Source of the DNA: an uncultured Bacilli bacterium
GTDB taxonomy: Bacteria; Bacillota_I; Bacilli_A; RF39; UBA660
DNA length: 64,000 nt
NCBI GenBank assembly: GCA_934162425.1
Contig: CAKPIS010000007.1
Span: 1,128 to 65,127, forward strand
Direction of reading: 5' to 3'
Shown here: piece after piece, positions 1-64,000 of the stretch
Layout of the letters: each line of letters starts with the position of its first letter
Numbering within the stretch: the first letter of the stretch is position 1
Made by a program: the position numbers and the translations under genes
Notes under the pieces: model-generated
The model's database searches: none
What the model was told of the DNA's origin: nothing
What the model saw: only the letters and a program-made list of their open reading frames with translations

Positions 1-227
1 ACAACTAAATCTGATGTTTCATTTATGGAATTCATATCATTAAAAAGTTTAATTATTTTTTTATTGTTAAGAGATACATCACCAGTTATTTTTTCAACAG
101 AAGTATTACTAGAATTATTAATATTTTTTTTATAATAATAAATTATTAGTGCGATAAAGCCCACTATAAATATAAAAACAAGCAATTTTATAATGAGCTT
201 AAGAATATTTTTGTTATTTTCGTTCAT
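1..227 (-). CDS. hypothetical membrane-anchored protein, N-terminal part only (ORF runs off the left edge)
   Basis: Own minus-strand reading: ATG at 227-225, MNENNKNILKLIIKLLVFIFIVGFIALIIYYY... with one hydrophobic helix, open to position 1. Confidence 0.35.
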   Translation of the reverse strand, partial: MNENNKNILKLIIKLLVFIFIVGFIALIIYYYKKNINNSSNTSVEKITGDVSLNNKKIIKLFNDMNSINETSDLV

Positions 228-449
228 ATTATGTTTTCCTTTCGATATTACTTACTTTATATTATAATATTTTTCTCTTACTTTCGTTAATAAAAACTTC
301 TAATAGTTTTTTCATTTTATTGTCTTTTGTATATTAATCATACTATTTTATCATCTCATCAATTATTTTTTCTTACAATACCATTTTCAAAATATAAACT
401 ACATTCATTGTTTTATTTATATTTATTAAATTACTTATTATTTTAATTG

Positions 450-701
450 CTATAACATATTTTCTAAATTATCAGGAATTTTATCTCCAACAACAGCCTT
501 TACAATCCTATCTGATTGCTCTTTAGTTACAGATTTACCAGTTAGATTAGATAATTCACTAATAACATCTCTTATGGTATTTTCATCCTTTAAATTATCT
601 CCCTTTAATTTGTTAGCTAAATCTAAAATCGATTGTTTACTAACGTTAGTTTTTCTTTCCACCTTATTAAGAAAACTTTCGGTTATTCGCATATTAATCA
701 C
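450..701 (-). CDS. stage VI sporulation protein F (SpoVIF/YjcC)-like small protein
   Basis: 83 aa; FLNKVERKTNV...NLKDENTIRDVI...KEQSDRIVKAV resembles the SpoVIF family pattern (..KKTGV..NFKDENTVR..) from memory. Confidence 0.6.
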   Translation of the reverse strand: MINMRITESFLNKVERKTNVSKQSILDLANKLKGDNLKDENTIRDVISELSNLTGKSVTKEQSDRIVKAVVGDKIPDNLENML

Positions 702-731
702 TCCTAAAATATTATATGAGTAATTAATAAA

Positions 732-2162
732 TTAGTTATTATTTCTTTCTTTAATTGCCTTTTTAGCTTCTTCTATATCATTAAAATAAATCACTTTATC
801 CTTTAGTTTTTCATAGTTTTCATTACCTTTACCTAATATTAAAACAATATCTTTTTCACCAGCTAAATCAATGCCTCTTTTTATAGCATCATGTCTATCT
901 AATACTATTTCATAATTATCATATTTACCCTTAACATCTCTAATCATCATATCAATTATATCTTTAGGATCTTCACTTCTAGGATCTTCATACGTAAAGA
1001 TAACATATGATGCACTATCAACTAATGTTTTACCCATAATAGGTCTTTTTAAAAAGTCTCTTTCTCCTGCAACACCTTGAACTACTATAGATCTATTTAT
1101 ATCCAAAGTATGAACAAATTTAAGTAAGCTTTCTATACCATTAGGAGTATGTGCATAGTCTACCATAACATAATAATTACTATTCGTATTTATCATTTCC
1201 ATTCTTCCAGAAATAGAAACATCTTTAATTCTTTTTTCTATATCAGAAAATGAAACTCCATAATTTATAGCAACCAAAATAGCCGCTGCTAAATTATATA
1301 CATTAAAATCACCTAGTAAAGGACTTTCTATTTTTAACTCTTTATCATTATATCTATAAACTATATTAGTTAAATTAGGTTTAACCTCGTAAGATACTAT
1401 TTGAAAAGTACTATCATTTTTTCCATATGTATAAATATCATTTGCATTAGAACAATCTTTCATATAGCTATAATGTGCATCATCTTTATTTAAAACAGAA
1501 AAACCATCATTTTTTGTTTGTTTAAATAATTTACCCTTACAACTTAAATAATTTTCAAAAGTTTTATGTATATTTAAATGCTCACTAGTTACATTTGTAA
1601 GTACTGATGAATCAAATACTAGATCAGCTAATCTTCCTCTAAAAAACGCTTCACTTGATGCTTCCATAACTACATATTTACAGCTAGCTAAAACAAATTC
1701 ATTAAAATATTTATATAATTTATCAGCATCAGGAGTAGTATTACTAGTTTCTAAATTAAATTTTGCACAACTTCTACCATTAGTTCCAATATATCCACAA
1801 TTTTCTTTTCCTAAAAGAGTTTGTATAATAGTTGAAACAGACGTTTTACCATCAGTACCAGTAACACCAATAATAGTTAATTTATCTTGCGGATTATCAT
1901 AAAATCTTGCACATAAAAGTGGTAATTCCTTATTAGTATTACTAACTTTAATAATAGGCACATTTTTTTCTCCAACATCTTTAGATACTACTATAGCAGC
2001 TGCACCATTTTTTATAGCATCATCTATAAAATCATGTCTATCTGCATTAACTCCCATAGTGCATATAAAAAGATCCCCTTCTTTAACTTCTTTAGAGTTT
2101 ATTTTTATATCATTTATAACTACATTACTATCTACATTATATAATTCATTTAACTTCTTCAT
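732..2162 (-). CDS. murE: UDP-N-acetylmuramoyl-L-alanyl-D-glutamate--diamino acid ligase (MurE)
   Basis: 476 aa; Mur ligase P-loop GVTGTDGKTS, DRHDF near N-terminus, C-terminal EDPRSEDP (DNPR-like) motif. Confidence 0.85.
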   Translation of the reverse strand: MKKLNELYNVDSNVVINDIKINSKEVKEGDLFICTMGVNADRHDFIDDAIKNGAAAIVVSKDVGEKNVPIIKVSNTNKELPLLCARFYDNPQDKLTIIGVTGTDGKTSVSTIIQTLLGKENCGYIGTNGRSCAKFNLETSNTTPDADKLYKYFNEFVLASCKYVVMEASSEAFFRGRLADLVFDSSVLTNVTSEHLNIHKTFENYLSCKGKLFKQTKNDGFSVLNKDDAHYSYMKDCSNANDIYTYGKNDSTFQIVSYEVKPNLTNIVYRYNDKELKIESPLLGDFNVYNLAAAILVAINYGVSFSDIEKRIKDVSISGRMEMINTNSNYYVMVDYAHTPNGIESLLKFVHTLDINRSIVVQGVAGERDFLKRPIMGKTLVDSASYVIFTYEDPRSEDPKDIIDMMIRDVKGKYDNYEIVLDRHDAIKRGIDLAGEKDIVLILGKGNENYEKLKDKVIYFNDIEEAKKAIKERNNN

Positions 2163-2330
2163 AATACCTCCATCATATATCTATATTATAAACCAAAATA
2201 ATTAAATTTAACAACATATAAAATAAAAAAAGCTATTTAACTTTATTTATCAAAATTATTTTTTATAATGTTTCCTTTCTTAGAAAAAAGCCATAATCTA
2301 TTTCTTTATCATATAATTTTTCTTTATATT

Positions 2331-2364
2331 AAAAAAGTACTTTTTCTTTGATTTAAGTACTTTT
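2331..2364 (-). terminator. putative rho-independent terminator downstream of der
   Basis: 8-bp arms AAAAGTAC / GTACTTTT (2333-2340, 2357-2364) followed by a U-run on the minus strand. Confidence 0.4.
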
Positions 2365-2421
2365 AAAGTTAAAGGTATTTTATAACTACCATTTTTTCTT
2401 TTATAATAACTTATTTCATTA

Positions 2422-3735
2422 TTACTCATCTCTATTTTTAAATTGAAATACTATAGGTGTCCCTTCAAAATCAAAACTTTCTCTTATTTTATTTTCTAAA
2501 TATCTTTCATAAGAGAAATGCACTAATCCTTTATTATTTACGTTAAATGTAAACTTAGGTGGTTTAACACCAGTTTGTGCAGTAAATAATATCTTAAGTC
2601 TTCTACCCTTATATGATGGAGGAGCTTTTAATGCTACAGCATCTGTTATCACATCATTTAGTACACTTGTTTTAATTTCTTTTCTAGAATTATTATAAAC
2701 TTTAATTACTTCAGGCATAAGTAGGTGAAGTCTCTTTTTAGTTTTAGCCGATAAAAACACTATTGGTACATAACTTAAAAATTGAAATTCGGCTCTAACC
2801 TTCTTAGTAAATTCCTTTATATCCTTATTTTTATCATCTACAGTATCCCATTTATTTACAACAAGAACCATAGCCTTTCCAGCTTCTAGTGCATAACTTG
2901 CTATATGTTTATCATGCTCTATTATGCCTTCTTCTGCATTTATAACAACTAAACAAACATCGCTTCTATCTATTGCTTTCATACTACGAAGAAGACTATA
3001 TTTTTCTATATTTTCATATACTCTTCCTTTTTTTCTCATACCAGCTGTATCAATAACAACAAACTTTTCTTTATCATAAGTAAACTCTGTATCAACAGTA
3101 TCACGAGTAGTACCAGCTACATCACTTACTATTACTCTATCTTCATTTAATATGGCATTAACTAGTGAAGACTTACCGACATTTGGTCTTCCAATTACGC
3201 AAAACTTTAATACATCACTACTATAATCTTCTTCTGTAAACTCATTAAATCCACTAGTTACTTCATCCATTAAATCATTAATACCTATATTATGAGATCC
3301 CGAAATTGGTATGTAATAATCAAATCCTAGTTCATAAAAATCATACATATTCTCTAACGTTTTCTTATTATCAACTTTATTTATAGCAACTACTACCTTT
3401 TTATTACTTTTTCTTAATATATCTCTTACTACATAATCATTTGTAGTTAATCCTTCTTTACCATCAACAATAAATATAACAACATCAGCTTCATTTATAG
3501 CAAGAGTAGCTTGCATTTTAATTTCTTTATTAAATGCATCTTCTCCTATATCAATACCACCAGTATCAATAACATTAAACTTATAATTATAATATGTACC
3601 AGTTCCATAAATTCTATCTCTAGTAACACCAGGGGTATCTTCAATAATAGCTTGTTTTCTACCAACTAATCTATTAAATATAGTAGATTTACCAACGTTT
3701 GGTCTTCCAACTAATGCTATAGTAGGTATTTTCAT
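2422..3735 (-). CDS. der: ribosome-associated GTPase Der/EngA (two GTPase domains)
   Basis: Two G1 motifs GRPNVGKS (aa ~13 and ~185), DTGG/DTAG, NKVD/NKWD, KH-like C-terminus; start moved to the ATG preceded by GAGGTGA. Confidence 0.9.
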   Translation of the reverse strand: MKIPTIALVGRPNVGKSTIFNRLVGRKQAIIEDTPGVTRDRIYGTGTYYNYKFNVIDTGGIDIGEDAFNKEIKMQATLAINEADVVIFIVDGKEGLTTNDYVVRDILRKSNKKVVVAINKVDNKKTLENMYDFYELGFDYYIPISGSHNIGINDLMDEVTSGFNEFTEEDYSSDVLKFCVIGRPNVGKSSLVNAILNEDRVIVSDVAGTTRDTVDTEFTYDKEKFVVIDTAGMRKKGRVYENIEKYSLLRSMKAIDRSDVCLVVINAEEGIIEHDKHIASYALEAGKAMVLVVNKWDTVDDKNKDIKEFTKKVRAEFQFLSYVPIVFLSAKTKKRLHLLMPEVIKVYNNSRKEIKTSVLNDVITDAVALKAPPSYKGRRLKILFTAQTGVKPPKFTFNVNNKGLVHFSYERYLENKIRESFDFEGTPIVFQFKNRDE

Positions 3736-3794
3736 ACTAATCACCTCAACTTCGTTTATAAATTATAACATAATTTTATAAAAAAAAGAAGTAC

Positions 3795-4391
3795 TTAAGA
3801 AACTAGTCCGTATACTTCCTTTTCTATCATATTTTGTATTTCTTTTTTTCCTAACTTAGTCTTAGATGAGAATAAAACTAATTCATCTCCTAATGCTAAA
3901 TCTATATTATCAGTAATTTGTTTTTTACACTTATCTCTTTGTGTAGTTCCAACTTTATCTACTTTTGTTGCAACTAATATAACTTTAACTCCGTGAAATT
4001 TAAGGAAATTATACATAAGTAAATCATCTTCGGTTGGCTTATGTCTAAAATCAACAAGCATAAATACCCATTTTAATTCTTTTCTTTCTGATAGATATTC
4101 TTCTATCATCATACCAAATTTCTTTTGTTTATTGTGGCTTACACTAGCATATCCGTATCCAGGAACATCTACTAAGTAAAATGCATCATTTACCTTATAA
4201 AAGTTTATTGTCTGAGTCTTACCAGGTTTACCAGATATTCTTGCAAAGTCTCTTCTTTCCATAATAGAATTAGTAAAACTTGATTTACCAACATTACTTC
4301 TACCTATAAGTAAGAACTCTGGTTTGTTATCTGTTGGATACTGACTTCTTCTTACCGCAATATTAGATAATTCGGTCTTTGAAATTTTCAT
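3795..4391 (-). CDS. engB: ribosome biogenesis GTP-binding protein EngB/YsxC
   Basis: 198 aa; GRSNVGKSS, DVPGYGYA, TKVDK motifs; adjacent to der. Confidence 0.85.
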   Translation of the reverse strand: MKISKTELSNIAVRRSQYPTDNKPEFLLIGRSNVGKSSFTNSIMERRDFARISGKPGKTQTINFYKVNDAFYLVDVPGYGYASVSHNKQKKFGMMIEEYLSERKELKWVFMLVDFRHKPTEDDLLMYNFLKFHGVKVILVATKVDKVGTTQRDKCKKQITDNIDLALGDELVLFSSKTKLGKKEIQNMIEKEVYGLVS

Positions 4392-4497
4392 ATGTTAATC
4401 ACCTTCATTATTATGTTACAAAAATGTTTTAATATAACACTTCGTGCAAAAGTATTATAACAAAGTTATTAATAAAATGCAAATTAGCCATATATAT

Positions 4498-5442
4498 TTA
4501 ATTATTAATAGCTATTTCAGCTATTTTTTTAGCATCATCAAAAGTTTTACATGCACATATAAATAGTCCTTTATGACAAAAAGTAATAGTATTAACACCA
4601 CTTACCTTTTGTAATTCTTCTCCTTCAAGTCCTGCCCAAGATGCTGGAAATGGCTTTTTAACGTCAAAACTATTTATACTACTTGGTGTTGCAACTACGT
4701 TATATCCTCCTCTTTTAGATGGAAAAATAGCATATAATATATCTTTTGCTTTAGGATTTGCAGAAGATAAAACTATATCTTGCCATGGCATATATCTATC
4801 TAAAATTAACACTCCATTACTACTTAAATTAATCTTTTCTTCAACTATTGTTCTAGCTTTTTCTTTTGCAACCATCTTAGATATAAAATTATTAAATATA
4901 GTATTTAAAAATAAAACAGCATCTAAAAATCTTTCACTTTCTTTATCATTTTCATACCAAACAGGATTAAAACTACTTATTAAAGATGGTATACTTTGAT
5001 ATTTTACTGGTATATTAACATTTAAACTTTGTCCATTATCATCTCTATCTATATCCATGATTAAATTCTTATCTACTGAATTTTTAAATGAATCTATGTT
5101 ATCTACCTCTAGTTTTTTTATAACATCATAACCAAATTCATTCCATATAAGACCACATGAAGCATATTTTATACCATTATCACGATGCTTATCAAAATCA
5201 TTACCATGATGATCATATTTACCAAAACCAATATCATAAATAAATTTATCTTTCATACTATCATCTACTTTATTAGTTCTATATAATTTAATACTGCCAA
5301 ATTTATTTAATAGTATTACACTAGCCATAATTTCATCAGCATGAAACGTACCACTATGTGTAATAAATGATGCATCTTCTTTATTTTCTACTAATTCTAT
5401 TACAACTTCTTCATTATATATATTCTTTAATACTTTCTTCAT
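4498..5442 (-). CDS. MYG1/UPF0160 family metal-dependent hydrolase
   Basis: HSGTFHADE motif near the N-terminus, size ~314 aa; start set at the ATG after GGTGA. Confidence 0.7.
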   Translation of the reverse strand: MKKVLKNIYNEEVVIELVENKEDASFITHSGTFHADEIMASVILLNKFGSIKLYRTNKVDDSMKDKFIYDIGFGKYDHHGNDFDKHRDNGIKYASCGLIWNEFGYDVIKKLEVDNIDSFKNSVDKNLIMDIDRDDNGQSLNVNIPVKYQSIPSLISSFNPVWYENDKESERFLDAVLFLNTIFNNFISKMVAKEKARTIVEEKINLSSNGVLILDRYMPWQDIVLSSANPKAKDILYAIFPSKRGGYNVVATPSSINSFDVKKPFPASWAGLEGEELQKVSGVNTITFCHKGLFICACKTFDDAKKIAEIAINN

Positions 5443-5451
5443 AACTATCAC

Positions 5452-5730
5452 CTATTTATTTGTATTATTATAATAATTTAATTCTGATAATTTTCTTGAC
5501 ACTTCATCTAAATCATCAATATCTACTTCATAATTTAATATTTCTTCTATATCAAATATTAAATTATTTAAAGAGCTATATTTACTATAATCTATATCAT
5601 ATCTTTTTAATACTTCTATATCATTATCACTTAAATATATACCATTACCTCTATTTTTAATAAAGGATTTATCTTCATATACATCTTTAACTAATTTTTC
5701 TATATCTAGATTTTTATTATTAACTATCAA
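5452..5730 (-). CDS. hypothetical acidic protein
   Basis: 92-aa ORF abutting the downstream gene; no recognisable motif. Confidence 0.4.
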   Translation of the reverse strand: MIVNNKNLDIEKLVKDVYEDKSFIKNRGNGIYLSDNDIEVLKRYDIDYSKYSSLNNLIFDIEEILNYEVDIDDLDEVSRKLSELNYYNNTNK

Positions 5731-5740
5731 CTAAATCACC

Positions 5741-5799
5741 TTTTATATCATAACATAATTATCAAAAAAAGGACACTTTTGTATCCTAATTATTTTCTT
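5741..5799. repeat. 59-bp perfect direct repeat, copy A (contains a terminator hairpin)
   Basis: Identical to 6241-6299: TTTTATATCATAACATAATTATCAAAAAAAGGACACTTTTGTATCCTAATTATTTTCTT; spacing exactly 500 bp. Confidence 0.95.
5764..5787 (-). terminator. rho-independent terminator (copy inside repeat A)
   Basis: Minus strand AGGATAC-AAAA-GTGTCCT followed by U7; lies downstream of the 136-aa ORF. Confidence 0.55.
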
Positions 5800-5814
5800 T
5801 TGCATATTTTCATC

Positions 5815-6225
5815 TTAACTTACTATATAATGTATTATTTCTTCATCACTTTTTTTAGTGCCATCATAATTATAATAAATTAGTACAGTTTCAATTGCTA
5901 ATTTAAGCATCAACATATAAAGTATAAGTTCACGTCCATAACTGGTGTTTTTATATTTATTTATATATGTATCAGTTTTTCTTCTCATTTCCTTATCAAT
6001 TGGGATAATATTGTAATTAAATTTTTTTACTTTTTGTGTGAATGTATAAAATAATCCACAGTAATATTCATCTGTCATTTCAAGATTAAGTTCATAAATT
6101 GCCCTAGGAGTTTTTCTTTCATTTATACTTCTTACAAGATTTAAATCTGCCTCATATCTTCTTTTTAAAAAAAACTTTTCTTCATTTTTATCCATAAAAA
6201 TATTTATCCTTTCATTATTATACAA
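5815..6225 (-). CDS. hypothetical protein (single-gene cassette between the 59-bp repeats)
   Basis: 136-aa ORF, no recognisable motif. Confidence 0.4.
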   Translation of the reverse strand: MYNNERINIFMDKNEEKFFLKRRYEADLNLVRSINERKTPRAIYELNLEMTDEYYCGLFYTFTQKVKKFNYNIIPIDKEMRRKTDTYINKYKNTSYGRELILYMLMLKLAIETVLIYYNYDGTKKSDEEIIHYIVS

Positions 6226-6240
6226 ACTTAACGATTCGTT

Positions 6241-6299
6241 TTTTATATCATAACATAATTATCAAAAAAAGGACACTTTTGTATCCTAATTATTTTCTT
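6241..6299. repeat. 59-bp perfect direct repeat, copy B (overlaps the last codons and terminator of nrnA)
   Basis: Identical to 5741-5799. Confidence 0.95.
6264..6287 (-). terminator. rho-independent terminator of nrnA (copy inside repeat B)
   Basis: Same hairpin plus U7 as at 5764-5787. Confidence 0.55.
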
Positions 6300-7242
6300 C
6301 AATATTATATGTTTTACACATATTATTTAATTTTTCTATTATTTCATCAGCTTCACTAAATGAATTTAACTTAGCACCACAAGCATACATATGACCTCCA
6401 CCGTTATATTGTTCAAATAACTTATTAATAATAGGTCCTCTTGATCTCGCATATGCTCTAATTACATTATTTTTAACATCTTCAACAAATACAGTCCAAA
6501 CAATTAAATTATTAATATAATTATAATTATTCATTATTCCACCAATACTAGCTGAATCAACTTTATATTTTTTTAAATCATCTTTAGTAATTTTTATGCT
6601 TCCAACACCATCTTTTGTAATATTCATATTAAGAGAAATAAAGCCTTCTAACCTAACTTCACTAATATCTCTTCTATATAATTTACTATATAAACTGCTA
6701 GTATCTATATTATTTTCTCCAACTAATCTAGATACTATTTTATATGTATTTGGTGATGTAACTCCAAATAAGAATCTATTTGTATCAGCAATAATTCCTA
6801 AAAACAAGCACTGACTAGCATGTTTTGGAATTTTTAAATTAAATTCATAAGCTAGTGATGCTATTATTTCACAAGTACTAGATGCATTTTCATTTACTAT
6901 ATCGTATTTAGAAAATTCATCTATCTTAGGATGATGATCTATTTTTATTTTCTCTTTAAACTTATAAAAGTTAGCTGAGTCAATTCTTTTAATATCTGGT
7001 ATATCAAGTGCTATTAAAAGTGAAGATGAGCTCTCTTCTTCTGTAACTTTATCATGATGACCAAAAAACTTAAATTTAGAAATAGGAGATCCTACAACTT
7101 TTACATTTTTACCTTCAAAATTACTTTCTATTATTTCTTTTAATGCAAATGTAGAACCAAGTGCATCTGGATCTCCTCCAATATGTCTTGCAATTACTAT
7201 GTTATCGTACTTTTTTATTAAATCTAATAATTTATTTTGCAT
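6286..7242 (-). CDS. nrnA: DHH/DHHA1 family bifunctional oligoribonuclease / pAp phosphatase (NrnA-like)
   Basis: 318 aa; HIGGDPDALGS, DHH, C-terminal GGGH motifs. Confidence 0.75.
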   Translation of the reverse strand: MQNKLLDLIKKYDNIVIARHIGGDPDALGSTFALKEIIESNFEGKNVKVVGSPISKFKFFGHHDKVTEEESSSSLLIALDIPDIKRIDSANFYKFKEKIKIDHHPKIDEFSKYDIVNENASSTCEIIASLAYEFNLKIPKHASQCLFLGIIADTNRFLFGVTSPNTYKIVSRLVGENNIDTSSLYSKLYRRDISEVRLEGFISLNMNITKDGVGSIKITKDDLKKYKVDSASIGGIMNNYNYINNLIVWTVFVEDVKNNVIRAYARSRGPIINKLFEQYNGGGHMYACGAKLNSFSEADEIIEKLNNMCKTYNIEENN

Positions 7243-7253
7243 TATACTATTCC

Positions 7254-8429
7254 TTATACTAATTCATAAGTATCTTTAGCTATCATAAGTTCTTCATCAG
7301 TTGGAATTATATAACATTTTATAGATGAATCTTCAGTAGAAATTAATCTTTCTTTTCCTCTTACGTTATTAGCTTCACTATCTAATTTAACCCCAAGAGA
7401 AGATAAACCGTTTATTATATCACGTCTTGTATCTTTAGAATTTTCCCCAATACCAGCAGTAAAGCATATAGCATCGCAACCATTCATTTCAACATAATAT
7501 TTAGCTATGTAATCTATTATTCTTCTAACATACATCTTTTGTGCTAAAATACAATTTTCATCACCAGATGCTATACCATCTTCTATATCTCTAGAATCAG
7601 CACTTTTTTTACTTAATGCTAAAAGTCCACTTTCTTTATTAATCATAGTATCTATTTCTTTAGGACTCATATTAGTTTTTTCCATTATATAAGGAATAAT
7701 ACTAGCATCTATATCTCCACATCTAGTACCCATAATTAAACCAGCATTAGGAGTAAGTCCCATAGATGTATTTAAACATTTTCCATTTACTATTGCACTA
7801 ATAGATGCACCATTACCAATATGACAAGTAATTAGTTTAGTGTCTTTCTTACCAAGCAACTCATTAAGTCTCATAGAAACATACTTATGAGATGTACCAT
7901 GAGCACCATAACGTCTTACTTTATAATCTGTATATAAGTTATATGGAAGAGCATATAAATAATTTTCTTTAGGCATAGTTTGATGAAAAGCTGTATCAAA
8001 AACAGCTGTTTGAACTGCACCAGGAAATACTTCCATAGCAGCTTTAATACCTTTTGCTGCAGCTGGATTGTGAAGTGGTGCAAGTGATGATAATTCCTCT
8101 ATCTTAGATAAAACATCTTCATTGATTATAACAGTCTTATCAAAGTAATCCCCACCTTGAACTATTCTATGTCCAATCCCCTTAATTTCATCTAATGATT
8201 CAACTACATCATTTTCTTCTAATTCTTTTACTAAAGCTTCAAAAGCTTTTTCATGATTTTCTAAAAAAGTTTCTTTCTTTATTTTCTCACCATTTAACTT
8301 TATTGTGTAAAAACTTTTTTCATCTCCTATTCTTTCCATCAATCCAGAAATTAATACCTTTTCTTCTGGCATTTCATATAACTGGAACTTAAGAGATGAA
8401 GAACCAGCATTTACTGATAAAATTTTCAT
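7254..8429 (-). CDS. ackA: acetate kinase
   Basis: 391 aa; MKILSVNAGSSSLKF start, GHRIVQGG, full-length acetate/propionate kinase pattern. Confidence 0.9.
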   Translation of the reverse strand: MKILSVNAGSSSLKFQLYEMPEEKVLISGLMERIGDEKSFYTIKLNGEKIKKETFLENHEKAFEALVKELEENDVVESLDEIKGIGHRIVQGGDYFDKTVIINEDVLSKIEELSSLAPLHNPAAAKGIKAAMEVFPGAVQTAVFDTAFHQTMPKENYLYALPYNLYTDYKVRRYGAHGTSHKYVSMRLNELLGKKDTKLITCHIGNGASISAIVNGKCLNTSMGLTPNAGLIMGTRCGDIDASIIPYIMEKTNMSPKEIDTMINKESGLLALSKKSADSRDIEDGIASGDENCILAQKMYVRRIIDYIAKYYVEMNGCDAICFTAGIGENSKDTRRDIINGLSSLGVKLDSEANNVRGKERLISTEDSSIKCYIIPTDEELMIAKDTYELV

Positions 8430-8523
8430 ATAATCACACTCCTAGGAATGATTGTACCATAATTTTTAAAGAATTAAAAGAAAAAAGGTAGCAAAAACTC
8501 ATGCTACCTTTTATATATATAAA

Positions 8524-8733
8524 CTACTTAGAAACGTTATATGATCCACCTAATTGTGATTCACCCATTTTAACTAAACGTTTTGTGATTTCACCACCAA
8601 CTGTACCATTTGCTCTTGAAGTAGCATCTGGACCTAAGTTAACACCAAATTCATTAGCTATTTCGTATTTCATTTGTTCAATAGCTTGTTTAGCTTGTGG
8701 AGCTACTAATCTGTTGCTGTTACTTGCTTTCAT
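8524..8733 (-). CDS. alpha/beta-type small acid-soluble spore protein
   Basis: 69 aa; ...[12 protein letters not shown].....[17 protein letters not shown]... is the canonical alpha/beta SASP signature. Confidence 0.9.
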
Positions 8734-8757
8734 GTGTTTTCACCTCCTGTACACTAA

Positions 8758-8786
8758 TAGAATGTGAAAAACTAAAAATTTCATAC
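8758..8786 (-). promoter_or_regulatory. candidate forespore (sigma-G/sigma-F type) promoter of the SASP gene
   Basis: Minus strand GTATG (8786-8782), 17-nt spacer, CATTCTA (8764-8758). Fits GHATR-N17/18-CATXXTA; AGGAGG follows ~10 nt downstream. Confidence 0.45.
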
Positions 8787-8882
8787 AAAAATTCACATGG
8801 TAATTATTGTAAATTTTTTTATTTTAAAAAAAATAAAGGTATACATAAAGTATATCTTTATTATTAACCATATCAAGCTTTT

Positions 8883-9737
8883 TTATGCAGCTCTACCAAA
8901 TCCTCCAAAACCACCAAAATCATTATAATCATCATTTGATTTATTGTTAAAAGTATCATTAAAGTTATTGCTAAAATTATTAAAATCACTATTTGAGTTT
9001 GTATCTGGCAATGACTTTTCACCAGCACAAACAGACTCTAAATCAGAATATTTTTTCTTAAGATCATCATACTCTTCTAGTAATTTTCTATTTAATCCAT
9101 TATTTGCAACATTCTCTCCCCATTCATATAATTCATGTAAAAGATCAGTTGTTGCTTTCATAGGATAAACAACATGTGCATTTAAAGCATTTCTAACTTC
9201 GTTTGCAACTTCTTCACTTAATTTTTCAACATCACTAGTTGATTTAAATATCTTATTTTCTCCTTCTTGGACTTTATCAAATAAATTATTAGAACTTTGA
9301 TTATATAAATTATCATTTTGAACAGTATTAAAATTATTAAAACTATTAAAGTTATTAGCTGTTGGAATTTGATTAATAGCATTTAAACTTTCTGTTACAA
9401 CAGGCGTAGGTTCTGTGTTTATTTCTGGAGCTGATGGCATTTTAGAAGCGATAGGCTCTGCTGTAGGAGCAGGTGTTGGCGTATTTATAGTAGGAACTAT
9501 AAAATCAGGTGCAGTATTAGAAACAGGAATTTCTGGTAATGGTATATCTGGTGTTATTTTAACATCAGGAACAATTGGTTCATCTTTTACTATAGAAGTT
9601 ACTTCAGGTGATGCATCTAACGCTTTAGAAGATGCTTCTTTTACCTTTTCAGCAACCGATACATCGTTTAAAACAACAATTCCATCACCAACTTCAACAT
9701 TCAAACCATTTTTTATGTTTTCTTTCTTTTCGCTCAT
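8883..9737 (-). CDS. hypothetical low-complexity (Pro/Thr/Asn-rich) protein
   Basis: 284-aa ORF with strong RBS context; central PT-rich linker, Asn/Phe-rich tail; no known motif. Confidence 0.5.
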   Translation of the reverse strand: MSEKKENIKNGLNVEVGDGIVVLNDVSVAEKVKEASSKALDASPEVTSIVKDEPIVPDVKITPDIPLPEIPVSNTAPDFIVPTINTPTPAPTAEPIASKMPSAPEINTEPTPVVTESLNAINQIPTANNFNSFNNFNTVQNDNLYNQSSNNLFDKVQEGENKIFKSTSDVEKLSEEVANEVRNALNAHVVYPMKATTDLLHELYEWGENVANNGLNRKLLEEYDDLKKKYSDLESVCAGEKSLPDTNSNSDFNNFSNNFNDTFNNKSNDDYNDFGGFGGFGRAA

Positions 9738-9759
9738 AAGAAATCCTCCTACCTTACCA

Positions 9760-10128
9760 TTACTCTTTACTATTTAAAATTTGCTGTCCATCTTTAGCAA
9801 TTTTTCTCATAGCATCCTTTACCTTTATCCACTCATCACTATCAGTTATATTTTCTAATGAATACACTCCATCTTTATCATTTAATATAGCAACATATAA
9901 TTTAATCATATCATTTTCATCAACTTCATTAAAAGTATAAACTATATATTTTTTATCACTTTCATTTAACTTAAAAATAGATAGACGTTCAGCATCCTTT
10001 TTCGTACCACTATCATCTACTACAACAAATTTTTCTCTCTCATTAGTTTGTAATGCAGACATACCATTTGCAAAGCTTTGTCCGACATTAACTTTTTTAC
10101 CGCTGCCAATGCTACCTAAAGTTACCAT
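9760..10128 (-). CDS. hypothetical protein, possibly DUF1292-like
   Basis: 122 aa; ...FVVVDDSG...KKYIVYTF...ITDSDEW..V loosely matches the DUF1292 pattern. Confidence 0.35.
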   Translation of the reverse strand: MVTLGSIGSGKKVNVGQSFANGMSALQTNEREKFVVVDDSGTKKDAERLSIFKLNESDKKYIVYTFNEVDENDMIKLYVAILNDKDGVYSLENITDSDEWIKVKDAMRKIAKDGQQILNSKE

Positions 10129-10170
10129 AAAAACACCTCTTCTATTCTTATATACTTTATTTTAACACAC

Positions 10171-10446
10171 TTATTTTCTTTTTGCAACAAAATAAGCACA
10201 TTCAAAAGCACAATTTTCTTTTAAATATGTATCTAAATTATCTATATTATTAAAATCTTTACATTTTTTATTATTACTGTTATAAAATCCCTTTAATCTA
10301 AGCTTTCCATAAGCCCAATCACCAACAATATAATCAAAATCATTAAAATAATCTGTACATTTATTTAAAAATTCATCTTTATTATATCCATCTTTATAAT
10401 TTTTTATTATTTCAAAGGAATTATTTGCTAATTTTTCACTTTCCAT
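10171..10446 (-). CDS. YutD-like protein (DUF1027)
   Basis: 91 aa; DYIVGDWAYGKLRLKGFY and C-terminal CAFECAYFVAKR match the YutD pattern (DYIVGDWGYGQLRLKGF...CNFGCAYFVL). Confidence 0.65.
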   Translation of the reverse strand: MESEKLANNSFEIIKNYKDGYNKDEFLNKCTDYFNDFDYIVGDWAYGKLRLKGFYNSNNKKCKDFNNIDNLDTYLKENCAFECAYFVAKRK

Positions 10447-10478
10447 TTTTTAGCCTCCTCTAAAATTATATCAAATTT

Positions 10479-11183
10479 TTAATTTAATGGCAAACTATAA
10501 GATGGATTATTATTTGATATGTAATTAGATACACTTCCCTTTACTACTTTTAAAACAATTGGTATTTTAGAAGTTAATTTAGTATCTTTAGAAGTAAATG
10601 GTAAAATAGTTCTTTGAGTTACTTCAACATAAACATAAACTTCTATTAAAGCACTATTTACACCATAAGCTTTAACAGATGTTTTAACATCTAATCCTAC
10701 GTTACCAGAATACTCTATTTTAACAGGTATTTTAGGTCCTAAATTATATAAAAAAGCATTATTAAAAACTATTCCTATAGGCACCATATAAACTATTTTA
10801 TTTTTTATTTTCTTATTTAAATTATTATAAAACATTTCAGAAGGTAAATTTTTTCCTTCTTCTAGCTCATTAAGTTTTTTCCTAACATTTTTTGAGACAA
10901 TAATTAAAGCTTCATTTAAAATAGTAGTATCAAAATTAATACTTTCTATTTCCCCATCATTATTCTTTACAATTTCATAATATTTATTATTTTTTAAAAG
11001 ATTATTTAATTCTTCACTACCTGTATTTCTTAATACTTCAATTCCCATTCTTTTAGTTTGAACTTCCATATAATTAGCTAAAACAGGAATAGCTCTTTTA
11101 TTTAATATATTAAGGAGTATAGTAGTTGCTATAATTACAGATATTAGTAAAAACAAATACTTTTTTTTAAGATTTTTTTTCAT
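10479..11183 (-). CDS. sporulation protein YunB-like
   Basis: N-terminal TM helix; ...LGPKIPVKIEYSGNV...GVNSALIEVYVYVEVT... resembles YunB; start uncertain (TTG 11195 or ATG 11183). Confidence 0.55.
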   Translation of the reverse strand: MKKNLKKKYLFLLISVIIATTILLNILNKRAIPVLANYMEVQTKRMGIEVLRNTGSEELNNLLKNNKYYEIVKNNDGEIESINFDTTILNEALIIVSKNVRKKLNELEEGKNLPSEMFYNNLNKKIKNKIVYMVPIGIVFNNAFLYNLGPKIPVKIEYSGNVGLDVKTSVKAYGVNSALIEVYVYVEVTQRTILPFTSKDTKLTSKIPIVLKVVKGSVSNYISNNNPSYSLPLN

Positions 11184-11226
11184 ATTATCACACAATAATA
11201 TATGAAAAAAAAGAAAAGTTTATTTA

Positions 11227-11772
11227 TTATAAAGCCTTTCTTTTCTTAATTTTTTTCTTTAAATCTTTAACTATTTCCCCATAAGGTATATCTTTATATT
11301 CATTACAAAATAATATGTATAAAGCTGGAATAATATCATCATTATTAAAGCCTTCTGACTCTGCTACTAGATCATATATATTTATTTTATTTCCTTTTGG
11401 TGTTTCAATATTAGAATAACAATACATAAGTGATTTTCTTAAAGCATCATACCATTCATATTCCAAACTAAGGAATTTAGCCTCTTCAAGATTTAAGTAA
11501 TATATATTAATATTACTACTAATATTTTTTTCTTTATTTATTTTCATCTGTTTAATTATTTCTAATTGATTTAATAAAACTCCTGCTTGTTTTTTCTTTT
11601 GTTCTTTTAGTAATCTTAATGATTCGGAAAGCTTATAATATATCCACTTATTTTCTTTTCTTTTTCTTTCTTTTAAATAGTTTATCCATATGTTTTTATC
11701 TTCTCTATCTATAGCCAAAAGAATATATTTAAGTGCTTCATTATCCATTAAATATTTTCTATATCTATTCAT
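11227..11772 (-). CDS. hypothetical protein
   Basis: 181-aa ORF, Lys-rich, no known motif. Confidence 0.45.
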   Translation of the reverse strand: MNRYRKYLMDNEALKYILLAIDREDKNIWINYLKERKRKENKWIYYKLSESLRLLKEQKKKQAGVLLNQLEIIKQMKINKEKNISSNINIYYLNLEEAKFLSLEYEWYDALRKSLMYCYSNIETPKGNKINIYDLVAESEGFNNDDIIPALYILFCNEYKDIPYGEIVKDLKKKIKKRKAL

Positions 11773-11865
11773 ATATATTTCCCCTTTTTATAAGCAGGTA
11801 TTGTAACACAAATTAGGCTATAAATCAACAAGAAGAAAAAAAGAAGTCAAAAACTCCTTTAATCA

Positions 11866-12708
11866 CTATTTCTTTTTAAATATGTCTATTATTTTATTTA
11901 AATATTTTTCCATACCAAACTTTGTTATTCCAAAATACAATAATACAGCTAATAATACTAAAATAATAATTATAATAATTAACTTTTTAGCACCTCTTTT
12001 TTTACCTAAACTTCTAGATAAAGTACTAAAATCTTCAAAATCATTTTTAGTAAACATATTTGAATCAGTATAAAATGTTTTGTCTGCCTTAACTAAAGTC
12101 TTTTCTATATCTTTAGTAATTTCATCTGTTTTAGTTGTATCAGCAAAGCTTTCACTATCTAACTGTGATGTAACTGGTTTAGTAACAACTGTATTATCAT
12201 CCCCTTTTAACTCTGATAATATATCAAGTTCATCACTTACAGCTTCTTTTTTTATTGCCATTGTATTAATCAATTCTTCTAATTCTTTTTCTTCCTTTTC
12301 TAGGTTTTCTACGCTTCTATCATACCTTTTATTTCTTTCAGTAAAATCTATGTATTTTCTTTTTTCCTTAGCTTCTTCTAAAAATGATCTTCTTTGTTTA
12401 GCTTCATTAATAATTTCATTTATATCATAACTTTTATTTTCTGTTTTATAAGGATTAGGTTTTTCATAATCATCAACAATATCATAATTTTTTAAGGTTC
12501 TATATTGCCTTGTATCATATTTATCATCTAACATATCCTTTAACTTATTTAAGTTAATTTCTCTTGCAGAATCTAAAACTTCTGTATTTTTATATGTAGT
12601 ATCTCGGTATATATCATCATATACATCTTCATATAATTTAGTATTTTTTCTTGTTCTTTCGAATCTTTTCTTTTCACCCACTTGATACTTGTCCATTCTA
12701 GATTGCAT
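11866..12708 (-). CDS. hypothetical tail-anchored membrane protein
   Basis: 280 aa, charged N-terminal 240 aa then one TM helix (LIIIIIILVLLAVLLYFGI). Confidence 0.5.
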   Translation of the reverse strand: MQSRMDKYQVGEKKRFERTRKNTKLYEDVYDDIYRDTTYKNTEVLDSAREINLNKLKDMLDDKYDTRQYRTLKNYDIVDDYEKPNPYKTENKSYDINEIINEAKQRRSFLEEAKEKRKYIDFTERNKRYDRSVENLEKEEKELEELINTMAIKKEAVSDELDILSELKGDDNTVVTKPVTSQLDSESFADTTKTDEITKDIEKTLVKADKTFYTDSNMFTKNDFEDFSTLSRSLGKKRGAKKLIIIIIILVLLAVLLYFGITKFGMEKYLNKIIDIFKKK

Positions 12709-12814
12709 GATATACCTCCGTACTATATAAATGATAACATACTTTACATTTTTTTTAAAGTATTATTGCTTTTTTTTCTAGCTCTTTATATAATTGTGCT
12801 ATAGGAGGAATTTT

Positions 12815-13015
12815 ATGAAATTCAAAGTTGATAAGGACTCTTGCATTGGATGCGGTGCATGCCAGGCTATATGCGGTGAAATATTTGAAATAAATGATGA
12901 TGGTTATGCTACTGCAAAAGATGTATTAGTTAGTGATCCTGAAGTAAAAGAAGATGCTATTAGTGCAATGGAAGGTTGCCCTACTAGTGCTATAAGTGAA
13001 GAAAAAGAAGATTAA
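12815..13015 (+). CDS. 4Fe-4S ferredoxin (single-cluster type)
   Basis: CIGCGACQAIC ... CP motif; ATG 12815 preceded by AGGAGG. Confidence 0.8.
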   Translation: MKFKVDKDSCIGCGACQAICGEIFEINDDGYATAKDVLVSDPEVKEDAISAMEGCPTSAISEEKED

Positions 13016-13038
13016 TCTTTATAGACTAAATCTTCTTT

Positions 13039-13758
13039 TTATTTATATCTAGCTAAATTTTTTAATTGTCTAACTTCCTTGGTTGTTAACATTCTTCTTT
13101 CACCACTTTTTAAGTTACCTAATCCGATGAAAGCAAAAGATTCTCTTTTTAACTTTAAAACTTCGTGATCTATACTTTCAAATATTCTTTTAACCTCATG
13201 ATTTTTACCTTCATGAATTGTTATTTCTACTATGGATGTTAAACTTTTTTTATCTATTTTTTTAAGTTTTACCCTAGATGGATAAACTTTACTTCCATCT
13301 AATAAAATACCTTGCTTTAGTTTTTTTATTTCATCTCCTGTAACTATTCCTTTTACTTTAGCTACATAAAATTTATCTATTTTATTTGATGGATGCATTA
13401 AAAGATTAGCAAAATCACCATCATTAGTTAATAAAAGTACTCCAGTTGTATCATAATCTAATCTACCTATTGGATAAATTCTTTTAGGAATATCATCAAA
13501 ATAATCTAATACCGTTTTTCTTCCCTTATCATCTTTTGTTGTACAAACAACTCCTCTTGGTTTATAAAATAAGAAATATTCCTTTGATTCAAAACCTATT
13601 GGGTTTCCCTCTACTAATATTTCATCAGAAAGTGAAGCCTTATCTCCTAAATTAGCTACCATTCCATTTACTAAAACTTTCTTTTTTAAAATTAATTCTT
13701 CTGCCTTCCTTCTAGAACAATATCCAGAATTTGCTATTAGTTTTTGCACTCTATCCAT
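13039..13758 (-). CDS. rluB: 23S rRNA pseudouridine synthase, RsuA/RluB family
   Basis: N-terminal S4 domain (RVQKLIANSGYCSRRKAE), catalytic GRLDYDTTGVLLLTNDG. Confidence 0.8.
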   Translation of the reverse strand: MDRVQKLIANSGYCSRRKAEELILKKKVLVNGMVANLGDKASLSDEILVEGNPIGFESKEYFLFYKPRGVVCTTKDDKGRKTVLDYFDDIPKRIYPIGRLDYDTTGVLLLTNDGDFANLLMHPSNKIDKFYVAKVKGIVTGDEIKKLKQGILLDGSKVYPSRVKLKKIDKKSLTSIVEITIHEGKNHEVKRIFESIDHEVLKLKRESFAFIGLGNLKSGERRMLTTKEVRQLKNLARYK

Positions 13759-13760
13759 TA

Positions 13761-15848
13761 TTACACCTTCTTTATACTTTTATGATTTTTCATTAATTTT
13801 TTAATGCCTATTCCTTTAAACGCAATTGTTGCAATAGACTTATCTACCATAACAACAACACCTGGACCATAAGAGTCATGAACTACATTATCACCAACAT
13901 TTAAACCATTATCTAAGTTAAACATCTTTGTTTTATCTAATTTACTTATAAATTCTTTTTTAATACTTGGTTTATCTATATATTCATCATCAATTTCACT
14001 TATAAATCTACTTGGCATATTAACACTTGTTTTACCAAATAAAGTTCTTCTTAAAGCATTTAATAAATATAGTTTTTTCTTTGCACGCGTTATAGCAACA
14101 TAACATAGCCTTCTTTCTTCTTCTAATCCTTCTTCTTCAAAAGATGAGTTAACATGTGGAAAAATGTTTTCTTCCATACCTATTACAAATACATAATCAA
14201 ACTCTAGTCCTTTAACAGCATGAATAGTCATTAAAGTAACTTTACTAGTATTATCATTTTTCTGTTCATTAACATCACTTACTAAACTTACCTCATTTAA
14301 AAATTCCTCAAGTGATGCTATACCACTTTCTTCTTCAAATGTTTTAGATATAGATTTAAATTCATTTAAGTTTTCTAATCTAATATCAGCTTCTAGCGTA
14401 TGCTCACTTTCTAATTCTTTTTTAATTCCAGACTTATTTAAAACCATATCAATAGTTTCAGTAAGACTTAAATTATTACTTAAATCAATCATTTCTTCTA
14501 TTTGCTTTTTAAATTCTAATTCCTTACCACTTTTTATAGTATCAAAAATAGAAGTTCCATTAAGAACACTTTCCATACTTAAATTATCCACTGTTTTAGA
14601 ACCAATACCCCTTTTTGGATAATTAATTATTCTAAGAAGTGATATATCATCTTTAGTATTATATATTAACTTTAAATATGCTAATAAATCTTTAATTTCT
14701 TTTCTTGAATAGAATGCAAATGCACCAACTATTCTATATGGAATATTACTATTTAAAAAACCTTCTTCTATCGTTCTTGACTGTGCATTAGTACGATATA
14801 AAACTGCTATATCATCTAGGTTAACGCCTTTATTTTTAAGTTCTTTTATCTCTTTTGTAACATATGAAGCCTCATCTTTTTCATCATTTGCTTTAATGTA
14901 CTTAATCTTTTCTCCTTCTTCATTTAAGGTCCAAAGATTTTTATCTTTCTTATTAATATTATTTTTAATAACACTATTAGCTGCATTTAAAATCATCTTA
15001 GTAGAACGATAATTTTGCTCTAAAAGTATTACTTTAGCATCTTTATAATCTTTTTCAAAGTTTAATATATTTTTATATTTTGCACCTCTCCAAGAATATA
15101 TAGACTGAGCTTCATCACCTACTACACAAATATTTTTATATTTTGCACTTATCATTTTTGATAATATGTACTGTGCCTCATTAGTATCTTGATACTCATC
15201 TATAAATACATACTTAAATAATTCTTGGTAACTATCTAATACATCTTTATACTTATTAAAAAGCATTACTGGCATAGTAAGCAAATCATCAAAATCAAGT
15301 GAATTATTTCTTTTTAAAGCTTCTTGATATTTTTCATATACTTTATAAGTTATTTCACTTACATCATCTACTGCTAAAGATTTATAACGACTAGGAGACA
15401 TCATCTCATTTTTACAAGAACTTATATTATTTTTAATAAACTTAGGATTACATCTTGTAGTATCTATATTTAATTCTTTCATTATCTTTTTTATTAAAGT
15501 CAATGAATCATCACTATCTATAATAGTAAAGTTTTTTTCATATCCTAATTTTTCATAATTTTCTTTTATTATTCTAAGACCAAAAGAGTGAAATGTAGAT
15601 ATTTGCATATCATAAGCCTTACTACCTACCATTTTAATTATTCTTTCTTTCATTTCACGAGCTGCCTTATTAGTAAATGTAATTGCAAGTATATTCTTTG
15701 GATTTGCACCCTTTTCTTCTATTAAATAAGCTATTTTAGTTGTTAAAACACTAGTCTTACCAGAACCTGCACCTGCTAATATAAGAACTGGACCATCATC
15801 TGCTAAAACAGCTTCTTTTTGTTTATCATTTAAGTATTCTATATTCAT
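13761..15848 (-). CDS. pcrA: ATP-dependent DNA helicase PcrA/UvrD family
   Basis: 695 aa; LNDKQKEAV, Walker A AGAGSGKT, DEYQDTN, TIHAVKGLEF motifs. Confidence 0.85.
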   Translation of the reverse strand: MNIEYLNDKQKEAVLADDGPVLILAGAGSGKTSVLTTKIAYLIEEKGANPKNILAITFTNKAAREMKERIIKMVGSKAYDMQISTFHSFGLRIIKENYEKLGYEKNFTIIDSDDSLTLIKKIMKELNIDTTRCNPKFIKNNISSCKNEMMSPSRYKSLAVDDVSEITYKVYEKYQEALKRNNSLDFDDLLTMPVMLFNKYKDVLDSYQELFKYVFIDEYQDTNEAQYILSKMISAKYKNICVVGDEAQSIYSWRGAKYKNILNFEKDYKDAKVILLEQNYRSTKMILNAANSVIKNNINKKDKNLWTLNEEGEKIKYIKANDEKDEASYVTKEIKELKNKGVNLDDIAVLYRTNAQSRTIEEGFLNSNIPYRIVGAFAFYSRKEIKDLLAYLKLIYNTKDDISLLRIINYPKRGIGSKTVDNLSMESVLNGTSIFDTIKSGKELEFKKQIEEMIDLSNNLSLTETIDMVLNKSGIKKELESEHTLEADIRLENLNEFKSISKTFEEESGIASLEEFLNEVSLVSDVNEQKNDNTSKVTLMTIHAVKGLEFDYVFVIGMEENIFPHVNSSFEEEGLEEERRLCYVAITRAKKKLYLLNALRRTLFGKTSVNMPSRFISEIDDEYIDKPSIKKEFISKLDKTKMFNLDNGLNVGDNVVHDSYGPGVVVMVDKSIATIAFKGIGIKKLMKNHKSIKKV

Positions 15849-15972
15849 TTTATCTACCTCATTTACCTATCTATTTTATCATAAAATTATATAATATTAA
15901 ACGTTAATTACTAATATTTTATCATACATACATTTGTTTGTAAATGACTTAATTTTAAAAGTGGATAATTTC

Positions 15973-16938
15973 TTACCCACTTATTTTTAATACCATACCT
16001 ATCTTTATTAAATTAGGATTACTTCCTATTACATTTTTATTTAATTCATATAAATCTTTCCAATTCATATTATATTTTTTTGCTATCTTAATTAAAGTAT
16101 CTCCTTTCTTTACAATATATGTAGAAGGTATAATCACTTCATCTTTTTTAGGAATTTTAATTATTTGACCTACATATATCTTATTTGCATCTTTAATGTT
16201 ATTATAACTTACTAACGTTTTATAAGACATATTATATTTACTAGCTATCTTAATTAAAGTATCTCCTTTTTTTACCACGTAATTAGTACTATTATTTTCT
16301 ATCTTTTCATCTTGTCTATTATTACTACTAGTATTATCATTATTTTTTTTACCAATTATACTAGGATAATCTTTATATGAAATATTTAAATCAACATTTC
16401 CATTTATACCAGGCAGGCTTCCCTTTGATGAATATTGCCAAATACCAAAACTTTTATTATAAGTTGGTGATTTAGTCCACTGTGCAAGCCATTTATCATA
16501 TCTATCTAACTTACTACTATTTAACTTTCCATTTAAATAATCTAAATTAGCATATATCATTACATAATAACCAGCACTTTCTATCATAGAACATATAGTA
16601 TCTGTAATATCTACTAGCATATTATTATTAACACTTTGTGTTCTATTAGATGACTCTATATCTATTACAACAGGATATGTAGGATTATATTTTTTTATTA
16701 TATTAATAAACCCATTAGCTTCCTTTTTAGCATCTTCTATATTAGTAGCATAAGAAAAATGATATAGCCCATAAGGAACTCCAATAGATTCTAATCCTTT
16801 AATATTTCTTTTATACTTTCTATCTTCATAAAAAGAGCCATAACTAGTTCTTACCATTGCAAAGTCTATATTACCTTTTAATTTATTAAAATCTATTTCT
16901 CCCTGATGATGAGATATATCAATACCTTTTTTCTCCAT
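15973..16938 (-). CDS. GH25 muramidase with two C-terminal LysM domains, no signal peptide
   Basis: GIDISHHQGEIDF start typical of GH25; two copies of YVVKKGDTLIKIA.KYNM... Confidence 0.85.
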   Translation of the reverse strand: MEKKGIDISHHQGEIDFNKLKGNIDFAMVRTSYGSFYEDRKYKRNIKGLESIGVPYGLYHFSYATNIEDAKKEANGFINIIKKYNPTYPVVIDIESSNRTQSVNNNMLVDITDTICSMIESAGYYVMIYANLDYLNGKLNSSKLDRYDKWLAQWTKSPTYNKSFGIWQYSSKGSLPGINGNVDLNISYKDYPSIIGKKNNDNTSSNNRQDEKIENNSTNYVVKKGDTLIKIASKYNMSYKTLVSYNNIKDANKIYVGQIIKIPKKDEVIIPSTYIVKKGDTLIKIAKKYNMNWKDLYELNKNVIGSNPNLIKIGMVLKISG

Positions 16939-17139
16939 ATTTATTCCCCCTTCACTAATATTAAATTCAAAAGAATAAATATGAATTAATTACTTAGTCT
17001 TATCTTATTTAGTACATAATACATAACATGTGCTTTTTATATTTAATTTTCTTGCATTTATTTAGAAAATGATTATATGCAAATTTTGTTCATATATATT
17101 ATCGTTAGAAATTTTACTTTAGTATATTTTTTAGTATTA

Positions 17140-17170
17140 AAAAATGGTCAACGAAGAGATTCATCGACCA
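17140..17170 (-). terminator. putative terminator downstream of the SleB-domain gene
   Basis: Imperfect hairpin TGGTCAACGAA/TTCATCGACCA (9/11) followed by a U-run on the minus strand. Confidence 0.35.
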
Positions 17171-17189
17171 AAAAATATTATATTTTTAA

Positions 17190-19700
17190 TTAGTAATAGC
17201 AGAAATACTCACCATCAATAATTTTATATACGCCACTTCCCTGTGCAAAACCGGCTTGAAATAAAACATTATTAGGTAATTGCGAACCATTCTCTAATAA
17301 ATATTTAGCGTTATTAATTGCTCTTTGAGTTGGAGTATTATAATAAGTTCCTTCCCATGTAGGTGAATATTGTCCAGGCTCAAATACAACATCATATATT
17401 GTATCTGGGAAATGTTTAGATTTTACTCTGTTTAATACAACTGAGCCTACAGCTAACTGGCATTCATCACTTTCACCACCTGCTTCAGCACTTATTATAT
17501 GTGAAAGTACATATAAATTTTCATCAGTATAATCTACTCTTGCACTTCCAGAGCTTGTGTTTTTCTTATTGTACTTATAATTAATTATAGCTTGTGATAA
17601 ATAATTGTTTCCAGCACCCTCATTATCACCATCGCAACTACTATAATTACTATATATTTTTAGCTTTCCACTACGATCATAGTCAGAAACTTCTATACGT
17701 TCTAGACCAGTTACATTTACCTTACCCTTATTTAATGTGTAACAAGTCTCATCATCATATCTATATTCTTTTGCATTTAACTTTTTATATGTAAACCATC
17801 TATAATATAATGTATTATTAGTATTATTTGTTACTGTTGCTACTGGAAAATAATCAGTATTTTCTTTAGCTTGATATATACCATCTTTACCTGGTTTATT
17901 ATTTTTATCTTTTAATTCTATAACTACATTATTACTATTTGATGAACTAGCTTTATATATGTAGTTGACAATTCCATATCCTACGTTTGGAGATGTTGAT
18001 GTTTTATCATTTTTACATGCATCATAACTAGCATACACAACAACTTTACCACTTCTTTCAGGTCCTCCACTATGAACCTTTAATCCTGGTCTTCCTATAG
18101 AAAACTTTGTTTCTTTACGTGCTACGCAAGCATTCCCAGCTAAATTAGCACCATACCCTACCGGACCTTTTCCGTTTATTTGTCCAAAAGTAAACCATCT
18201 ATAATATATAGTAGCACCACTCGGATTTTCTATTGTTGGACTTGTACTATAATTTTCGTATTTATTAACTATGAAATTACCATCGGAGTTTTTGCTTAAA
18301 TTTAGTTTCTTACCATTTAATTTTGATGCATCAGCAAAAGTTACTGTAGGCTTAATAGCAAAAGTCATTTTTTTACTATATACAACATTACCATTATCAC
18401 TTCTTAATTTACCAAATGATACTTTTGCTTCAACATAAGATATTTCAGATGTAATCTTTATATTATATGCTGCTGGATTTTCTTTATCTATTAATATATC
18501 ATTTGATTGACTTTTTACTGCATCATTAGATGAGTAAGCAATATACTTAATGTAATAATTTTTAGTTTGGTAATAGTCTTTTGTAAATCTAGCTTCTAAT
18601 TTAGCATTGCCCTTAATAAATATTGTTTTATTATCAGTTACGCTAGTATGAACTAATTTTCCTTTATCATAAGTATTTTTCTCAATTATAATACTTCCAT
18701 CTGTTCCAGAAGTATATATTCTATTAAATATACTGTCTTTTTTATTGCACTTTATTTTAATATCTTTTGCTGCTAAGCTTTCTGTTTTAGCATTATTATC
18801 TTTTAGACAAGAATCATTAGAAGTATAAACTTTTAACATTCCACTACGATTTTTTGCACTTGAAGTTGAACTTATTTTCAAACCTCTTACTAACGTACTT
18901 TTAGTAATTGTATTACATTTATTATTAGATTCCCCATTATTAGTTACCTTTGAGGAACTAGGATTAACACCATCAAATGTAAACCAACGGTAATATAATG
19001 TTTCATTGTTTCCATTTTCTATTATAGCGTGAATAGAATATGTAGATTCCGCATTTGATATTAATGTTCCAGTGCTATCTATTGTAAATCCACTATCTGA
19101 ATTATATTTAATACCTACTTTAGAAGCATCAGCTGTTGTTATAAAGTTTGTAACGCTTTCAATAAATGGATAATTAAAGTAGCCTTCTATACCAATAACA
19201 ATGTCTGCCTTTATATATTTTACATCACTAGTTATTGTAAATTCATATTCAAAAGTTTCTTTTGTTATTTTACTGCTTTGAACTTGACCTATTAAAGTAT
19301 CATTTTGTCCATATGCCATAGCTCTAAAAATAAATTTATTTTTCCAAAATCCAGAATAAAATAACTTTGGAAACATACCCCTTACTTTTATCTTTTTATT
19401 TTTATTTATAGAAACTAAGTCATCACCAATATTATCTGTTTTTATATAATTACCAGCTGTAAAACTTTCTTCTCCTATCTTAAGTTTACTATCTACTGAA
19501 GCTATTTCAATTATTGGTGTATTAATTCTTACACGTTTTGAGGCTCCTTTTATTTTATTTAAGTTAAATGCAGAATTTAACATATAACTTGCTGAAAAAA
19601 GAAGACCAATTACTGTTATAGCTAATAGGCTATATATTATTCTTCTTGTTCTTATTGTTTTATTTGATGGTCTACCAACTTTGTTTTTAAATAATCCCAT
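17190..19700 (-). CDS. membrane-anchored protein with internal repeats and a C-terminal SleB-type cell-wall hydrolase domain
   Basis: 836 aa; TM helix aa ~20-42; C-terminal ...ISAEAGGES...AVGSVVLNRV...PGQY... (Hydrolase_2/SleB pattern); three YYRWFT repeats. Confidence 0.75.
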   Translation of the reverse strand: MGLFKNKVGRPSNKTIRTRRIIYSLLAITVIGLLFSASYMLNSAFNLNKIKGASKRVRINTPIIEIASVDSKLKIGEESFTAGNYIKTDNIGDDLVSINKNKKIKVRGMFPKLFYSGFWKNKFIFRAMAYGQNDTLIGQVQSSKITKETFEYEFTITSDVKYIKADIVIGIEGYFNYPFIESVTNFITTADASKVGIKYNSDSGFTIDSTGTLISNAESTYSIHAIIENGNNETLYYRWFTFDGVNPSSSKVTNNGESNNKCNTITKSTLVRGLKISSTSSAKNRSGMLKVYTSNDSCLKDNNAKTESLAAKDIKIKCNKKDSIFNRIYTSGTDGSIIIEKNTYDKGKLVHTSVTDNKTIFIKGNAKLEARFTKDYYQTKNYYIKYIAYSSNDAVKSQSNDILIDKENPAAYNIKITSEISYVEAKVSFGKLRSDNGNVVYSKKMTFAIKPTVTFADASKLNGKKLNLSKNSDGNFIVNKYENYSTSPTIENPSGATIYYRWFTFGQINGKGPVGYGANLAGNACVARKETKFSIGRPGLKVHSGGPERSGKVVVYASYDACKNDKTSTSPNVGYGIVNYIYKASSSNSNNVVIELKDKNNKPGKDGIYQAKENTDYFPVATVTNNTNNTLYYRWFTYKKLNAKEYRYDDETCYTLNKGKVNVTGLERIEVSDYDRSGKLKIYSNYSSCDGDNEGAGNNYLSQAIINYKYNKKNTSSGSARVDYTDENLYVLSHIISAEAGGESDECQLAVGSVVLNRVKSKHFPDTIYDVVFEPGQYSPTWEGTYYNTPTQRAINNAKYLLENGSQLPNNVLFQAGFAQGSGVYKIIDGEYFCYY

Positions 19701-19812
19701 TTTTATTACTCCCTCTACTTCTATTTTTACATAACTAGAATATCATACTTTTCGTCAAAAAACAACAATATAGGGTTATAGAAAGCAAAAAGTGACAGAA
19801 TTTTCTATCACT

Positions 19813-21243
19813 TTAGTTATTTACTTTTTGATGTACATCAGGACTATTCATTGTAAGAGGTGCAAACGTATAACCATTAGATAAACCAAACTCAATTATT
19901 CTTTCTATTGCATCAACCGTATAAGGCTTTATGTCATGCATTAAAACAACGTTATTATGATCTGGCTTTATTTGACTAGTTACATTTAAAAATACTTTAT
20001 TAGAATCTTTTGTCTCACCAGCATCACCTGATGATATAGTCCAATCAAAATATCTAAAACCTAATTCTTCCACCTTTTTAGTTAATTCTGTCATTATTCC
20101 ATTTTTATATTTTCTACTTATAGTATTAGAACTTCCGCCTGGAAATCTAATAATTTTAGAAGTAATTCCAGTATATTCTTTTACTTTATTTTGAATATTA
20201 ATTAAGTCATTCATATAGGCATCAATACTAGTATATATTAAAGCATAATTATGAGTATAACTATGAAGTGCAACAGTATGTCCTTCACTAGCTTCTCTTT
20301 TAAGCAAATCATTAAATTTGTCACTATAACCAGTTACAAAGAATGTAGCTTTTACGTTATATTTACCTAATATATCAAGAAGTCTTGCAGTATAAGCTCC
20401 AGGACCATCATCAAATGTTAAATATATAACTTTATTTCCTAAATTTTCTGGATTATATGCATTTTTTGAAAATACTTTAACCGTTCTTTTAACAGATGAT
20501 GTATTTCCAAATAAATCACTTACGCTATAAGTTAACTCATAAGTTCCTTCTTTAGATGTATCAACATTTCCTGTTACTTTAACTTTATCAGTTATAATAC
20601 CATCACAATTATCATTAGCTACAAAGCCAGGTTCTTCATATTTAGAACCTGCACCAATATAAATAGTATTAGCCTTATTAAGTGTTATAACTGGCTTTTC
20701 ATTATCTTTAGCAACTTCATCAAATTCCCTTGTTGTTGTATTACCAGATGAATCTGATACTTTATATGTTAATTTATTGTTTTTAAAACTAGTTACTATC
20801 TTACTTGTTATATCACCATCATAATTATCACTTGCAGATAATGTTATTCCTTCTACTTTACCACTTAAACATACATTCTTAAACTTGCCTTCAACTACTA
20901 GTTTAGGTTTAGTGCTATCTATTACATTTACTATTTCTTTTTTTACTAAATGTTTATTTTTATAATCTATTTTATAGATAACTTTATATGCACCTTTCTT
21001 TTTTGTATCAACTACTCCTCTTACTTTATAACTTAGTTTTTTACAATGTAATTTATTACCATAACAAACCCTTAGTTTTTGATTTTTATACTTAGAAAAC
21101 ACTTCTATATTTCTTTCTTCTTTAAAATCTTTTACATGTATTTTTCTTGTTACAAAATTAACGAATAATAATGAAATTAATAAGATACTAGAAATTATTA
21201 TTACTAAAATTAATCCTTTTTTATTTATTTTTTTACTATCCAT
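19813..21243 (-). CDS. polysaccharide deacetylase (NodB homology) with Ig-like repeats
   Basis: 476 aa; signal anchor; two Ig-like (DUF5011-like) repeats; LTFDDGPG and HSYTHNY motifs. Confidence 0.8.
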   Translation of the reverse strand: MDSKKINKKGLILVIIISSILLISLLFVNFVTRKIHVKDFKEERNIEVFSKYKNQKLRVCYGNKLHCKKLSYKVRGVVDTKKKGAYKVIYKIDYKNKHLVKKEIVNVIDSTKPKLVVEGKFKNVCLSGKVEGITLSASDNYDGDITSKIVTSFKNNKLTYKVSDSSGNTTTREFDEVAKDNEKPVITLNKANTIYIGAGSKYEEPGFVANDNCDGIITDKVKVTGNVDTSKEGTYELTYSVSDLFGNTSSVKRTVKVFSKNAYNPENLGNKVIYLTFDDGPGAYTARLLDILGKYNVKATFFVTGYSDKFNDLLKREASEGHTVALHSYTHNYALIYTSIDAYMNDLINIQNKVKEYTGITSKIIRFPGGSSNTISRKYKNGIMTELTKKVEELGFRYFDWTISSGDAGETKDSNKVFLNVTSQIKPDHNNVVLMHDIKPYTVDAIERIIEFGLSNGYTFAPLTMNSPDVHQKVNN

Positions 21244-21296
21244 AACTACTCCTACTATGATTATTATACCACTATAAATAGTATCTATAAAGAAAT

Positions 21297-22553
21297 TTAA
21301 TTACCTTTTTTTAAAATAAGACTAACAGCTTTCATAACAGCTAATTTACCATACTGATAAGTAATACTTCCTTGTTGATAAGCTATAAAAGGAGGTCTTA
21401 CAGGTCCGTCACAAGAAAGTTCAATAGAAGAGCCTTGCGTAAAAGAACCCGATGCCATAACTACTTTATCAGAGTATCCTGGCATATTGTAAGGTACTGG
21501 TTTTGAAAAAGAATCTATAGGTGATGCACTTTGAATACCTACGCAATAATTAACTAAGTCTTTTTCATTTCCAAATATTATATTTTGAACAATATCTGCT
21601 CTTTTATCATTATATTTTGGTTCAACACTATATCCTAAACTTTCTAATACTTTACTTGTTAAAACAGCTGTTTTAAGAGCTGATGCAACTACACTTGGTG
21701 CATTAAAAATACCTTGTAATATAGCTTTATTTATTCCAAGAGAAGGACCAACTTCTCTTCCTTCACCTGGAAGTGTTAATCTTTCACCTGCTAAATTTAC
21801 TAATCTTTTTTTACCAGCTATATAAGCTCCATTAGGAGCTATTCCTCCACCTAAATTCTTAATTAAAGAACCTACTATAATATCTGCTCCAACTTCTAAT
21901 GGAGTTTTATCTTCAACAAATTCACAATAACAATTATCTACCATTATTATTATATCTTTATCTATTTTTCTTATTAATTTAATTACCTTTTCTACTTTTT
22001 CTATTACAACACTTTTTCTAGTAGAATAACCCTTACTTCTTTGAATTTCAATTAATTTAACTTTATTATTTTTAATAAATTCTTCTATTTTATCATAATC
22101 AAAATCATTATCTTTTAAATCAATTTCATGATATTTAATGTTAAATGCTTTAAGCGAACTTTCATTTTCCTTAATACCTATAACTTCATGAAGGGTATCA
22201 TATGGCGTTCCAGTTATACTAAGCATTATATCTTTTGGTCTTAAATAAGAAAATAAAGCAACACAAAGTGCATGAGAACCTGATATAAACTGTGATCTAA
22301 CTAAAGCAGACTCAGCTCCTAAAATACTTGCAAAAACATCTTCTATCTTATCACGACCTATATCATCATAACCATACCCCGTTGTACTATTAAAATGAGC
22401 TTCTGATATCTTATTATCATTAAAAGCTTTAAGTACCTTTAAACTATTTATATCACACATATTATCTATTTCTTCAAACTGTTTTTTTATTTTACCTTCT
22501 TCATCCAATACTATCTTTCTAGCTTCATCACTTATTCCAAACAAATTATACAT
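21297..22553 (-). CDS. aluminium-resistance / methionine gamma-lyase-like PLP-dependent protein (YnbB family)
   Basis: 418 aa; GYGYDDIGRDK..E.VFA...GAE.ALVR.QF.SG(S/T)HA pattern. Confidence 0.7.
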   Translation of the reverse strand: MYNLFGISDEARKIVLDEEGKIKKQFEEIDNMCDINSLKVLKAFNDNKISEAHFNSTTGYGYDDIGRDKIEDVFASILGAESALVRSQFISGSHALCVALFSYLRPKDIMLSITGTPYDTLHEVIGIKENESSLKAFNIKYHEIDLKDNDFDYDKIEEFIKNNKVKLIEIQRSKGYSTRKSVVIEKVEKVIKLIRKIDKDIIIMVDNCYCEFVEDKTPLEVGADIIVGSLIKNLGGGIAPNGAYIAGKKRLVNLAGERLTLPGEGREVGPSLGINKAILQGIFNAPSVVASALKTAVLTSKVLESLGYSVEPKYNDKRADIVQNIIFGNEKDLVNYCVGIQSASPIDSFSKPVPYNMPGYSDKVVMASGSFTQGSSIELSCDGPVRPPFIAYQQGSITYQYGKLAVMKAVSLILKKGN

Positions 22554-22578
22554 AATAACTCCTTCTTAATTATAATTT

Positions 22579-23046
22579 CTATATTATTTTACAAACATCA
22601 ACCCATTTTTCATACTTAACTATTTTTTCTAATGTGTCTTTATCTAATTTTATGGCACTATTTGAAGAACCACAAGCTGGATAAAAGTATTCTAAACTCT
22701 TAAGTGTTTCATCTAAATATATCTTAACATTATCATTTACTCCAAAAGGACATACTCCTCCAGCTTTATGACCGATTATTTCTTCAACCATATCATACGA
22801 AACCATTTTAGCCTTCTTATGAAACTCTTTCTTATATTTACTATTATCTATTTTAGCATCTCCTCTTACAACTATTATTATAGGATTATCATCCACTAAA
22901 AAAGATAAAGTTTTAGCTATATCTTTTTCTAAACAACCTATAGCATGAGCTGCCTCTTTAACAGTTGCAGATGATTCATCAAATTCCATTATTTTATCAT
23001 CTAAATTATACTTCTTTAAATATTCTTTCGCTTTAATAATTGACAT
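22579..23046 (-). CDS. YbaK/EbsC family aminoacyl-tRNA editing (deacylase) protein
   Basis: 155 aa; KTL.F...., GGVCPFG motif. Confidence 0.7.
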   Translation of the reverse strand: MSIIKAKEYLKKYNLDDKIMEFDESSATVKEAAHAIGCLEKDIAKTLSFLVDDNPIIIVVRGDAKIDNSKYKKEFHKKAKMVSYDMVEEIIGHKAGGVCPFGVNDNVKIYLDETLKSLEYFYPACGSSNSAIKLDKDTLEKIVKYEKWVDVCKII

Positions 23047-23061
23047 TATAACAAACTCCTT

Positions 23062-23802
23062 TTATAAATGATTACATCCACCATCTACTCTTAATACTTC
23101 ACCTGTTATATAACTAGCATCATCACTTGCTAAAAAATTTATAGCTTTAGCAATTTCTTCTGGTTTTGCAAATCTTTTTAAGTATATTTTATCACATTCT
23201 TCTTTTATATAAGAAGAATCTAATTCTTTATTCATTTCAGTATCTACCCAACCAGGTGCTACAGCATTTACTCTTATATTTGGTGCATAATGCTTAGCTA
23301 AATTATGAGTAAGTGATACTAAACCAGCTTTAGATGCATCATAATCTAAACTATACTCATAATATGTATCTAGTGCATTTGTTGAAGATACATTTATAAT
23401 ACTTCCAAAGCCTTGTTTTAACATATAATTTCCAACTTCCCTTGAAAGAATAAAAGGACCAATCAAATTAACATTTAATATCTTTTTAAAATTTTCTATT
23501 TTTTTATCATCAAAAGTTGTATCTATTGCAATTCCTGCATTATTTACCAAAACATCTATATTTCCATAATTATCAATTATACTGTTTACCATGCCTTTTA
23601 CACCATCTTCACTTGATACATTACATTTACATAGCATTACATCTACATCATAGTTTTCCACAATATAACTTTTTAAGTTTTTTGCACTTTCATCATCATT
23701 AACATAATTAATTACTATATTATATCCATGTTTTGCAAACTCTAATGAAGTTGCTTTACCTATTCCTCTTGATCCACCTGTAATAAGTACTGTTTTTTTC
23801 AT
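23062..23802 (-). CDS. short-chain dehydrogenase/reductase, FabG-like
   Basis: TGGSRGIG cofactor motif, NNAG, YxxxK (YDASK). Confidence 0.8.
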   Translation of the reverse strand: MKKTVLITGGSRGIGKATSLEFAKHGYNIVINYVNDDESAKNLKSYIVENYDVDVMLCKCNVSSEDGVKGMVNSIIDNYGNIDVLVNNAGIAIDTTFDDKKIENFKKILNVNLIGPFILSREVGNYMLKQGFGSIINVSSTNALDTYYEYSLDYDASKAGLVSLTHNLAKHYAPNIRVNAVAPGWVDTEMNKELDSSYIKEECDKIYLKRFAKPEEIAKAINFLASDDASYITGEVLRVDGGCNHL

Positions 23803-24102
23803 ATATATCACATCCTAATCATTATTATTCTTTTTAAACTTTACTTTCCTCTATTATATTATCATTATTAAAATTATATTGATAAGAATTATAACAAAAA
23901 CTATCAATTATCAAGTATTTAATTATCTTATTGATATATAATACATTAGTTCCTTTCATATATAATATCACAACAAACTATTGTTTACAATTGAATATCA
24001 AAATTTTTTATTAACAAAACGCTTTAAATTTATTAAATCTTATTTTAAAAAGAAAAAATAGATAAATTTTGAAATAATCAATTTTTATCTATTTTTAAAT
24101 GA

Positions 24103-24648
24103 TTAACTATCTTGAAGTATTATTTGACCATCTTTAATTGGTATATTTGGAAAACTTGCATCTGTTAATGTAAAGTTTCTAACTGGTGCTATAGGATTTT
24201 CTATTTCTATTATTTGAGATTTTTCAGTCATTATAATTGATTTAACTGTATCATCAAATGTATGACCACCATCACTTGATATTTGTTTATAATATATTGC
24301 AGGACTTCCTGATGGAGCAAATGGTACATTTTCAAATACAGCATTACCATCTTGATTAGTAGTAATTTCATTACCAACTATTGTTCCAGTACTATCAGTT
24401 CTAATAAATTTTGCTCCAACTATTTGAACCCCTGTATCTGGATTTCCAGTGTCTGTTACATGAAGTGTTAAAATTCCTTTAGCACTTATGGTAAAAGCAT
24501 ATGTATCTGTCCCATCTATAATTGTTACACTTTGAGGATTTAGTGTTGATGCATCATATCCATCAGCTAATGCAGTAGCATTATATGTTCCTGTAACAAG
24601 TTCAATACTTCCTTTACCATTTGTTATTGGTATTGTGTGTCTTGCCAT
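24103..24648 (-). CDS. hypothetical protein with Cna-B/SpaA-like (prealbumin-fold) repeat pattern, no signal peptide
   Basis: 181 aa; ...VTDTGNPDTGVQIVGAKF...TTNQDGNAVFENVP... resembles Ig-like adhesin modules; GGAGG precedes the ATG. Confidence 0.5.
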   Translation of the reverse strand: MARHTIPITNGKGSIELVTGTYNATALADGYDASTLNPQSVTIIDGTDTYAFTISAKGILTLHVTDTGNPDTGVQIVGAKFIRTDSTGTIVGNEITTNQDGNAVFENVPFAPSGSPAIYYKQISSDGGHTFDDTVKSIIMTEKSQIIEIENPIAPVRNFTLTDASFPNIPIKDGQIILQDS

Positions 24649-24983
24649 AATATCATCTTACCTCCTTCTATTTTTATATTTGGATTATATTTATCCATTA
24701 ACATAACTGTAATAAGATGTTTTTTTTCTTTATTACCGCTAATATTTATGCAATAAACCTCATTCTTTTTTGCTATTAAAGGTATTCTTACTATTGATAA
24801 ATTAGAATATATAATTAACTTATATACCATATTATCACATACTGGTATTTTTACCTTTCCAAAATTATCTGTTTTTCCATCAAAAACAATCTTATTACAT
24901 TTATTTATTAGTTTAATTTTTAAATTACTAGGACTTATACTAAAATTACCGTAAAGCTTAATATAAATATAATCTTTTTTCAT
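24624..24983 (-). CDS. hypothetical small beta-rich protein
   Basis: 119 aa; GKTDNFGKVKIPV..YKL carboxypeptidase-regulatory-like pattern; 25-nt overlap with the next ORF. Confidence 0.4.
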   Translation of the reverse strand: MKKDYIYIKLYGNFSISPSNLKIKLINKCNKIVFDGKTDNFGKVKIPVCDNMVYKLIIYSNLSIVRIPLIAKKNEVYCINISGNKEKKHLITVMLMDKYNPNIKIEGGKMILWQDTQYQ

Positions 24984-25037
24984 ATTTCACCTCATTACAA
25001 TATATTTTTTGAATCATTTTACTTTCTTTAATAGGCA

Positions 25038-26903
25038 TTATTCTTCAACACTCCAAATAATTAAAGTAGAATAATCTTCATCTTCAAGCAAATCTTTACT
25101 TGGTTTTAGAAATAATCCCTTATCAGTAGAAAAGGTAACATTACTTACACTTACATTTCCACCATTATCGCTTGATTCATATATTAACTTTTTATTTGTT
25201 TTCAAAAGAATTTCTTCATTATCAAACTTTTTAAAAAATAACGAATCTATTAGTACTTTACCACTATTTTCAATCATTGGATTTATATAATTTATATATA
25301 ATTTCCAATTTGAACTATTTACTCTACTATCAATTATAGTTACTACTGTTTCTTTTTGTTTTTTTAGAATAATTGGTTTAGTCGAAGAAGGAATCATACT
25401 AAAAGGAATGTTATCTGTTACTTTTAGCAAGGTTAATTCTCCATTAAAAGGTGTAGTAATTATTTTTTCAGTAAAACAGCTATTTAAACAAGAAGTTATT
25501 TTAACTCTTTTATCATTTGGAATAATAGAATCAATATCAGCTTCAAATAAACCATTTTCATCTGATGATGCTATTAAGCTTTTATTATCATATTCTATTT
25601 TCACATTAGCAAAAGGTATTGTATGCCCTGAAATTGTATTTGTAGTGTTTAAAATTGGATGAACATTTATCTTTAATAATCCTATTGTTAGTATTTTTTT
25701 ATTTTGAAGAGAAAAACTATTTATATCAGGCAAATAATTTAACTCATCATCTGTAAAATTATGAGATGTAATAGTAGTAGTATCTTTATTTAATACGCCT
25801 GTTATTTTAGCTGGTATATTTTCTTTAAACCAATAAAGTGCAGGAGCATCATCAAGCAAACAAGCTAAAGTATAATCAAGAGCATATATCCACATATTAA
25901 TTCTTGTAAATTTAAATGAAAAATCAACAGGATTATTTGTATATATAACATTTGCATTTTTAGTATAAATCTTTACATATTTTGGATTATCTATTATAAA
26001 TTTTTGATTTGTACCCTTAAAATAAATATTATAATTATCAGATGGTGTAGTCATGTATGTATTTAGCACCGAAAGAGATGCTCCTTCTTTAACTATAAAA
26101 TCTCCAAATATATTCCACATTGGAACTCTTTGATGACTTTTTTCAATAAAGGTAAAATTAGACATTTCTTCTACTAAAACATTTCTAGCTCCATGTGTTG
26201 TTGTTTTAGCAAATCCATTACCAGTAGTTAAAAGAAATTCTGAACCATGTCCTACTATTAAATCAAGTCTATTTGTTCCATTCATAAACTCTTTTTCGGT
26301 TGTAATATTTACTTTGCTATTAGGCATAATTTTAACTGACGAGGGTATAACATCATTAAAGAAAAAAATCATATTAGTATTTGATGAGCTTGATATTGTT
26401 GTATTTCCATCTATTATAATTCTATTTGAATCACAAACCCTTTGTGCAGAAACATTATTGGTATCTTTTACTTCTATAACAGAATCTATAATTTTAGTTT
26501 TACCATAATAATTACATGAAAGTTCTATCCCATTAAAATTTATATTATTATACTCTACTTCTACATTAGAATAATTCGGATGAGATGGAACATATATAAC
26601 TCCATAGCCATGTGAAGAAACTATATTCATATTTTTTAGCATGACCTTCTTATTTGTTGTACTTACCTTTATAACTTCTTCTTCTAAACTTAAGTTATTT
26701 GTATAAGTATATCTTGTACCGTCAAATGTTCCATCAATTATCACTTTACTTTTATTGTTATTTATTATAAAACCACTTGTAGATATAATATCACTTCCTA
26801 AATAAATATAGTCATAACCGTTATCTTCACTTATAGCTTGTCTTAATTCATCACTAGTTTTAACAACAACAGTATTATTATTTATTATTTGAATATTTAT
26901 CAC
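25038..26903 (-). CDS. large beta-helix-like protein with a WxL-like C-terminal domain, no signal peptide
   Basis: 621 aa. N-terminal TSDELRQAI....YIYLGSDI...IIDG resembles pectate-lyase-like adhesive domains. C-terminal ...IIDSRVNSSNWKL... and final ...YSTLIIWSVEE resemble the two WxL motifs. Start uncertain (GTG abuts the RBS). Confidence 0.5.
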   Translation of the reverse strand: MINIQIINNNTVVVKTSDELRQAISEDNGYDYIYLGSDIISTSGFIINNNKSKVIIDGTFDGTRYTYTNNLSLEEEVIKVSTTNKKVMLKNMNIVSSHGYGVIYVPSHPNYSNVEVEYNNINFNGIELSCNYYGKTKIIDSVIEVKDTNNVSAQRVCDSNRIIIDGNTTISSSSNTNMIFFFNDVIPSSVKIMPNSKVNITTEKEFMNGTNRLDLIVGHGSEFLLTTGNGFAKTTTHGARNVLVEEMSNFTFIEKSHQRVPMWNIFGDFIVKEGASLSVLNTYMTTPSDNYNIYFKGTNQKFIIDNPKYVKIYTKNANVIYTNNPVDFSFKFTRINMWIYALDYTLACLLDDAPALYWFKENIPAKITGVLNKDTTTITSHNFTDDELNYLPDINSFSLQNKKILTIGLLKINVHPILNTTNTISGHTIPFANVKIEYDNKSLIASSDENGLFEADIDSIIPNDKRVKITSCLNSCFTEKIITTPFNGELTLLKVTDNIPFSMIPSSTKPIILKKQKETVVTIIDSRVNSSNWKLYINYINPMIENSGKVLIDSLFFKKFDNEEILLKTNKKLIYESSDNGGNVSVSNVTFSTDKGLFLKPSKDLLEDEDYSTLIIWSVEE

Positions 26904-26971
26904 CTTCCTTTACGATAATATATGATAAAATTTAAATATTAAATAATTAAAAAGAATAGAGTTTTCTATTC

Positions 26972-28087
26972 TTAATGTATTTTTGTAACGTTTAACATTG
27001 CGTTAGTACTACCATTAAAGCTTATATCAACAGTTTTAGATGATTTAACATTTAATGAAATAAGATCATTTGATTGTAATGAACAAATTGTTGTTCCACT
27101 TATGCTGTTAATCATTTGAGCACTAAATTCACTAGTTACACTTGTAGCTGGCACTAATAAATTGTTTGTCCTAACAGACATAGTTAATGAACATTCTTCA
27201 TTTGTTGCACCGCTCAATAAGTAAGATACTAAATATACACCATTTTCTTTTATTTTTATAGAATTATTATCAGGGTATTCAGTAAGAAATGCAGTGCCTT
27301 TTTCAGGAAGTGGAATTATTGTATCAATACCTTGAGGTAAGTTAATTTGTGTGTCAGTCATTAAATATCTGATTCCATATGAAGATATAAATTCTGTCCC
27401 AGCAGGCCCTGCAGGACCTTGTGGTCCTCTTTCTCCAGTTTCTCCTTTTTCTCCTTTTTCTCCTTTTGGAATTAAAAAAGACAAATGATGAACCCAATTT
27501 TCGAATGTATCCATAACTTGCGCTGCTTCGCCTGGCTCTAAAGTTTCTGTTTCATCTATAGCTATGTGCTCTGTTCTTCCTATTTCTCCTGGAAGTCCTC
27601 TTGGTCCAATGTCTCCTTTTTCTCCTTTTTCTCCTTTTGGTATTTTAAAATCTAAAACCACATCAACAGGTGTTCCAACATTTACAACATCTGCTTCTTC
27701 GGCTGGTTCTATTGTTTCTACATTTCCAATTTGAATAGTAGATGGACCAGGATCGCCCTTTTCTCCTTTTATTCCCTGTGGACCTATATCACCCTTATCA
27801 CCCTTAGGTCCTTGAATTCCTTGAGGACCAATTTTCCCATCAAGTCCTTGCTCTCCTTTTGGTATTTTAAAATTTAAAATGACATCAACAGGTGTTCCTA
27901 CATTTTCTACTTTAGCTTTTTCAAAAGAGTCTATTGTTTCTGTAATTCCAACCTCTATACTTGCTGGTCCTTGAATTCCTCGTTCTCCCTTTTCTCCTTT
28001 AGGACCTCTTATATAACAAAACTTATATTTTTTTCTTTCTTCTTCTATTTTTTTTCTTATCTTCTCATAATCATTACAATTATTCAT
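26972..28087 (-). CDS. collagen-like protein with four short G-X-Y tracts, three repeated globular inserts and a BclA/C1q-like C-terminal domain
   Basis: 371 aa. G-X-Y runs such as GEQGLDGKIGPQGIQGPKGDKGDIGPQGIKGEKGDPGP. Repeated module I.(V/I)G..ETI.....A.V.NVGTPVDV.L.FKIPKGE.G. About 140-aa beta-rich tail. Confidence 0.8.
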   Translation of the reverse strand: MNNCNDYEKIRKKIEEERKKYKFCYIRGPKGEKGERGIQGPASIEVGITETIDSFEKAKVENVGTPVDVILNFKIPKGEQGLDGKIGPQGIQGPKGDKGDIGPQGIKGEKGDPGPSTIQIGNVETIEPAEEADVVNVGTPVDVVLDFKIPKGEKGEKGDIGPRGLPGEIGRTEHIAIDETETLEPGEAAQVMDTFENWVHHLSFLIPKGEKGEKGETGERGPQGPAGPAGTEFISSYGIRYLMTDTQINLPQGIDTIIPLPEKGTAFLTEYPDNNSIKIKENGVYLVSYLLSGATNEECSLTMSVRTNNLLVPATSVTSEFSAQMINSISGTTICSLQSNDLISLNVKSSKTVDISFNGSTNAMLNVTKIH

Positions 28088-28321
28088 TATATATCCCCCT
28101 AACTTAATATATTGAATTATTTTTTAATTCTATTATAATTTATGAAAGTACTTTTTAATTGCATAATGAATACATAATAAAAATACTTTAGTTAGAAATT
28201 AAAACAAAAGAACAAAAATTAAAATTTTTATTTAAAATAGGTCATCACCGATTCCACCATTCCTACTTCTTATATAAAGTAATCTTTATTATTAATAGGT
28301 TTAAATTACTTTTTAATCAAA

Positions 28322-28350
28322 AAGAACAGTTTGTTTTATTAACTGTTCTT
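28322..28350 (-). terminator. hairpin terminator (usable on both strands)
   Basis: AAGAACAGTT-N9-AACTGTTCTT with flanking A/T runs. Confidence 0.45.
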
Positions 28351-28380
28351 TATTAAAATTTTAATAATAATCCACTATTT

Positions 28381-28690
28381 AATAATAAATTCAGCAGATA
28401 CATAAAAAGTTTCATATGATCTATCTTTCTTATCTATACCAATACTTTTTATAATTCTATAATTTTCTGGAGTTAATTTACTATATTTCATAATCACTAT
28501 CATTTTTTAAAATTAATGTTACCCCTTTATTTGTTAATGTTTTATCTTTAATGGATAATGATCCTTCTTTTTCTAAAATCTTAATATTAGATACTTTCCC
28601 AATATAAAAATTATTTTTATATTTTGTGTAACCTACTAAACTAAACATAATAAAGTAACATACTAAAATACTTATAATTATTTTCTACAT
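28381..28690 (-). pseudogene. decayed small secreted-protein gene (stop at codon 2 and one frameshift)
   Basis: Own reading: ATG-TAG then open KIIISILVCYFIMFSLVGYTKYKNNFYIGKVSNIKILEKEGSLSIKDKTLTNKGVTLILKNDSDYEI*. It continues in another frame as (M)KYSKLTPENYRIIKSIGIDKKDRSYETFYVSAEFIIK*. Confidence 0.3.
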
Positions 28691-28696
28691 AAGCTA

Positions 28697-29716
28697 TTAT
28701 ATCTTCTTTTGATTATTTTTTATCCACCAAATAGTATCTTTTATCGTGTCTTTTATATCTCTATTTTTAAAACCCAACTCTTTTTTAGCTTTCCTATTAC
28801 TAAAATTAGCATTAGAAGATAATGTGTATAAAGAATATCTTGTAAAAAGTGGAGTCTGTTTTTTTATATTATAATATATCTCAAATAAAGGAGCTACTAA
28901 TTTTGCAATCCAAATTGGTAATACTAATTTAATTCTTTTTCTTTCTTGCACATCGCATATTAAATCAGTTAATTGTTTAATTGTTATATATTTATTAGAT
29001 AAGATGTAACACTCACCTTTTATACCTCTTTCACAGGCACTAATAATACCATCTGCAACATCTCTAACATCAACAAAATCATATCCTCCACTTACACTAA
29101 CTAGTAACTTGTCATTTAACACTTCCTTAACTAACCAAGTTAAATGACTATTACCATAATCATTAGGTCCAATAATTCCAGAGGGATGAATAATACAAGC
29201 ATTCAAGTTTTTAGTTTTTACTAATTTCATAACATACTTTGCAGCTTCTGATTTTGTTTTTGCATATAAGCCTTTAACATTATTAGGATCAAAATCAGTT
29301 ATCTCCTTTATCAAACCTTTATTTGGTTTTTCAGGGATTGCATGAACACTACTAACATAAATGAGTTTTGCTTTTGACTCTAAAACTTTATCTACTATAT
29401 TTTTTGTACCATTTACATTAACATCATATACAAAACCATTATATTTAGATTTTATATATACAATTGCGGCGCAATGAATTACAAACACTTCTTTATCATC
29501 AGTGTTTTCAAAAACTGATGATAAAGTATCTTTTTTAGTTACATCTCCATAATATATTTTACAGTTTAGATTTTCCAGTGATTTTATAGAATCTCCTTTT
29601 AAAACAAAAGCTCTTATCTCAGTATCATTGTCATGATTCAATCTTCTTATAATATTATTACCTAAAAAACCATTTGCCCCAGTTATAATATAAATCTTTT
29701 TCAAAATATTATTCAC
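28697..29716 (-). CDS. NAD-dependent epimerase/dehydratase family protein
   Basis: 339 aa; N-terminal ITGANGFLG Rossmann motif, YAKTK (YxxxK). Confidence 0.8.
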   Translation of the reverse strand: MNNILKKIYIITGANGFLGNNIIRRLNHDNDTEIRAFVLKGDSIKSLENLNCKIYYGDVTKKDTLSSVFENTDDKEVFVIHCAAIVYIKSKYNGFVYDVNVNGTKNIVDKVLESKAKLIYVSSVHAIPEKPNKGLIKEITDFDPNNVKGLYAKTKSEAAKYVMKLVKTKNLNACIIHPSGIIGPNDYGNSHLTWLVKEVLNDKLLVSVSGGYDFVDVRDVADGIISACERGIKGECYILSNKYITIKQLTDLICDVQERKRIKLVLPIWIAKLVAPLFEIYYNIKKQTPLFTRYSLYTLSSNANFSNRKAKKELGFKNRDIKDTIKDTIWWIKNNQKKI

Positions 29717-29829
29717 CTACCATTCTTTTAAAATATAATTATTCTTCTTAAATATATTATATCATGTAGAATATAAGTTAACAAATCAATTAAAGTAATA
29801 AAATACAAGAGCTGTAAATTCATATATTG

Positions 29830-30375
29830 TTATTGTGAAAAATCAACTTTAATATTTTCTCTTTTATTATCATCTAATTTAAATAATTCTTTTCTTTCAA
29901 AATTAAACATTTTTGCAACTATATTAGATGGAATAGTTTCAACTAAGTTATTATACGAAGTAACAGCGTTATTATAATCCATTCTTGCATTATTTAATTT
30001 ATTTTCTATTTCTTTTAGATTAGATTGTAAATCCAAGAAATTTTGATTAGCTTTTAAATCCGGATAACTTTCTGATATAGCCATTATATTTCCAAACTTT
30101 TTATCTAGTTTTTCAGTTTCATTAATACTAAAACCATCTTTGTTATATGAAGATCTTAATTTTGCTAGTTCTTCTAACGTTTCACTTTCATGCTTTGAAT
30201 ATCCTTTTACACATTCAATTAAATTTGGTAATAAATCAAACCTTTGATTTAATAATACATCTATAGCTGATGCACTTTGATTTACCCTATTATTTGTTCT
30301 TACAAAATGATTATAACTTGCAAGTATTATTCCAGTTATAATTATAACTACTATTAAACATACATTTATTATCAT
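29830..30375 (-). CDS. lemA: LemA family membrane protein
   Basis: N-terminal TM helix, ...RMDYNNAV..YN... LemA pattern; start set at the ATG after AAGGGGGG. Confidence 0.8.
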   Translation of the reverse strand: MIINVCLIVVIIITGIILASYNHFVRTNNRVNQSASAIDVLLNQRFDLLPNLIECVKGYSKHESETLEELAKLRSSYNKDGFSINETEKLDKKFGNIMAISESYPDLKANQNFLDLQSNLKEIENKLNNARMDYNNAVTSYNNLVETIPSNIVAKMFNFERKELFKLDDNKRENIKVDFSQ

Positions 30376-30388
30376 AATAATTCCCCCC

Positions 30389-31162
30389 TTACTTTGTCTC
30401 AATGGTTACCTTATTTACATAACCATTATCATCATAATCAAGTGATACTTCATAGTACTGAAGATTGTATCCATTAAAATCTTTTAAACTATTTTTTATA
30501 TTTTTAATATTTTCTACATCTGTTCCATATGAAGTTCCATCAAACACAACTTCTATTAATTTATCACTATTCTTTTTATTATTTTGCATTACTTCATCTA
30601 TTTCATGTGAAACTCCTGTACCAACTTGAGTTCCATCGTATGTTTCAAAAGAACTATTAAAACTATTTTTATTCATTTCTTCTTTATGTTTTTTAGATTC
30701 TTCTTCAAACTCATCATTTGCTTTTTGTATTTTATCTTCTATTTCTTTTTGTTTTTTCAAAGCATCTTCTTTTGTTTTTCTAGCCTCTTCTTTTATAGCA
30801 TCTTTCTTTTCTTTTATACTGTAAGCTACTCTATAAGTTAAAGTTGTAAGAGATGCTATAAATATAAGAATAAATATGTATAGTAAAAATTTTCTATTAC
30901 CACCACCATTTGTTTTTTTATTAGATTTTTCTTTTCTTACCTCTTCATTTTTATCATCTAAAAAGACTTCATCATTTGTAAGAGTATCAATACTAACATC
31001 AAATAACTTACTCATCAATGTTAATTTATCCATGTCAGGTCTTGATTGTCCAAGTTCCCATTTAGATACAGTTTGTCTTGTTACATCTAATTTTTCAGCA
31101 AGTCCTTCTTGTGATAAGAGATTTTGTTTTCTTAGTATAATAAGCTTTTCTTCGAATTTCAT
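30389..31162 (-). CDS. XRE-family HTH protein with TM helix and extracytoplasmic domain
   Basis: LRKQNLLSQEGLAEKLDVTRQTVSKWELGQSRP HTH; TM LLYIFILIFIASLTTL; start at the ATG after AAGGAGA. Confidence 0.7.
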   Translation of the reverse strand: MKFEEKLIILRKQNLLSQEGLAEKLDVTRQTVSKWELGQSRPDMDKLTLMSKLFDVSIDTLTNDEVFLDDKNEEVRKEKSNKKTNGGGNRKFLLYIFILIFIASLTTLTYRVAYSIKEKKDAIKEEARKTKEDALKKQKEIEDKIQKANDEFEEESKKHKEEMNKNSFNSSFETYDGTQVGTGVSHEIDEVMQNNKKNSDKLIEVVFDGTSYGTDVENIKNIKNSLKDFNGYNLQYYEVSLDYDDNGYVNKVTIETK

Positions 31163-31290
31163 ATAACACTTCTCCTTTTTTTCTTCTATTAAACCCAAAA
31201 ATGAATTTAATGCTAAAATATTATCATTTTTTAAATAGTTAGTCTAGCAACTATAGTTGGAATTTTGTCAATTTAAATTAACATTTATGC

Positions 31291-33597
31291 TTAAAACTTC
31301 CAATTTCTAATTTCTTCTAAATCTTCTCCATTCTCTATAATATAATTATTATGTTTTTCTAAATAACTATTCATATCATTTATAATCTTATCTTTTATCA
31401 TACAATTATCTAAATTATTAACTGCATCTATTACAAGATTAAATCTATCTATCTTATTTTTAACCCTCATATCAAATGGAGTTGTAATAGTTCCTTCTTC
31501 CATATATCCATGAACATGTATATTATGATTATGTCTAAAATATGTTAATTCATGTATTAAAGTTGGATAGCCATGATATGCAAATATAATTGGTTTATCT
31601 TTAGTAAATAATTCATCATACTCTTCATTAGTTAATGCATGAGGGTGTTTAGATGTAGAATCAAGTTTCATTAAATCAACTACATTTATAAATCTTATCT
31701 TTAAATCTGGTAAATATTCTTTTAATATTTTAGTTGCAGCGACAGCTTCAATAGTTGGTGTATCACCTGCACAAGCCATTATAATATCAGGATTTAAAGA
31801 ATTACTAACAAAGTTCCATACTCCAATACCTTTAGTACAATGCTTTATTGCTTGATCCATATTAAGCCACTGATAAGATGGATGCTTTGATGCTACTATA
31901 ACATTTACGTAATTCTTACTTCTAAGACAGTGATCTGCACATGATAATAAACAGTTTGAATCTGGTGGCAAATACATTCTTACAACATCTACCTTTTTAT
32001 TTGCAATATGATCTAAGAAGCCTGGGTCTTGATGTGTATAACCATTATGATCTTGTTGCCATACATTTGATGTTAATATAAAGTTAAGCGAAGAAATAGG
32101 CTCTCTCCATGGTATCTCATTACATACCTTAAGCCACTTTGCATGCTGAGCTGCCATTGAATCAATTATTCTAATAAAAGCTTCATAACTTGCAAAGAAT
32201 CCATGCCTACCTGTTAAAAGGTAACCTTCTAACATTCCTTCACACATATGTTCAGATAAAAATGAGTCCATTATTCTACCGTTTTTTGATAAATCTTCAT
32301 CATTTTCTTTAATTTCCATTTGCCAACTTCTCTTAGTTTCATCAAAAACATCATATAATCTATTAGATTTAGCTTCATCAGGCGAAAACATTCTAAAGTT
32401 TTTATTTACTTCGTTATATTTAAATATATCTCTAATAAAGCTTGATAAAACTAACATATCTTGTTTTTTTACACTACCAGGATAAGGCACAGACACTCCG
32501 TAATCATAAAAATTAGGCATAATAAGCTCTTTTCTTAAAAGTCCCCCATTAGTAATAGGATTTGCACCTAGTCTTCTTTCACCTTTTGGTATAAATTCTC
32601 TGTATTCTTCTTTTAATGAACCATCACTATTAAATAATTCTTCTGGTTTATAACTTCTAAGCCATTTTTCCAAAAGAGGTAAATGTTCTTCTTTTTCCAT
32701 ACTAATTGGTACTTGATGTGCTCTAAATGAACCTTCTATTTTATTTCCATCGACTTCTTTAGGTCCAGTCCATCCCTTTGGTGTTCTTAAAATAATCATA
32801 GGATATTTTAAATGCGAATCACCACTTTCTTTAATTTCTTTTATATCTTTTAGTATTAAGTCAAGTGTTTTTGACATGATATCATGCATAATAAATGGTT
32901 CATCACCTTCTACTAAATAAGGTTTATATCCACATGCAGAAAAAAATGAAGCTAACTCGCTATTACTCATTCTAGAAAATACGGTTGGATTACTTATTTT
33001 ATATCCATTTAAATTAAGTATTGGAAGTACAACACCATCTGTTTTTCTATTTAAGAATCTAACTCCATGCCAGCTAGTAGCAAGTGGTCCAGTTTCAGCT
33101 TCACCATCTCCAACTATGCATGCTGCAATTAAAGATGGATTATCTAAAACTGCTCCAAATGCATGAGATAAGCTATAACCTAGTTCACCACCTTCATGAA
33201 TAGAGCCTGGAGTTTCAGGTGCAACATGAGAAGGTACTCCTCCTGGGAATGAAAACTGTTTAAACAAATGTCTTAATCCTGCTTCATCCATAGTAATACT
33301 AGGATACTTTTCACTATAACTTCCCTCTAGATATGTATTTGAAATCATAAAATTACCACCATGACCTGGTCCTGATAATAAAATCATATTCAAATCATAT
33401 TTAGTAATTATTCTATTTAAATGTGTATATACAAAGTTTTGTGCTGGTACTGTTCCCCAGTGACCTACTATCTTCTTTTTTATATCTTCTTTAACTAATG
33501 GTCTTTTTAATAATGGATTATTAAGTAAATATAATTGACATGCTGATAAATAATTCGCAGCACGAAAATAACCATCTAATTTTTCTATCTCTGTCAT
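31291..33597 (-). CDS. xfp: xylulose-5-phosphate/fructose-6-phosphate phosphoketolase
   Basis: 768 aa; ...GHWGT.P..NF.Y.H.NR..., EGGELGYSL, GDGEAETGP signatures. Confidence 0.9.
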   Translation of the reverse strand: MTEIEKLDGYFRAANYLSACQLYLLNNPLLKRPLVKEDIKKKIVGHWGTVPAQNFVYTHLNRIITKYDLNMILLSGPGHGGNFMISNTYLEGSYSEKYPSITMDEAGLRHLFKQFSFPGGVPSHVAPETPGSIHEGGELGYSLSHAFGAVLDNPSLIAACIVGDGEAETGPLATSWHGVRFLNRKTDGVVLPILNLNGYKISNPTVFSRMSNSELASFFSACGYKPYLVEGDEPFIMHDIMSKTLDLILKDIKEIKESGDSHLKYPMIILRTPKGWTGPKEVDGNKIEGSFRAHQVPISMEKEEHLPLLEKWLRSYKPEELFNSDGSLKEEYREFIPKGERRLGANPITNGGLLRKELIMPNFYDYGVSVPYPGSVKKQDMLVLSSFIRDIFKYNEVNKNFRMFSPDEAKSNRLYDVFDETKRSWQMEIKENDEDLSKNGRIMDSFLSEHMCEGMLEGYLLTGRHGFFASYEAFIRIIDSMAAQHAKWLKVCNEIPWREPISSLNFILTSNVWQQDHNGYTHQDPGFLDHIANKKVDVVRMYLPPDSNCLLSCADHCLRSKNYVNVIVASKHPSYQWLNMDQAIKHCTKGIGVWNFVSNSLNPDIIMACAGDTPTIEAVAATKILKEYLPDLKIRFINVVDLMKLDSTSKHPHALTNEEYDELFTKDKPIIFAYHGYPTLIHELTYFRHNHNIHVHGYMEEGTITTPFDMRVKNKIDRFNLVIDAVNNLDNCMIKDKIINDMNSYLEKHNNYIIENGEDLEEIRNWKF

Positions 33598-33963
33598 ATA
33601 ATCACCCTCTACTTTATTCTGTATTAATTATAGCATACAAAGACAAAAAAAAGATACTAATTAAGTATCTTAAAACAAATAAGTTTACACTAATTATTAT
33701 TTTTTATTTTAATTAATGTACCCTTTAATTTTTCTTTTACCATAATGCTACTCCCTTACAATTATTTTACCCACATGTATATAATTTATACACAAATCAG
33801 ATATGACGCATTTTATATATATTGTGGATAACTTACACGTTTATAATAACAGTCCTACAAATCCATGTCAATATTTTGTCTGTGGAAAACTCACACTTTA
33901 CACGGGATCTTATGTTTGGAATTCTCAAAAAGTTATCGCATGAAAAAAGAAGTCTATGCTTCT

Positions 33964-34107
33964 TATCTCTTATTTTTCTTATTTAGTTTTTTATTTTTAA
34001 CTATCTTTTTATTATTTTTAATATTATTATTGCTAGAATCCACATATTTTTTTCTAGCAAAACTAGGTACTAATAAAGGTAATCCTTTATCAACACTATA
34101 AGCCATT
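33964..34107 (-). CDS. possible small basic protein coupled to the kinase-like gene
   Basis: Own reading: AAAGGGTGA-N4-ATG, MAYSVDKGLPLLVPSFARKKYVDSSNNNIKNNKKIVKNKKLNKKNKR*; starts 11 nt after the upstream stop; low-complexity tail. Confidence 0.25.
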
Positions 34108-34117
34108 TTATCACCCT

Positions 34118-35911
34118 TTAAATATATTTTTTAATAATTCTATCAAACTCATCATCTAAGTTTTCTTCTAATAAATAATTATTAAAACCATCTTCTATAT
34201 AATGTTTACCAATAGTTTCTTTATCTTTTTTTAACATTACTACAATAGGTGTCTTTAAATCTTTTTTAATTTCTTGTAATTTACCTAAAACTGCAAAGGC
34301 TGATAAAGGTTTCATATCATCTTCAAGTATTATTAAATCAAAACTTTCTCCATCTTTTACCCTTTGAATGCAATCATTACCATACATTGTTGCTAAAAGA
34401 TCTATATCATATTTATTTGATAATGAATTGAGTGTTCTAAGAAGTTGTATATTATCACTTACTACCATTACTTTTTTCTTATTAAATATGTATTTACTAT
34501 AATATGTATCTTTATTTACTTTTATTTTTTGGTCTATTACTATAGTAACAGTACTTCCTATTTTTTCTTCACTTTTAATATTAATGTATCCACCTAATTT
34601 TTTAATAATTTTAAAAGCTAGTTTTAAATCTATATCTAAACTATCCAATTTTAAAAGGTCTGTATTTTCTAAATTACTATTGTAACGTAATAACTCATTT
34701 AATTTTTCAACACTAATACCACAACCAGAATCTTCTACTCTTATTATTATTCTAGCTACATCGTATTTAACTATTTCATTAGCACTTACTTCAATATAAC
34801 CATCTTTTGTATATTTAGCAGCATTAACTAATATACTCATAATTACTTGTTTTAATTTAATAGGATCTCCATATAATTCATTTGGAATATTTTTACTTAT
34901 ATCATATCTTAGTGCAACTCCAGTATTTAACTTTGGTTCTATTGTTTTTATACATGTATTTAAAAGTGTATTCATATTATATGTTTCAGAACTTACTATT
35001 AATTTACTTGAACTTATAGTTGAAACATCAAGCACATTATTAATTGTATTTTTAAGTTCTCTTGCATTATTTTCTATAACTTTAAGTCCTGTTTGAATAG
35101 TATTTATATCTTTTTCTTTTTCAAGCATATTTTTAACTTCTAATATATTATCTATAGGCTTTTTGGTTTCTTGTGACATACTAAATAAGAAGTTGGATTT
35201 TTCTTCACTCATACTTTCTAATAAGCGTTTATTTTTATTTAGTTCATATATCATTTTTACATCTGGATTTTCTATTGTAAAAAACATAATTAAGTCAGCG
35301 AATGCTGCAACTAATGAAATTAAAAGTACTTCTGGTGCTATACTTCTTATTAAAAGTGATACTGCACCTAATATAGCTAAAAATAGAAGTGGAATAAATT
35401 TCTTATTATCTGAACTTTTAATATTTTTAAATAAAGTTTTTAAAACAAGTATTATAATAAGAACAACATACAAAGTAAGTACAAAAAATAAGACATTCAT
35501 TGCTTCTCCATTAGTATCAATTATACCATTTTCATTTATAACGTTTACTTTTAAGAAGAAAAAACTAATTGATATTACTACATTAAATATTAATGTTATC
35601 TTATTTAATTTATCTCTTAATTTTTTATTATTATTAATTGATACTATGGATACATAGTTAAATAATGCCCATGTCCAAAATAACATTAGTATATAATCTA
35701 TTCTATGCAAATTATATATATATGATGGTTTACCATATAAATTCATTAATATAACTAGAATACACGCTAAAGATGATTCTAAAAATGCTGTTATTATTAG
35801 ATAAGAATAAGCTCTAGTTTCATCTCCTTTAAATCTTTTTTTAGAATAGAATACTACAAGTATTAAAATGTTTATAAATACTGCACATATTGGAAAGTAT
35901 AAATTATTCAT
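34118..35911 (-). CDS. hybrid sensor histidine-kinase-like protein with degenerate phosphorylation sites
   Basis: 597 aa. About 6 N-terminal TM helices. H-box reads FLFSMSQETKKP (Gln where His is expected). N box NAAKYT, G1 DSGCGI. C-terminal receiver-like domain lacks the conserved T and K. Confidence 0.75.
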   Translation of the reverse strand: MNNLYFPICAVFINILILVVFYSKKRFKGDETRAYSYLIITAFLESSLACILVILMNLYGKPSYIYNLHRIDYILMLFWTWALFNYVSIVSINNNKKLRDKLNKITLIFNVVISISFFFLKVNVINENGIIDTNGEAMNVLFFVLTLYVVLIIILVLKTLFKNIKSSDNKKFIPLLFLAILGAVSLLIRSIAPEVLLISLVAAFADLIMFFTIENPDVKMIYELNKNKRLLESMSEEKSNFLFSMSQETKKPIDNILEVKNMLEKEKDINTIQTGLKVIENNARELKNTINNVLDVSTISSSKLIVSSETYNMNTLLNTCIKTIEPKLNTGVALRYDISKNIPNELYGDPIKLKQVIMSILVNAAKYTKDGYIEVSANEIVKYDVARIIIRVEDSGCGISVEKLNELLRYNSNLENTDLLKLDSLDIDLKLAFKIIKKLGGYINIKSEEKIGSTVTIVIDQKIKVNKDTYYSKYIFNKKKVMVVSDNIQLLRTLNSLSNKYDIDLLATMYGNDCIQRVKDGESFDLIILEDDMKPLSAFAVLGKLQEIKKDLKTPIVVMLKKDKETIGKHYIEDGFNNYLLEENLDDEFDRIIKKYI

Positions 35912-35997
35912 AAGGACCTCCTACTATCATAATAAGTATAACACAATTAAATATAATAACAAACAAAAAACATCAAAATTTTGATGTTTTGTCTATT

Positions 35998-37185
35998 TTA
36001 AAAATGATTTCTCTTACTAGCTAAGAATGCATTATTTTTATTTAATTTTATCTTGCTTAAATGATCAAAAGCTTCTTCTTTACTAACTATAGATTTATCA
36101 ACAAAGTGTTTAGCTTCTAACTCTTCTTTAGTAAAATGCCACTCACTTAAAACTTTTTTTTCATATTCTTCATAATATGCTTCTAGCGGTGCTTTTCTAT
36201 AAAAATCATGGGTTAAGTCTTCTTCCATGTTAGGCACTCTTCCATACTTTTTATATAAACTATCTCTATTTATAAAGTTATATTCATACCATATATCAAG
36301 AAGTTCTCTACCAATTTCACCTTTTAGTATATCTAAAGCCTCTTTTTTATCTTCTTTAGATAACTTTCTATTTCCATATATTTTTCTATAGTCAATAGGT
36401 TCTCCAAATTTTACAACAGCTATTTTTTTATTATCTTGCACGGTTAAATCATAAGCAACAGGTAAAACTATTGCATCTGTATCTATTGCAGCTTCTACCA
36501 TAAAATAACTACCATCATAATAAGGTTTGTTTTGAGATAGATTCCAAGAACCTTCATAAAACCATAACATATTATATCCAGTATTTAAAATATCTCTTAT
36601 TGTATTTTTAACATTAGCTCTATCATTTAATGCACTTTTAATTACATTATCATATATCTTTTTTTCCTTTGTGTATTCTTTAATTAAATCTTCATTATTA
36701 GTAAGATCTATATATTCTTTTAACTCGCTTAAATATTCTTCTTTTCTCTTTATAAAATCACTTTCATAAGGATTTTCCATATCAAAATAAATAATACCAT
36801 TTTTTTCAAGTAAAACTCCACCTATATCACCATGTACATTTTCATAATCTCCAGATAACAATATCATATGTTCTGGCATTGCTTCCATTATTATTTCTAT
36901 ATCTTGTTTTCTAACATGATTAGGTGCAACTATTATTGGTCTATTTTTATATTCTTCATTTTCTCTTAATTTTTGTATATATTCTTTACTTGGAAAATCT
37001 TTTGAACATCTATTAAATATTCTAGCTAGTTTAATAAGATTATATAAAGTATTATGCAATTTTTCATTTTTTCTTATATCTTCTATTTCACTTGAAGGAT
37101 ATCCAAAATCATATCTTAATTTTCTATCTCTTTTAATCTTTTCTAACTCTTCTTGTCTTTTTTTCTTTATATTTTTATCTTGCAT
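35998..37185 (-). CDS. acyltransferase (PlsC/lysophospholipid acyltransferase-like)
   Basis: NHVRKQD = H(X)4D acyltransferase motif; start set at the ATG after AAGGGGGA. Confidence 0.55.
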   Translation of the reverse strand: MQDKNIKKKRQEELEKIKRDRKLRYDFGYPSSEIEDIRKNEKLHNTLYNLIKLARIFNRCSKDFPSKEYIQKLRENEEYKNRPIIVAPNHVRKQDIEIIMEAMPEHMILLSGDYENVHGDIGGVLLEKNGIIYFDMENPYESDFIKRKEEYLSELKEYIDLTNNEDLIKEYTKEKKIYDNVIKSALNDRANVKNTIRDILNTGYNMLWFYEGSWNLSQNKPYYDGSYFMVEAAIDTDAIVLPVAYDLTVQDNKKIAVVKFGEPIDYRKIYGNRKLSKEDKKEALDILKGEIGRELLDIWYEYNFINRDSLYKKYGRVPNMEEDLTHDFYRKAPLEAYYEEYEKKVLSEWHFTKEELEAKHFVDKSIVSKEEAFDHLSKIKLNKNNAFLASKRNHF

Positions 37186-37269
37186 AATAAAATCCCCCTT
37201 TACTTGGTGATTTATTTTAGCATAATTTAAAAAAAATAGCAATAGTACTTGCTATTAATACGTATAGGT

Positions 37270-38076
37270 TTAAGAATATGTAGTTATATATACAAACATA
37301 CCTAAAATTATAGTTAAAATTATAATTAAGTAATAAATTACATATAAAGCCCTTCTAAGATATGTTTTTTTAATACTTTTAATAAATGTTAATACTATTA
37401 AGCATAAAAATATTGTACTTATTACTATGAAGATTTTATTTATGATAGAACCTATATTATAAAATAAACTTATAAGTATTTGATAAATAAATACATATAA
37501 AATAAATATTACATTATATCTTTTTATTAAAGCATTATATTCTCTAGAATATAATATTCCATCTTTTTTCTTAAATCCAATTAAATATATAATTATAAAT
37601 ATAAATAATATAATTAGTCCTAATGCATAGTTATTAATTGTTTTATTAAATAAAAATATCCATGATAACATAAAAAACAAATTATCATATATTAATCCTT
37701 TAGAATTTACTAAAGATTTATATAAAATTATTGATATTATAAGTAAAAACATTAATGTTAAACTTTGCTTAAATAAGGGAAAATAAAATACAGCAAAATA
37801 AACAGATGATAGATAATGATATATTAAACTAATTAAGATAATAGTAATGTTAAAAATAAATATTACTATGTTATAATTTCTATCATAATTTATACTTCGT
37901 AAGTTAAATAAATTTTTAATTTCAAATATAATAAATAATATATAAATTACAAGTAATATTATATTTGAAGAGTTTTTATATATAGCTGTTAAATCAATTT
38001 TAAAGTTAGTAATTATTATTAATAATGGTAAAATAATAAAAAGTAAATTATTAAATATTTTTAATATTTTTTTCAT
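37270..38076 (-). CDS. polytopic membrane protein, unknown function
   Basis: 268 aa, ~8 hydrophobic segments. Confidence 0.5.
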   Translation of the reverse strand: MKKILKIFNNLLFIILPLLIIITNFKIDLTAIYKNSSNIILLVIYILFIIFEIKNLFNLRSINYDRNYNIVIFIFNITIILISLIYHYLSSVYFAVFYFPLFKQSLTLMFLLIISIILYKSLVNSKGLIYDNLFFMLSWIFLFNKTINNYALGLIILFIFIIIYLIGFKKKDGILYSREYNALIKRYNVIFILYVFIYQILISLFYNIGSIINKIFIVISTIFLCLIVLTFIKSIKKTYLRRALYVIYYLIIILTIILGMFVYITTYS

Positions 38077-38080
38077 ATAA

Positions 38081-38719
38081 TTACCTTCCTAACTCTAATA
38101 CTATATTAGTTAAATTAATGTATTTTTTTATTGTAGTTTCATATATACTTAAAATATATTTATTTGATTCTTTAAAATAATTATAATCTGCTTTAACAAT
38201 AGAATAATAAGCACTTTTTTTATTAATGGTTTCTTCTAATAGATTAATATAAGAATCATTTTTAAGTAAATCATACATATTATCATCATATTTTAAGTAT
38301 TTACCTAAAATACTTTTTATTTTCTTTTCTTTAGCTTTTATTAAAGAGTTATATTCATCACTACCAGTTTTATTTTTATTATAAAATGTATCATAATATT
38401 CTATTAATGTATATTTTTTATCTTTTATTCTTAATACTTCTTTATTTAATTCATCATTTATTTCATTAAACGATTTTTTTAATTCTTCTAAGTCTTTATT
38501 ATTATAATTACTACTTTGTATGTTATTAATTAATATTATATTATCATCTAACTTTTTCATATCAGTATTTATTTTATTGATAACGTTATAAGATACTTCT
38601 ATTTTTCTATTTATATTAAATAAATATAGACCTGTATCTATTATTAAATAACTACCTATTATAATTATTATAATAAATAAAATACTTAATAATTTATTTT
38701 TATCTTTTTTAAGTAGCAT
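38081..38719 (-). CDS. hypothetical membrane-anchored protein
   Basis: 212 aa, one N-terminal TM helix, coiled-coil-like remainder. Confidence 0.45.
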   Translation of the reverse strand: MLLKKDKNKLLSILFIIIIIIGSYLIIDTGLYLFNINRKIEVSYNVINKINTDMKKLDDNIILINNIQSSNYNNKDLEELKKSFNEINDELNKEVLRIKDKKYTLIEYYDTFYNKNKTGSDEYNSLIKAKEKKIKSILGKYLKYDDNMYDLLKNDSYINLLEETINKKSAYYSIVKADYNYFKESNKYILSIYETTIKKYINLTNIVLELGR

Positions 38720-38738
38720 TTTATCACATCTTTCTTTT

Positions 38739-40466
38739 TTACTGTTTATAATAACTCGTATTTAAATACTTTTGACTTACATATTTACCATTTTCAAATT
38801 CTTTTAAGTAACTAACATATCCCCCATTTGAAAAGTACGAATATGGTTCATATGTCTTATTACCTAATGTTTTATCACTAGACCATATATCAACTGTTAG
38901 CTTTTCTCCTGTAACATATGAAGCAATATATACAGGATAGTCATATTGATTCTTAAATTTATAATCTGTAGTAGTCGATGATACTGTTGCATCTAATCCT
39001 TTTGGAACATAAGCTGGTGCATAAGAATGGTTTATTCTATAAACAATCTCTAAATTTGCTCTTAACTGAGCATTATAAAGTGTTGTAGCCAATTGACAAA
39101 CTCCCCCTCCATTAGCAGTTGTTAAAACTTTATTAACATATGCAGGAGCTGGTAAATAACCATTTTTAGCACTATATGGACCAACTACTTTTAAGTATGA
39201 AAACTCATCGTCTTTCTTTAGCACAGAACCATTTAATTTAGATGCTGCTAAAACTATGTTATGCCCTCTATTACCAACATTTTCAAAAGTAGTAGTATAA
39301 CTTGCAATTTTAGTATTTATAGATGCTAATTCTTTGTTTTTATCTTCCATTTTAACAACAGTACCATAAGCTTTTACTTTAGTTTGATTAGTTAAATTAT
39401 TTAAACTTTTTTCTAGTTCTTTAGCTGTTTTATCTACATCAAGACTAAACCCATTTACGGAAGGAGCATATGAAACATTATGCTTATCATCAACAACAAG
39501 TCCATCTTCTCTTTCTAGTACATCTAAACGTGTCTTTAAAGATATAATGAATTTATTAATACTTTCCTTATCATAAGTTCCTTTTAAGTAAAATACTTTT
39601 CTCTTCTTTTTCATATTTATCATTTTTAATTTTTCTATTAAAGATAAATTTTTATTATAATTTATTATCTCATTTTTAATATCATCTTTATTAGTTATAA
39701 TACCAAGTTCTTTATACGTATAGTCATAATCTCCATTAACGTTTGATATTGTAATTTTACCATCAGTAATTTTTTCATTTTCACTATTTATTATATTGTC
39801 TAACTGACTTATCTTTTTACCAGATAAATTAATATTATTAAAATAAATGCCTGGGTAAAATAAACCATTATACTTTTTTACTAGAGTAAATTCATAAACA
39901 GTTGCACTTAGTAAAATGATAATTAAAATACCAAGGCATATAAAAACATTTCTTTTTACTTTATTATTACTTGATATAGAATTATACTTTTTTATTTCAT
40001 CATCCAATAAAAGCACTTCCTCATCAGATAATTCTCCTTGTTTTATAGCTTCATCTTTGTACTTAGAGAAATATCTATTAAAAGTTTTATTACTAAATGA
40101 TACGTTTGTTTTATTTTGATATTCATAATAAGCTAAATTCTTTTTTTCTTCTTCAGATAGTAGTTTAAAGAATTTAATCATAATAAGTGATTTATTATAA
40201 AATGCAAGAATGCTAATAATTTTAGAATACACAAAAGATATGGCTCTTTTATCATCCTTAATATTACACTGGGATTTTATTCTTTCTATAATTAATTCAT
40301 CTTTTAATACATTAAGAATAGTTTTAATCGCTAATAAATTTTTATTTTCATCTTTTAAAAGTATATCAAGAGCTTCATTTAACTCATGGTTAAAAAGTAA
40401 ATTTTTAACATAATTTACTCTTTGATTTTCGTCCAAATTATTTATTTTACTACTACCATTTGCCAT
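38739..40466 (-). CDS. VanW family protein
   Basis: 575 aa; central TM helix; C-terminal ...GGGVCQLATTLYNA... VanW signature. Confidence 0.8.
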   Translation of the reverse strand: MANGSSKINNLDENQRVNYVKNLLFNHELNEALDILLKDENKNLLAIKTILNVLKDELIIERIKSQCNIKDDKRAISFVYSKIISILAFYNKSLIMIKFFKLLSEEEKKNLAYYEYQNKTNVSFSNKTFNRYFSKYKDEAIKQGELSDEEVLLLDDEIKKYNSISSNNKVKRNVFICLGILIIILLSATVYEFTLVKKYNGLFYPGIYFNNINLSGKKISQLDNIINSENEKITDGKITISNVNGDYDYTYKELGIITNKDDIKNEIINYNKNLSLIEKLKMINMKKKRKVFYLKGTYDKESINKFIISLKTRLDVLEREDGLVVDDKHNVSYAPSVNGFSLDVDKTAKELEKSLNNLTNQTKVKAYGTVVKMEDKNKELASINTKIASYTTTFENVGNRGHNIVLAASKLNGSVLKKDDEFSYLKVVGPYSAKNGYLPAPAYVNKVLTTANGGGVCQLATTLYNAQLRANLEIVYRINHSYAPAYVPKGLDATVSSTTTDYKFKNQYDYPVYIASYVTGEKLTVDIWSSDKTLGNKTYEPYSYFSNGGYVSYLKEFENGKYVSQKYLNTSYYKQ

Positions 40467-40577
40467 ACTATCAACACCCTATCATATAAATTATTATAAA
40501 TTAAAACCTTTTAAAAGTAAATAAGAACCCTTAATAATTTATAGAATATACTACTATTGTAAGTGAGGAGGATAAAT

Positions 40578-41573
40578 GTGAAAAAGAAAATTATTATAAT
40601 AATTTGCAGTCTTTTAGTATTGTTAGTAGGAACTTTACTAATTATAAAGATGCAAAAAAATGAAAAGAAAGATAATAATGAACTAAAAGAAGTTAAAGTA
40701 GCAGAAGTTGCACACACAATATTTTATGCACCCATGTATGCTGCTATAAGTAAAGACTATTTTAAAGATGAAAATATTAAAATAGATTTAAGTCTAACAG
40801 CAGGTGCTGATAAAGTTACAGCAGCAGTATTATCAGGTGATGTTGATATTGGATTTTGTGGCAGTGAAGCCACTATATATGTATATAATAGTGATGAAGA
40901 AGATTATCTTGTAAACTTTGCAAGATTAACTAAAAAAGATGGTTCATTTTTAGTATCAAGAAAAAAATATGATAACTTTAAACTAGAAGACTTAAAAGGG
41001 AAAAAAGTAATTGGTGGAAGAAAAGGTGGAATGCCTGAAATGACATTTGAATGGGGATTAAAACAAAATGGAATTGATCCTAAAAAAGATTTAAGCATTG
41101 ATACTAGTATAGCCTTTTCAGCTATGGAAGGGGCGTTTATAGGAGGTAATGGTGACTTTGTAACACTATTTGAACCTAATGCACTAAGTGTTGAAAAACA
41201 AGGTTTAGGATACGTTGTTGCATATGTTGGTGAATTTGGTGGTGAAGTTCCATATACTGCTTATAATGCAAGAAAAAGTTATATAGAAAATAATAAAGAT
41301 TTAATTAATGGATTTACAAAAGCTATTAATAAAGGGTTAAAGTATGTAAATGAAACAGATTCTAGTATAGTTGCAAAAGATATATATGAATTCTTCCCTG
41401 AATTATCATTAAATGATTTAACCGCAATCATTGAAAGATATAAAACAAATGAAGCTTGGCCTACTTCATCATATATAACAAAAAAAGACTTTGAACATCT
41501 ACAAGATATAATTATTAGTGCTGGAGAATTAGATAAAAAAGCACCATATGACAAATTAGTTTTTGAAGGATAA
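40578..41573 (+). CDS. ABC transporter substrate-binding protein, NMT1/THI5-like (NitT/TauT family)
   Basis: Signal anchor; ...FYAPMYAAISKDYFKDENI... pattern; GTG 40578 preceded by GAGGAGG. Confidence 0.8.
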   Translation: MKKKIIIIICSLLVLLVGTLLIIKMQKNEKKDNNELKEVKVAEVAHTIFYAPMYAAISKDYFKDENIKIDLSLTAGADKVTAAVLSGDVDIGFCGSEATIYVYNSDEEDYLVNFARLTKKDGSFLVSRKKYDNFKLEDLKGKKVIGGRKGGMPEMTFEWGLKQNGIDPKKDLSIDTSIAFSAMEGAFIGGNGDFVTLFEPNALSVEKQGLGYVVAYVGEFGGEVPYTAYNARKSYIENNKDLINGFTKAINKGLKYVNETDSSIVAKDIYEFFPELSLNDLTAIIERYKTNEAWPTSSYITKKDFEHLQDIIISAGELDKKAPYDKLVFEG

Positions 41574-41576
41574 GTT

Positions 41577-41999
41577 ATGAATGAACTCTTAAAAATAGAA
41601 GAGTTAGAAAAAAATTACTTATCTAAGAAAAATGCCATATGTGCTCTTAAGAATATTAATTTAACAGTTAATGAAAATGAGTTTGTAGTATTAGTTGGAC
41701 CATCTGGATGTGGCAAATCAACTATTTTATCAATAATTGGAAATTTAGAGAAAAAAAGTTCTGGTAATATTAAATTTAAAAATAATAATGTAAAAATAGG
41801 TTATATGTTTCAAGAGGACACACTATTTCCTTGGTTAAATGTTTTAGATAACTGTCTATTGGGACTTAAGATAAGAAAAGAGATAAATGAAAGTAGTATA
41901 TCCTATGTTAAAGGATTATTAGAAAAATATGGTCTTTCTGCATTTGAAAAAAGTTTTCCAAGAGAACTTTCTGGTGGTATGAGGCAAAGAGTTGCTTGA
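41577..41999 (+). pseudogene. ABC transporter ATP-binding protein, 5' fragment (interrupted by element 1)
   Basis: Walker A GPSGCGKST, Q-loop MFQED; ends inside the ABC signature LSGGMRQRVA followed by TGA. Confidence 0.85.
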
Positions 42000-42016
42000 A
42001 TGTTATAAAGACACTT
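41996..42016. repeat. left terminal inverted arm of element 1
   Basis: TTGAATGTTATAAAGACACTT; matches the reverse complement of 49831-49851 at 19/21. Confidence 0.85.
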
Positions 42017-42041
42017 ATGGCATTAAAAAATTGACTCAAAT

Positions 42042-43217
42042 TTATGAATCAATTTCTTTCTTTTTTGTTTTACTTTTCTCTAACATTTTAGCGTCATCAA
42101 CTTGTTTTAATCCCAAATTAATAAAGTATATTATTACAAGCCAAGCTAATATTGTCATAGTTATTTGAACTAGGTAGTATGGAGAATTAATTGGCATATC
42201 CCAAATACCATGTAACACAGCTGGAATTAAACATATAAGTAAAAATCTCTTATCATTTAAATGTTTTCTATCTAATTTTTCAAATCCCTTAACATACATT
42301 AATGCTGCTCCTTCAATAGCTGCCCAAGCAACATGTCCTCCTGGAGCTAAAAATCCACGTAATTTAATTATACTAAGCATAGCAGCATTTCCACTATTTA
42401 AACCAAATCTTAAAATATATCCAGCTGTTTCAAATGCTGCAAACCCAGCTCCAACTGCTGCTCCTATAAGTAATCCATCTAGAATATAATTACTTTTTTT
42501 ACTTTTAAATAGGAATAATGCAACTACTATAGCCTTAGCAACTTCTTCTACAAAACCAACTGTTAATGCACCTGTATATGTTGATATATCCATATTAAAT
42601 CCTAGTGTTGAAAGTAATATCGTAAAAATTAAACTTAAAGCTCCTCCAAGTACGAAATACTTAACAACTTTATAAAATGGAATATTTCTAAACAAATTAA
42701 TTTCATAAAAGAACATTAATACCGTAACTGGAATAGCAAATGCACCAAGCATTATCATAGCAGGTAAAAAATTTACTTGTCCATATGTAATATAACCCAT
42801 TCTTGTTGGTATATATGCAATTATAAAAAATATCAGTATCTTAAAATATACCCATGCACTTGCATTTTTAGGATCAATGTCGCTAACTTTAGGTGTAGTT
42901 CTTTCATCACCACATATAAATACTTCATCTAATTCTTTATCATCATGTTTTTTAAAAGTATTTTTAAACAAATCTTTAAACGTAACATAGTTTTCTGATT
43001 TAGCACCTGTTATCTTATCTAGATTTTCTGTTATTATATTTGTTTGAACCTTCTTAACTAAAGGAAAACCACATTCAGGGCAATTTTGTTCATCACCATT
43101 TATTTTTTTACCACACTCTGGACAAACCTCATTTGATTGCTTAATACCACAATGTGGACATACCTTTGCACTAGATGATATTTCTTTTTTACATTCACTA
43201 CATTTAATTAACGCCAT
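42042..43217 (-). CDS. double zinc-ribbon / PrsW-family intramembrane protease fusion
   Basis: N-terminal CSEC...CPHCG and CPEC..CPECG ribbons; polytopic domain with EEVAK, FAAFE, GHVAWAA, HGIWD (PrsW-type motifs). Confidence 0.75.
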   Translation of the reverse strand: MALIKCSECKKEISSSAKVCPHCGIKQSNEVCPECGKKINGDEQNCPECGFPLVKKVQTNIITENLDKITGAKSENYVTFKDLFKNTFKKHDDKELDEVFICGDERTTPKVSDIDPKNASAWVYFKILIFFIIAYIPTRMGYITYGQVNFLPAMIMLGAFAIPVTVLMFFYEINLFRNIPFYKVVKYFVLGGALSLIFTILLSTLGFNMDISTYTGALTVGFVEEVAKAIVVALFLFKSKKSNYILDGLLIGAAVGAGFAAFETAGYILRFGLNSGNAAMLSIIKLRGFLAPGGHVAWAAIEGAALMYVKGFEKLDRKHLNDKRFLLICLIPAVLHGIWDMPINSPYYLVQITMTILAWLVIIYFINLGLKQVDDAKMLEKSKTKKKEIDS

Positions 43218-43222
43218 GTTCT

Positions 43223-43969
43223 TTACCTCCCTTGCGATAATGTACTAATTATATGTTCTACTACACTATTAATTTCAGAAGAATTAGTATTTTCTTCCTT
43301 AGAAGCTATCATATAAACATTGTTATTCATAATAGTAGCATATCTATTATCTACTACTAAATGCCCACTAGATGTATAGTTATATGCTAATCCATAAACT
43401 GTTTTACCACCTATTTGACCAGATACTAAATCTATTGTTATTGTAAGATCACTATACTCTTTTCTCATGTAATCAGTAAATGCATTTAAAAACTGTACTT
43501 CATTTGTGTAACCTGTATATCTACCAACAATTATATATGGTATTAAAGCTCCCTCATTATCAATATTTTTAGCTACGTAAATAAAACCATCCTTATCAGT
43601 TGCAACTTTGTATGAACTAGGATATTCAAAAGATATACCTAATTTCGAATCAGTATAAGTCATATATCCACTTGTTTTAGCAGGTTCTGTTGTACCTTGT
43701 GTATCTGGATTATTAGTTTTATTATTGTTTGTAGTACCCTTATTTTGTGTATATATTAGAAATAAAATAATTACTACTGCAAATATAAATAAATATCTAT
43801 AACTATCTTTTTTAAATTTACCAGTAAATCTACTTCCATTATTACTTGTGTTATTGTTATTATTACCTAAGTTATTTGCATTCTTATTTAACTCATAACC
43901 ACACTTTGGACAAACCTCTGCCTTATCACTAATCTTATTATTACATTCTGGACACTTAATTAAAGCCAT
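43223..43969 (-). CDS. zinc-ribbon, single-pass membrane protein with extracytoplasmic domain
   Basis: MALIKCPECNNKISDKAEVCPKCG is paralogous to the N-terminus of the downstream gene; TM LFIFAVVIILFLIY. Confidence 0.55.
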   Translation of the reverse strand: MALIKCPECNNKISDKAEVCPKCGYELNKNANNLGNNNNNTSNNGSRFTGKFKKDSYRYLFIFAVVIILFLIYTQNKGTTNNNKTNNPDTQGTTEPAKTSGYMTYTDSKLGISFEYPSSYKVATDKDGFIYVAKNIDNEGALIPYIIVGRYTGYTNEVQFLNAFTDYMRKEYSDLTITIDLVSGQIGGKTVYGLAYNYTSSGHLVVDNRYATIMNNNVYMIASKEENTNSSEINSVVEHIISTLSQGR

Positions 43970-43983
43970 ATTTACATCCTCCT

Positions 43984-45087
43984 TTATTTATCAATATAAC
44001 CACTTGTTTTTTGTGTGTACATCTCATCTGTTACAGACTTATATCTTTGACCATCATAATCATCATTAAAACCATTGTAAGCTTTATAAATTTCATTAGT
44101 TTCAGTATCATATACCCTTTCATAGCCAAGTGTTGCATCACTTTGTTTTTGACTCATAATATCATAAGTCTTATTTCTATTTTCCCATGCACTCATATAT
44201 GAATCAAAAGCTCTTTGTATTGAAGCACTAAGTTCTAAAGCTTTTTTAGTTTGTGCATTTCCATCATCAATTGTTTGTTTAACATAACTATCTGTAAAAG
44301 AAATAGAATTAATAGAATTTAATAATATGTCTTTATAATTTACAAATTCATTTTCATCTGCAGTTATCGCCATTATATCGTATACCATATAATATAATGT
44401 ATCTATTCCGTTAATATAATTATCACCAAAGTTAACAATAGAAGCTAAAAATAATCCTTCACCTTTTTTATTATTAGAACCAGTAAATGTACCTCTTAAT
44501 ACTTTACTATCTAATGCTACACTTTTCATTGAAGCATTACCTTCTTGTTCTTCTATTTTTGTAAAATTAGAATATGTAGGAAAATCAAAGCTTGATAAAG
44601 TAGACTCTGCATTTTTTATATAATTTGCTATATCACCAAACTTTTCATAGAACCCTTGAACAGTTGGATTATCCAAAACAACAGCATCAGCAAATAATTT
44701 GTACTGTCCTTTAGACAAGTTAGAATAATCCTTCCAAAAGTTTTTGGATGCTTCACTTTTAAGTAGTGGCTGAATTTTAAGCATTAAAAATATAGAATTA
44801 TTAGTATTATTAGGATCTGTTACTTTTATTGCATAATACATTCCAACTCCAACACCACTAACTGTCCAACCTTTTGGCTTCTTCATTGTAAATACTGAAC
44901 TTTCATAATCCTCTAATGTTAAAGTAGATACCTCACTTTTTCTAATTTTTAACTTAGCTTCGTTTTTAGTTACAATTTTTCTATCTTTATTCCCACTTTT
45001 TTTATTAGGATTAATCAAAAATATTAGAGCTACTACTATTACTATAGCGGCCAATAATAAGTTTTTATTTTTTTTAATAAATTCCAT
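43984..45087 (-). CDS. hypothetical membrane-anchored extracytoplasmic protein
   Basis: 367 aa, N-terminal TM helix; first gene of a tightly spaced three-gene minus-strand unit. Confidence 0.5.
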   Translation of the reverse strand: MEFIKKNKNLLLAAIVIVVALIFLINPNKKSGNKDRKIVTKNEAKLKIRKSEVSTLTLEDYESSVFTMKKPKGWTVSGVGVGMYYAIKVTDPNNTNNSIFLMLKIQPLLKSEASKNFWKDYSNLSKGQYKLFADAVVLDNPTVQGFYEKFGDIANYIKNAESTLSSFDFPTYSNFTKIEEQEGNASMKSVALDSKVLRGTFTGSNNKKGEGLFLASIVNFGDNYINGIDTLYYMVYDIMAITADENEFVNYKDILLNSINSISFTDSYVKQTIDDGNAQTKKALELSASIQRAFDSYMSAWENRNKTYDIMSQKQSDATLGYERVYDTETNEIYKAYNGFNDDYDGQRYKSVTDEMYTQKTSGYIDK

Positions 45088-45153
45088 TAATTAAACACCT
45101 TACCTTTTATACCTATTTAATTATAGTTTAAATTATTTATATTAACAATTAAC

Positions 45154-45184
45154 TTGCCATTTAATTCATTGTTTTTAATGGCAA
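45154..45184. promoter_or_regulatory. inverted repeat in the divergent promoter region of element 1 (operator or attenuator candidate)
   Basis: TTGCCATT-N15-AATGGCAA followed by T7 on the plus strand, ~55 nt upstream of the HTH gene. Confidence 0.3.
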
Positions 45185-45239
45185 CTTTTTTTATCTATTT
45201 CCAATTTATATAGTATAATAAACATATGAGGTGATAAAT

Positions 45240-46970
45240 TTGACATTTAAAGACACACTTAATTCATATTTAAAAGAAATAAATTCTTCATCAAAAAAAT
45301 TATCTGATGTATCTGGCATTTCTGAATCAGTTATAAGTAGATATAGAAGTGGAGATAGAACACCTAATAAAAATGAAGTTTTATTAAAACTATCTGATGC
45401 TATATATACTATTTCATTAGAAAATAATAAATTAAATTATAAAAAAGAAGATATCTTAAAAAAATTAAAGGACTCTACTAAAGAAGATGAATTTAACTAT
45501 GATACCTTTAGTTTAAATTTTAATAAATTAATATCTGCTCTTAATATTAACACAAATGATATGTCAAAATACATCGTATTTGATGCATCACATATTTCTA
45601 GAATAAGATATGCAAAATCAAAACCATCAGATCCTAAAGAGTTTAGTACTAAAATTTGTAATTATGTTACATCAAAATATAATGATAGTGATAGTTTAAA
45701 TATATTATCTACACTAATGGGTTGTAAAAAAGAAAAAATAGAAAAAGATTTATTTAATACACTTTATAATTGGTTAATAAATAATGATTGTAATAATTAT
45801 AAAAACAACATAGAAAACTTTCTAAATCATTTAAATGAGTTTAATTTAAATGATTATATAAAAGCTATTAAGTTTGATGAATTAAAGGTACCTAATATAC
45901 CTTTTTACAGAGGAAAAACTAAAAATTACTACGGATTAGAAGAAATGAAAAAAGCAGAATTAGACTTTTTTAAAATAGCCGTTTTATCCAAGAATAAAGA
46001 AGATATATTTATGCATAGCGATATGCCTATGGAAGATATGGCAAAAGATGTTTTGTTTGGAAAAAAGTGGATGTTTGGGATAGCCCTAAGTCTTAAAAAA
46101 GGACTTAATTTAAATATAATACATAATCTAGATAGACCATTTGATGAAATGATGTTAGGGCTTGAAAGTTGGATTCCTATATATATGACTGGACAAGTAT
46201 CACCTTACTATTTAAAAGAAGTTAAAAATAGTGTATACAATCATTTAAATTATGTATGTGGTAGTGCTGCTTTATGTGGTGAATGTATTAAAGGATATCA
46301 TGATAAAGGTAAATATTATTTAACAAATAATAAAAAAGAAATAGAATATTACAAAGAAAAAGCTAATTTATTACTTAAGAAAGCTAATAGTTTAATGGAC
46401 ATATATAAGGAAGAAAATAAAAATGATTTTAAGGTGTTTATGTTAAACGATTCCAAATTAAAAGTTAACAGAAAAAGAATAATATCTACTCTTCCTATTG
46501 AAACTATAGATAATAATTTATTAGAAGAAATATTAAAATATAATAATGTTAGTAAAAAAGATGAAAAACTAATTTTAAAATATAAGATGGAAGAAGAGGA
46601 AAATATTAACAAAATATTAAAAGATAGTATTATAGAAAATGTTATATATGAAGTTAAAAAAGATGAATTTGTAAACGAAGAGTTTTATTTATCATTAGAA
46701 AATATGTTTTATGATAAAAAGATAAAATATACTTATGATATGTATAAAAAACATTTAGCATCAAGTAAAAGCTATTCTAAAAAGCATCAAAATTATAAAA
46801 TAATAAAAGCAAAAGATAAAACATTTAAAAACATATCTATAACCATTTTAAAAGATAATTACGTGATATTATCTAAAAGTGCTAATCCAATAATACATTT
46901 TGTAATTAGACACCCTAAATTAGTTAATGCAATAGAAAATTTTAGTCCTTTGGTAAAAGAAGAGGCATAG
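45240..46970 (+). CDS. large helix-turn-helix protein (two XRE-like HTH segments, ~400-aa unknown C-terminal region)
   Basis: ...LSDVSGISESVISRYRSGDRTPN... and ...MSKYIVFDASHISRIRYAKSKPS...; TTG 45240 preceded by GAGGTGA. Confidence 0.6.
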   Translation: MTFKDTLNSYLKEINSSSKKLSDVSGISESVISRYRSGDRTPNKNEVLLKLSDAIYTISLENNKLNYKKEDILKKLKDSTKEDEFNYDTFSLNFNKLISALNINTNDMSKYIVFDASHISRIRYAKSKPSDPKEFSTKICNYVTSKYNDSDSLNILSTLMGCKKEKIEKDLFNTLYNWLINNDCNNYKNNIENFLNHLNEFNLNDYIKAIKFDELKVPNIPFYRGKTKNYYGLEEMKKAELDFFKIAVLSKNKEDIFMHSDMPMEDMAKDVLFGKKWMFGIALSLKKGLNLNIIHNLDRPFDEMMLGLESWIPIYMTGQVSPYYLKEVKNSVYNHLNYVCGSAALCGECIKGYHDKGKYYLTNNKKEIEYYKEKANLLLKKANSLMDIYKEENKNDFKVFMLNDSKLKVNRKRIISTLPIETIDNNLLEEILKYNNVSKKDEKLILKYKMEEEENINKILKDSIIENVIYEVKKDEFVNEEFYLSLENMFYDKKIKYTYDMYKKHLASSKSYSKKHQNYKIIKAKDKTFKNISITILKDNYVILSKSANPIIHFVIRHPKLVNAIENFSPLVKEEA

Positions 46971-47033
46971 AGTTAATCTATGTCTTTAATATTTTATCTT
47001 TAATTTAATATATTTAAATTAGAGGTGTTTATT

Positions 47034-47177
47034 TTGAAATACAATGTAGATGAAATTTATGATGAAAATTTAACTTATGATATTTTAAAAATAATAATTA
47101 ATCAAAAAATATATAATATCATAGAAAAGTTAGAATTTAATTTATGCCCAGATATGGATGGTAATTATATTGAATAA
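47034..47177 (+). CDS. possible small acidic protein overlapping the recombinase start (RDF candidate)
   Basis: Own reading: AGAGGTG-N6-TTG, 47 aa (KYNVDEIYDENLTYDILKII...); stop overlaps the recombinase start by 20 nt. Confidence 0.25.
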   Translation: MKYNVDEIYDENLTYDILKIIINQKIYNIIEKLEFNLCPDMDGNYIE

Positions 47178-48789
47178 TTTAAACAGAACGTTAAGAGTTG
47201 GCATTTATTTAAGATTATCTAATGAAGATAAAGATAAGGCTTATAAAAATGATGTAAGTGAATCAATTAAGAACCAAAGAAACATGCTTATTGAGTATAT
47301 TAATAAACACCCCGAATTTATACTTATAGATGAATATTCTGATGAAGATTTATCAGGTGCTGGGACATATAGACCAGAGTTCGAAAGATTAATTAAGGAC
47401 TGTAAAAACAGAAAATTAGATATAGTGTTATGTAAAAGTCAGTCTAGATTTTCAAGGGATATGGAAATCGTTGAAAGATATATAAATAACAAATTTAAAG
47501 AATGGAATATTAGATTTATTAGTTTAGTAGATAATGCTGATACTTTAATTTTAGGAAATAAAAAGTCAAGGCAAATAAATGGATTAGTTAATGAGTGGTA
47601 CTTAGAAGATGTATCTAATAATATTAGGAGTGCTTTTTTTTCTAAAATGAAACAAGGAGAATTTATTTCACCCTTTGCTTCACTTGGATATGAAGTTTCA
47701 AAAGAAAATAACAATAAATTAGTAATTGATAAAGAGGCTGCTTTAATTGTAAAGATAATATTCAATTTATATTTAATGGGTTTTGGATACATGAGGATAG
47801 CTAAATACTTAAATGATAAAGCAATCCCCTCTCCTTCACTATACAAGTATAAAAAAGGAATCAAATTAAATGTAATTAGTAATAAACCAAGGGATAAAAT
47901 TAAATGGAATTCATCTGCTATTAAAAGTATTTTATCAAATGAACTTTATTTAGGTCATTTAATCCAAGGTAAAAGAACTACCGTTAGCTATAAAAATCAT
48001 AAAATAATAAATAGACCTAAAAATGAATGGATAAAAATTAAAAATACACACGAAGCTATAATAGATGAAGAAACTTTTATGAAAGTACAAAAAGCTATGA
48101 AAGAAAGAACAAAGGTAGCTAAAAATACAGGTAAAATTCATAATTTTTCTGGAAAGGTCTTTTGCTTAGAATGCGATAGTTACATGAGAAAAAAAAATTC
48201 TAGCAAGCATGAGTATTTAGTTTGTTCTAATAATCAAGATAGTTGTTGCAAAAACAAGTCATCTGTGCGTTATGAAGTATTAGAAAATATTATTTTAAGT
48301 GAAATAAATAAAAAAATCAAAAGTTATTATGATGGGCAACTATTAAAAAAAGAAATATTAAAAAAGAAAAAAGCTATATCCCAAAAAAAACTTTCATTAT
48401 TAGAAAATCAAAAAAAAGAATTACTCTTAAATTTATCTAAAACAAGCAACTATTTACAAAATCTTTATGAAGATAAAGTTAATAATATTATTACTAAAGA
48501 GCAATTCGAAAGTTTAATTACAATTTATAATAATGATAGAGATAATTATAAAGAAAAGATTAAATTTATTAATAATGAAATTATACATTATAAAGAAAAA
48601 GAAAAGAATAATGATAACGATGAAAAGATTTTATGTAAATATCAAGAATTTAGCAAATTAAATAGAATTATTATCCAAGAATTTATAGATAAAATATATA
48701 TAGGAAAAATAAATAAAGAAGTTAAAGTAAGAGATATTAAAATAAAGTGGAATTTTAATATGTTAGAGGGAAAGATAAAAGTTTTGTAG
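47158..48789 (+). CDS. large serine recombinase (element 1)
   Basis: 543 aa; RVGIYLRLSNED catalytic-Ser segment, SRFSRD, recombinase and zinc-ribbon region (CLECDS...CSNN), coiled-coil tail. Confidence 0.85.
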   Translation: MVIILNNLNRTLRVGIYLRLSNEDKDKAYKNDVSESIKNQRNMLIEYINKHPEFILIDEYSDEDLSGAGTYRPEFERLIKDCKNRKLDIVLCKSQSRFSRDMEIVERYINNKFKEWNIRFISLVDNADTLILGNKKSRQINGLVNEWYLEDVSNNIRSAFFSKMKQGEFISPFASLGYEVSKENNNKLVIDKEAALIVKIIFNLYLMGFGYMRIAKYLNDKAIPSPSLYKYKKGIKLNVISNKPRDKIKWNSSAIKSILSNELYLGHLIQGKRTTVSYKNHKIINRPKNEWIKIKNTHEAIIDEETFMKVQKAMKERTKVAKNTGKIHNFSGKVFCLECDSYMRKKNSSKHEYLVCSNNQDSCCKNKSSVRYEVLENIILSEINKKIKSYYDGQLLKKEILKKKKAISQKKLSLLENQKKELLLNLSKTSNYLQNLYEDKVNNIITKEQFESLITIYNNDRDNYKEKIKFINNEIIHYKEKEKNNDNDEKILCKYQEFSKLNRIIIQEFIDKIYIGKINKEVKVRDIKIKWNFNMLEGKIKVL

Positions 48790-48914
48790 AACAATATGAG
48801 TGGAAGGTTATATTTTTATATAATCTTTTTTAAATGCTAATTAAAAGGAAGTGAAAACTAATAAAAAACGAGATTATATTATTTGAAAATCAAAACGTAA
48901 AATTAGAAGTTAAT

Positions 48915-49799
48915 ATGAAAGATGAAAGCGTTTGGCTAAATCGTGAGCAATTAGCTATGCTTTTTGATAGAGATATTAAAACAATAGGCAAACATATTAA
49001 TAATGCTTTAAATGAAGAACTAGATAATTCAGTTGTCGCAAAATTTGCGACAACTGCAAAAGATGGTAAAACTTATCAAGTAGAATATTACAATTTAGAT
49101 ATGATAATTAGTGTTGGTTATCGTGTTAAGAGTCAAAATGGTGTTATTTTTAGAAAATGGGCAAATAAAGTATTAAAAGATTATATAATTAAAGGTTATG
49201 CAGCCAATCAAAAAAGACTAGAATATCTTGAAAAAGCAATTAAATTAATAGATATTGCTGGAAGAATAGATACTGAATTAAAAGGTACAGAAGCTGGGGA
49301 AATAATTAAAGTAATAAATAACTATTCAAATGCTTTAAATTTACTTAATGACTATGACCATAAGCGAATAACTAAACCAAATGGTACAAAAAATAACAAA
49401 AAGATTACTTATGAAGAGTGTATTAGTATAGTTAATAAACTTAAATTTAATAGTGATAGTGACTTATTTGCACTTGAACGAGATGATGGTTTAAAAGAGG
49501 TTATAGGCACTATATATCAATCTTTTGATGGTAAAGACTTATATCCTAGCATTCAAGAAAAAGCAGCCAATTTCTTATATTTAATAACTAAAAACCATAC
49601 TTTCATTGATGGTAATAAAAGAATTGCTGCTACACTATTTATCTATTTTCTTGAATTCTATAATATTCTATATAAAGAAAATGTACAAGTTATTGATAAT
49701 AATTCTCTTGTTGCTATTACACTACTTATAGCAGAGTCTAATCCGAAAGAAAAAGATATACTAATTGATTTAGTAATGAACTTCTTGAAAAATAAATAA
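48915..49799 (+). CDS. RhuM-family N-terminal domain fused to a Fic/Doc domain
   Basis: VWLNREQLAMLF...KHINN, ...YYNLDMIISVGYRVKSQNGVIFRKWA (RhuM pattern); C-terminal HTFIDGNKRIAA = Doc-type HxFxDGNKR motif. Frame is open 60 nt further upstream without a canonical start. Confidence 0.8.
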   Translation: MKDESVWLNREQLAMLFDRDIKTIGKHINNALNEELDNSVVAKFATTAKDGKTYQVEYYNLDMIISVGYRVKSQNGVIFRKWANKVLKDYIIKGYAANQKRLEYLEKAIKLIDIAGRIDTELKGTEAGEIIKVINNYSNALNLLNDYDHKRITKPNGTKNNKKITYEECISIVNKLKFNSDSDLFALERDDGLKEVIGTIYQSFDGKDLYPSIQEKAANFLYLITKNHTFIDGNKRIAATLFIYFLEFYNILYKENVQVIDNNSLVAITLLIAESNPKEKDILIDLVMNFLKNK

Positions 49800-49830
49800 T
49801 AATTAAAAAAATATCCAGAACACTTATAAA

Positions 49831-49851
49831 AAGTGTCTTTAATACATTCAA
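49831..49851. repeat. right terminal inverted arm of element 1
   Basis: AAGTGTCTTTAATACATTCAA. Confidence 0.85.
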
Positions 49852-50193
49852 AGAGTTGCCTTAATTAGGACACTAGCTATTAAACCAGATATACTTCTTT
49901 TAGATGAACCGTTTTCAGCATTAGATTATCAAACTAGGATAAATGTATCTGATGATGTATATAAAATTATAAAAGAAGAGAAAAAAACAGCAATAATGGT
50001 TACACATGATATATCTGAAGCAATCGCTATGGCTGATAAAGTTATAGTATTAAGTAAAAGACCAGCTGTAGTTAAAAATAGTTATACAATTGAAATGGAA
50101 TGCAAAAACTTACCAAGCATAAATAGAAAAAATAAAAAATTTGACTACTATTATGACTTAATTTGGAAGGACTTTGATTATCATGAAAGCTAA
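49843..50193 (+). pseudogene. ABC transporter ATP-binding protein, 3' fragment
   Basis: Frame open from 49843: ..QRVALIRTLAIKPDILLLDEPFSALD (Walker B), MVTHD (H-loop); no start codon of its own until 49996. Confidence 0.85.
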
Positions 50194-50815
50194 AAATGAA
50201 TACAAGACTTACCTAAAAAAATTAAGAATATCAAAAATTAGAGTCTTACTTTGTCAAATATCAATATTTTTACTATTTATAATAACATGGCAAATACTTG
50301 CAGATAAAAATATAATAAGCACATTTCTATTTTCAAGTCCTACTAAAATAGTTCAAACCATAATCAATCTAGCTACTAAAAATGAATTATTTATTCATAT
50401 TCTAGTAACATTAAAAGAAATATTAATTAGCTTTACAATAGGTACAATAATAGGCATATTATTTGCAGCTATACTATGGCTTAGTCCATTTTTATCAAAA
50501 GTATTAGATCCATATTTAACTATACTTAATAGTTTGCCTAAAGTATCACTTGGTCCTATAATAATTATTTGGGCTGGAGCTAATCAAAATTCCGTTATAA
50601 TAATGGCACTTTTAATATCAGTTATATCAACTATTATATCAGTCTATTCTGGTTTTAAACAAACGAATAAAAATAGCATTAAGCTTCTTAAAAGCTTTAA
50701 TGCCAATAATTTTCAAATATTTACAAGTGTTATTTTTAAAGCTAATATAAATACAATTATAAGTTCACTTAAAATTAACCTATCAATGACCTTTGTTGGG
50801 CTAATGGTAATATGA
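50183..50815 (+). pseudogene. ABC transporter permease, 5' fragment (interrupted by element 2)
   Basis: Overlaps the ATPase 3' end as in an operon; 5 TM segments; ends ...LSMTFVGLMVI then TGA at the junction. Confidence 0.8.
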
Positions 50816-50836
50816 AGAGAAAAAATATTTTTAAAA

Positions 50837-52183
50837 TTAAGATATCTTATAAAATATCTCTATATCATTATCAGTTACCACAACTTTATCAATAATGTGC
50901 ATAATTATTATCCTTTTTTCTTCAAATGTCATTTTATTCCAAGTGTTTTGAAGATTTCTTAACATTTTTAATGAAACTCTATTTTGTTCTTCATTATTTT
51001 TTGAAATATCAATTATCTCTAATATTGACTTTCTTTCTTGCTCTAATTCTTCAATTTTCTTTTTAATGTCATCAACTGCAATACCATCTGAAATAAAATT
51101 AATCAAGTTGCCTATTTGTAAGTTTATCTTTGCAAATCTTTTTTCATATTCACTGATAACATCCACTTGTGTAATTTCGTATTTTTCTCTAAACAAATCT
51201 TCATCAAGTGCCATTGAAAATAAGTTTTCTAATACCACATCTTCAATTTCAAAGGAATCCCATCTTTTATTTTTGCAATTTGGATCTTTAATAAATTTGG
51301 GTTTACTTTTTTGTTGGGAGTAGCAGTAGCAAATCAATCTTTTTCCCCATTTTTGATATCTATACTTTGCACCACAGTGTCCACAAAATATTTTTCCTGA
51401 TAACAAATAATGACTTTCTGTTCTTGCTTTGCTTCGTAGTTTATTAGTTTCCATTATTTTCTTATGTAATTCTTCTGATATTACCGCTTCATGCTTTCCT
51501 TCGAATTCTTGATTCTTATATGGTACAATACCTAGCGTTCTTCTTGATAGTATTCTTTTTTCAACCATACTTTCATCCATACCAACTATATTACTAATTT
51601 TAACAAAACTATAACCATTTAAATAAAGATTTATCATTTTATGTAATAATTCTACTTGTTCTGGTACAGGAATTAAAGTTCCTGTATTTTTATCATAGGT
51701 ATAAGGGAATGGATTTTTCCCTCCACCTTTCCAATATCCATTTTCAGCTCTTTTTTTTATACCAATTTTCGTTCTTTCAAGTATCGTTTCTCTTTCAAGT
51801 TGTGCGAATATTGATAAAACACCGACCATAGCTTTACCAAATGGAGTTGTAGTATCAAAATTTTCTCTCACAGAAACAAAGCCCACATTATATTTATTAA
51901 ACACCTCTTCAATTAAATATAAAGTATCTTTTTGACTTCTTGATATTCTATCTAGTTTAAATACAATTACACAATCAATTTTATGAACTTTAACATCTTT
52001 TATGAGTCTTTGAATGGCTGGTCGTTCCAAGTCTTTACCACTATAACCACCATCAACATAATATTCATACTCGGTAAATTCTTTAGCTTTAGCATAGTTT
52101 AATAAAAATTCTTTTTGTGCATCAATTGAATAACCTTCTAATTGAATATCAGTTGAAACTCTAGCATATAATCCTGCTTTTAT
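50837..52183 (-). CDS. large serine recombinase (element 2), SpoIVCA/SprA-like; non-canonical or lost start codon
   Basis: The track ORF starts at TTG 52030, but the frame is open to 52198 and encodes (I)KAGLYARVSTDIQLEGYSIDAQ... (catalytic Ser). AAGGAGG at 52198-52192 is followed 8 nt later by ATA (52183). No ATG/GTG/TTG lies in between. Confidence 0.8.
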   Translation of the reverse strand: MKAGLYARVSTDIQLEGYSIDAQKEFLLNYAKAKEFTEYEYYVDGGYSGKDLERPAIQRLIKDVKVHKIDCVIVFKLDRISRSQKDTLYLIEEVFNKYNVGFVSVRENFDTTTPFGKAMVGVLSIFAQLERETILERTKIGIKKRAENGYWKGGGKNPFPYTYDKNTGTLIPVPEQVELLHKMINLYLNGYSFVKISNIVGMDESMVEKRILSRRTLGIVPYKNQEFEGKHEAVISEELHKKIMETNKLRSKARTESHYLLSGKIFCGHCGAKYRYQKWGKRLICYCYSQQKSKPKFIKDPNCKNKRWDSFEIEDVVLENLFSMALDEDLFREKYEITQVDVISEYEKRFAKINLQIGNLINFISDGIAVDDIKKKIEELEQERKSILEIIDISKNNEEQNRVSLKMLRNLQNTWNKMTFEEKRIIIMHIIDKVVVTDNDIEIFYKIS

Positions 52184-52677
52184 AACAATTACCTCCTTCT
52201 AACTATAAAAGCAGTCATATACTATATTAGATTGCTCTTACAGTATAACATACATTTCACAATTTATGTCTTAAATCAAAAAAATAAGGAAAAGTTCTGG
52301 TAAACTCTCCCTTAAGTATAACTACTTTTACTGTGAATATTTTTTAATTAGTTCATATATCAATGGTATCTTTATTACTATGTCTTTTGGGTTTATGATT
52401 TTACCATTTGAATCATAATTTGTTACTTTATTAGCCACTAATATAGTCGCCCCTAATTAAGTTTATTTTTATTTCATATAAATTATTCAGTCATAATTTC
52501 TCTTATATCAAATCACTCGTTATATACCAATATTTTCAATAGCATAATCAACGATATATTAGTATAATTTCCTATAAACTATTCTAAACCATCCATATCA
52601 TAATTATAGTTATTAAATATCAATTGAGAAAATTCTACATTTTTTCTTAACAATTAAAATTACCAAACAACATTTCC

Positions 52678-52714
52678 AAAAAAGTCTTGCTTTATTTAGC
52701 AAGACTTTAAAAAA
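52678..52714 (-). terminator. rho-independent terminator
   Basis: AAAGTCTTGCT-N6-AGCAAGACTTT with a U-run on the minus strand, just downstream of 52719. Confidence 0.55.
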
Positions 52715-52718
52715 CTAA

Positions 52719-53090
52719 TTAATCTTTTAAAATAACTATTTTTTTAACATTAGATAATTTAGCTGGTTCACTTGGTAATATCACATCGGATGAAGTAATA
52801 GTTACTTTTTGCTTTGCTTTTAATTTATCTGCAGCAGAATCTTCATTGTTATAAACTATTTTTGTATCTTTATTTATTTCAAATTCATACTCTATAGTAT
52901 ATTCTTTTTTCTTTTTGTCATATTCTTCCACTAAAACAGTATATACATTATTATTTACTGTTACTTCTTTAATTCTTGCTTCAAAAACCAATTCTTTTTC
53001 TTTTGAAACATAATTTGTATATATGAAGTATCCTAATCCTACAAGGACAACTACTGCTATAATTATTTTTACTAGTAAATCTTTTTTCAT
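52719..53090 (-). CDS. hypothetical membrane-anchored small protein
   Basis: 123 aa, N-terminal TM/signal anchor. Confidence 0.5.
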   Translation of the reverse strand: MKKDLLVKIIIAVVVLVGLGYFIYTNYVSKEKELVFEARIKEVTVNNNVYTVLVEEYDKKKKEYTIEYEFEINKDTKIVYNNEDSAADKLKAKQKVTITSSDVILPSEPAKLSNVKKIVILKD

Positions 53091-53130
53091 TTCTTCCCTC
53101 CTTTCCTAAATTAATTTATTTAAACTTATA

Positions 53131-54465
53131 TTATAAGAATCTATCCCAATAATATCTTCCTGTATTAGATAATGTTTTAAAATGCTCTTTAATTTGTGAA
53201 CTAATTAATTTTGCTTTTTTATTTATTGGAGTACCATCATTGTAACAAGATCTCTTTGTTGTTCTAGTCATCATATCAGAAAATAAAACAGCTCTATCTT
53301 CTAAATAACTTTGTCTTGAATAATACGATAAAAAATAAGCATTATTTGGATTGGAAAAATTATAATCATAAGTACTATCATTAGAACCATAACTAAATCC
53401 TTCAGGATTATATGATTTCATTATTTCTTCTAAGTTTAATGTTGAATTTTTTTGTCGCATATAAATATCAATATAGTGCATTAACTCATGGTGCAAAGTA
53501 CTTTCAAATAAACTAGTACCATTGGTTCCAATAGTTACTGTTATATTACTTTGATTTCTACCATCTGTCATACCTGAATAATTTCCATCTATTTTGTTAA
53601 CCATGTATATTCTAAGAGAAATATTATTATCCTTCATTTCTTTAAAAAAACCGTTTGGATATTTTTTTAATGTTTTCTCTACTTCTTTTAAATATTTATC
53701 TATCTCATTATCATCATTTAGTTTTTCAGTTTTTATAGAGCCACCGATTAAATAATCACCATTCTCATCTTTATATATGATTTTAACTGAATACTTATTT
53801 TCTAATGTTTTTCTATATTCATTATTTTTTTCTGCTTGAGTTTTTTCTACAACTGGTGGCTTTTCATCGGGTAAAATAGTATTTGTGTTATTGTTATTGT
53901 TTGTATTTTGATTAGGTTTATTAGTATTAGTACTACTATTGTTATTATCTGTATTAGTGTTTGTTTTAGATTTTTCAGTTTTAGTATTAGTTTTTTTATT
54001 TTCCATTTTTTCCCAAACAGCATAAAGGGTAGTATCTTCTGCAAGTAATACTTTGTTATAAATTGGAGTTTCATTTTTATCAACCCAGCCTTTAAAAACA
54101 TAGCCATCTCGTACAGGTTCTTTTGGAAGTGTAAGTTCAATATCTTTATTTATAGTAATACTATCTATTATGCTTCCACCTTTAGTATCAAATGTAATTG
54201 TTATTGCTTCTTTTATATCTTTTTCAATGTCATTCATAGGGCAAGCATATTTAGTCGTTTTTAAAACTGTTTTAGTTTTACCATCAGAACATTTATAAGT
54301 ATTTGTAAAAATCCCTTTATCTATGTAAACAGTAGAACCACCATCATAATAATCTCTAATTTTAATTATTTGACTATTATTAAATGAAAGAGCGATTATA
54401 AAATCTAAAAATATTAAACTTATTATAGAACATAGTGTGATTATTATTATTTTTTTCTTCTTCAT
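53131..54465 (-). CDS. secreted/anchored protein with a Listeria-Bacteroides (Flg_new) repeat and a putative HExxH metallopeptidase domain
   Basis: 444 aa; signal anchor; GYVFKGWVDKNETPIYNKVLLAEDTTLYAVWEK repeat; Asn/Thr-rich linker; STLHHELMHYID motif. Confidence 0.55.
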   Translation of the reverse strand: MKKKKIIIITLCSIISLIFLDFIIALSFNNSQIIKIRDYYDGGSTVYIDKGIFTNTYKCSDGKTKTVLKTTKYACPMNDIEKDIKEAITITFDTKGGSIIDSITINKDIELTLPKEPVRDGYVFKGWVDKNETPIYNKVLLAEDTTLYAVWEKMENKKTNTKTEKSKTNTNTDNNNSSTNTNKPNQNTNNNNNTNTILPDEKPPVVEKTQAEKNNEYRKTLENKYSVKIIYKDENGDYLIGGSIKTEKLNDDNEIDKYLKEVEKTLKKYPNGFFKEMKDNNISLRIYMVNKIDGNYSGMTDGRNQSNITVTIGTNGTSLFESTLHHELMHYIDIYMRQKNSTLNLEEIMKSYNPEGFSYGSNDSTYDYNFSNPNNAYFLSYYSRQSYLEDRAVLFSDMMTRTTKRSCYNDGTPINKKAKLISSQIKEHFKTLSNTGRYYWDRFL

Positions 54466-54636
54466 TATACCTCCTCACAAATAATAAACGAAAAGTGATT
54501 TACTTCTGTATATTAATTATATCATGAATTTCCCGATTTCAAAAAAGTTTTTAATTTGGTTGCTTTTTAGGTATCAATAATTTAAAAGAAAAAGACCAAT
54601 ATAAAATTGATCTTATCTATAAAACATATTATTAAA

Positions 54637-55197
54637 TTAACATTTTCCACCGTTATCTTTAAAATATGATTCAATATATTTTACTAATATTTTAGCTTTG
54701 TTAAACTGTTTATCTTTAACAATTTTTATAATATAATCACTACCACTTGCATCAATAATATTATCATCTTTATCATATTCTATTAGATAAGTATACTTTT
54801 CACCATTAAGTTGACAATTAAGAAGAACAGTTTGATTTTCTTTTATAGTCATAGAATTTTTTTTAGCACCAAACATAATATTTATGAAAATAGTAATAGC
54901 AAAACCAACAATAAAAATTATTCCCAAGACTTTTAGTATCTTAATTATTATCTCTGTATTTTTTTCGTTATTATTTACTTTTTCTACTAATACTTGTTTA
55001 ATGTCATTATTTAATAATTCATCAATACTTACTTTTAATGCTTTAGATAATAATTTTAACTGCTCTGGATTTGGTGAAGTTTCACCAAGCTCCCAATTTG
55101 ATATTGTTTGTCTAGTAACATCAACTTTTTCTGCTAATTGTTCTTGTGAAAGTTTACAATCTTTTCTTAATTTTAAAATGTTATCTCCTAATTTCAT
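54637..55197 (-). CDS. XRE-family HTH protein with TM helix
   Basis: LRKDCKLSQEQLAEKVDVTRQTISNWELGETSP; TM VLGIIFIVGFAITIFINIMF. Confidence 0.7.
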   Translation of the reverse strand: MKLGDNILKLRKDCKLSQEQLAEKVDVTRQTISNWELGETSPNPEQLKLLSKALKVSIDELLNNDIKQVLVEKVNNNEKNTEIIIKILKVLGIIFIVGFAITIFINIMFGAKKNSMTIKENQTVLLNCQLNGEKYTYLIEYDKDDNIIDASGSDYIIKIVKDKQFNKAKILVKYIESYFKDNGGKC

Positions 55198-55304
55198 TCT
55201 ATCTCTCCTTTCACTTACAATTATATATGAGTTGATATTTGCAATCTACCAAATGTCTTTGGAAGTTTGTCAAAGACTTTTAACAATTATAATACAAATA
55301 ACTA

Positions 55305-55685
55305 TTATTCTACATCACAAGACCAAAGTCCATGCTTATTACAATATGCATATAATTTTGATCCTTTTATATATTTGAATTTACATTCTGCACTTTGTTC
55401 TGGTGATAATTTAACTTTGCAAATATCTTTTTCATTAACTAGTGCAATCCATTCAATAAAATGTTCTTTTTCCATAACATGATTAACTTTAACAAGTATT
55501 TTATCATCACTATGTTCAAAAGTTGGAATATGTTTTTCAAACGATGCATCAACACTATTTGAAATTAACTTTATCATAGGTTCACAACAACAAGTTATTT
55601 CACAGTCGCCACAGTTACAATCATTAATTACCTCAACTATCGTTCCACACTTTAAACACTTTTTTATTATTAACTCACTCATCAT
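55305..55685 (-). CDS. desulfoferrodoxin (class I superoxide reductase)-like protein
   Basis: 126 aa; N-terminal CLKCG...CCCEPM desulforedoxin-like site; EKHIP, HVMEKEHFIEWI, YCNKHGLW match the Dfx centre II pattern. Confidence 0.75.
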   Translation of the reverse strand: MMSELIIKKCLKCGTIVEVINDCNCGDCEITCCCEPMIKLISNSVDASFEKHIPTFEHSDDKILVKVNHVMEKEHFIEWIALVNEKDICKVKLSPEQSAECKFKYIKGSKLYAYCNKHGLWSCDVE

Positions 55686-55835
55686 TTGTTTCCTCCTTTA
55701 TAACAATAGACTATCTTTAATAAATTTCTTCCATAACAGTATGAACAACATATTTCTGCCATAATTTTTTCTCTCAATTGCAATAAATATAAGTATATAA
55801 ACTGCTTCTAATTTTTTCCCCATACCTGCTATAAC

Positions 55836-56021
55836 GGTGTAATAATGGGAGAATTATTAGTATCTAAACAAGGCTTAGGTTACTTAATAAACTATGGTTC
55901 CCAAGTATTTAATATAAACTTAGTAATGTCAGGAATAATACTACTTGCACTTCTAACTAGTATTTTATACTTCGTAATATTATTTATAGAAAAAGCATTA
56001 AAAAATAACAAATCAATTTAA
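55836..56021 (+). pseudogene. ABC transporter permease, 3' fragment
   Basis: Own reading: GVIMGELLVSKQGLGYLINYGSQVFNINLVMSGIILLALLTSILYFVILFIEKALKNNKSI*, typical C-terminus of NitT/TauT permeases. Confidence 0.75.
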
Positions 56022-56029
56022 TATAATTA

Positions 56030-56078
56030 AAGAATACATGATAATTTCTTTACATAGTAATTATCGTATTCTTTTTTT
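56030..56078 (+). terminator. long hairpin terminator between convergent genes
   Basis: AAGAATAC..GATAATT-loop-AATTATC GTATTCTT followed by T6. Confidence 0.55.
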
Positions 56079-56105
56079 ATTTAATTTAAAAAATAAATTT
56101 ATTTA

Positions 56106-56879
56106 TTAATAACTTTTAGCACTACTACTTAAGTATCTTTTTCTATCCCATAACTTACTAGGAAGCAAAGTAACATATATAGTAGCTGTATCCCCATTAA
56201 TTACTACATCATCTACTTTAGATAAACTATCTTTGTTAATAAGATATTCTGCCTGACTAGTAGAATACGTTAAATCATCATCTAAAAGAAGTGCACCAGA
56301 TGAATAATTACCATCTATCTTATATACTATCTCAACGTTGTAATTAATACCCCTTTCATTTTCTTTATTAAAAAAATGACTACCATTAATAATAGAAGTA
56401 CTAGTAAAAGCTTCTTCATAAATAAATTTATTTTTTAAATTAACTAAATCTTCTATATTATTTATACCATAGTCTTTAAAATAAGATAATGTAACACCTC
56501 TATAAGTATTAAAACATAAATCTATAGGTGGAAACGTATCAATTAACTTTTCTATTTTCTTACCCTTTTCTAAATAATCTCTTTTAATATTATCATCTAA
56601 TTTACCATTTTCATAATAATTCCATTTATGTCTTAATATAGCATTAATATTTCTAAAATTATACCCTGTATAACTTCTTATACTCTCTAAATCATTAAAT
56701 GTTAATCCATTTTTAAAATCTTCTATCTTTTCATTAAATACCCTATATAATGTATCTCTATCATTAAAACTAACTGGTCTTACACCATCTATATAATTTA
56801 AATAATTATAAGAATCATCTTTTTCAGCATCACTCATATATCTTAATATTAATTCTACTGTTTTATTTTTATCTTGCAT
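56106..56879 (-). CDS. ADP-ribosyltransferase, C3/exoenzyme-like (R-S-E class), no signal peptide
   Basis: 257 aa; YTGYNFRNINAILR, TYRGV (Arg), FTSTS (STS), SQAEYLI (QxE). Confidence 0.7.
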   Translation of the reverse strand: MQDKNKTVELILRYMSDAEKDDSYNYLNYIDGVRPVSFNDRDTLYRVFNEKIEDFKNGLTFNDLESIRSYTGYNFRNINAILRHKWNYYENGKLDDNIKRDYLEKGKKIEKLIDTFPPIDLCFNTYRGVTLSYFKDYGINNIEDLVNLKNKFIYEEAFTSTSIINGSHFFNKENERGINYNVEIVYKIDGNYSSGALLLDDDLTYSTSQAEYLINKDSLSKVDDVVINGDTATIYVTLLPSKLWDRKRYLSSSAKSY

Positions 56880-56893
56880 ATGTTTTTATTCCT

Positions 56894-57298
56894 TTATTTT
56901 ATACATTCACTATGTTTACAACTATGGCAATCAGTAACAATTTCTTCTCCTATATTTGAATAGTTAAAAATAATCTTACCACTACTATCTTTTTTAACTT
57001 CAATTTCCTTATTTCTTGTACTAGAACACTGATCATCATTTAAACTTAATAACCCATCATTTTCCAATTCATTTAAAGTAAAAGTAAAAGGCGTGCCAAC
57101 TACTATCTTATCAGCATAATACTTTGCAGCATATAATTTAGATGCATTTTCTATTTTTTTATCAAGTACTGTTTGTTCTTGCTTTTCACTTTCCTTAACC
57201 TGTTTTGATATATTAGGTATAGCTGCTAAAGCAATTAACCCCAATATAACTATAATTGCAAGTAATTCAATTAATGTAAAACCTTTATTCTTTCTCAT
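56894..57298 (-). CDS. type IV pilin/pseudopilin-like protein (prepilin N-terminal cleavage/methylation motif)
   Basis: MRKNKG|FTLIELLAIIVILGLIALAAIP: G-F-T-L-I-E with Glu at +5; Cys-rich C-terminus; start overlaps the tsaD stop by 14 nt. Confidence 0.7.
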   Translation of the reverse strand: MRKNKGFTLIELLAIIVILGLIALAAIPNISKQVKESEKQEQTVLDKKIENASKLYAAKYYADKIVVGTPFTFTLNELENDGLLSLNDDQCSSTRNKEIEVKKDSSGKIIFNYSNIGEEIVTDCHSCKHSECIK

Positions 57299-58325
57299 TA
57301 AAATCCTCCTTATCTATTAAATCAAGTCCTGGATTAGGATTAAGTGAAAAATCAGCTCTATACCCTCTTATATAAGCATAATATCCTGCAGCTCCAATCA
57401 TAGCAGCATTATCAGTACAATACTTTATTTCAGGTTTAAGAAGCTCAACATTTAACTTTTTGCATTCCTTTTCTAAAGCACTTCTAAGACCAATATTAGC
57501 AGAAACACCTCCAGCTATTAATAATTGTTTAACTCCATATTCTTTTATAGCTCTAACTGTTTTTTTAACTAATATATTGATAACAGTCTCTTGAAAGGAG
57601 GTAGCTAAATCTTCTTTATTTATTTCGTTTCCTCTTTGTTTTTCATTATGAACTAAATTAATTACAGCACTTTTTATTCCACTAAAACTAAAATCATATG
57701 TATCATCATCTTTCGGTGTTGGCAAATCATAAGAATGAGTTCCCTTTTGTGCCATCTTATCCATTAAAGGTCCTCCAGGATAAGGTATTCCAACTACTCT
57801 AGCTACCTTATCATAAGCTTCCCCAATAGAGTCATCTAACGTACTACCTATTTTTTTAAATGAATATTCTTTATCCATATAAACTATTTCAGTATGTCCA
57901 CCAGACACTACTAAACATAATAAAGGAAATTTAAATTTACCAACAAATTTATTTGCATATATATGTCCCTTCATATGATTAACTGGTACCAATGGTTTAT
58001 TAGTAGCTAGACTAAGAGCTTTAGCAGCTTCAATACCAACTAAAAGTGAACCATTAAGTCCTGGACCATAAGTTACTGCTATAGCATCTATATCATTAAA
58101 TGTCATGTTAGCTTTTCTTAAACACTCTTCAAATACAACTGTAATCATGTCAGTATGATTACGACTTGCTATTTCAGGTACTACACCACCATAATTTTTA
58201 TGTATATCAATTTGTGATAAAACAACTGTTGCTATTTCAGTGTTACCATTTTTTATTATACTGCAACTAGTTTCATCGCAGCTAGTTTCAATAGCAAAAA
58301 TATATATATCTTTCAAGTTTCTCAC
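57285..58325 (-). CDS. tsaD: tRNA N6-adenosine threonylcarbamoyltransferase TsaD
   Basis: 346 aa; ETSCDETS, H..GH metal site (VNHMKGH), GGVSAN. Confidence 0.9.
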   Translation of the reverse strand: MRNLKDIYIFAIETSCDETSCSIIKNGNTEIATVVLSQIDIHKNYGGVVPEIASRNHTDMITVVFEECLRKANMTFNDIDAIAVTYGPGLNGSLLVGIEAAKALSLATNKPLVPVNHMKGHIYANKFVGKFKFPLLCLVVSGGHTEIVYMDKEYSFKKIGSTLDDSIGEAYDKVARVVGIPYPGGPLMDKMAQKGTHSYDLPTPKDDDTYDFSFSGIKSAVINLVHNEKQRGNEINKEDLATSFQETVINILVKKTVRAIKEYGVKQLLIAGGVSANIGLRSALEKECKKLNVELLKPEIKYCTDNAAMIGAAGYYAYIRGYRADFSLNPNPGLDLIDKEDFNEKE

Positions 58326-58732
58326 CTCAAATCTTTTTTCATTAAATATCCATCATTTATGCCATAATATTTTTCTCTTACAGCTTCTATTTTAAAATCT
58401 AATTTCTTGTATAAGCAAATAGCAGCCGTATTATTACTATTAACTTCCAAAGTAATATTTTTACAATTATTTAAGCGTATATCTTCAATACAACTTAAAA
58501 GTAATTTATATCCATAACTTTTATTTCTGCATAAAGGATCTATTATAATATCAATTATTTCTGCTCTTTCATAAATAATACTATAAACTACATACCCAAT
58601 TATAACACTGTCTATTTGCATTACAAGACATCTAGAAAAAACATCTAAATCAAATACATAGTTTTCATGTAACAAATTACCTAAATAGTTTATTCTATCT
58701 ATGTCATTTGCATCAAAATTTTTAATTATCAT
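58322..58732 (-). CDS. rimI: ribosomal-protein-alanine N-acetyltransferase (RimI-like GNAT)
   Basis: GNAT pattern (..R.KSYGYKLL.., LEVNSNNTAAICLYKKLDF); position between tsaB and tsaD; start uncertain (58732 or 58753). Confidence 0.75.
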   Translation of the reverse strand: MIIKNFDANDIDRINYLGNLLHENYVFDLDVFSRCLVMQIDSVIIGYVVYSIIYERAEIIDIIIDPLCRNKSYGYKLLLSCIEDIRLNNCKNITLEVNSNNTAAICLYKKLDFKIEAVREKYYGINDGYLMKKDLR

Positions 58733-59372
58733 TTTTCTTCTTTTCAGCATCAATCTTTTTTAAATATAGTGGTTTTACTAAATGCGGATTGATACTTTCC
58801 TTTGATAGTGCATAATTAATAACATTAATATAGTCATAATCATCAATTATTTTTGGCTTAACATCATTAGACTTACTTAGTTTCTCTATAAGGTTATTTA
58901 AATATGTACTACTTTCCATGCTAACTATAGTAATACTTTTATTATGAATATTTAGTAAATCATCATCTATGGATAAATATTTTTCTTCTGTTTTATCACC
59001 ATATATACCAACATATGAAAAATCATTCTTATCTGGTATTACAGATATTATAATATCATCTTTTATTCCTACTTTTAAAGCTTCTAAATTATTTATAGTA
59101 TATATTTTTTTAGATAAAGTCCACGCAAGTGTTTTAGATACTGTAACACCTACTCTAACTCCAGTAAAACTACCTGGTCCATTTAATATAACGTAGTTAT
59201 CTATGTCTTCTGGTTTTAAATTAAATTTATTTAAAATTTTACTTATTTCGTTCATAAGAAAATTTGAATGCTTACTATATGAATTAACATTTGATACAAA
59301 AACAAGCTTATCTTCCTTAGCAAGCGCAACTGATAAGCTTTTTCTAGATGAATCTATAAATAAAGTTTTCAA
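58722..59372 (-). CDS. tsaB: tRNA threonylcarbamoyladenosine biosynthesis protein TsaB
   Basis: LFIDSS..., GPGSFTGVRVGV motif; start taken as the TTG immediately after the tsaE stop. Confidence 0.8.
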   Translation of the reverse strand: MKTLFIDSSRKSLSVALAKEDKLVFVSNVNSYSKHSNFLMNEISKILNKFNLKPEDIDNYVILNGPGSFTGVRVGVTVSKTLAWTLSKKIYTINNLEALKVGIKDDIIISVIPDKNDFSYVGIYGDKTEEKYLSIDDDLLNIHNKSITIVSMESSTYLNNLIEKLSKSNDVKPKIIDDYDYINVINYALSKESINPHLVKPLYLKKIDAEKKKNDN

Positions 59373-59821
59373 AGTACATCCTCGCATAAATCTTCATATT
59401 TACTACCATAAGGAGTAATTGTAAGCAATCTTTTTTCTTCTCCAACAATCTTAAATTTAATTTCTAATCTTTCTTCAGGAAGTTCAGATTTAATCATATC
59501 AGCCCATTCAATTATAATGACACCATCTTTTTTTAGATATTCATCTAATCCAAGATCAGTAGTATCTCCTTCTAATCTATATACATCCATGTGATACAAA
59601 TTCATTTCACCAGATGTATATTCTTTTATTATATTAAATGTAGGAGATGTAATATTTTCCTCAATTCCTAGAGCACTTGCAAAACCTTTAGTAAAAACAG
59701 TTTTACCACTACCTAATTCTCCTATTAAGCATATAACCATATTATTGAATTTTTCGGATTCAAAATTTTGTGCTAAAACAATAGTATCTTCTTCCGAATT
59801 TGTTGTAATTTTATATTCCAT
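59369..59821 (-). CDS. tsaE: tRNA threonylcarbamoyladenosine biosynthesis ATPase TsaE
   Basis: GELGSGKTVFTKG Walker A, SPTFNI, HMDVYRL motifs. Confidence 0.85.
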   Translation of the reverse strand: MEYKITTNSEEDTIVLAQNFESEKFNNMVICLIGELGSGKTVFTKGFASALGIEENITSPTFNIIKEYTSGEMNLYHMDVYRLEGDTTDLGLDEYLKKDGVIIIEWADMIKSELPEERLEIKFKIVGEEKRLLTITPYGSKYEDLCEDVL

Positions 59822-59927
59822 ATTCATATCACCATATTTATTATAGCAAAAAAAAAAGACATATTACAATATAAAATAACTTTTTTTCAAAATGTTACAA
59901 AAAACGTAAAATTTATATATATAATAT

Positions 59928-60098
59928 TTACATGTTTGAAATTTCGCTGTTTAAGAGTTCTTCTAATTTCAAATATGATTCATAAAGTTTATCATCAAGC
60001 TCTTTAGAGTCAATTTTACTCTTAATTCCTAAAATAACATTCTCATTAATAATATTAATTACATATTTACAATAATATTTACTCAAATTAAATAACAT
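59928..60098 (-). CDS. possible Spo0E-like small protein
   Basis: Own reading, 56 aa, AAGGAG-N7-ATG; ...IDSKELDDKLYESY... loosely resembles the Spo0E SQELDxLI motif. Confidence 0.3.
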   Translation of the reverse strand: MLFNLSKYYCKYVINIINENVILGIKSKIDSKELDDKLYESYLKLEELLNSEISNM

Positions 60099-60216
60099 AA
60101 GAAACTCCTTTTACACATAAAATTATAAAATAAACCAATACTAAAAATAATATCAGAAATTTCTCATATATCATGTATGAGATTAATATATTAAAATTTA
60201 TATAAGGGGTGATATT

Positions 60217-60384
60217 ATGGCTTTTATACCAAAAAAAACGAAAGAAAAGGAGCCAGCTAGCTATAAATCACTATACATTAAAGATAAATTAATAAAAGAA
60301 ATTGAAAAAATAGCTAAAGATAATAATACTTCATTTAATAACGTAATAATTTCTATGATTGAGCAGTGTTTAGAAAAAAAATAA
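60217..60384 (+). CDS. possible ribbon-helix-helix small protein
   Basis: Own reading, 55 aa, AAGGGGTGA-N5-ATG; ...KSLYIKDKLIKEIEKIAKDNNTSFNNVIISMIEQCL is an RHH-like pattern. Confidence 0.4.
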   Translation: MAFIPKKTKEKEPASYKSLYIKDKLIKEIEKIAKDNNTSFNNVIISMIEQCLEKK

Positions 60385-60395
60385 ACACTGTTTTT
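60364..60395 (+). terminator. rho-independent terminator
   Basis: CAGTGTTT-N11-AAACACTG followed by T5. Confidence 0.45.
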
Positions 60396-60453
60396 AAATA
60401 ATTAAATGATTATTTGTTTATTTTTATATAATTTTAGTGGTGTATAGTATATT

Positions 60454-60484
60454 AAAAAAACAACATATATTATAGTATGTTGTT
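60454..60484 (-). terminator. terminator of the rRNA operon
   Basis: AACAACATA-N8-TATGTTGTT with U7 on the minus strand, ~20 nt after the 5S 3' end. Confidence 0.55.
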
Positions 60485-60503
60485 TTAAATAGCATAAAAA
60501 AAA

Positions 60504-60605
60504 TTGGCAACTACCTATTTTCGCTTACACTATCGTCGGCGTTAAAGTGCTTAACTTCTGTGTTCGGGATGGGAACAGGTGTATCCACTTTGCTATCGTC
60601 ACCAA
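60504..60605 (-). rRNA. rrf: 5S rRNA (apparently short, ~102-108 nt; ends approximate)
   Basis: Reverse complement reads TTGGTGACGATAGCAAAGTGGATACACCTGTTCCCATCCCGAACACAGAAGTTAAGCACTTTAACGCCGACGATAGT...GTTGCCAA. Confidence 0.8.
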
Positions 60606-60660
60606 TTAAATTAGAGAAATAATTCTCTGAAAACATGATAATATGGTCAACAAATTAATA

Positions 60661-63574
<2,914 letters not shown>

Positions 63575-63762
63575 ACCATTGTTATATCTAATTTGATGAG
63601 ATCATTTGAGAGATCTTAATGTCATATTTCCGTTGGAGAAAATATGACTACCATATTATCAAGTTTTCAAAGAACTATTTTTCTTGAGAGAAATAATCTC
63701 TCAAAACTAAGCAAAACGTTTAAATTTGAATAGCTAATCGTAATTATTAAATCTTTCTCCAT

Positions 63763-64000
63763 AGAAAGGAGGTGATCCATCCCCACCTTCCGGTAGTGAT
63801 ACCTTGTTACGACTTCACCTCAATCGCCTGTCCTACCTTAATCGGCCCCCTCCTAAAAGGTTAGGCTACCGTTATCAGGTATTACAAACTCTCGTGGCGT
63901 GACGGGCGGTGTGTACAACACCCGGGAACGTATTCACCCCGACATTCTGATTCGGGATTACTAGCGATTCTAGCTTCATGAAGTCGAGTTGCAGACTTCA
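63763..64000 (-). rRNA. rrs: 16S rRNA, 3' part (continues beyond the window)
   Basis: AGAAAGGAGGTGATCC...CCTTGTTACGACTTCACC...TGACGGGCGGTGTGTACAA on the plus strand is the reverse complement of the 16S 3' end. Confidence 0.95.

Follow-up and report, generated by a model that had tools for sequence, protein, structure and literature searches.

Two unrelated small integrative elements interrupt neighbouring genes of an importer operon in an uncultured gut Bacilli species

The 64,000-nucleotide stretch of DNA analysed here (the window), from an uncultured low-GC gut Bacilli species, contains a binding-protein/ATPase/permease operon that is interrupted twice, in the ATPase gene by Element 1 (E1) and in the permease gene by Element 2 (E2). 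Does this arrangement represent a two-key switch, opened only by the excision of both elements, as proposed in a preliminary description, or did the elements arrive separately? The most probable reading is that E1 and E2 are unrelated, small, non-phage integrative elements, each independently inserted by its own recombinase at a conserved coding motif; a regulated AND gate is unsupported.

The features of the locus are collected in Table 1. As described previously, the operon comprises three genes, the first of which (SBP) is intact; its match to the NCBIfam SsuA_fam model is below the cutoff, and it is 99% identical in L001, a relative with an empty permease site. No riboswitch or equivalog-level family match (NCBIfam) at the operon provides a clue to the substrate. 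The ATPase N-terminal fragment spans ABC_tran profile positions 1–118 of 137 (Pfam), and its ORF stops within E1 at 41999; the exact 140-aa product (P0122) occurs on 39 contigs. The exact 210-aa product of the permease N-terminal fragment occurs on 19 contigs, and the C-terminal fragment is colinear with the intact permease of L001. The empty site of L001 shows that crossover in the permease took place at a GG, and therefore the four residues that end the N-fragment ORF, which continues to 50815 (LMVI, then a stop), are element-encoded. The window also encodes a homologue of the sporulation protein YunB.

Table 1. Features of the interrupted operon and its two elements (window coordinates)
Feature	Position	Strand	Description
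Operon	40563-56021	+	Binding protein/ATPase/permease; nutrient importer
SBP gene	40563..41573	+	Intact first gene; NMT1/THI5-like, SsuA/TauA-type (Pfam NMT1 5.7e-24)
ABC ATPase N-terminal fragment	41577..41995	+	Walker A to signature motif; last residues LSGGMRQRVA (Pfam ABC_tran)
attL1 core	41985..41995		Left copy of 11-bp direct repeat CAAAGAGTTGC
E1	41996..49859		Non-phage integrative element, 7864 bp including one core copy
E1 cargo block	42042..45087	-	Three genes (Pfam)
PrsW-family protein	42042..43217	-	E1 cargo; membrane protease with zinc ribbons (Pfam)
Zinc-ribbon/PsbP-like protein	43223..43969	-	E1 cargo (Pfam)
367-aa protein	43984..45087	-	E1 cargo; without assigned function
579-aa protein	45231..46970	+	E1; weak N-terminal HTH match (Pfam HTH_26/HTH_3, both sub-cutoff)
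Small ORF	47025..47177	+	50 aa; overlaps LSR1 start
LSR1	47158..48789	+	543-aa large serine recombinase, TndX-like type (Pfam)
RhuM/Fic-DOC protein	48915..49799	+	E1; candidate anti-phage gene (Pfam)
attR1 core	49849..49859		Right copy of CAAAGAGTTGC
ABC ATPase C-terminal fragment	49860..50193	+	Resumes LIRTLAIKPDILLLDEP; Walker B, H-loop, C-terminus
Permease N-terminal fragment	50183..50799	+	Host part; BPD_transp_1 positions 1-127 of 184 (Pfam)
attL2 crossover	50798..50799		GG; attL2/attR2 against empty attB2 of L001
E2	50800..55837		Non-phage integrative element, 5038 bp
LSR2	50837..52183	-	448-aa large serine recombinase, TP901-1/SpoIVCA-like type
E2 cargo block	52719..55685	-	Four genes
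DUF3221-like protein	52719..53090	-	E2 cargo
444-aa secreted protein	53131..54465	-	E2 cargo; Listeria-Bacteroides repeat, HExxH motif
XRE-type HTH membrane protein	54637..55197	-	E2 cargo
Desulfoferrodoxin-like protein	55305..55685	-	E2 cargo
attR2 crossover	55836..55837		GG; attL2/attR2 against empty attB2 of L001
Permease C-terminal fragment	55838..56021	+	Opens VIMGELLVSKQGLGYLI; BPD_transp_1 positions 128-178 (Pfam)

E1 lies in the signature-motif region of the ATPase, a conserved coding motif that probably serves as its attachment site. Its reconstructed attP, in which AAGTGTCTTTAATACATTCAAAGAG is joined to TTGCTTGAATGTTATAAAGACACTT, is a near-palindrome with 20/25 arm matches and a likely central dinucleotide of GT. 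The attP/attB anatomy is canonical for large serine recombinases: a GACAC motif lies 5 bp farther from the core in attP1 than in attB, a difference known for this family from the LI integrase-DNA structure. LSR1 contains the Resolvase, Recombinase, Zn_ribbon_recom, and DUF4368 pfams, the last at a borderline 24.9 bits against a cutoff of 25, and is 31% identical to an annotated TndX over its full length. The small ORF at the LSR1 start is called as 47 aa in all E1 copies and has no family match; by position it is the sole candidate accessory or directionality factor. Among the remaining E1 proteins, the minus-strand cargo has no PADLOC match and the 579-aa protein none in NCBIfam, PADLOC, or PHROG, while the RhuM/Fic-DOC protein matches PADLOC PDC-S23 (3e-115) and a Doc-like toxin in PHROG, and its gene is hypervariable between strains.

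E2 lies at a conserved Gly codon in the permease, with the crossover between FVG and VIMGE; the GG crossover is also used in L002, L054, L063, L070, L045, and L068. LSR2 lacks an ATG, GTG, or TTG start and begins at ATA (52183..52181), 8 nt after AGGAGG; its size is 448 aa, against about 449 aa given previously, and that of LSR1, 543 aa, stands. It contains the catalytic motif YARVSTDIQ, Resolvase and Zn_ribbon pfams, and a weak Recombinase match. LSR2 is 36% identical to streptococcal phage integrases; its best match in the phage collection (41%) is a recombinase adjoining a sigma-factor fragment in MT839977.

The two recombinases share only 26% identity, and the CAAAGAGTTGC core of E1 differs from the GG crossover of E2, in agreement with the earlier view that the elements have different recombinases and attachment sites. 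Neither element contains phage structural, replication, or conjugation families (Pfam, PHROG), transfer genes were not detected in either, and IMG/VR holds no close relatives of them. LSR2 is convergent to the operon and LSR1 lies behind three opposite-strand genes; from this orientation, read-through from the operon promoter to either recombinase gene is implausible, which counts against a two-key switch. No shared regulator of the two elements was found.

Both host genes are exactly restorable, with zero frameshifts and zero stops, as had been claimed. Rejoining the ATPase fragments yields a 250-aa protein that matches natural protein P0131 exactly, and after in silico removal of E1 the window gives gap-free alignments over the junction with the natural E1-free contigs L093 (7065 bp, 99.2%) and L096 (4286 bp, 99.65%). 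The rejoined permease, at 266 aa, equals natural intact permeases in length, and its exact sequence is absent from a collection of 15 billion proteins. All of the fragments are free of stops and frameshifts and keep their conserved positions unchanged, and there are no decayed fragments among the variants listed.

All four occupancy states are found in public contigs of this one species that share their flanking genes (VanW ... ADP-ribosyltransferase, pilin, TsaD). Neither element is present in L082–L089; E1 occurs alone in L001, L116, L123, L125, and L126; E2 occurs alone in L093, L095, L096, L098, L099, and L108–L113; and both occur in the window, L090–L092, L100, L102, L115, and L117–L120. 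The recurrence of the double split in these independent assemblies rules out an assembly artefact as its source. E1 and E2 segregate independently within the species, and the existence of relatives with neither, either, or both suggests independent insertions at favoured sites rather than a designed two-key switch. Among the cluster members listed, the ATPase is split on about 196 contigs and intact on about 50, and the permease is split on about 53 and intact on about 52 (disruption of ~80% at site 1 and ~50% at site 2); the counts rest on clusters that were listed in part and on contigs from metagenomes rather than isolates.

The same positions are targeted across the clade. Recombinase-type insertions occupy one of three fixed operon positions in 18 of 80 related species: site 1 in 9 loci, which have the element half-site TGAAT..AGACAC in common; site 2 in 6 loci, with a common GG crossover and end motif; and a third site, in the ATPase H-loop, in 4 loci. 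The operon is intact in 59 of the 80, and two more contigs end exactly at a crossover. Over the 80 loci, 8 recombinase genes lie inside the operon (~2.8 kb) and 2 in the flanking DNA, which amounts to ~17 kb per locus, and each recombinase lineage is site-specific across species. Doubly occupied operons are not enriched, with one other species (L045) against about 0.7 expected by chance, contrary to the expectation for a two-key switch. Most large serine recombinases are site-specific for conserved genes, and distant lineages can converge on one target (PMC10083194). Because the sites are recurrent recombinase targets across the clade, the insertions are not coincidental.

The frequency of disruption within the species, its occurrence in 18 of 80 species through three sites and three recombinase lineages, the lack of decay among the variants listed, and the existence of empty alleles identical to occupied ones are also consistent with selection for reversible loss of function itself, in which an importer-off state is sometimes advantageous, elements that disrupt the importer become more frequent, and rare precise excision serves as bet-hedging. 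If so, the benefit could be, for example, avoiding uptake of a toxic analogue or losing a binding protein that acts as a phage receptor. However, efficient site-specific elements in a gene dispensable in the gut predict equally high occupancy, and the riboswitch and equivalog-level searches give no substrate clue. Nor was any excision product seen: attP of an excised circle was not found in a collection from which this species is absent, and no single sample showed a mixture of empty and occupied sites. We consider this alternative unlikely.

The age of the insertions bears on whether the operon is instead becoming a pseudogene. In 10 of 11 E1-bearing contigs the split ATPase differs from its nearest natural intact allele by 0–2 of 742 nt, the exception being L123, at 6 nt. 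E1 is both present and absent on both ATP_N and both ATP_C haplotypes, and several flank haplotypes carry it. Between the window and L118 the flanks differ by 0.8 per 1000 and E1 by 16.5 per 1000, placing diverged E1 variants on near-identical flanks, an exchange that does not fit a two-key switch. E1 turnover is thus recent and repeated, which explains the clean ATPase fragments. The E1 haplotype pattern could also come from homologous recombination between strains, without excision or integration.

E2 presents a different picture. The closest empty allele of the permease differs at 13 of 788 nt, and the E2-linked permease haplotype is without a sampled empty counterpart; this distance and the absence of the restored permease from the protein collection give no sign of recent turnover, and E2 may therefore be older, possibly a single insertion inherited within one clade. 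The very recent insertion suggested earlier thus holds for the ATPase gene, split by E1; for the permease gene no sign of it was seen. The missing empty counterpart, a dN/dS of 0.39 for the permease N-fragment of this haplotype against 0.13–0.18 in its neighbours, and the splitting of at least one gene in most conspecific contigs (among members listed) would suit dead-end insertions into a dispensable operon. Against this stand the undamaged fragments, the E1-free alleles identical to E1-bearing ones, which make state changes recent, and the operon's conservation in an intact form in related species, so that decay is quite improbable. The null hypothesis offered originally, of two coincidental dead-end insertions, is accordingly half right: the recurrent sites remove "coincidental" and the turnover of E1 removes "dead-end" for that element.

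Locks requiring several excisions, which the preliminary description did not know to have been described, are not new. In heterocyst-forming cyanobacteria, nif genes are interrupted by elements such as nifD/XisA and fdxN/XisF, with a multi-element case in Calothrix NIES-4101 (PMC4874684, PMC11249958). As with E1 and E2, several independent recombinase elements lie in neighbouring genes and function needs all of them removed; there, however, excision during terminal heterocyst differentiation has been demonstrated experimentally, whereas for E1 and E2 no sign of regulated or coupled excision was seen. The host phylum also differs, and LSR1 and LSR2 score far below the cutoff of the XisF model.

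In spore formers, skin/SpoIVCA in sigK, SPbeta/SprA in spsM, and the gin element/GirC in gerE (PMC4191935, PMC5499854, PMC5025042, PMC5595907) are likewise large-serine-recombinase elements within coding sequence, which can be precisely rejoined at a short common core; the gin element, like E1 and E2, is non-phage, and the recombinases of these elements and LSR2 fall into one broad class. The genes interrupted in spore formers are mother-cell sporulation genes, and excision takes place in terminal cells under sporulation sigma factors and a directionality factor, whereas E1 and E2 interrupt importer genes, are polymorphic, and, for E1, are swapped among strains. An evolved AND gate in which the host, or the two elements jointly, would trigger both excisions under a defined developmental or environmental condition and turn the importer on is highly improbable: exact restorability, these sporulation precedents, the YunB homologue, the sigma-factor fragment beside the closest phage-collection match of LSR2, and the predicted spore-forming capacity of related uncultured Bacilli (order RF39; PMC10868615) favour it, but the elements segregate independently in four states without enrichment of doubles, strains exchange E1, cargo and recombinases are unrelated, no shared regulator was found, and terminal-cell excision would be useless for the vegetative function of a nutrient importer.

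E1 resembles the TnpX/TndX elements (Tn4451/Tn4453, Tn5397) in the domain layout of LSR1 and in small size. TnpX by itself catalyses excision as well as insertion and needs no separate directionality factor. The central dinucleotide of TnpX/TndX is GA, in contrast to the GT predicted for E1, and E1 differs further in that no genes for mobilisation, conjugation, or resistance were detected in it. In active lysogeny, a serine-recombinase prophage sits in a coding gene, Listeria comK, which becomes whole again once the prophage is excised. Neither E1 nor E2 is a prophage, and with no replication genes detected, an excised copy could not survive as an episome and reintegrate as described for the Listeria phage. 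Recombinases of the DUF4368 clade typically have multiple targets (PMC10083194), whereas LSR1, in look-ups with the window's own E1 and E2 proteins and with variant P0152 (21 contigs), was found at the ATPase site only, where 9 related species have an insertion. The same survey describes distant lineages at fixed positions of conserved genes, as seen here for three lineages at three positions of one operon, and highlights targets linked to competence (a Mg-chelatase/ATP-dependent protease homologue and DNA competence genes) together with a prolyl isomerase; the term "ABC transporter" is absent from its main text, and the uncultured gut Bacilli considered here are a different host clade.

For two independently inserted elements, the consequences for the host would be as follows. 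The importer would be non-functional while either element is in place, as Walker B is absent from the ATPase N-fragment, the split permease is without its last transmembrane segments, and E1 is expected to be polar on downstream genes. Recombinase-mediated excision would restore each gene exactly. Since no replication or transfer genes were detected, an excised element would in most cases be irreversibly lost from that lineage, which is not how a toggle works. The double lock in the window strain would then be the combination of two frequent, independent insertion polymorphisms.

The interrupted operon encodes an ABC importer of the NMT1/SsuA type, whose three genes, for a substrate-binding protein (SBP), an ATPase, and a permease, lie tightly packed on the + strand; the ATPase gene starts 3 nt past the SBP stop codon, and its end overlaps the start of the permease gene by 11 nt. 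One element, E1, splits the ATPase gene (site 1) and a second, E2, splits the permease gene (site 2); neither of the two belongs to the sporulation genes that the mother cell expresses. No riboswitch was found in the window as a clue to the substrate (Rfam matched the rRNA operon only), nor were any tRNA genes. The region has a GC content of ~24%, and the jump in GC at the window end is due to the rRNA operon. A gene for an ADP-ribosyltransferase exoenzyme-like protein just downstream of the importer varies in presence among conspecific contigs and is missing from L001, L087, L088, L123, and L125. A stretch of about 21 kb in the window lacks a counterpart at that position in L001, probably through a deletion, rearrangement, or binning gap in L001 itself, as L082 and other conspecific contigs keep the window gene order.

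Features of the importer region in the window and in compared contigs
Feature	Sequence	Coordinates	Strand	Description
YunB sporulation-protein homologue	window	10479..11195	-	Pfam 1.1e-21
Segment without counterpart in L001	window	15945..37287		~21 kb
SBP gene	window	40563-41573	+	NMT1/THI5-like domain match
E1	window	41996..49859		7864 bp; flanked by 11-bp direct repeat CAAAGAGTTGC
50-aa ORF	window	47025..47177		no family match
LSR1 (E1 recombinase)	window	47158..48789	+	543 aa; Resolvase 2e-17, Recombinase 1e-24, Zn_ribbon 3e-10; motif YLRLSNED
RhuM/Fic gene	window	48915..49799		294 aa (full)
E2	window	50800..55837		5038 bp; GG is the sole sequence common to attB, attL, attR, and attP
LSR2 (E2 recombinase)	window	50837..52183	-	448 aa; Resolvase 5e-39, Zn_ribbon 1e-10, Recombinase weak (3e-4); motif YARVSTDIQ
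LSR2 start codon	window	52181..52183	-	ATA
Terminator-like hairpin	window	52285..52314	-	~100 nt upstream of LSR2 start
ADP-ribosyltransferase exoenzyme-like gene	window	56106..56879	-	just downstream of operon
rRNA operon	window	60502..64000	-	5S, 23S, 3' end of 16S
E1 copy with two additional left-end genes	L122	6092..12084		
E2 with swapped right part	L092 (= L101)	15371..20633		
Site-3 insert	L041	11591..13466		1.9 kb
Insert between SBP and ATPase genes	L058	7546..9859		~2.3 kb
Insert between SBP and ATPase genes	L063	5088..7326		~2.3 kb
Contig end at site-1 core	L016	4500		
Contig end at site-2 GG	L011	12357		

The binding protein was used in a pattern-based locus search that returned 345 related loci; the best 80, every one from an uncultured low-GC gut bacterium, were retained. 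They are recorded as 'Bacilli bacterium', 'Clostridium sp. CAG:594/710/1193', 'Tenericutes', or 'Mollicutes', and from these record names we infer a clade of RF39-type orders. A contig from a Hadza gut metagenome (L102) is 100% identical to the window in every segment compared. The YunB homologue indicates that the lineage retains at least some sporulation genes, and RF39-type Bacilli were predicted to be spore-capable in a genome survey (PMC10868615), so the clade cannot be called non-sporulating; equally, 64 kb of an uncultured organism cannot show a full sporulation programme.

At site 1 the ATPase frame reaches a stop at 41999 after LSGGMRQRVA and restarts in frame at 49860 with LIRTLAIKPDILLLDEP; the outer halves joined read GGT ATG AGG CAA AGA GTT GCC TTA ATT (GMRQRVALI). 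The reconstructed attP1, formed by the joined element ends, is a near-perfect palindrome, with 20 of the 25 positions in its arms paired around AGAG|TTGC, and because the palindrome centres there the crossover dinucleotide is probably GT. Relative to the core, the GACAC motif is 5 bp farther out on the element side than on the host side, which is the known attP/attB offset of the large serine recombinase class. LSR1 is 31% identical to TndX and matches the TnpX N-terminal domain (9.5e-9), with a borderline DUF4368 match (24.9 bits, cutoff 25). TnpX/TndX transposons use many target sites, and typical DUF4368/TndX-clade recombinases insert at more than one (PMC10083194), whereas the copies of LSR1 and E1 found occupy one ATPase position only (21 contigs with the variant P0152, and all contigs from look-ups of the window's E1 and E2 proteins). 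Relatives of E1 in nine species, in a survey anchored on the importer operon, are likewise at the ATPase position.

The cargo of E1 comprises a membrane protease of the PrsW type, zinc-ribbon proteins, a large protein whose HTH match is weak, and a RhuM/Fic protein. The last gave the only match in a defence-system search, to the candidate family PDC-S23. A 50-aa ORF is, by position, the sole candidate for a directionality factor. The RhuM/Fic gene adjoins attR1, the right junction, and is hypervariable (L100, L103, L115, L116, L119, L123, and L125 compared with the window): other strains have products shortened to 111, 123, or 268 aa, the gene is missing in L123, and in L103 different cargo follows it (HTH, DcuC, amino-acid kinase). 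One of the additional genes in the L122 copy of E1 encodes a 1518-aa protein with Peptidase_C1, Flg_new, and dockerin domains.

The empty E2 site could be read directly from L001, a relative without E2 (99% identity), which gives attB2 as ...ACCTTTGTTGG|TGTAATAATGGGAG... The permease frame stops at 50815 and restarts at 55838, and the N-fragment ORF ends in an LMVI tail that belongs to the element. Once restored, the permease reads ...MTFVG|VIMGELLVS across the junction and has the same length, 266 aa, as natural intact permeases; a joint at an apparent GTAATA repeat, which would yield 271 aa, is ruled out by the L001 site in favour of a GG crossover. The att arms of E2 are weaker than those of E1 (14/25 matches). 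LSR2 is only 26% identical to LSR1 and resembles TP901-1-type integrases. Its best 'phage' match, MT839977, was rejected as a sign of phage origin, being no circular mini-element but an unverified higher-GC scaffold with a sigma-factor fragment. The E2 cargo includes a secreted protein that has repeats and an HExxH motif, a regulator of the XRE type, and two proteins that are DUF3221-like and desulfoferrodoxin-like, respectively.

Most genes of the LSR2 family have no canonical start codon: translation starts at ATA in the window and L002 and at ATT in L063 and L070, each properly spaced behind AGGAGG, and L054 has ATG at the homologous codon. These non-canonical starts account for truncated 397-aa gene calls without the catalytic serine, and they may hold translation of the recombinase low. 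The terminator-like hairpin upstream would insulate the LSR2 gene from transcription of upstream element genes. In L092 the right part of E2 is swapped for a second PrsW/zinc-ribbon/HTH cassette, ~70% identical in DNA to that of E1, followed by a D12 methyltransferase, which suggests a composite or tandem element and a cassette that moves between recombinase backbones.

E1 and E2 are site-specific elements at precise, canonical attachment sites, and each is polymorphic independently of the other. Both recombinases have a resolvase catalytic domain with its serine, a recombinase domain (weak in LSR2), and a zinc ribbon, and both sets of att sites have a crossover dinucleotide, imperfect inverted-repeat arms, and precise left and right junctions, as expected of the class. 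The natural empty sites equal the predicted attB exactly in both cases. Integration and excision at these sites by LSR1 and LSR2 are predicted, on the indirect basis of occupancy polymorphism and identical alleles in both states. At 7.9 and 5.0 kb, with no phage structural, packaging, replication, or conjugation families in domain and PHROGs searches and no close relatives of elements or recombinases in IMG/VR, they are not prophages; their only PHROGs matches are zinc-ribbon, Doc-like toxin, and repressor-type proteins. None of the cargo is related to the importer. Patterns for attP1 and attP2 were unmatched in JGI metagenomes, IMG/VR, and the fetched loci; the JGI negative carries no meaning, because the species is absent there (a control pattern that also fits attL1 was unmatched too). 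A promoter and terminator scan gave 130 sites against 130 expected at 24% GC and is hence uninformative.

Exact-protein look-ups retrieved conspecific contigs that have the same flanking genes and cover all four occupancy states: no element (L082-L089), E1 only (L001, L116, L123, L125, L126), E2 only (L093, L095, L096, L098, L099, L108-L113), and both elements (the window, L090-L092, L100, L102, L115, L117-L120). Protein clusters at 90% identity likewise mix split and intact forms. Among the cluster members listed, the 140-aa ATPase fragment occurs on ~196 contigs and the intact 250-aa protein on ~50; split permeases together occur on ~53 and the intact 266-aa protein on ~52, the N-fragments of 210, 216, and 236 aa sharing one junction with differing element-end variants. 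Occupancy among the listed contigs is thus ~80% at site 1 and ~50% at site 2, figures that come from partially listed clusters and from look-ups that bias the haplotypes retrieved. Roughly two-thirds of the E2-bearing contigs that reach the ATPase are also occupied at site 1, near the overall site-1 frequency. Since the four states all occur and site-1 frequency is similar in E2-bearing contigs, E1 and E2 assort independently within the species. The preliminary description had proposed a possible two-key switch in which both elements must be excised to restore the importer; two locks do sit on one operon, but they are not fixed in the lineage, the elements being polymorphic and independently assorting.

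The ATPase restored in silico is identical to P0131, a protein carried by natural contigs without E1, and the window minus E1 aligns without gaps across the junction to L093 (7065 bp, 99.2%) and L096 (4286 bp, 99.65%), both lacking E1. No stops or frameshifts occur in any ATPase or permease fragment. Two explanations had been offered for this, selection maintaining reversibility and very recent insertion, and for the ATPase the second accounts for the data: over 742 nt outside the core, the split allele is 0–2 nt from the nearest natural intact allele in 10 of 11 E1-bearing contigs (0 nt in the window, 6 nt in L123). For the N-terminal and the C-terminal half alike, either major haplotype occurs with and without E1, and divergence from the window is discordant between flanks and E1, at 0.8 and 16.5 per 1000 for L118 and 1.3 and 11.6 per 1000 for L115. 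From these near-zero allele distances, shared haplotypes, and discordant divergences, it follows that E1 has recently, and more than once, been gained, lost, or exchanged. With such turnover the split ATPase has had no time to decay, so selection for reversibility is not needed as an explanation. A low dN/dS between the split ATPases of the window and L001 (0.13; 4 amino-acid changes in 17 nt) was considered as purifying selection on the split gene and rejected, because the haplotypes, occurring both intact and split, are old and their differences predate the insertions.

For E2, the LSR2 copies are 99.5–100% identical to one another, the element is tied to one permease haplotype, and the nearest sampled empty allele of that permease is 13/788 nt away; the exact restored permease was absent from the protein collection searched. 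Amino-acid changes between E2-linked and intact conspecific permeases are conservative and fall at positions variable in other species too. On these allele comparisons, E2 may go back to a single older insertion that a clade has inherited.

Among the 80 species-level loci (the best 80 of 345, anchored on the importer operon), site 1 is occupied in nine (L001, L009, L025, L033, L045, L048, L056, L059, L080), by elements whose cargo differs and which have in common an element-side half-site, TGAAT...AGACAC. Site 2 is occupied in six (L002, L045, L054, L063, L068, L070); these elements have the GG crossover and a conserved end in common and, where the gene is within reach, encode LSR2 relatives of 56–70% identity. 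Four loci (L041, L057, L060, L076) have inserts with similar ends at a third site, which lies near residue 195 in the H-loop of the ATPase (...VTHD..E|), and serine recombinase genes are visible only in L041 and L060; the L041 insert holds just a 372-aa recombinase and one membrane protein. Two contigs, L016 and L011, stop exactly at a crossover, as expected if occupied and empty alleles coexist in a sample and break the assembly. Inserts between the SBP and ATPase genes were also observed in two other species.

Recombinase genes are much more concentrated within the operon than in the local flanks, the sole comparison (eight against two), so the operon is a recurrent target and the two insertions in the window are no coincidence, contrary to the null alternative of two chance events. 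The survey of related genomes proposed in the preliminary description also came out against a coupled pair: beside the four states within the species, double occupancy was found in one other species (L045), with ~0.7 expected under independence. It is a general pattern that distant lineages of recombinases converge on the same conserved target gene (PMC10083194).

In mechanism, E1 and E2 come closest to the gene-intervening elements known from spore formers, among them gin, which is not a phage (PMC5595907), although skin, SPbeta, and gin interrupt mother-cell sporulation genes, with developmentally timed excision that depends on a directionality factor, and E1 and E2 interrupt importer genes. 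Active-lysogeny prophages carry structural, lysis, and replication modules, which E1 and E2 lack. The logic of two locks on one unit, thought at first to be undescribed, is already documented for the nif clusters of heterocyst-forming cyanobacteria, where a survey catalogued 101 interruption elements (PMC4874684) and one case requires seven excisions and two inversions (PMC11249958). Like E1 and E2 in their three-gene operon, at least two recombinase elements there lie in one functional unit; unlike them, the nif elements are fixed in the lineage, and differentiation brings about their joint excision.

Each insertion would abolish importer function, and E1 would be polar on downstream genes. 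Excision by the recombinases would bring back each gene exactly, and the excised copy, without replication functions, would usually be lost, which would make excision a one-way unlock in a lineage rather than a toggle. That both excisions are needed is the logical consequence of carrying two insertions and does not speak for design. We think it very unlikely that the importer is conditionally harmful in the gut, with site-specific serine-recombinase elements as heritable, exactly reversible off-switches in the clade, with three recombinase lineages converging on the one operon since its knockout pays, and with stacked locks, as in the window and L045, lowering reversion stepwise.

These loci reveal no new type of genetic switch, and they caution that a 'perfectly restorable' split gene can reflect recent insertion and not selection for reversibility. 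They add two new recombinase/attB/attP pairs whose empty sites are verified in nature, and these could interest enzyme mining for genome engineering, as could a recombinase gene family starting at ATA or ATT. Their value is as a well-resolved natural example, in an uncultured gut lineage, of conserved coding motifs of a non-essential operon serving as landing pads: one operon holds three attachment sites, occupancy within the species is high and independent, and E1 turns over fast enough that the split gene never decays.

Follow-up and report, generated by a model that had tools for sequence, protein, structure and literature searches.

Precise presence or absence of a serine-recombinase element in a transporter ATPase gene of an uncultured Bacilli species

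The large serine recombinases (LSRs) TnpX and TndX have GA as their crossover dinucleotide. According to the review of serine-recombinase elements of Bacillota by Guedon et al. (2017, PMC5704250), TnpX and TndX need no RDF, whether for integration or for excision. The C-terminal domain DUF4368 was reported for 63% of the multi-targeting LSR clade and for only 0.73% of the site-specific LSRs (Durrant et al. 2022, PMC10083194), and the classical model of serine integrases includes a 5-bp shift of the ZD motif between attB and attP (Rutherford et al. 2013, PMC3783163).

The locus described here lies in a 64-kb stretch of DNA from an uncultured Bacilli bacterium, which was analysed as a whole and is referred to as the window. 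It contains a 7,864-bp insert (element 1) that is very probably an integrated, recently mobile element, inserted by its own LSR (LSR1) through conservative site-specific recombination. The reading is carried by the precise presence or absence of the insert within one species, the seamless restoration of an ORF, a target conserved throughout the clade of LSR1, the GT crossover and the geometry of the half-sites. The target and the ends of element 1 are as follows.

40563..41573, + strand: gene for the substrate-binding protein (NMT1/SsuA-like) of the target operon (Pfam NMT1, E 5.7e-24; NCBIfam SsuA_fam below cutoff)
41577..41999, + strand: ATPase 5' fragment, residues 1-140, from Walker A to the middle of the signature motif
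41968..42014, + strand: attL, with chromosomal B arm, predicted GT crossover (41991-41992) and element P' arm
41992..49855, no strand: integrated element 1, 7,864 bp between the two crossover points (41996-49859 in an earlier sequence-only reading), delimited by its presence or absence relative to contigs L088, L089 and L177-L180
49833..49878, + strand: attR, with element P arm, predicted GT crossover (49855-49856) and chromosomal B' arm
49843..50193, + strand: ATPase 3' fragment, residues 137/141-250, with Walker B and H-loop

The sequence-only reading had proposed that a serine-recombinase element splits the ATPase gene; this interpretation is supported, and every feature on which it was built was confirmed where it had been placed. 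The 5' ORF, said to carry Walker A and to stop inside the ABC signature, encodes 140 aa, contains GPSGCGKST and terminates as LSGGMRQRVA followed by a TGA that comes from element 1. The 3' frame, said to lack a start codon before 49996, opens at 49843 behind a TAA (49840-42), has its first ATG at 49996 and ends with a stop at 50191-50193. Removal of the 7,864 bp in silico, for which an uninterrupted ATPase of ~252 aa had been announced, gives a 250-aa ORF that matches the ABC_tran profile from end to end (positions 1-136 of 137, E 1e-31), and the alignment that had been proposed as a check, of the joined protein with 13 intact homologues, is free of gaps and duplications at the junction LSGGMRQRVALIRTLA. 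The insertion of element 1 inactivates the ATPase gene.

Exactly these 7,864 bp are lacking from six contigs of the same species (L088, L089 and L177-L180), with flanks that are 97–99.6% identical; the latter four contigs match the window collinearly for more than 10 kb to either side of the site (97.6-99.6% identity). The sequence at the empty site had been named beforehand as a point on which the reading could fail, and in all six contigs it is, letter for letter, the predicted attB junction GGTATGAGGCAAAGAGTTGCCTTAATTAGGACAC. The two alignment blocks (ending at 41995 and starting at 49849) overlap by the 11-nt core, and the empty sites equal the flanks joined via one copy of this core, so that recombination was conservative, with neither duplication nor loss of target sequence. 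The two alleles are each widespread in public assemblies, with ~196 contigs carrying the split (140-aa) ATPase allele and ~50 the intact one among the cluster members that are listed. Intact alleles are found on contigs of up to 500 kb and therefore represent differences between strains rather than sub-populations within a sample. Such a strain polymorphism could reflect past gain instead of current activity.

The 11-mer said to lie at both junctions (41985-41995 and 49849-49859), CAAAGAGTTGC, has just these two copies in the window, at 41985 and 49849, and the repeat cannot be extended on either side. The proposed inverted-repeat arms at 41996-42016 and 49831-49851 are indeed complementary at 19 of 21 positions. 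The window is rich in AT-rich chance repeats (958 inverted pairs are listed), which is why a chance control matters here: 200,000 random pairs of 21-mers from the window gave 18 matches at best and never 19/21. The GC content of element 1 is 24.7%, against 26.4% for the window.

Across all eight complete elements, GT is the sole dinucleotide identical between attL and attR, and it is located (41991-2 and 49855-6) where the predicted attP has its dyad centre. Judged from these alignments, the crossover is the GT in the middle of AGAGTTGC (spanning the border of AGAG and TTGC) rather than the entire 11-mer. The P' arm in attL has TTGAAT at 41996-42001 and AGACAC at 42009-42014, mirrored in the P arm of attR by GTGTCT at 49833-49838 and ATTCAA at 49846-49851, while the B' arm has GACAC at 49869-49873. 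Counted from the centre, the distal motif AAGACAC lies at 17-23 in the attP arms, and its counterparts in attB, AG(A/G)ACAC in the right arm and ATACCAC in the left arm, lie at 12-18, i.e. 5 bp nearer to the centre, matching the ZD-motif shift (PMC3783163). The resulting attP is quasi-palindromic and ~50 bp long, with two ~23-bp arms flanking GT; attB is shorter (~40 bp) and has the same non-palindromic central dinucleotide. The arms are conserved in both attL and attR throughout the clade (family consensus). The target attB lies in the codons of the ABC signature and near the D-loop (GG-MRQRVAL-IRT) of one particular ATPase of a NitT/TauT-type importer.

An attP-like layout of the joined element ends had also been predicted. 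This part of the earlier reading was borne out in relatives, four of which are unintegrated (L126, L128, L145 and L150) and show a contiguous attP next to the LSR gene, in which the same pair of arms flanks a central GT. The circular junction of element 1 itself was not found by a pattern scan of IMG/VR or in the fetched loci; the contigs with a near-identical LSR end before the element does and so cover no attP junction.

Between its ends, element 1 carries the following features.

42042..43217, - strand: PrsW-family intramembrane protease with zinc ribbon, 391 aa, cargo (Pfam PrsW-protease, E 4.7e-29; homologue in element L140)
43223..43969, - strand: zinc-ribbon/PsbP_2-like protein, 248 aa, cargo (Pfam; pairing with the PrsW gene repeated in L140)
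43984..45087, - strand: 367-aa protein without family match, cargo (homologue in element L083)
45231..46970, + strand: 579-aa protein with weak N-terminal HTH, cargo (Pfam HTH_26/HTH_3 below cutoff)
46961..46987, + strand: terminator-like hairpin between cargo and recombination module, the sole terminator-like site in 45000-50300
47025..47177, + strand: small ORF, 50 aa, with a 20-nt overlap with the start of LSR1; candidate accessory or directionality factor
47158..48789, + strand: LSR1, large serine recombinase, 543 aa (Pfam domains; catalytic Ser S21 in YLRLS)
48915..49799, + strand: RhuM/Fic(Doc)-domain protein, 294 aa, semi-conserved cargo (Pfam RhuM and Fic; PADLOC PDC-S23, E 3e-115); candidate defence family

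The gene at 47158-48789 had been claimed to encode a serine recombinase, and its product has the Resolvase (residues 16-167, E 2.1e-17), Recombinase (PF07508, E 1e-24) and Zn_ribbon_recom (PF13408, E 3.3e-10) domains, with a borderline match to DUF4368 (PF14287, 24.9 bits, with the cutoff at 25), a domain that is listed for most of its relatives in the precomputed Pfam annotation. Neither R19 nor S21 varies across 18 relatives. An AlphaFold2 model of low overall confidence (pLDDT 60.5, pTM 0.33 for the whole model) places a long helical hairpin at residues 393-483 (helices 393-441 and 447-483, pLDDT 82-90 in this block). LSR1 belongs to a large clade from gut, low-GC Bacillota, in which only the LSR gene and the small ORF overlapping its start are universal, and cargo is variable: the RhuM/Fic gene occurs in five of the eight complete elements, and the 579-aa protein only in element 1 among the eight compared. 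The 367-aa protein has no match in Pfam, PHROGs, PADLOC or NCBIfam. The small ORF lies directly upstream of the LSR gene throughout the clade (37-50 aa in relatives) and has no family match in Pfam, PADLOC or PHROGs; it is conserved and coding, with 5633/2938/7339 substitutions by codon position.

The match of LSR1 to the PHROG integrase family (E 5.5e-97), the frequency of RhuM and Fic-Doc genes as prophage morons and the missing attP junction of element 1 would all fit a decayed prophage or remnant of a phage satellite, immobile and with a surviving integrase, the empty sites then being strains that were never lysogenised. We regard this as very unlikely: Pfam and PHROGs identified no capsid, tail, terminase, packaging or replication genes in element 1, none of 2.9 million IMG/VR contigs contains a relative, complete elements down to 3,968 bp keep the same ends, both the LSR gene and the small ORF are conserved and undisrupted, and the attL and attR arms are conserved across the clade.

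A transposon of the Tn4451/Tn5397 type, with low specificity, might instead have landed in the ATPase gene by chance. TndX of Tn5397 is the closest named LSR (at 31% identity across 99% of the length, a distant similarity only), the borderline match to DUF4368 might point the same way, and two relatives (L111 and L119) are integrated in other sequences. Chance is nevertheless an extremely improbable account of the position, as ~47 of the 49 integrated relatives whose junction can be seen interrupt the gene at the very same codons, MRQRVAL (ATPase residues 137-140), in hosts whose ATPases are only 49–80% identical, and the crossover is GT rather than the GA of TnpX/TndX.

For an integrated mobile element with its own LSR, the reading we prefer, the following course can be envisaged. 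LSR1 would bind both attP and attB as dimers and cut them at GT with a 2-nt stagger, after which one half of the synapse would turn by 180 degrees and the strands would be religated to give attL and attR. Excision would run this reaction backwards, from attL and attR, and yield a circle that bears attP, perhaps aided by the product of the small ORF or autonomous, as reported for TnpX/TndX. No relaxase was detected in element 1, either by Pfam or by tblastn with the relaxases of L156 and L109, and no oriT was found, although a cryptic one may be present. Because the element has neither a relaxase nor phage structural genes, its horizontal spread would rely on helper elements. Relatives L156 and L109 have MobV relaxases, L145/L150 a T4SS coupling protein, and some relatives lie inside conjugative elements.

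Downstream of the ATPase gene the operon is interrupted once more.

50174..50815, + strand: permease 5' fragment, residues 1-208 of ~263 (tblastn with the L082 permease)
50800..55837, no strand: element 2, 5,038 bp, an LSR element unrelated to element 1, splitting the permease gene
50837..52183, - strand: LSR2, 448 codons, 26% identical to LSR1
55836..56009, + strand: permease 3' fragment, residues 205-263

The BPD_transp_1 match (Pfam) of the 5' fragment ends at profile position 127 of 184, and the junctions of element 2 (50798-9 and 55836-7) have just the dinucleotide GG in common. LSR2 has ATA at the expected position of the start codon, 8 nt past AAGGAGG. The permease is intact in a sister species (L090/L091) and in other hosts (L082/L083), whereas each of the six same-species contigs that extend to the permease junction carries element 2, including four without element 1. 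The transporter therefore cannot be restored merely by excising element 1, and in this species element 2 had already broken the operon.

This bears on whether element 1 acts as a reversible switch or programmed intervening element, like skin in sigK, SPbeta in spsM or the Anabaena fdxN element, which would stay in the gene until it is excised, in a terminal cell type or when a certain condition arises, and a working ATPase is rebuilt. Excision does yield a perfect ORF, both alleles coexist within the species, and in L082/L083 the intact permease would allow function to be restored. We give this explanation very little credence, as the rebuilt ATPase restores nothing where the permease is split, the long contigs with intact alleles mark strain differences, variable cargo together with relaxases or a conjugative setting in relatives is typical of selfish mobile DNA, and no context of sporulation or differentiation was seen. 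A further, rather doubtful proposal would make the small ORF a novel, minimal partner of a TndX-like LSR, with a role in directionality or regulation. It would also see this operon as a common target of at least three LSR lineages that are unrelated to one another (in the signature-motif codons, the H-loop codons and the permease), and reversible excision would then toggle the transporter in hosts with an otherwise intact operon.

New here are the second LSR element, in the operon's permease gene, and a third LSR family that targets the same ATPase in relatives. One transporter operon can thus collect independent LSR insertions, and a gene that is restorable by excision therefore need not mean restorable function. 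The locus, which comes from an uncultured gut lineage, also provides a fully specified natural LSR system (recombinase, ~50-bp attP, ~40-bp attB and GT crossover, each with dozens of variants in nature) that is directly testable as a candidate integration tool. The kind of mobile DNA that element 1 represents is clean but ordinary in bacteria, and it does not change the accepted view of how such elements work.

Compared with known systems, element 1 resembles the integrative (mobilizable) elements of Bacillota that use a site-specific serine recombinase (reviewed by Guedon et al. 2017, PMC5704250) in its single LSR, dispensable protein-coding target, very short end repeats, small size, variable cargo and the MobV of its relatives L156 and L109. 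It differs from them in having no relaxase and in the 37-50-aa ORF that is linked to its LSR gene; the passages of the review considered here name rumA as a target and do not name the signature codons of NitT/TauT-type ATPases. Of the properties of an integrative mobilizable element (IME), it has its own integration/excision module with att sites, while a relaxase of its own was not found. Family likeness to TnpX/TndX may extend to the DUF4368-type C-terminus (borderline in LSR1) and is seen in the N-terminal domain of Tn4451/Tn4453 TnpX (2mhc), which is among the closest named matches to LSR1, and in the MobV (TnpZ-like) relaxase of the Tn4451/Tn5397 family, which some relatives share and element 1 does not; TnpX and TndX have low target specificity, whereas the LSR1 clade has one conserved target. 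With the integrases of A118/LI, Bxb1, phiC31 and SPbeta, LSR1 shares the quasi-palindromic attP of ~50 bp, the shorter attB, the non-palindromic central dinucleotide and the ZD shift, and may, judging from the low-confidence model, share a coiled-coil hairpin after the zinc ribbon; unlike them, it is not phage-borne and has no recognisable RDF, and its similarity to SprA of SPbeta is only at the level of E 1e-14. The insert is bounded by an LSR gene and its removal rebuilds an ORF, as with skin/SpoIVCA, SPbeta/SprA and fdxN element/XisF (NCBIfam XisF matches LSR1 weakly, with 95 bits against a cutoff of 375), but here the host operon stays broken after excision. The logic of occupied and empty sites is that of Durrant et al. 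(2022, PMC10083194), who likewise found many diverged LSRs sharing one conserved intragenic attB; contrary to the trend reported there, the LSR1 clade is of the DUF4368 type, albeit with a borderline score for LSR1, and yet essentially single-target, and it forms a counter-example to the association of this domain with multi-targeting.

An ABC transporter operon in the window has its ATPase gene split by an integrated element of 7,864 bp (element 1), as the sequence-only reading had proposed; the finding is real and that interpretation is correct. The 5' ORF (41577-41999) encodes 140 residues with the Walker A motif GPSGCGKST and ends in LSGGMRQRVA followed by a TGA, and the 3' fragment, whose first ATG is at 49996, reads without interruption from 49843 until a stop codon at 50191-50193. 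The 11-mer CAAAGAGTTGC, described as the core of both junctions, has just two copies in the 64-kb window (at 41985 and 49849), neither of which can be lengthened, and the adjoining 21-nt arms (41996-42016 and 49831-49851) are complementary at 19 of 21 positions. Since chance repeats are abundant in the AT-rich DNA of the window (26% G+C, 958 inverted pairs in 8.8 kb), the background rate of such complementarity was measured: among 200,000 pairs of 21-mers drawn at random from the window, the best matched at 18 positions and none reached 19/21. Removal of the 7,864 bp yields a protein of 250 aa that is matched end to end by Pfam ABC_tran. When it was aligned with 13 intact homologues (42-65% identity, taken from genome contigs), there was neither the gap nor the duplication over LSGGMRQRVALIRTLA that had been named beforehand as speaking against the interpretation.

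With the joined sequence as a protein query, intact 250-aa alleles were retrieved at 98-99% identity, and two contigs of the same species (L088 and L089, 97-99% identical to the flanks in the window) carry GGTATGAGGCAAAGAGTTGCCTTAATTAGGACAC, which is exactly the predicted empty chromosomal site (attB). Four further same-species contigs of up to 500 kb (L177-L180) are collinear with it, at 97.6-99.6% identity, for more than 10 kb to the left and to the right of the insertion, their alignment blocks (31574-41995 and 49849-60180) overlapping by the 11-nt core. Among the 15 of 40 members listed for the species-level protein cluster, split 140-aa alleles were found on at least about 196 contigs and intact alleles on at least about 50; the insertion is thus a genuine and common strain polymorphism. 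That the split arose as an assembly artefact was rejected, given the abundance of the 140-aa allele and the same arrangement in an independent assembly (L081). That the empty sites stem from homologous deletion between the 11-mers was likewise rejected as an unnecessary assumption, because sister species also have empty sites and the arms are conserved clade-wide.

The point of crossover could be located by comparing each complete element within itself: GT is the one dinucleotide that the two element-chromosome junctions (attL and attR) have in common in every one of the eight pairs. It occupies core positions 7-8 (CAAAGA-GT-TGC; 41991-2 and 49855-6 in the window) and coincides exactly with the dyad centre of the attP made by joining the ends of element 1. 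Element 1 is present or absent in a conservative, site-specific manner at a GT within a conserved intragenic attB. Read outward from the crossover, the half-sites of the family have the following consensus:

attP arms: TTGAAT at 5-10, AAGACAC at 17-23
attB right arm: TAAT at 7-10, AG(A/G)ACAC at 12-18
attB left arm: ATACCAC at 12-18

Between attP and attB the proximal motif does not move, and the distal motif lies 5 bp nearer the centre in attB. The same arrangement was described by Rutherford et al. (PMC3783163) for the LI/A118 integrase, whose ZD motif occupies 16-24 in attP and is 5 bp further inward in attB. We also found contiguous, unrecombined attP sites of the predicted design 100-160 nt 3' of the recombinase gene in four related loci, so the predicted attP geometry exists in nature:

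L145, about 11779: intact attP
L150, about 11746: intact attP
L126, about 11755: intact attP
L128, about 3922 (- strand): intact attP

In L145 and L150 the site is inside ICE-like DNA (with a T4SS coupling protein, an M48 peptidase and a small resolvase), at the end of which a second large serine recombinase (LSR) adjoins chromosomal genes; this suggests that these elements are composites that can integrate by either of two modules. The attP junction of element 1 itself, AAGTGTCTTTAATACATTCAAAGAGTTGCTTGAATGTTATAAAGACACTT, was not found in a scan of all fetched loci, and the two contigs with a near-identical LSR in which the circular junction was sought (P0001 and P0002) both end inside the element. 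A pattern scan of IMG/VR for attB, attP, attL and attR gave two matches, both by chance and outside ABC genes.

Element 1 encodes seven proteins:

zinc-ribbon/PrsW protease
zinc-ribbon/PsbP_2-like protein
367-aa protein without family match
579-aa protein with a weak HTH
47025-47177: 50-aa ORF, overlapping the start of the LSR gene by 20 nt
47158-48789: LSR1, a 543-aa large serine recombinase with Resolvase, Recombinase and Zn_ribbon_recom domains
48915-49799: RhuM/Fic(Doc) protein, adjoining the LSR1 gene (PADLOC candidate defence family PDC-S23, E 3e-115)

The recombinase is intact, and its att sites have the canonical LSR geometry. Its closest named relative is TndX of Tn5397 (31% identical), and the nearest solved structures are the catalytic domain of a conjugative-transposon recombinase, SPbeta SprA and the N-terminal domain of TnpX. 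The AlphaFold2 model of LSR1 is poor overall (pLDDT 60.5), yet contains a confident long helical hairpin (393-483) that is consistent with the coiled-coil motif of LSRs. Searches of PADLOC, PHROGs and NCBIfam gave no match for the 367-aa, 579-aa and 50-aa proteins, no phage structural genes or relaxase were found in element 1, and a scan of IMG/VR with LSR1 gave no relative. The window has no tRNA genes, and a promoter scan was uninformative (44 found, 45.3 expected). In composition, element 1 could not be distinguished from its flanks. Elsewhere in the window, 37000-39000 has a G+C content of only 16.5-18%, with two ORFs without Pfam match (37270-38076 and 38081-38719) and a VanW/PG_binding_4 gene downstream of them.

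The clade of LSR1 is very large, with at least 120 relatives at 67-99% identity; its loci came from exact-protein look-ups and from metagenome contigs searched with an alignment of 18 sequences. The match to an adjoining ATPase is interrupted at residues 137-140 in about 47 loci, in ATPases that are just 49-80% identical to that of the window. Only two integrated relatives lie outside the ATPase gene (L111, at 2520 and 12625, and L119, at about 2890; LSRs about 69% identical); GT is still at the junction, and we regard these insertions as occasional secondary targets. Complete elements range from 3,968 to 10,442 bp and all eight share the LSR, with RhuM/Fic(Doc), present in five, as the only semi-conserved part of an otherwise variable cargo. 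A MobV relaxase is complete in L156 and partial in L109 and L083. Directly 5' of the LSR, a small ORF of 37-50 aa (consensus M.YNIIDIVD..LTDTKLKEIINKKLYKIIELMEFNV) is found across the clade and evolves as coding sequence (codon-position substitutions 5633/2938/7339). In L156 and L106, unlike all other members, the LSR gene is found near the opposite terminus, in reverse orientation with respect to the polarity that GT gives the att sites; apparently, the near-palindromic attP lets the LSR module be flipped.

By analogy with established LSR biochemistry, LSR1 dimers bound to attP and attB would cleave both at GT with a 2-nt stagger and religate the ends after subunit rotation. LSR1 may carry out excision (attL x attR) on its own, as a review (PMC5704250) reports for the Tn4451 recombinase, or else may be helped by the conserved small ORF.

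Another finding, missed by the sequence-only reading, is that the same operon is broken a second time. The permease ORF (50174-50815) ends at position 127 of the 184 of the Pfam profile, and in a tblastn search with an intact permease (from L082) residues 1-208 matched 50183-50809 and residues 205-263 matched 55836-56009. Between the fragments, and in the ATPase gene of two other loci, we found further elements:

about 50800-55837: element 2, 5,038 bp, between the permease fragments
L149, 11145-13863: third element type, at the H-loop codons THD(I/L)AEA
L117, 7978-10807: third element type, at the same codons

The permease is intact in the sister-species contigs L090 and L091, which define the junction of element 2, with GG alone shared. 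Its recombinase (LSR2) is unrelated to LSR1 (26% identical), and its cargo comprises a DUF3221 protein, a Flg_new-repeat protein, an HTH_3 repressor-like protein and a desulfoferrodoxin. Directly 3' of the permease 3' fragment, 56106-57298 (- strand) contains a gene for an ADP-ribosyltransferase exoenzyme-like protein (257 aa, PF03496) and, by the annotation of L081, a prepilin-type N_methyl protein. All six same-species contigs that extend to the permease site carry element 2, including the four without element 1 (L177-L180), so excision of element 1 restores the ATPase ORF and not the transporter, which argues against a regulatory switch in the genome of the window. The LSR2 frame is intact (448 codons, including the catalytic YARVS) and lacks an ATG, GTG or TTG start; every same-species allele (L081, L177-L180) has ATA (52183-52181, - strand) 8 nt after a strong AAGGAGG, and in relatives at 91-94% identity the start codon is ATG. 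LSR2 is either a locked-in, untranslated recombinase or one with a conserved non-canonical start. The third element type is compact (about 2.8 kb, an LSR and two small ORFs) and splits the same ATPase, so at least three LSR lineages use the ATPase/permease operon as an integration site.

Serine-recombinase elements inside dispensable genes are well documented (PMC5704250), and computational prediction by the same logic of occupied versus empty sites has yielded thousands of LSR/att sets (PMC10083194). Element 1 is real and belongs to this already known class. In the study of Durrant et al. (PMC10083194), DUF4368 occurred in 63% of the LSRs of the multi-targeting clade and in only 0.73% of the site-specific LSRs; the LSR1 clade is TndX-like and of the DUF4368 type (LSR1 itself being borderline, at 24.9 bits where the cutoff is 25), yet essentially single-target. 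This and the other departures from known LSR elements are modest: the target consists of the codons for the ABC signature motif in one importer ATPase, a conserved micro-ORF precedes the LSR, and three LSR lineages converge on one operon.

Follow-up and report, generated by a model that had tools for sequence, protein, structure and literature searches.

A 5-kb element with its own large serine recombinase splits an ABC permease gene at a conserved glycine codon in an uncultured gut Bacilli bacterium

In an uncultured gut Bacilli bacterium (assembly GCA_934162425.1, contig CAKPIS010000007.1), a NitT/TauT-type ABC permease gene is interrupted by a 5,038-bp island that carries its own large serine recombinase (LSR). 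This raises the questions of where exactly the island begins and ends, how it came to lie there and whether it could leave again. The window, that is, the whole stretch of DNA analysed, comprises 64,000 nt, and coordinates are positions in it. We consider it very probable that the segment 50800–55837 is an integrative element of a horizontally spreading family, inserted through LSR-mediated recombination of attP with attB at a glycine codon of the permease. The parts of the split gene and the ends of the element are as follows.

50174–50799, plus strand: N-terminal permease fragment (NitT/TauT-type, BPD_transp_1), matching intact homologues up to ...MTFVG
50798–50799, plus strand: attL crossover dinucleotide GG, assigned from what attL, attR and the empty site have in common
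50800–50825, plus strand: P' arm, left terminal inverted repeat GCTAATGGTAATATGAAGAGAAAAAA, conserved in the family and an imperfect repeat of 55812–55835
55812–55835, plus strand: P arm, right terminal inverted repeat TTTTTTCCCCATACCTGCTATAAC, conserved across the family
55836–55837, plus strand: attR crossover dinucleotide GG, with which the Gly codon GGT begins, assigned as for attL
55836–56021, plus strand: C-terminal permease fragment GVIMGELLVSKQGLGYLINYGSQVF...KNNKSI*, assigned by homologue alignment and junction reconstruction

The reading frame of the N-terminal fragment (50174–50815) is genuine coding sequence until the GG of the glycine codon; its tail consists of five element-derived codons (the completed Gly and LMVI) followed by the TGA at 50813–50815. 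This agrees with the ending ...MTFVGLMVI plus stop read in a first-pass annotation of the DNA, and the start-less frame that it had noticed at 55836 was likewise recovered, as GVIMGELLVSK...KNNKSI*. Its main proposal, one permease gene interrupted by an LSR-bearing element with the LSR at the left end, also stands, since the rejoined gene matches intact homologues. The PF00528 match (BPD_transp_1, E 7e-19) spans the junction as one continuous domain, and the 11 intact homologues aligned, one of them 97% identical, all read FVG-VIMGE (...MTFVG-VIMGELL...) at this point. Once 5,038 bp are removed, the permease is collinear with all of them. As integration truncates the protein after residue ~206 of 266 (~77% of the gene length), the permease is inactive while the element is in place.

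The search for an uninterrupted close relative, which the first-pass annotation had suggested, led to two metagenome contigs (L001 and L002) with flanks of ~98% nucleotide identity to the window. Both carry the empty site, ATGACCTTTGTTGG|TGTAATAATGGGAG (in a longer reading ...TTTGTTGG|TGTAATAATGG...). Removal of 50800–55837 gives an 801-nt ORF that aligns to L002 without gaps (781/801), and the 60-nt junction created by this deletion is present verbatim in both contigs. In the window, GG are the sole bases common to attL, attR and the empty site; GG is also the sole shared core in locus L011 and lies exactly in the middle of the near-palindromic attP in three further family members (L056, L057 and L036). 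Judged from these sequences, the true crossover is the GG of the conserved Gly codon, a 2-bp crossover as is typical of serine integrases.

A different crossover had been proposed earlier, in the hexamer GTAATA shared by both ends (50807–50812 and 55839–55844), with an element of 5,032 bp and the gene restored as ...FVGLMVIMGELL.... Both ends do contain the hexamer, and joining there keeps the reading frame, but we leave this reading hardly any credit. The restored sequence adds the residues LM, which are missing from 11 of 11 intact homologues and from the empty-site contigs; the latter read TTGG|TGTAAT, a 6-nt gap remains against L002, and the GG junction recurs in divergent elements without a shared GTAATA. 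Homologues do not align continuously across the hexamer junction, whereas they do across GG. Homologues, empty-site contigs and the gapped alignment thus refute the hexamer, and the crossover had been placed 6 bp off; the junction across which homologues are continuous, GG, lies 8–9 bp upstream, at 50798–50799 and 55836–55837. The likeness of the two ends arises because the P' arm of the element (GCTAATGGTAATA) resembles the host B' arm (TGTAATAATGG), and the string earlier suggested for searching reads (TTGTTGGGCTAATGGTAATAATGGGAG) would not be found, the true junction being GG. Still less credible is an origin of the two fragments from different paralogues or from an assembly chimera, a possibility that the first-pass annotation had raised a priori and that no finding favours. 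The two pieces abut precisely, in sequence as well as in reading frame, and a single intact protein, 97% identical, matches them from end to end; no second permease copy exists within the window, and the same structure occurs in at least eight independent assemblies; the end-to-end match and the repeated structure refute this origin.

The element had been thought to have no convincing terminal inverted repeats. Imperfect ones do exist at 50800–50825 and 55812–55835, with the form TTTTYTCCCCATACC...GG...GGTAnnATGrAGAGAAAA, and they are conserved across the family. The reconstructed sites are …CCCCATACCTGCTATAACGGGCTAATGGTAATATGAAGAG… for attP and …ATGACCTTTGTTGGTGTAATAATGGGAGAA… for attB. In the attP of L056 and L036, the two half-sites agree at 22 of 26 positions around C-GG-A. 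In 20 of 20 elements the outer motif of the B' arm, TGGGAGAA, is found again in the P' arm, displaced outwards by 4–7 bp (mode 6). This displacement is close to the one described for LSRs, in which the motif of the zinc-ribbon domain sits ~5 bp closer to the centre of attB than to that of attP (PMC3783163). The B and P arms show neither this shift nor another clear pattern. In the window copy, each conserved outer att motif is altered by a single private substitution (TTTTTTCCCC vs TTTTCTCCCC; ATGAAGAG vs ATGGAGAG), which might weaken binding.

We propose that the recombinase would bind imperfectly symmetrical half-sites of ~25 bp on either side of GG in attP, and shorter ones in attB, which is the most conserved stretch of the permease gene (...S-M-T-F-V-G|V-I-M-G-E-L...). 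Strand exchange would take place at the GG of the Gly codon, and precise excision at the same dinucleotide would restore the permease gene exactly. We infer that the encoded LSR catalyses the reaction and that the element may still be able to excise. The genes and signals within the element are listed below.

50837–52183, minus strand: large serine recombinase, 448 aa, intact frame with Resolvase, Recombinase and Zn_ribbon_recom matches
52285–52314, minus strand: terminator-like hairpin and T-run, between the small ORF and the recombinase Shine-Dalgarno sequence
52328–52438, minus strand: conserved 36-aa ORF MANKVTNYDSNGKIINPKDIVIKIPLIYELIKKYSQ
52719–53090, minus strand: cargo, 123-aa membrane-anchored or secreted protein with a weak DUF3221 match
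53131–54465, minus strand: cargo, 444-aa exported protein
54637–55197, minus strand: cargo, Xre-type HTH regulator with a membrane segment, 186 aa
55305–55685, minus strand: cargo, desulfoferrodoxin-like protein (putative superoxide reductase), 126 aa, score below the NCBIfam cut-off

The recombinase has its catalytic Ser10 in the motif YARVSTDIQ and matches PF00239 over residues 5–150 (E 5e-39); its C-terminal part matches PF13408 (E 1e-10) and PF07508 (21.4 bits, just above the cut-off of 21.1), and the full length matches the phage integrase family phrog_95 (E 7e-110). With resolvase-type catalytic, recombinase and zinc-ribbon domains, it is an LSR (serine integrase). The solved structure that its catalytic domain resembles most is that of TP901-1 integrase (E 1e-31, compared with 5e-7 for YokA/SprA of SPbeta), and the earlier description of the recombinase as SpoIVCA/SprA-like holds at superfamily level only. 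The 3' end of the gene lies ~37 bp from attL. Its start is ATA (52183–52181), 8 nt past the Shine-Dalgarno sequence GGAGG (52196–52192) and preceded by an in-frame TAG (52201–52199); no ATG, GTG or TTG start is available to the gene. ATA is used in 47 of 50 species and, being the family norm, is not a lesion; this conservation suggests that the recombinase is expressed from ATA. A perfect hairpin in L014 occupies the position of the terminator-like hairpin of the window, and with an upstream terminator and a conserved AUA start, expression is probably very low. Gene callers miss the true start, and what appears in annotation as a split permease and a 'truncated' 397-aa recombinase represents gene halves around an intact integrative element, not products of decay.

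The 36-aa ORF is found 18–148 bp upstream of the recombinase in 61 loci and has no PHROG match. It is a candidate directionality factor or regulator, and the sole candidate within the element for the cognate recombination directionality factor (RDF). As for the cargo, the 123-aa protein is conserved in the closest elements, and the 444-aa protein contains a Listeria-Bacteroides repeat, an Asn/Thr-rich linker and a C-terminal LIC13305-like domain with HELMH. By Pfam no relaxase domain occurs in the window's element, which on relaxase content falls outside the integrative mobilizable elements (IMEs), defined by their own integrase plus a relaxase and/or oriT; more distant family members (L017–L019 and L056) carry a Mob_Pre relaxase.

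Recombinase relatives of 57–95% identity were collected from 59 species-level genome loci, 55 of them with usable flank. In 52 of these 55 the element adjoins a piece of permease interrupted at this very Gly codon, and the break falls there, with GG, in every locus read. The permease N-fragment is convergent to the recombinase in 47 of the 59 loci (the distance to its stop is at most 65 bp in 45 loci and ~340 bp in two); in five the C-fragment is co-directional within 41 bp, four have no flank and three are arranged differently. The constant backbone consists of attP, LSR and 36-aa ORF, while the cargo varies between elements and their size ranges from 2.6 kb to >10 kb. Recombinases that are 90–95% identical reside in hosts with permeases just 45–57% identical to each other, which identifies a horizontally moving, site-specific family; it is spread across dozens of uncultured low-GC gut Bacilli (also labelled 'Tenericutes'). 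In the terms of Durrant et al. 2022 (PMC10083194), 'site-specific' LSRs are distantly related LSRs that hit one target-gene cluster, which is the pattern found for this permease-targeting family; the word 'permease' is absent from the main text of that paper. With an insertion point shared by relatives in dozens of species, the element is of an ordinary, well-documented kind. The family nonetheless supplies natural attB, attP, attL and attR with a central GG for a previously undescribed group of site-specific serine integrases, in organisms that have almost no genetic tools. Enzymes of this type are the usual starting point for building such tools.

The element shares features with several known systems. 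The integrases of TP901-1 and of Listeria A118/phi10403S have the same set of catalytic, recombinase and zinc-ribbon domains, and phage serine integrases likewise insert site-specifically inside a conserved host gene, use a 2-bp crossover between imperfectly symmetrical half-sites and have int abutting attP. The A118 family splits and inactivates comK, and precise excision restores it. In contrast to phages, the element is only 5 kb long, its target gene and attB differ, its recombinase is at most 41% identical to any phage integrase in GenBank, and it has no recognisable RDF, just the conserved 36-aa ORF. A temperate phage or prophage was rejected, since Pfam and PHROGs detected no capsid, tail, terminase, lysis or replication genes (only the integrase and the Xre-type regulator) and IMG/VR contained no close relatives. 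The clostridial elements Tn4451/Tn4453 (TnpX) and Tn5397 (TndX) are also small (~5–6 kb) and LSR-moved, with junction dinucleotides and accessory cargo, and the TnpX catalytic domain is a detectable relative (E 1e-13). They insert at many GA-containing targets and include a mobilisation gene, whereas the family described here uses one fixed site, GG in the permease Gly codon, and the window copy is devoid of a relaxase. A circular-joint promoter, as in Tn4451, cannot drive the recombinase because this reads toward the element end. Staphylococcal SCC (Ccr) resembles the element in being a non-conjugative, non-phage island with variable cargo inserted by an LSR at one conserved site, and CcrB is the best NCBIfam hit of the recombinase (146 bits vs a cut-off of 900). 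Insertion of SCC, at the 3' end of rlmH, leaves that gene active, whereas the target here is truncated; a Ccr/SCC identity was rejected because the scores are far below the CcrA/B/C equivalog cut-offs and the target is a permease gene. In skin (SpoIVCA) and SPbeta (SprA), as here, an LSR-bearing insert splits a gene that scarless excision would rebuild. The similarity to them is at superfamily level, the target is a transporter instead of a sporulation gene, and the element shows presence/absence polymorphism among strains of one species and recurs in others. A developmental excisase of XisF/SpoIVCA type was rejected on the XisF score (113 bits vs 375), the target and this polymorphism, and we know of no developmental link for the permease element.

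The ATPase gene of the same operon contains a neighbouring LSR element (element 1). The permease element (element 2) is distinct from it, as first noted, their recombinases having ~26% identity over the N-terminal 320–380 residues. Within the window's species both are present in the window, L004, L005, L007 and L010; element 2 occurs without element 1 in L003, L006, L008 and L009, and two contigs lack element 2: L002, where element 1 is present, and L001. The strains therefore carry the two elements independently.

Whether the window copy still moves can be weighed on these data. It is possible, although we think it less likely, that an LSR-integrated element has become an immobilised relic that no longer excises or transfers, the permease being a permanent pseudogene in this lineage. 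The recombinase without a canonical start codon, the absence of transfer genes and the private substitutions in both outer att motifs would fit such a relic, as would a weak selection to restore an operon that element 1 breaks as well. A scan of one metagenome collection, which seems to hold few gut samples, revealed neither an attP nor a circular junction (its only two hits, in contigs of 64% GC, were due to chance), and the empty sites could be never-occupied alleles instead of excision products. Against a relic, the recombinase has an uninterrupted frame that eight other assemblies also carry at ~98% identity, its ATA start is the norm, the small backbone ORF and the att arms are intact, and the family has clearly moved between species recently. 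A host-controlled intervening element of the skin, SPbeta or comK-phage type, whose regulated excision restores the transporter, is improbable. Scarless excision at GG, the unusual low-expression control by terminator and AUA start, and the repeated interruption of the operon would suit it; but an element that is missing from some strains, exchanged between species and variable in cargo is typical of selfish mobile DNA, the target gene is not developmental, evidence of excision was not found in the collection scanned, and many genomes, this one included, need both insertions excised to restore the operon. An integrative element of a horizontally spreading family is the reading that we retain.

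Several LSR families have repeatedly used the operon itself as a landing pad, interrupting it at up to three sites: ATPase residue ~137–140, ATPase residue ~191–195 and permease Gly206. That it is a dedicated landing pad whose disruption is selected and not incidental, with the elements as reversible transporter switches and a recombinase control module, is a speculative and unlikely proposal. If it were true, micro-ORF, terminator and AUA start would together set recombinase output, excision could respond to translation initiation (e.g. to the level of IF3) owing to the non-canonical start, and the transporter might be, for example, a toxin or phage entry route. Independently of this, one small transporter operon struck repeatedly by different recombinase families offers a strain-typing marker in metagenomes and a modest puzzle.

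The ABC-transporter operon of the window consists of three genes on the + strand, and its permease gene is split by element 2, a 5-kb island that encodes a large serine recombinase (LSR). The relevant features are:

40563-41573, + strand: binding-protein gene, SsuA/NMT1-like, with scores below cut-offs
41577-41999 and 49996-50193, + strand: ATPase gene, in two pieces around element 1, a separate serine-recombinase element
50174-50815, + strand: N-terminal part of the permease, an ORF ending ...MTFVGLMVI then TGA
50837-52183, minus strand: element 2 recombinase, 448 residues (Resolvase, Recombinase, Zn_ribbon_recom; catalytic motif YARVSTDIQ)
52314-52285: terminator-like hairpin between the small ORF and the recombinase ribosome-binding site
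52328-52438: small ORF (36 aa), MANKVTNYDSNGKIINPKDIVIKIPLIYELIKKYSQ
55836-56021, + strand: C-terminal part of the permease, a start-less frame reading GVIMGELLVSK...

The two permease ends described in the first-pass annotation are present in the sequence, as are the GTAATA copies at both ends and the in-frame 5,032-bp deletion drawn between them. The joined protein gives a single unbroken BPD_transp_1 match spanning the break, and a search with it retrieved thousands of intact homologues, one of which (P0001) is 97% identical. An alignment of 11 of these intact homologues reads ...INLSMTFVG-VIMGELLVSK... in 11/11. Two short metagenome contigs, L001 and L002, carry the gene for P0001; their DNA is about 98% identical to the window flanks, and in both the empty site is uninterrupted, ATGACCTTTGTTGG running directly into TGTAATAATGGGAG. 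Given that: (i) deletion of 50800-55837 (5,038 bp) yields an 801-nt ORF that aligns without gaps to L002 (781/801 identical); (ii) the 60-nt junction produced by this deletion is found verbatim in both contigs, and (iii) the crossover originally proposed within GTAATA leaves a 6-nt gap against L002, sequence comparison places the crossover within the Gly codon, at its GG (50798-99 in attL and 55836-37 in attR). The earlier placement must be abandoned also in that its join adds the residues LM, seen in 0/11 homologues. The GTAATA match is a by-product of the P′ arm of the element (GCTAATGGTAATA) resembling the host B′ arm (TGTAATAATGG). The reconstructed attB is CAATGACCTTTGTTGGTGTAATAATGGGAGAATT and the reconstructed attP is CCCCATACCTGCTATAACGGGCTAATGGTAATATGAAGAG. 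No second permease copy or further att-like site was found in the window, and an Rfam scan of the window for a riboswitch naming the transporter substrate returned only rRNAs.

The TGA at 50813-50815, five codons into the element, ends the truncated permease. Its reading as Trp under genetic code 4 was dropped, the codon lying in a non-coding att arm and the long ORFs being intact under code 11. In the sister strains carrying the element (contigs L003-L010) the matching codon is TGG, and the fragment stays open for 236 codons, so that it overlaps the recombinase gene at its 3′ end. This G-to-A change sits within the conserved outer att motif.

At its two ends the window copy has imperfect inverted repeats, TTTTTTCCCCATACCTGCTATAAC-GG (55812-55837) and GG-GCTAATGGTAATATGAAGAGAAAAAA (50798-50825). 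Reconstruction of attP in other subfamilies gives a nearly perfect palindrome; the attP of locus L056 is TTTTCTCCCTGTGGGGGTAATAG-C-GG-A-CTATTACCCCCAGTGGGAGAAAA, with 22/26 half-site positions identical. This puts the GG at the exact centre of that site. In the host B′ arm the outer motif, TGGGAGAA, encodes M-G-E; it is repeated in the P′ arm 4-7 bp farther from the centre in 20/20 elements tested. This displacement is close to that of the A118-family integrase, where the zinc-ribbon-domain motif is shifted 5 bp (PMC3783163). No clear pattern of motif shift was detected for the other arm pair, B and P.

Over its whole length the recombinase matches phrog_95, a phage integrase family. Among solved structures the TP901-1 integrase catalytic domain is closest, at E 1e-31 against only 5e-7 for SPbeta YokA/SprA, and in the NCBIfam Ccr and XisF comparisons it scored far under the cut-offs. 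The recombinases of elements 1 and 2 are only about 26% identical, so the first-pass description of the two elements as unrelated is fair. The element 2 recombinase has no ATG, GTG or TTG start. On the minus strand of the window (52201-52181) there is an in-frame TAG at 52201-52199, then GGAGG at 52196-52192 and, after a spacer of 8 nt, ATA at 52183-52181. The arrangement GGAGG-N7/8-ATA-AAA-GCA occurs in 47/50 species-level loci; at that position ATG is found in two and ATC in one. This conservation points to the use of an AUA start codon by the recombinase family, which would be the reason why gene callers produce truncations of 397 or 436 aa, or extensions running through the ribosome-binding site. 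A promoter scan found 46 candidates against 44.5 expected in shuffled AT-rich sequence, no better than chance, and was left unused.

The family has a constant backbone of attP, recombinase and a small ORF 35-45 codons long. A stringent motif search placed this ORF upstream of the recombinase, at a distance of 18-148 bp, in 61 loci; the 36-aa version of the window has no match in PHROGs. Element size ranges from 2.6 kb (locus L028) to more than 10 kb, and the cargo differs by element: ABC exporters, two-component systems, RhuM-like proteins, P-type ATPases and, in larger elements, Mob_Pre relaxases. The cargo in the window, held in common with its closest relatives, comprises four proteins: one desulfoferrodoxin-like, one DUF3221-like, an Xre regulator anchored in the membrane, and an exported protein of 444 aa that has both a Listeria-Bacteroides repeat and an HELMH motif. 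A defence role for the cargo was rejected, PADLOC giving generic HTH matches only and no known defence system. No relaxase, replication or phage genes were found in element 2 of the window. Neither is it a recognisable phage, the best IMG/VR protein being 27% identical and GenBank phages reaching at most 41% identity.

Public data contain hundreds of relatives of this recombinase. When species-representative genomes were scanned, relatives 57-95% identical turned up at 59 loci. Nearly all of these are in MAGs from the guts of humans, ruminants, rabbits and mice, under the labels uncultured Bacilli, Tenericutes, Mollicutes or Erysipelotrichaceae. The permease N-fragment is convergent to the recombinase in 47/59 loci, at most 65 bp from the recombinase stop in 45 and at about 340 bp in two; the C-fragment is co-directional, within 41 bp, in 5/59; the contig lacks flanking sequence in 4/59, and 3/59 are arranged differently, in one of which (L032) the recombinase still lies inside a split permease. 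In every locus with readable junctions the break falls at the GG of the same Gly codon. Host permeases are 45-57% identical to that of the window, yet the recombinases are 90-95% identical, so the elements move between species. This signature is that of the "site-specific" LSRs defined in a large LSR survey (PMC10083194).

The minority arrangement, in which the recombinase gene adjoins the permease C-fragment in the same direction, is seen in L035, L042, L067, L070 and L076. In these the gene order of the element is flipped relative to the GG crossover and the insertion point is unchanged. In the related case of L032 the element measures 8.75 kb, and its recombinase is 1.3 kb in from the end. 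Locus L045 has an apparently intact permease gene (5652-6407), 1.5 kb beyond the recombinase, and a separate permease C-fragment (16-162) with a normal attR arm; it may represent a duplicated target, or an element carrying a replacement permease copy.

Within the window's own species, contigs with a 98%-identical recombinase from eight independent assemblies all have this 5-kb element at the identical position.

Distribution of elements 1 and 2 in the window and related contigs
Element 2 present, element 1 present: window, L004, L005, L007, L010
Element 2 present, element 1 absent (intact 250-aa ATPase): L003, L006, L008, L009
Element 2 absent, right end of element 1 present: L002
Element 2 absent, element 1 not determinable: L001

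Since each element is found without the other in the contigs compared, the two come and go independently. This distribution shows a presence/absence polymorphism, which by itself is no demonstration of excision.

We consider it very probable that element 2 was integrated by LSR-catalysed exchange between attP and attB at the GG, inactivating the permease. The attP or circular junction was searched for with a degenerate 26-mer in the JGI metagenome collection, giving only two chance matches, on contigs of 64% GC without recombinase or permease, which are uninformative on excision. That the window copy is an immobile relic appears rather unlikely. In favour of activity, its recombinase frame, small ORF and att arms are all intact; against it stand the failure to find the attP junction in that collection, one private substitution in each outer att motif and the lack of transfer genes. 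A switch exploited by the host is far less probable still.

Element 2 works like phage-type serine integrase systems, such as TP901-1, or A118 at comK, and resembles the small islands of SCC or Tn4451 type in being neither phage nor conjugative element. It falls outside prophages, IMEs (the window copy lacks a relaxase), Ccr/SCC and XisF/SpoIVCA. It has a newly defined target site and is of an already known kind. A split gene is ordinary; what might interest specialists is the fixed site shared across the family, the AUA start and the operon itself, a landing pad used repeatedly by several families of serine recombinase.

In the window the ATPase gene is split by element 1 at 41999/49996, at residue ~137-140, right after the LSGG signature. 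Relatives of its recombinase, 58-71% identical, lie nearby in at least 14 other species (loci L014-16, L018, L025, L027, L028, L031, L033, L039, L068, L072, L073 and L075). A third split position in the ATPase, residue ~191-195, is seen in L045, L056 and L057, beside yet another recombinase. The element 1 recombinase (47158-48789) carries DUF4368, a domain associated with multi-targeting recombinases (PMC10083194); despite this, the relatives seen here keep returning to a single position in the ATPase.

Downstream, about 850 bp (56009-56862) separate the permease stop from a prepilin-type (N_methyl) gene. Every contig with element 2 has this segment, whereas L001 and L002 lack it and have 23 bp in its place. 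It lies outside element 2 and contains a gene of ADP-ribosyltransferase exoenzyme type (PF03496; minus strand, 56106-56879). Farther on, an rRNA operon occupies 60502-64000 on the minus strand (5S, 60502-60606; 23S, 60660-63574; 16S 3′ end from 63765), with 40-50% GC against about 25% in the rest of the window.
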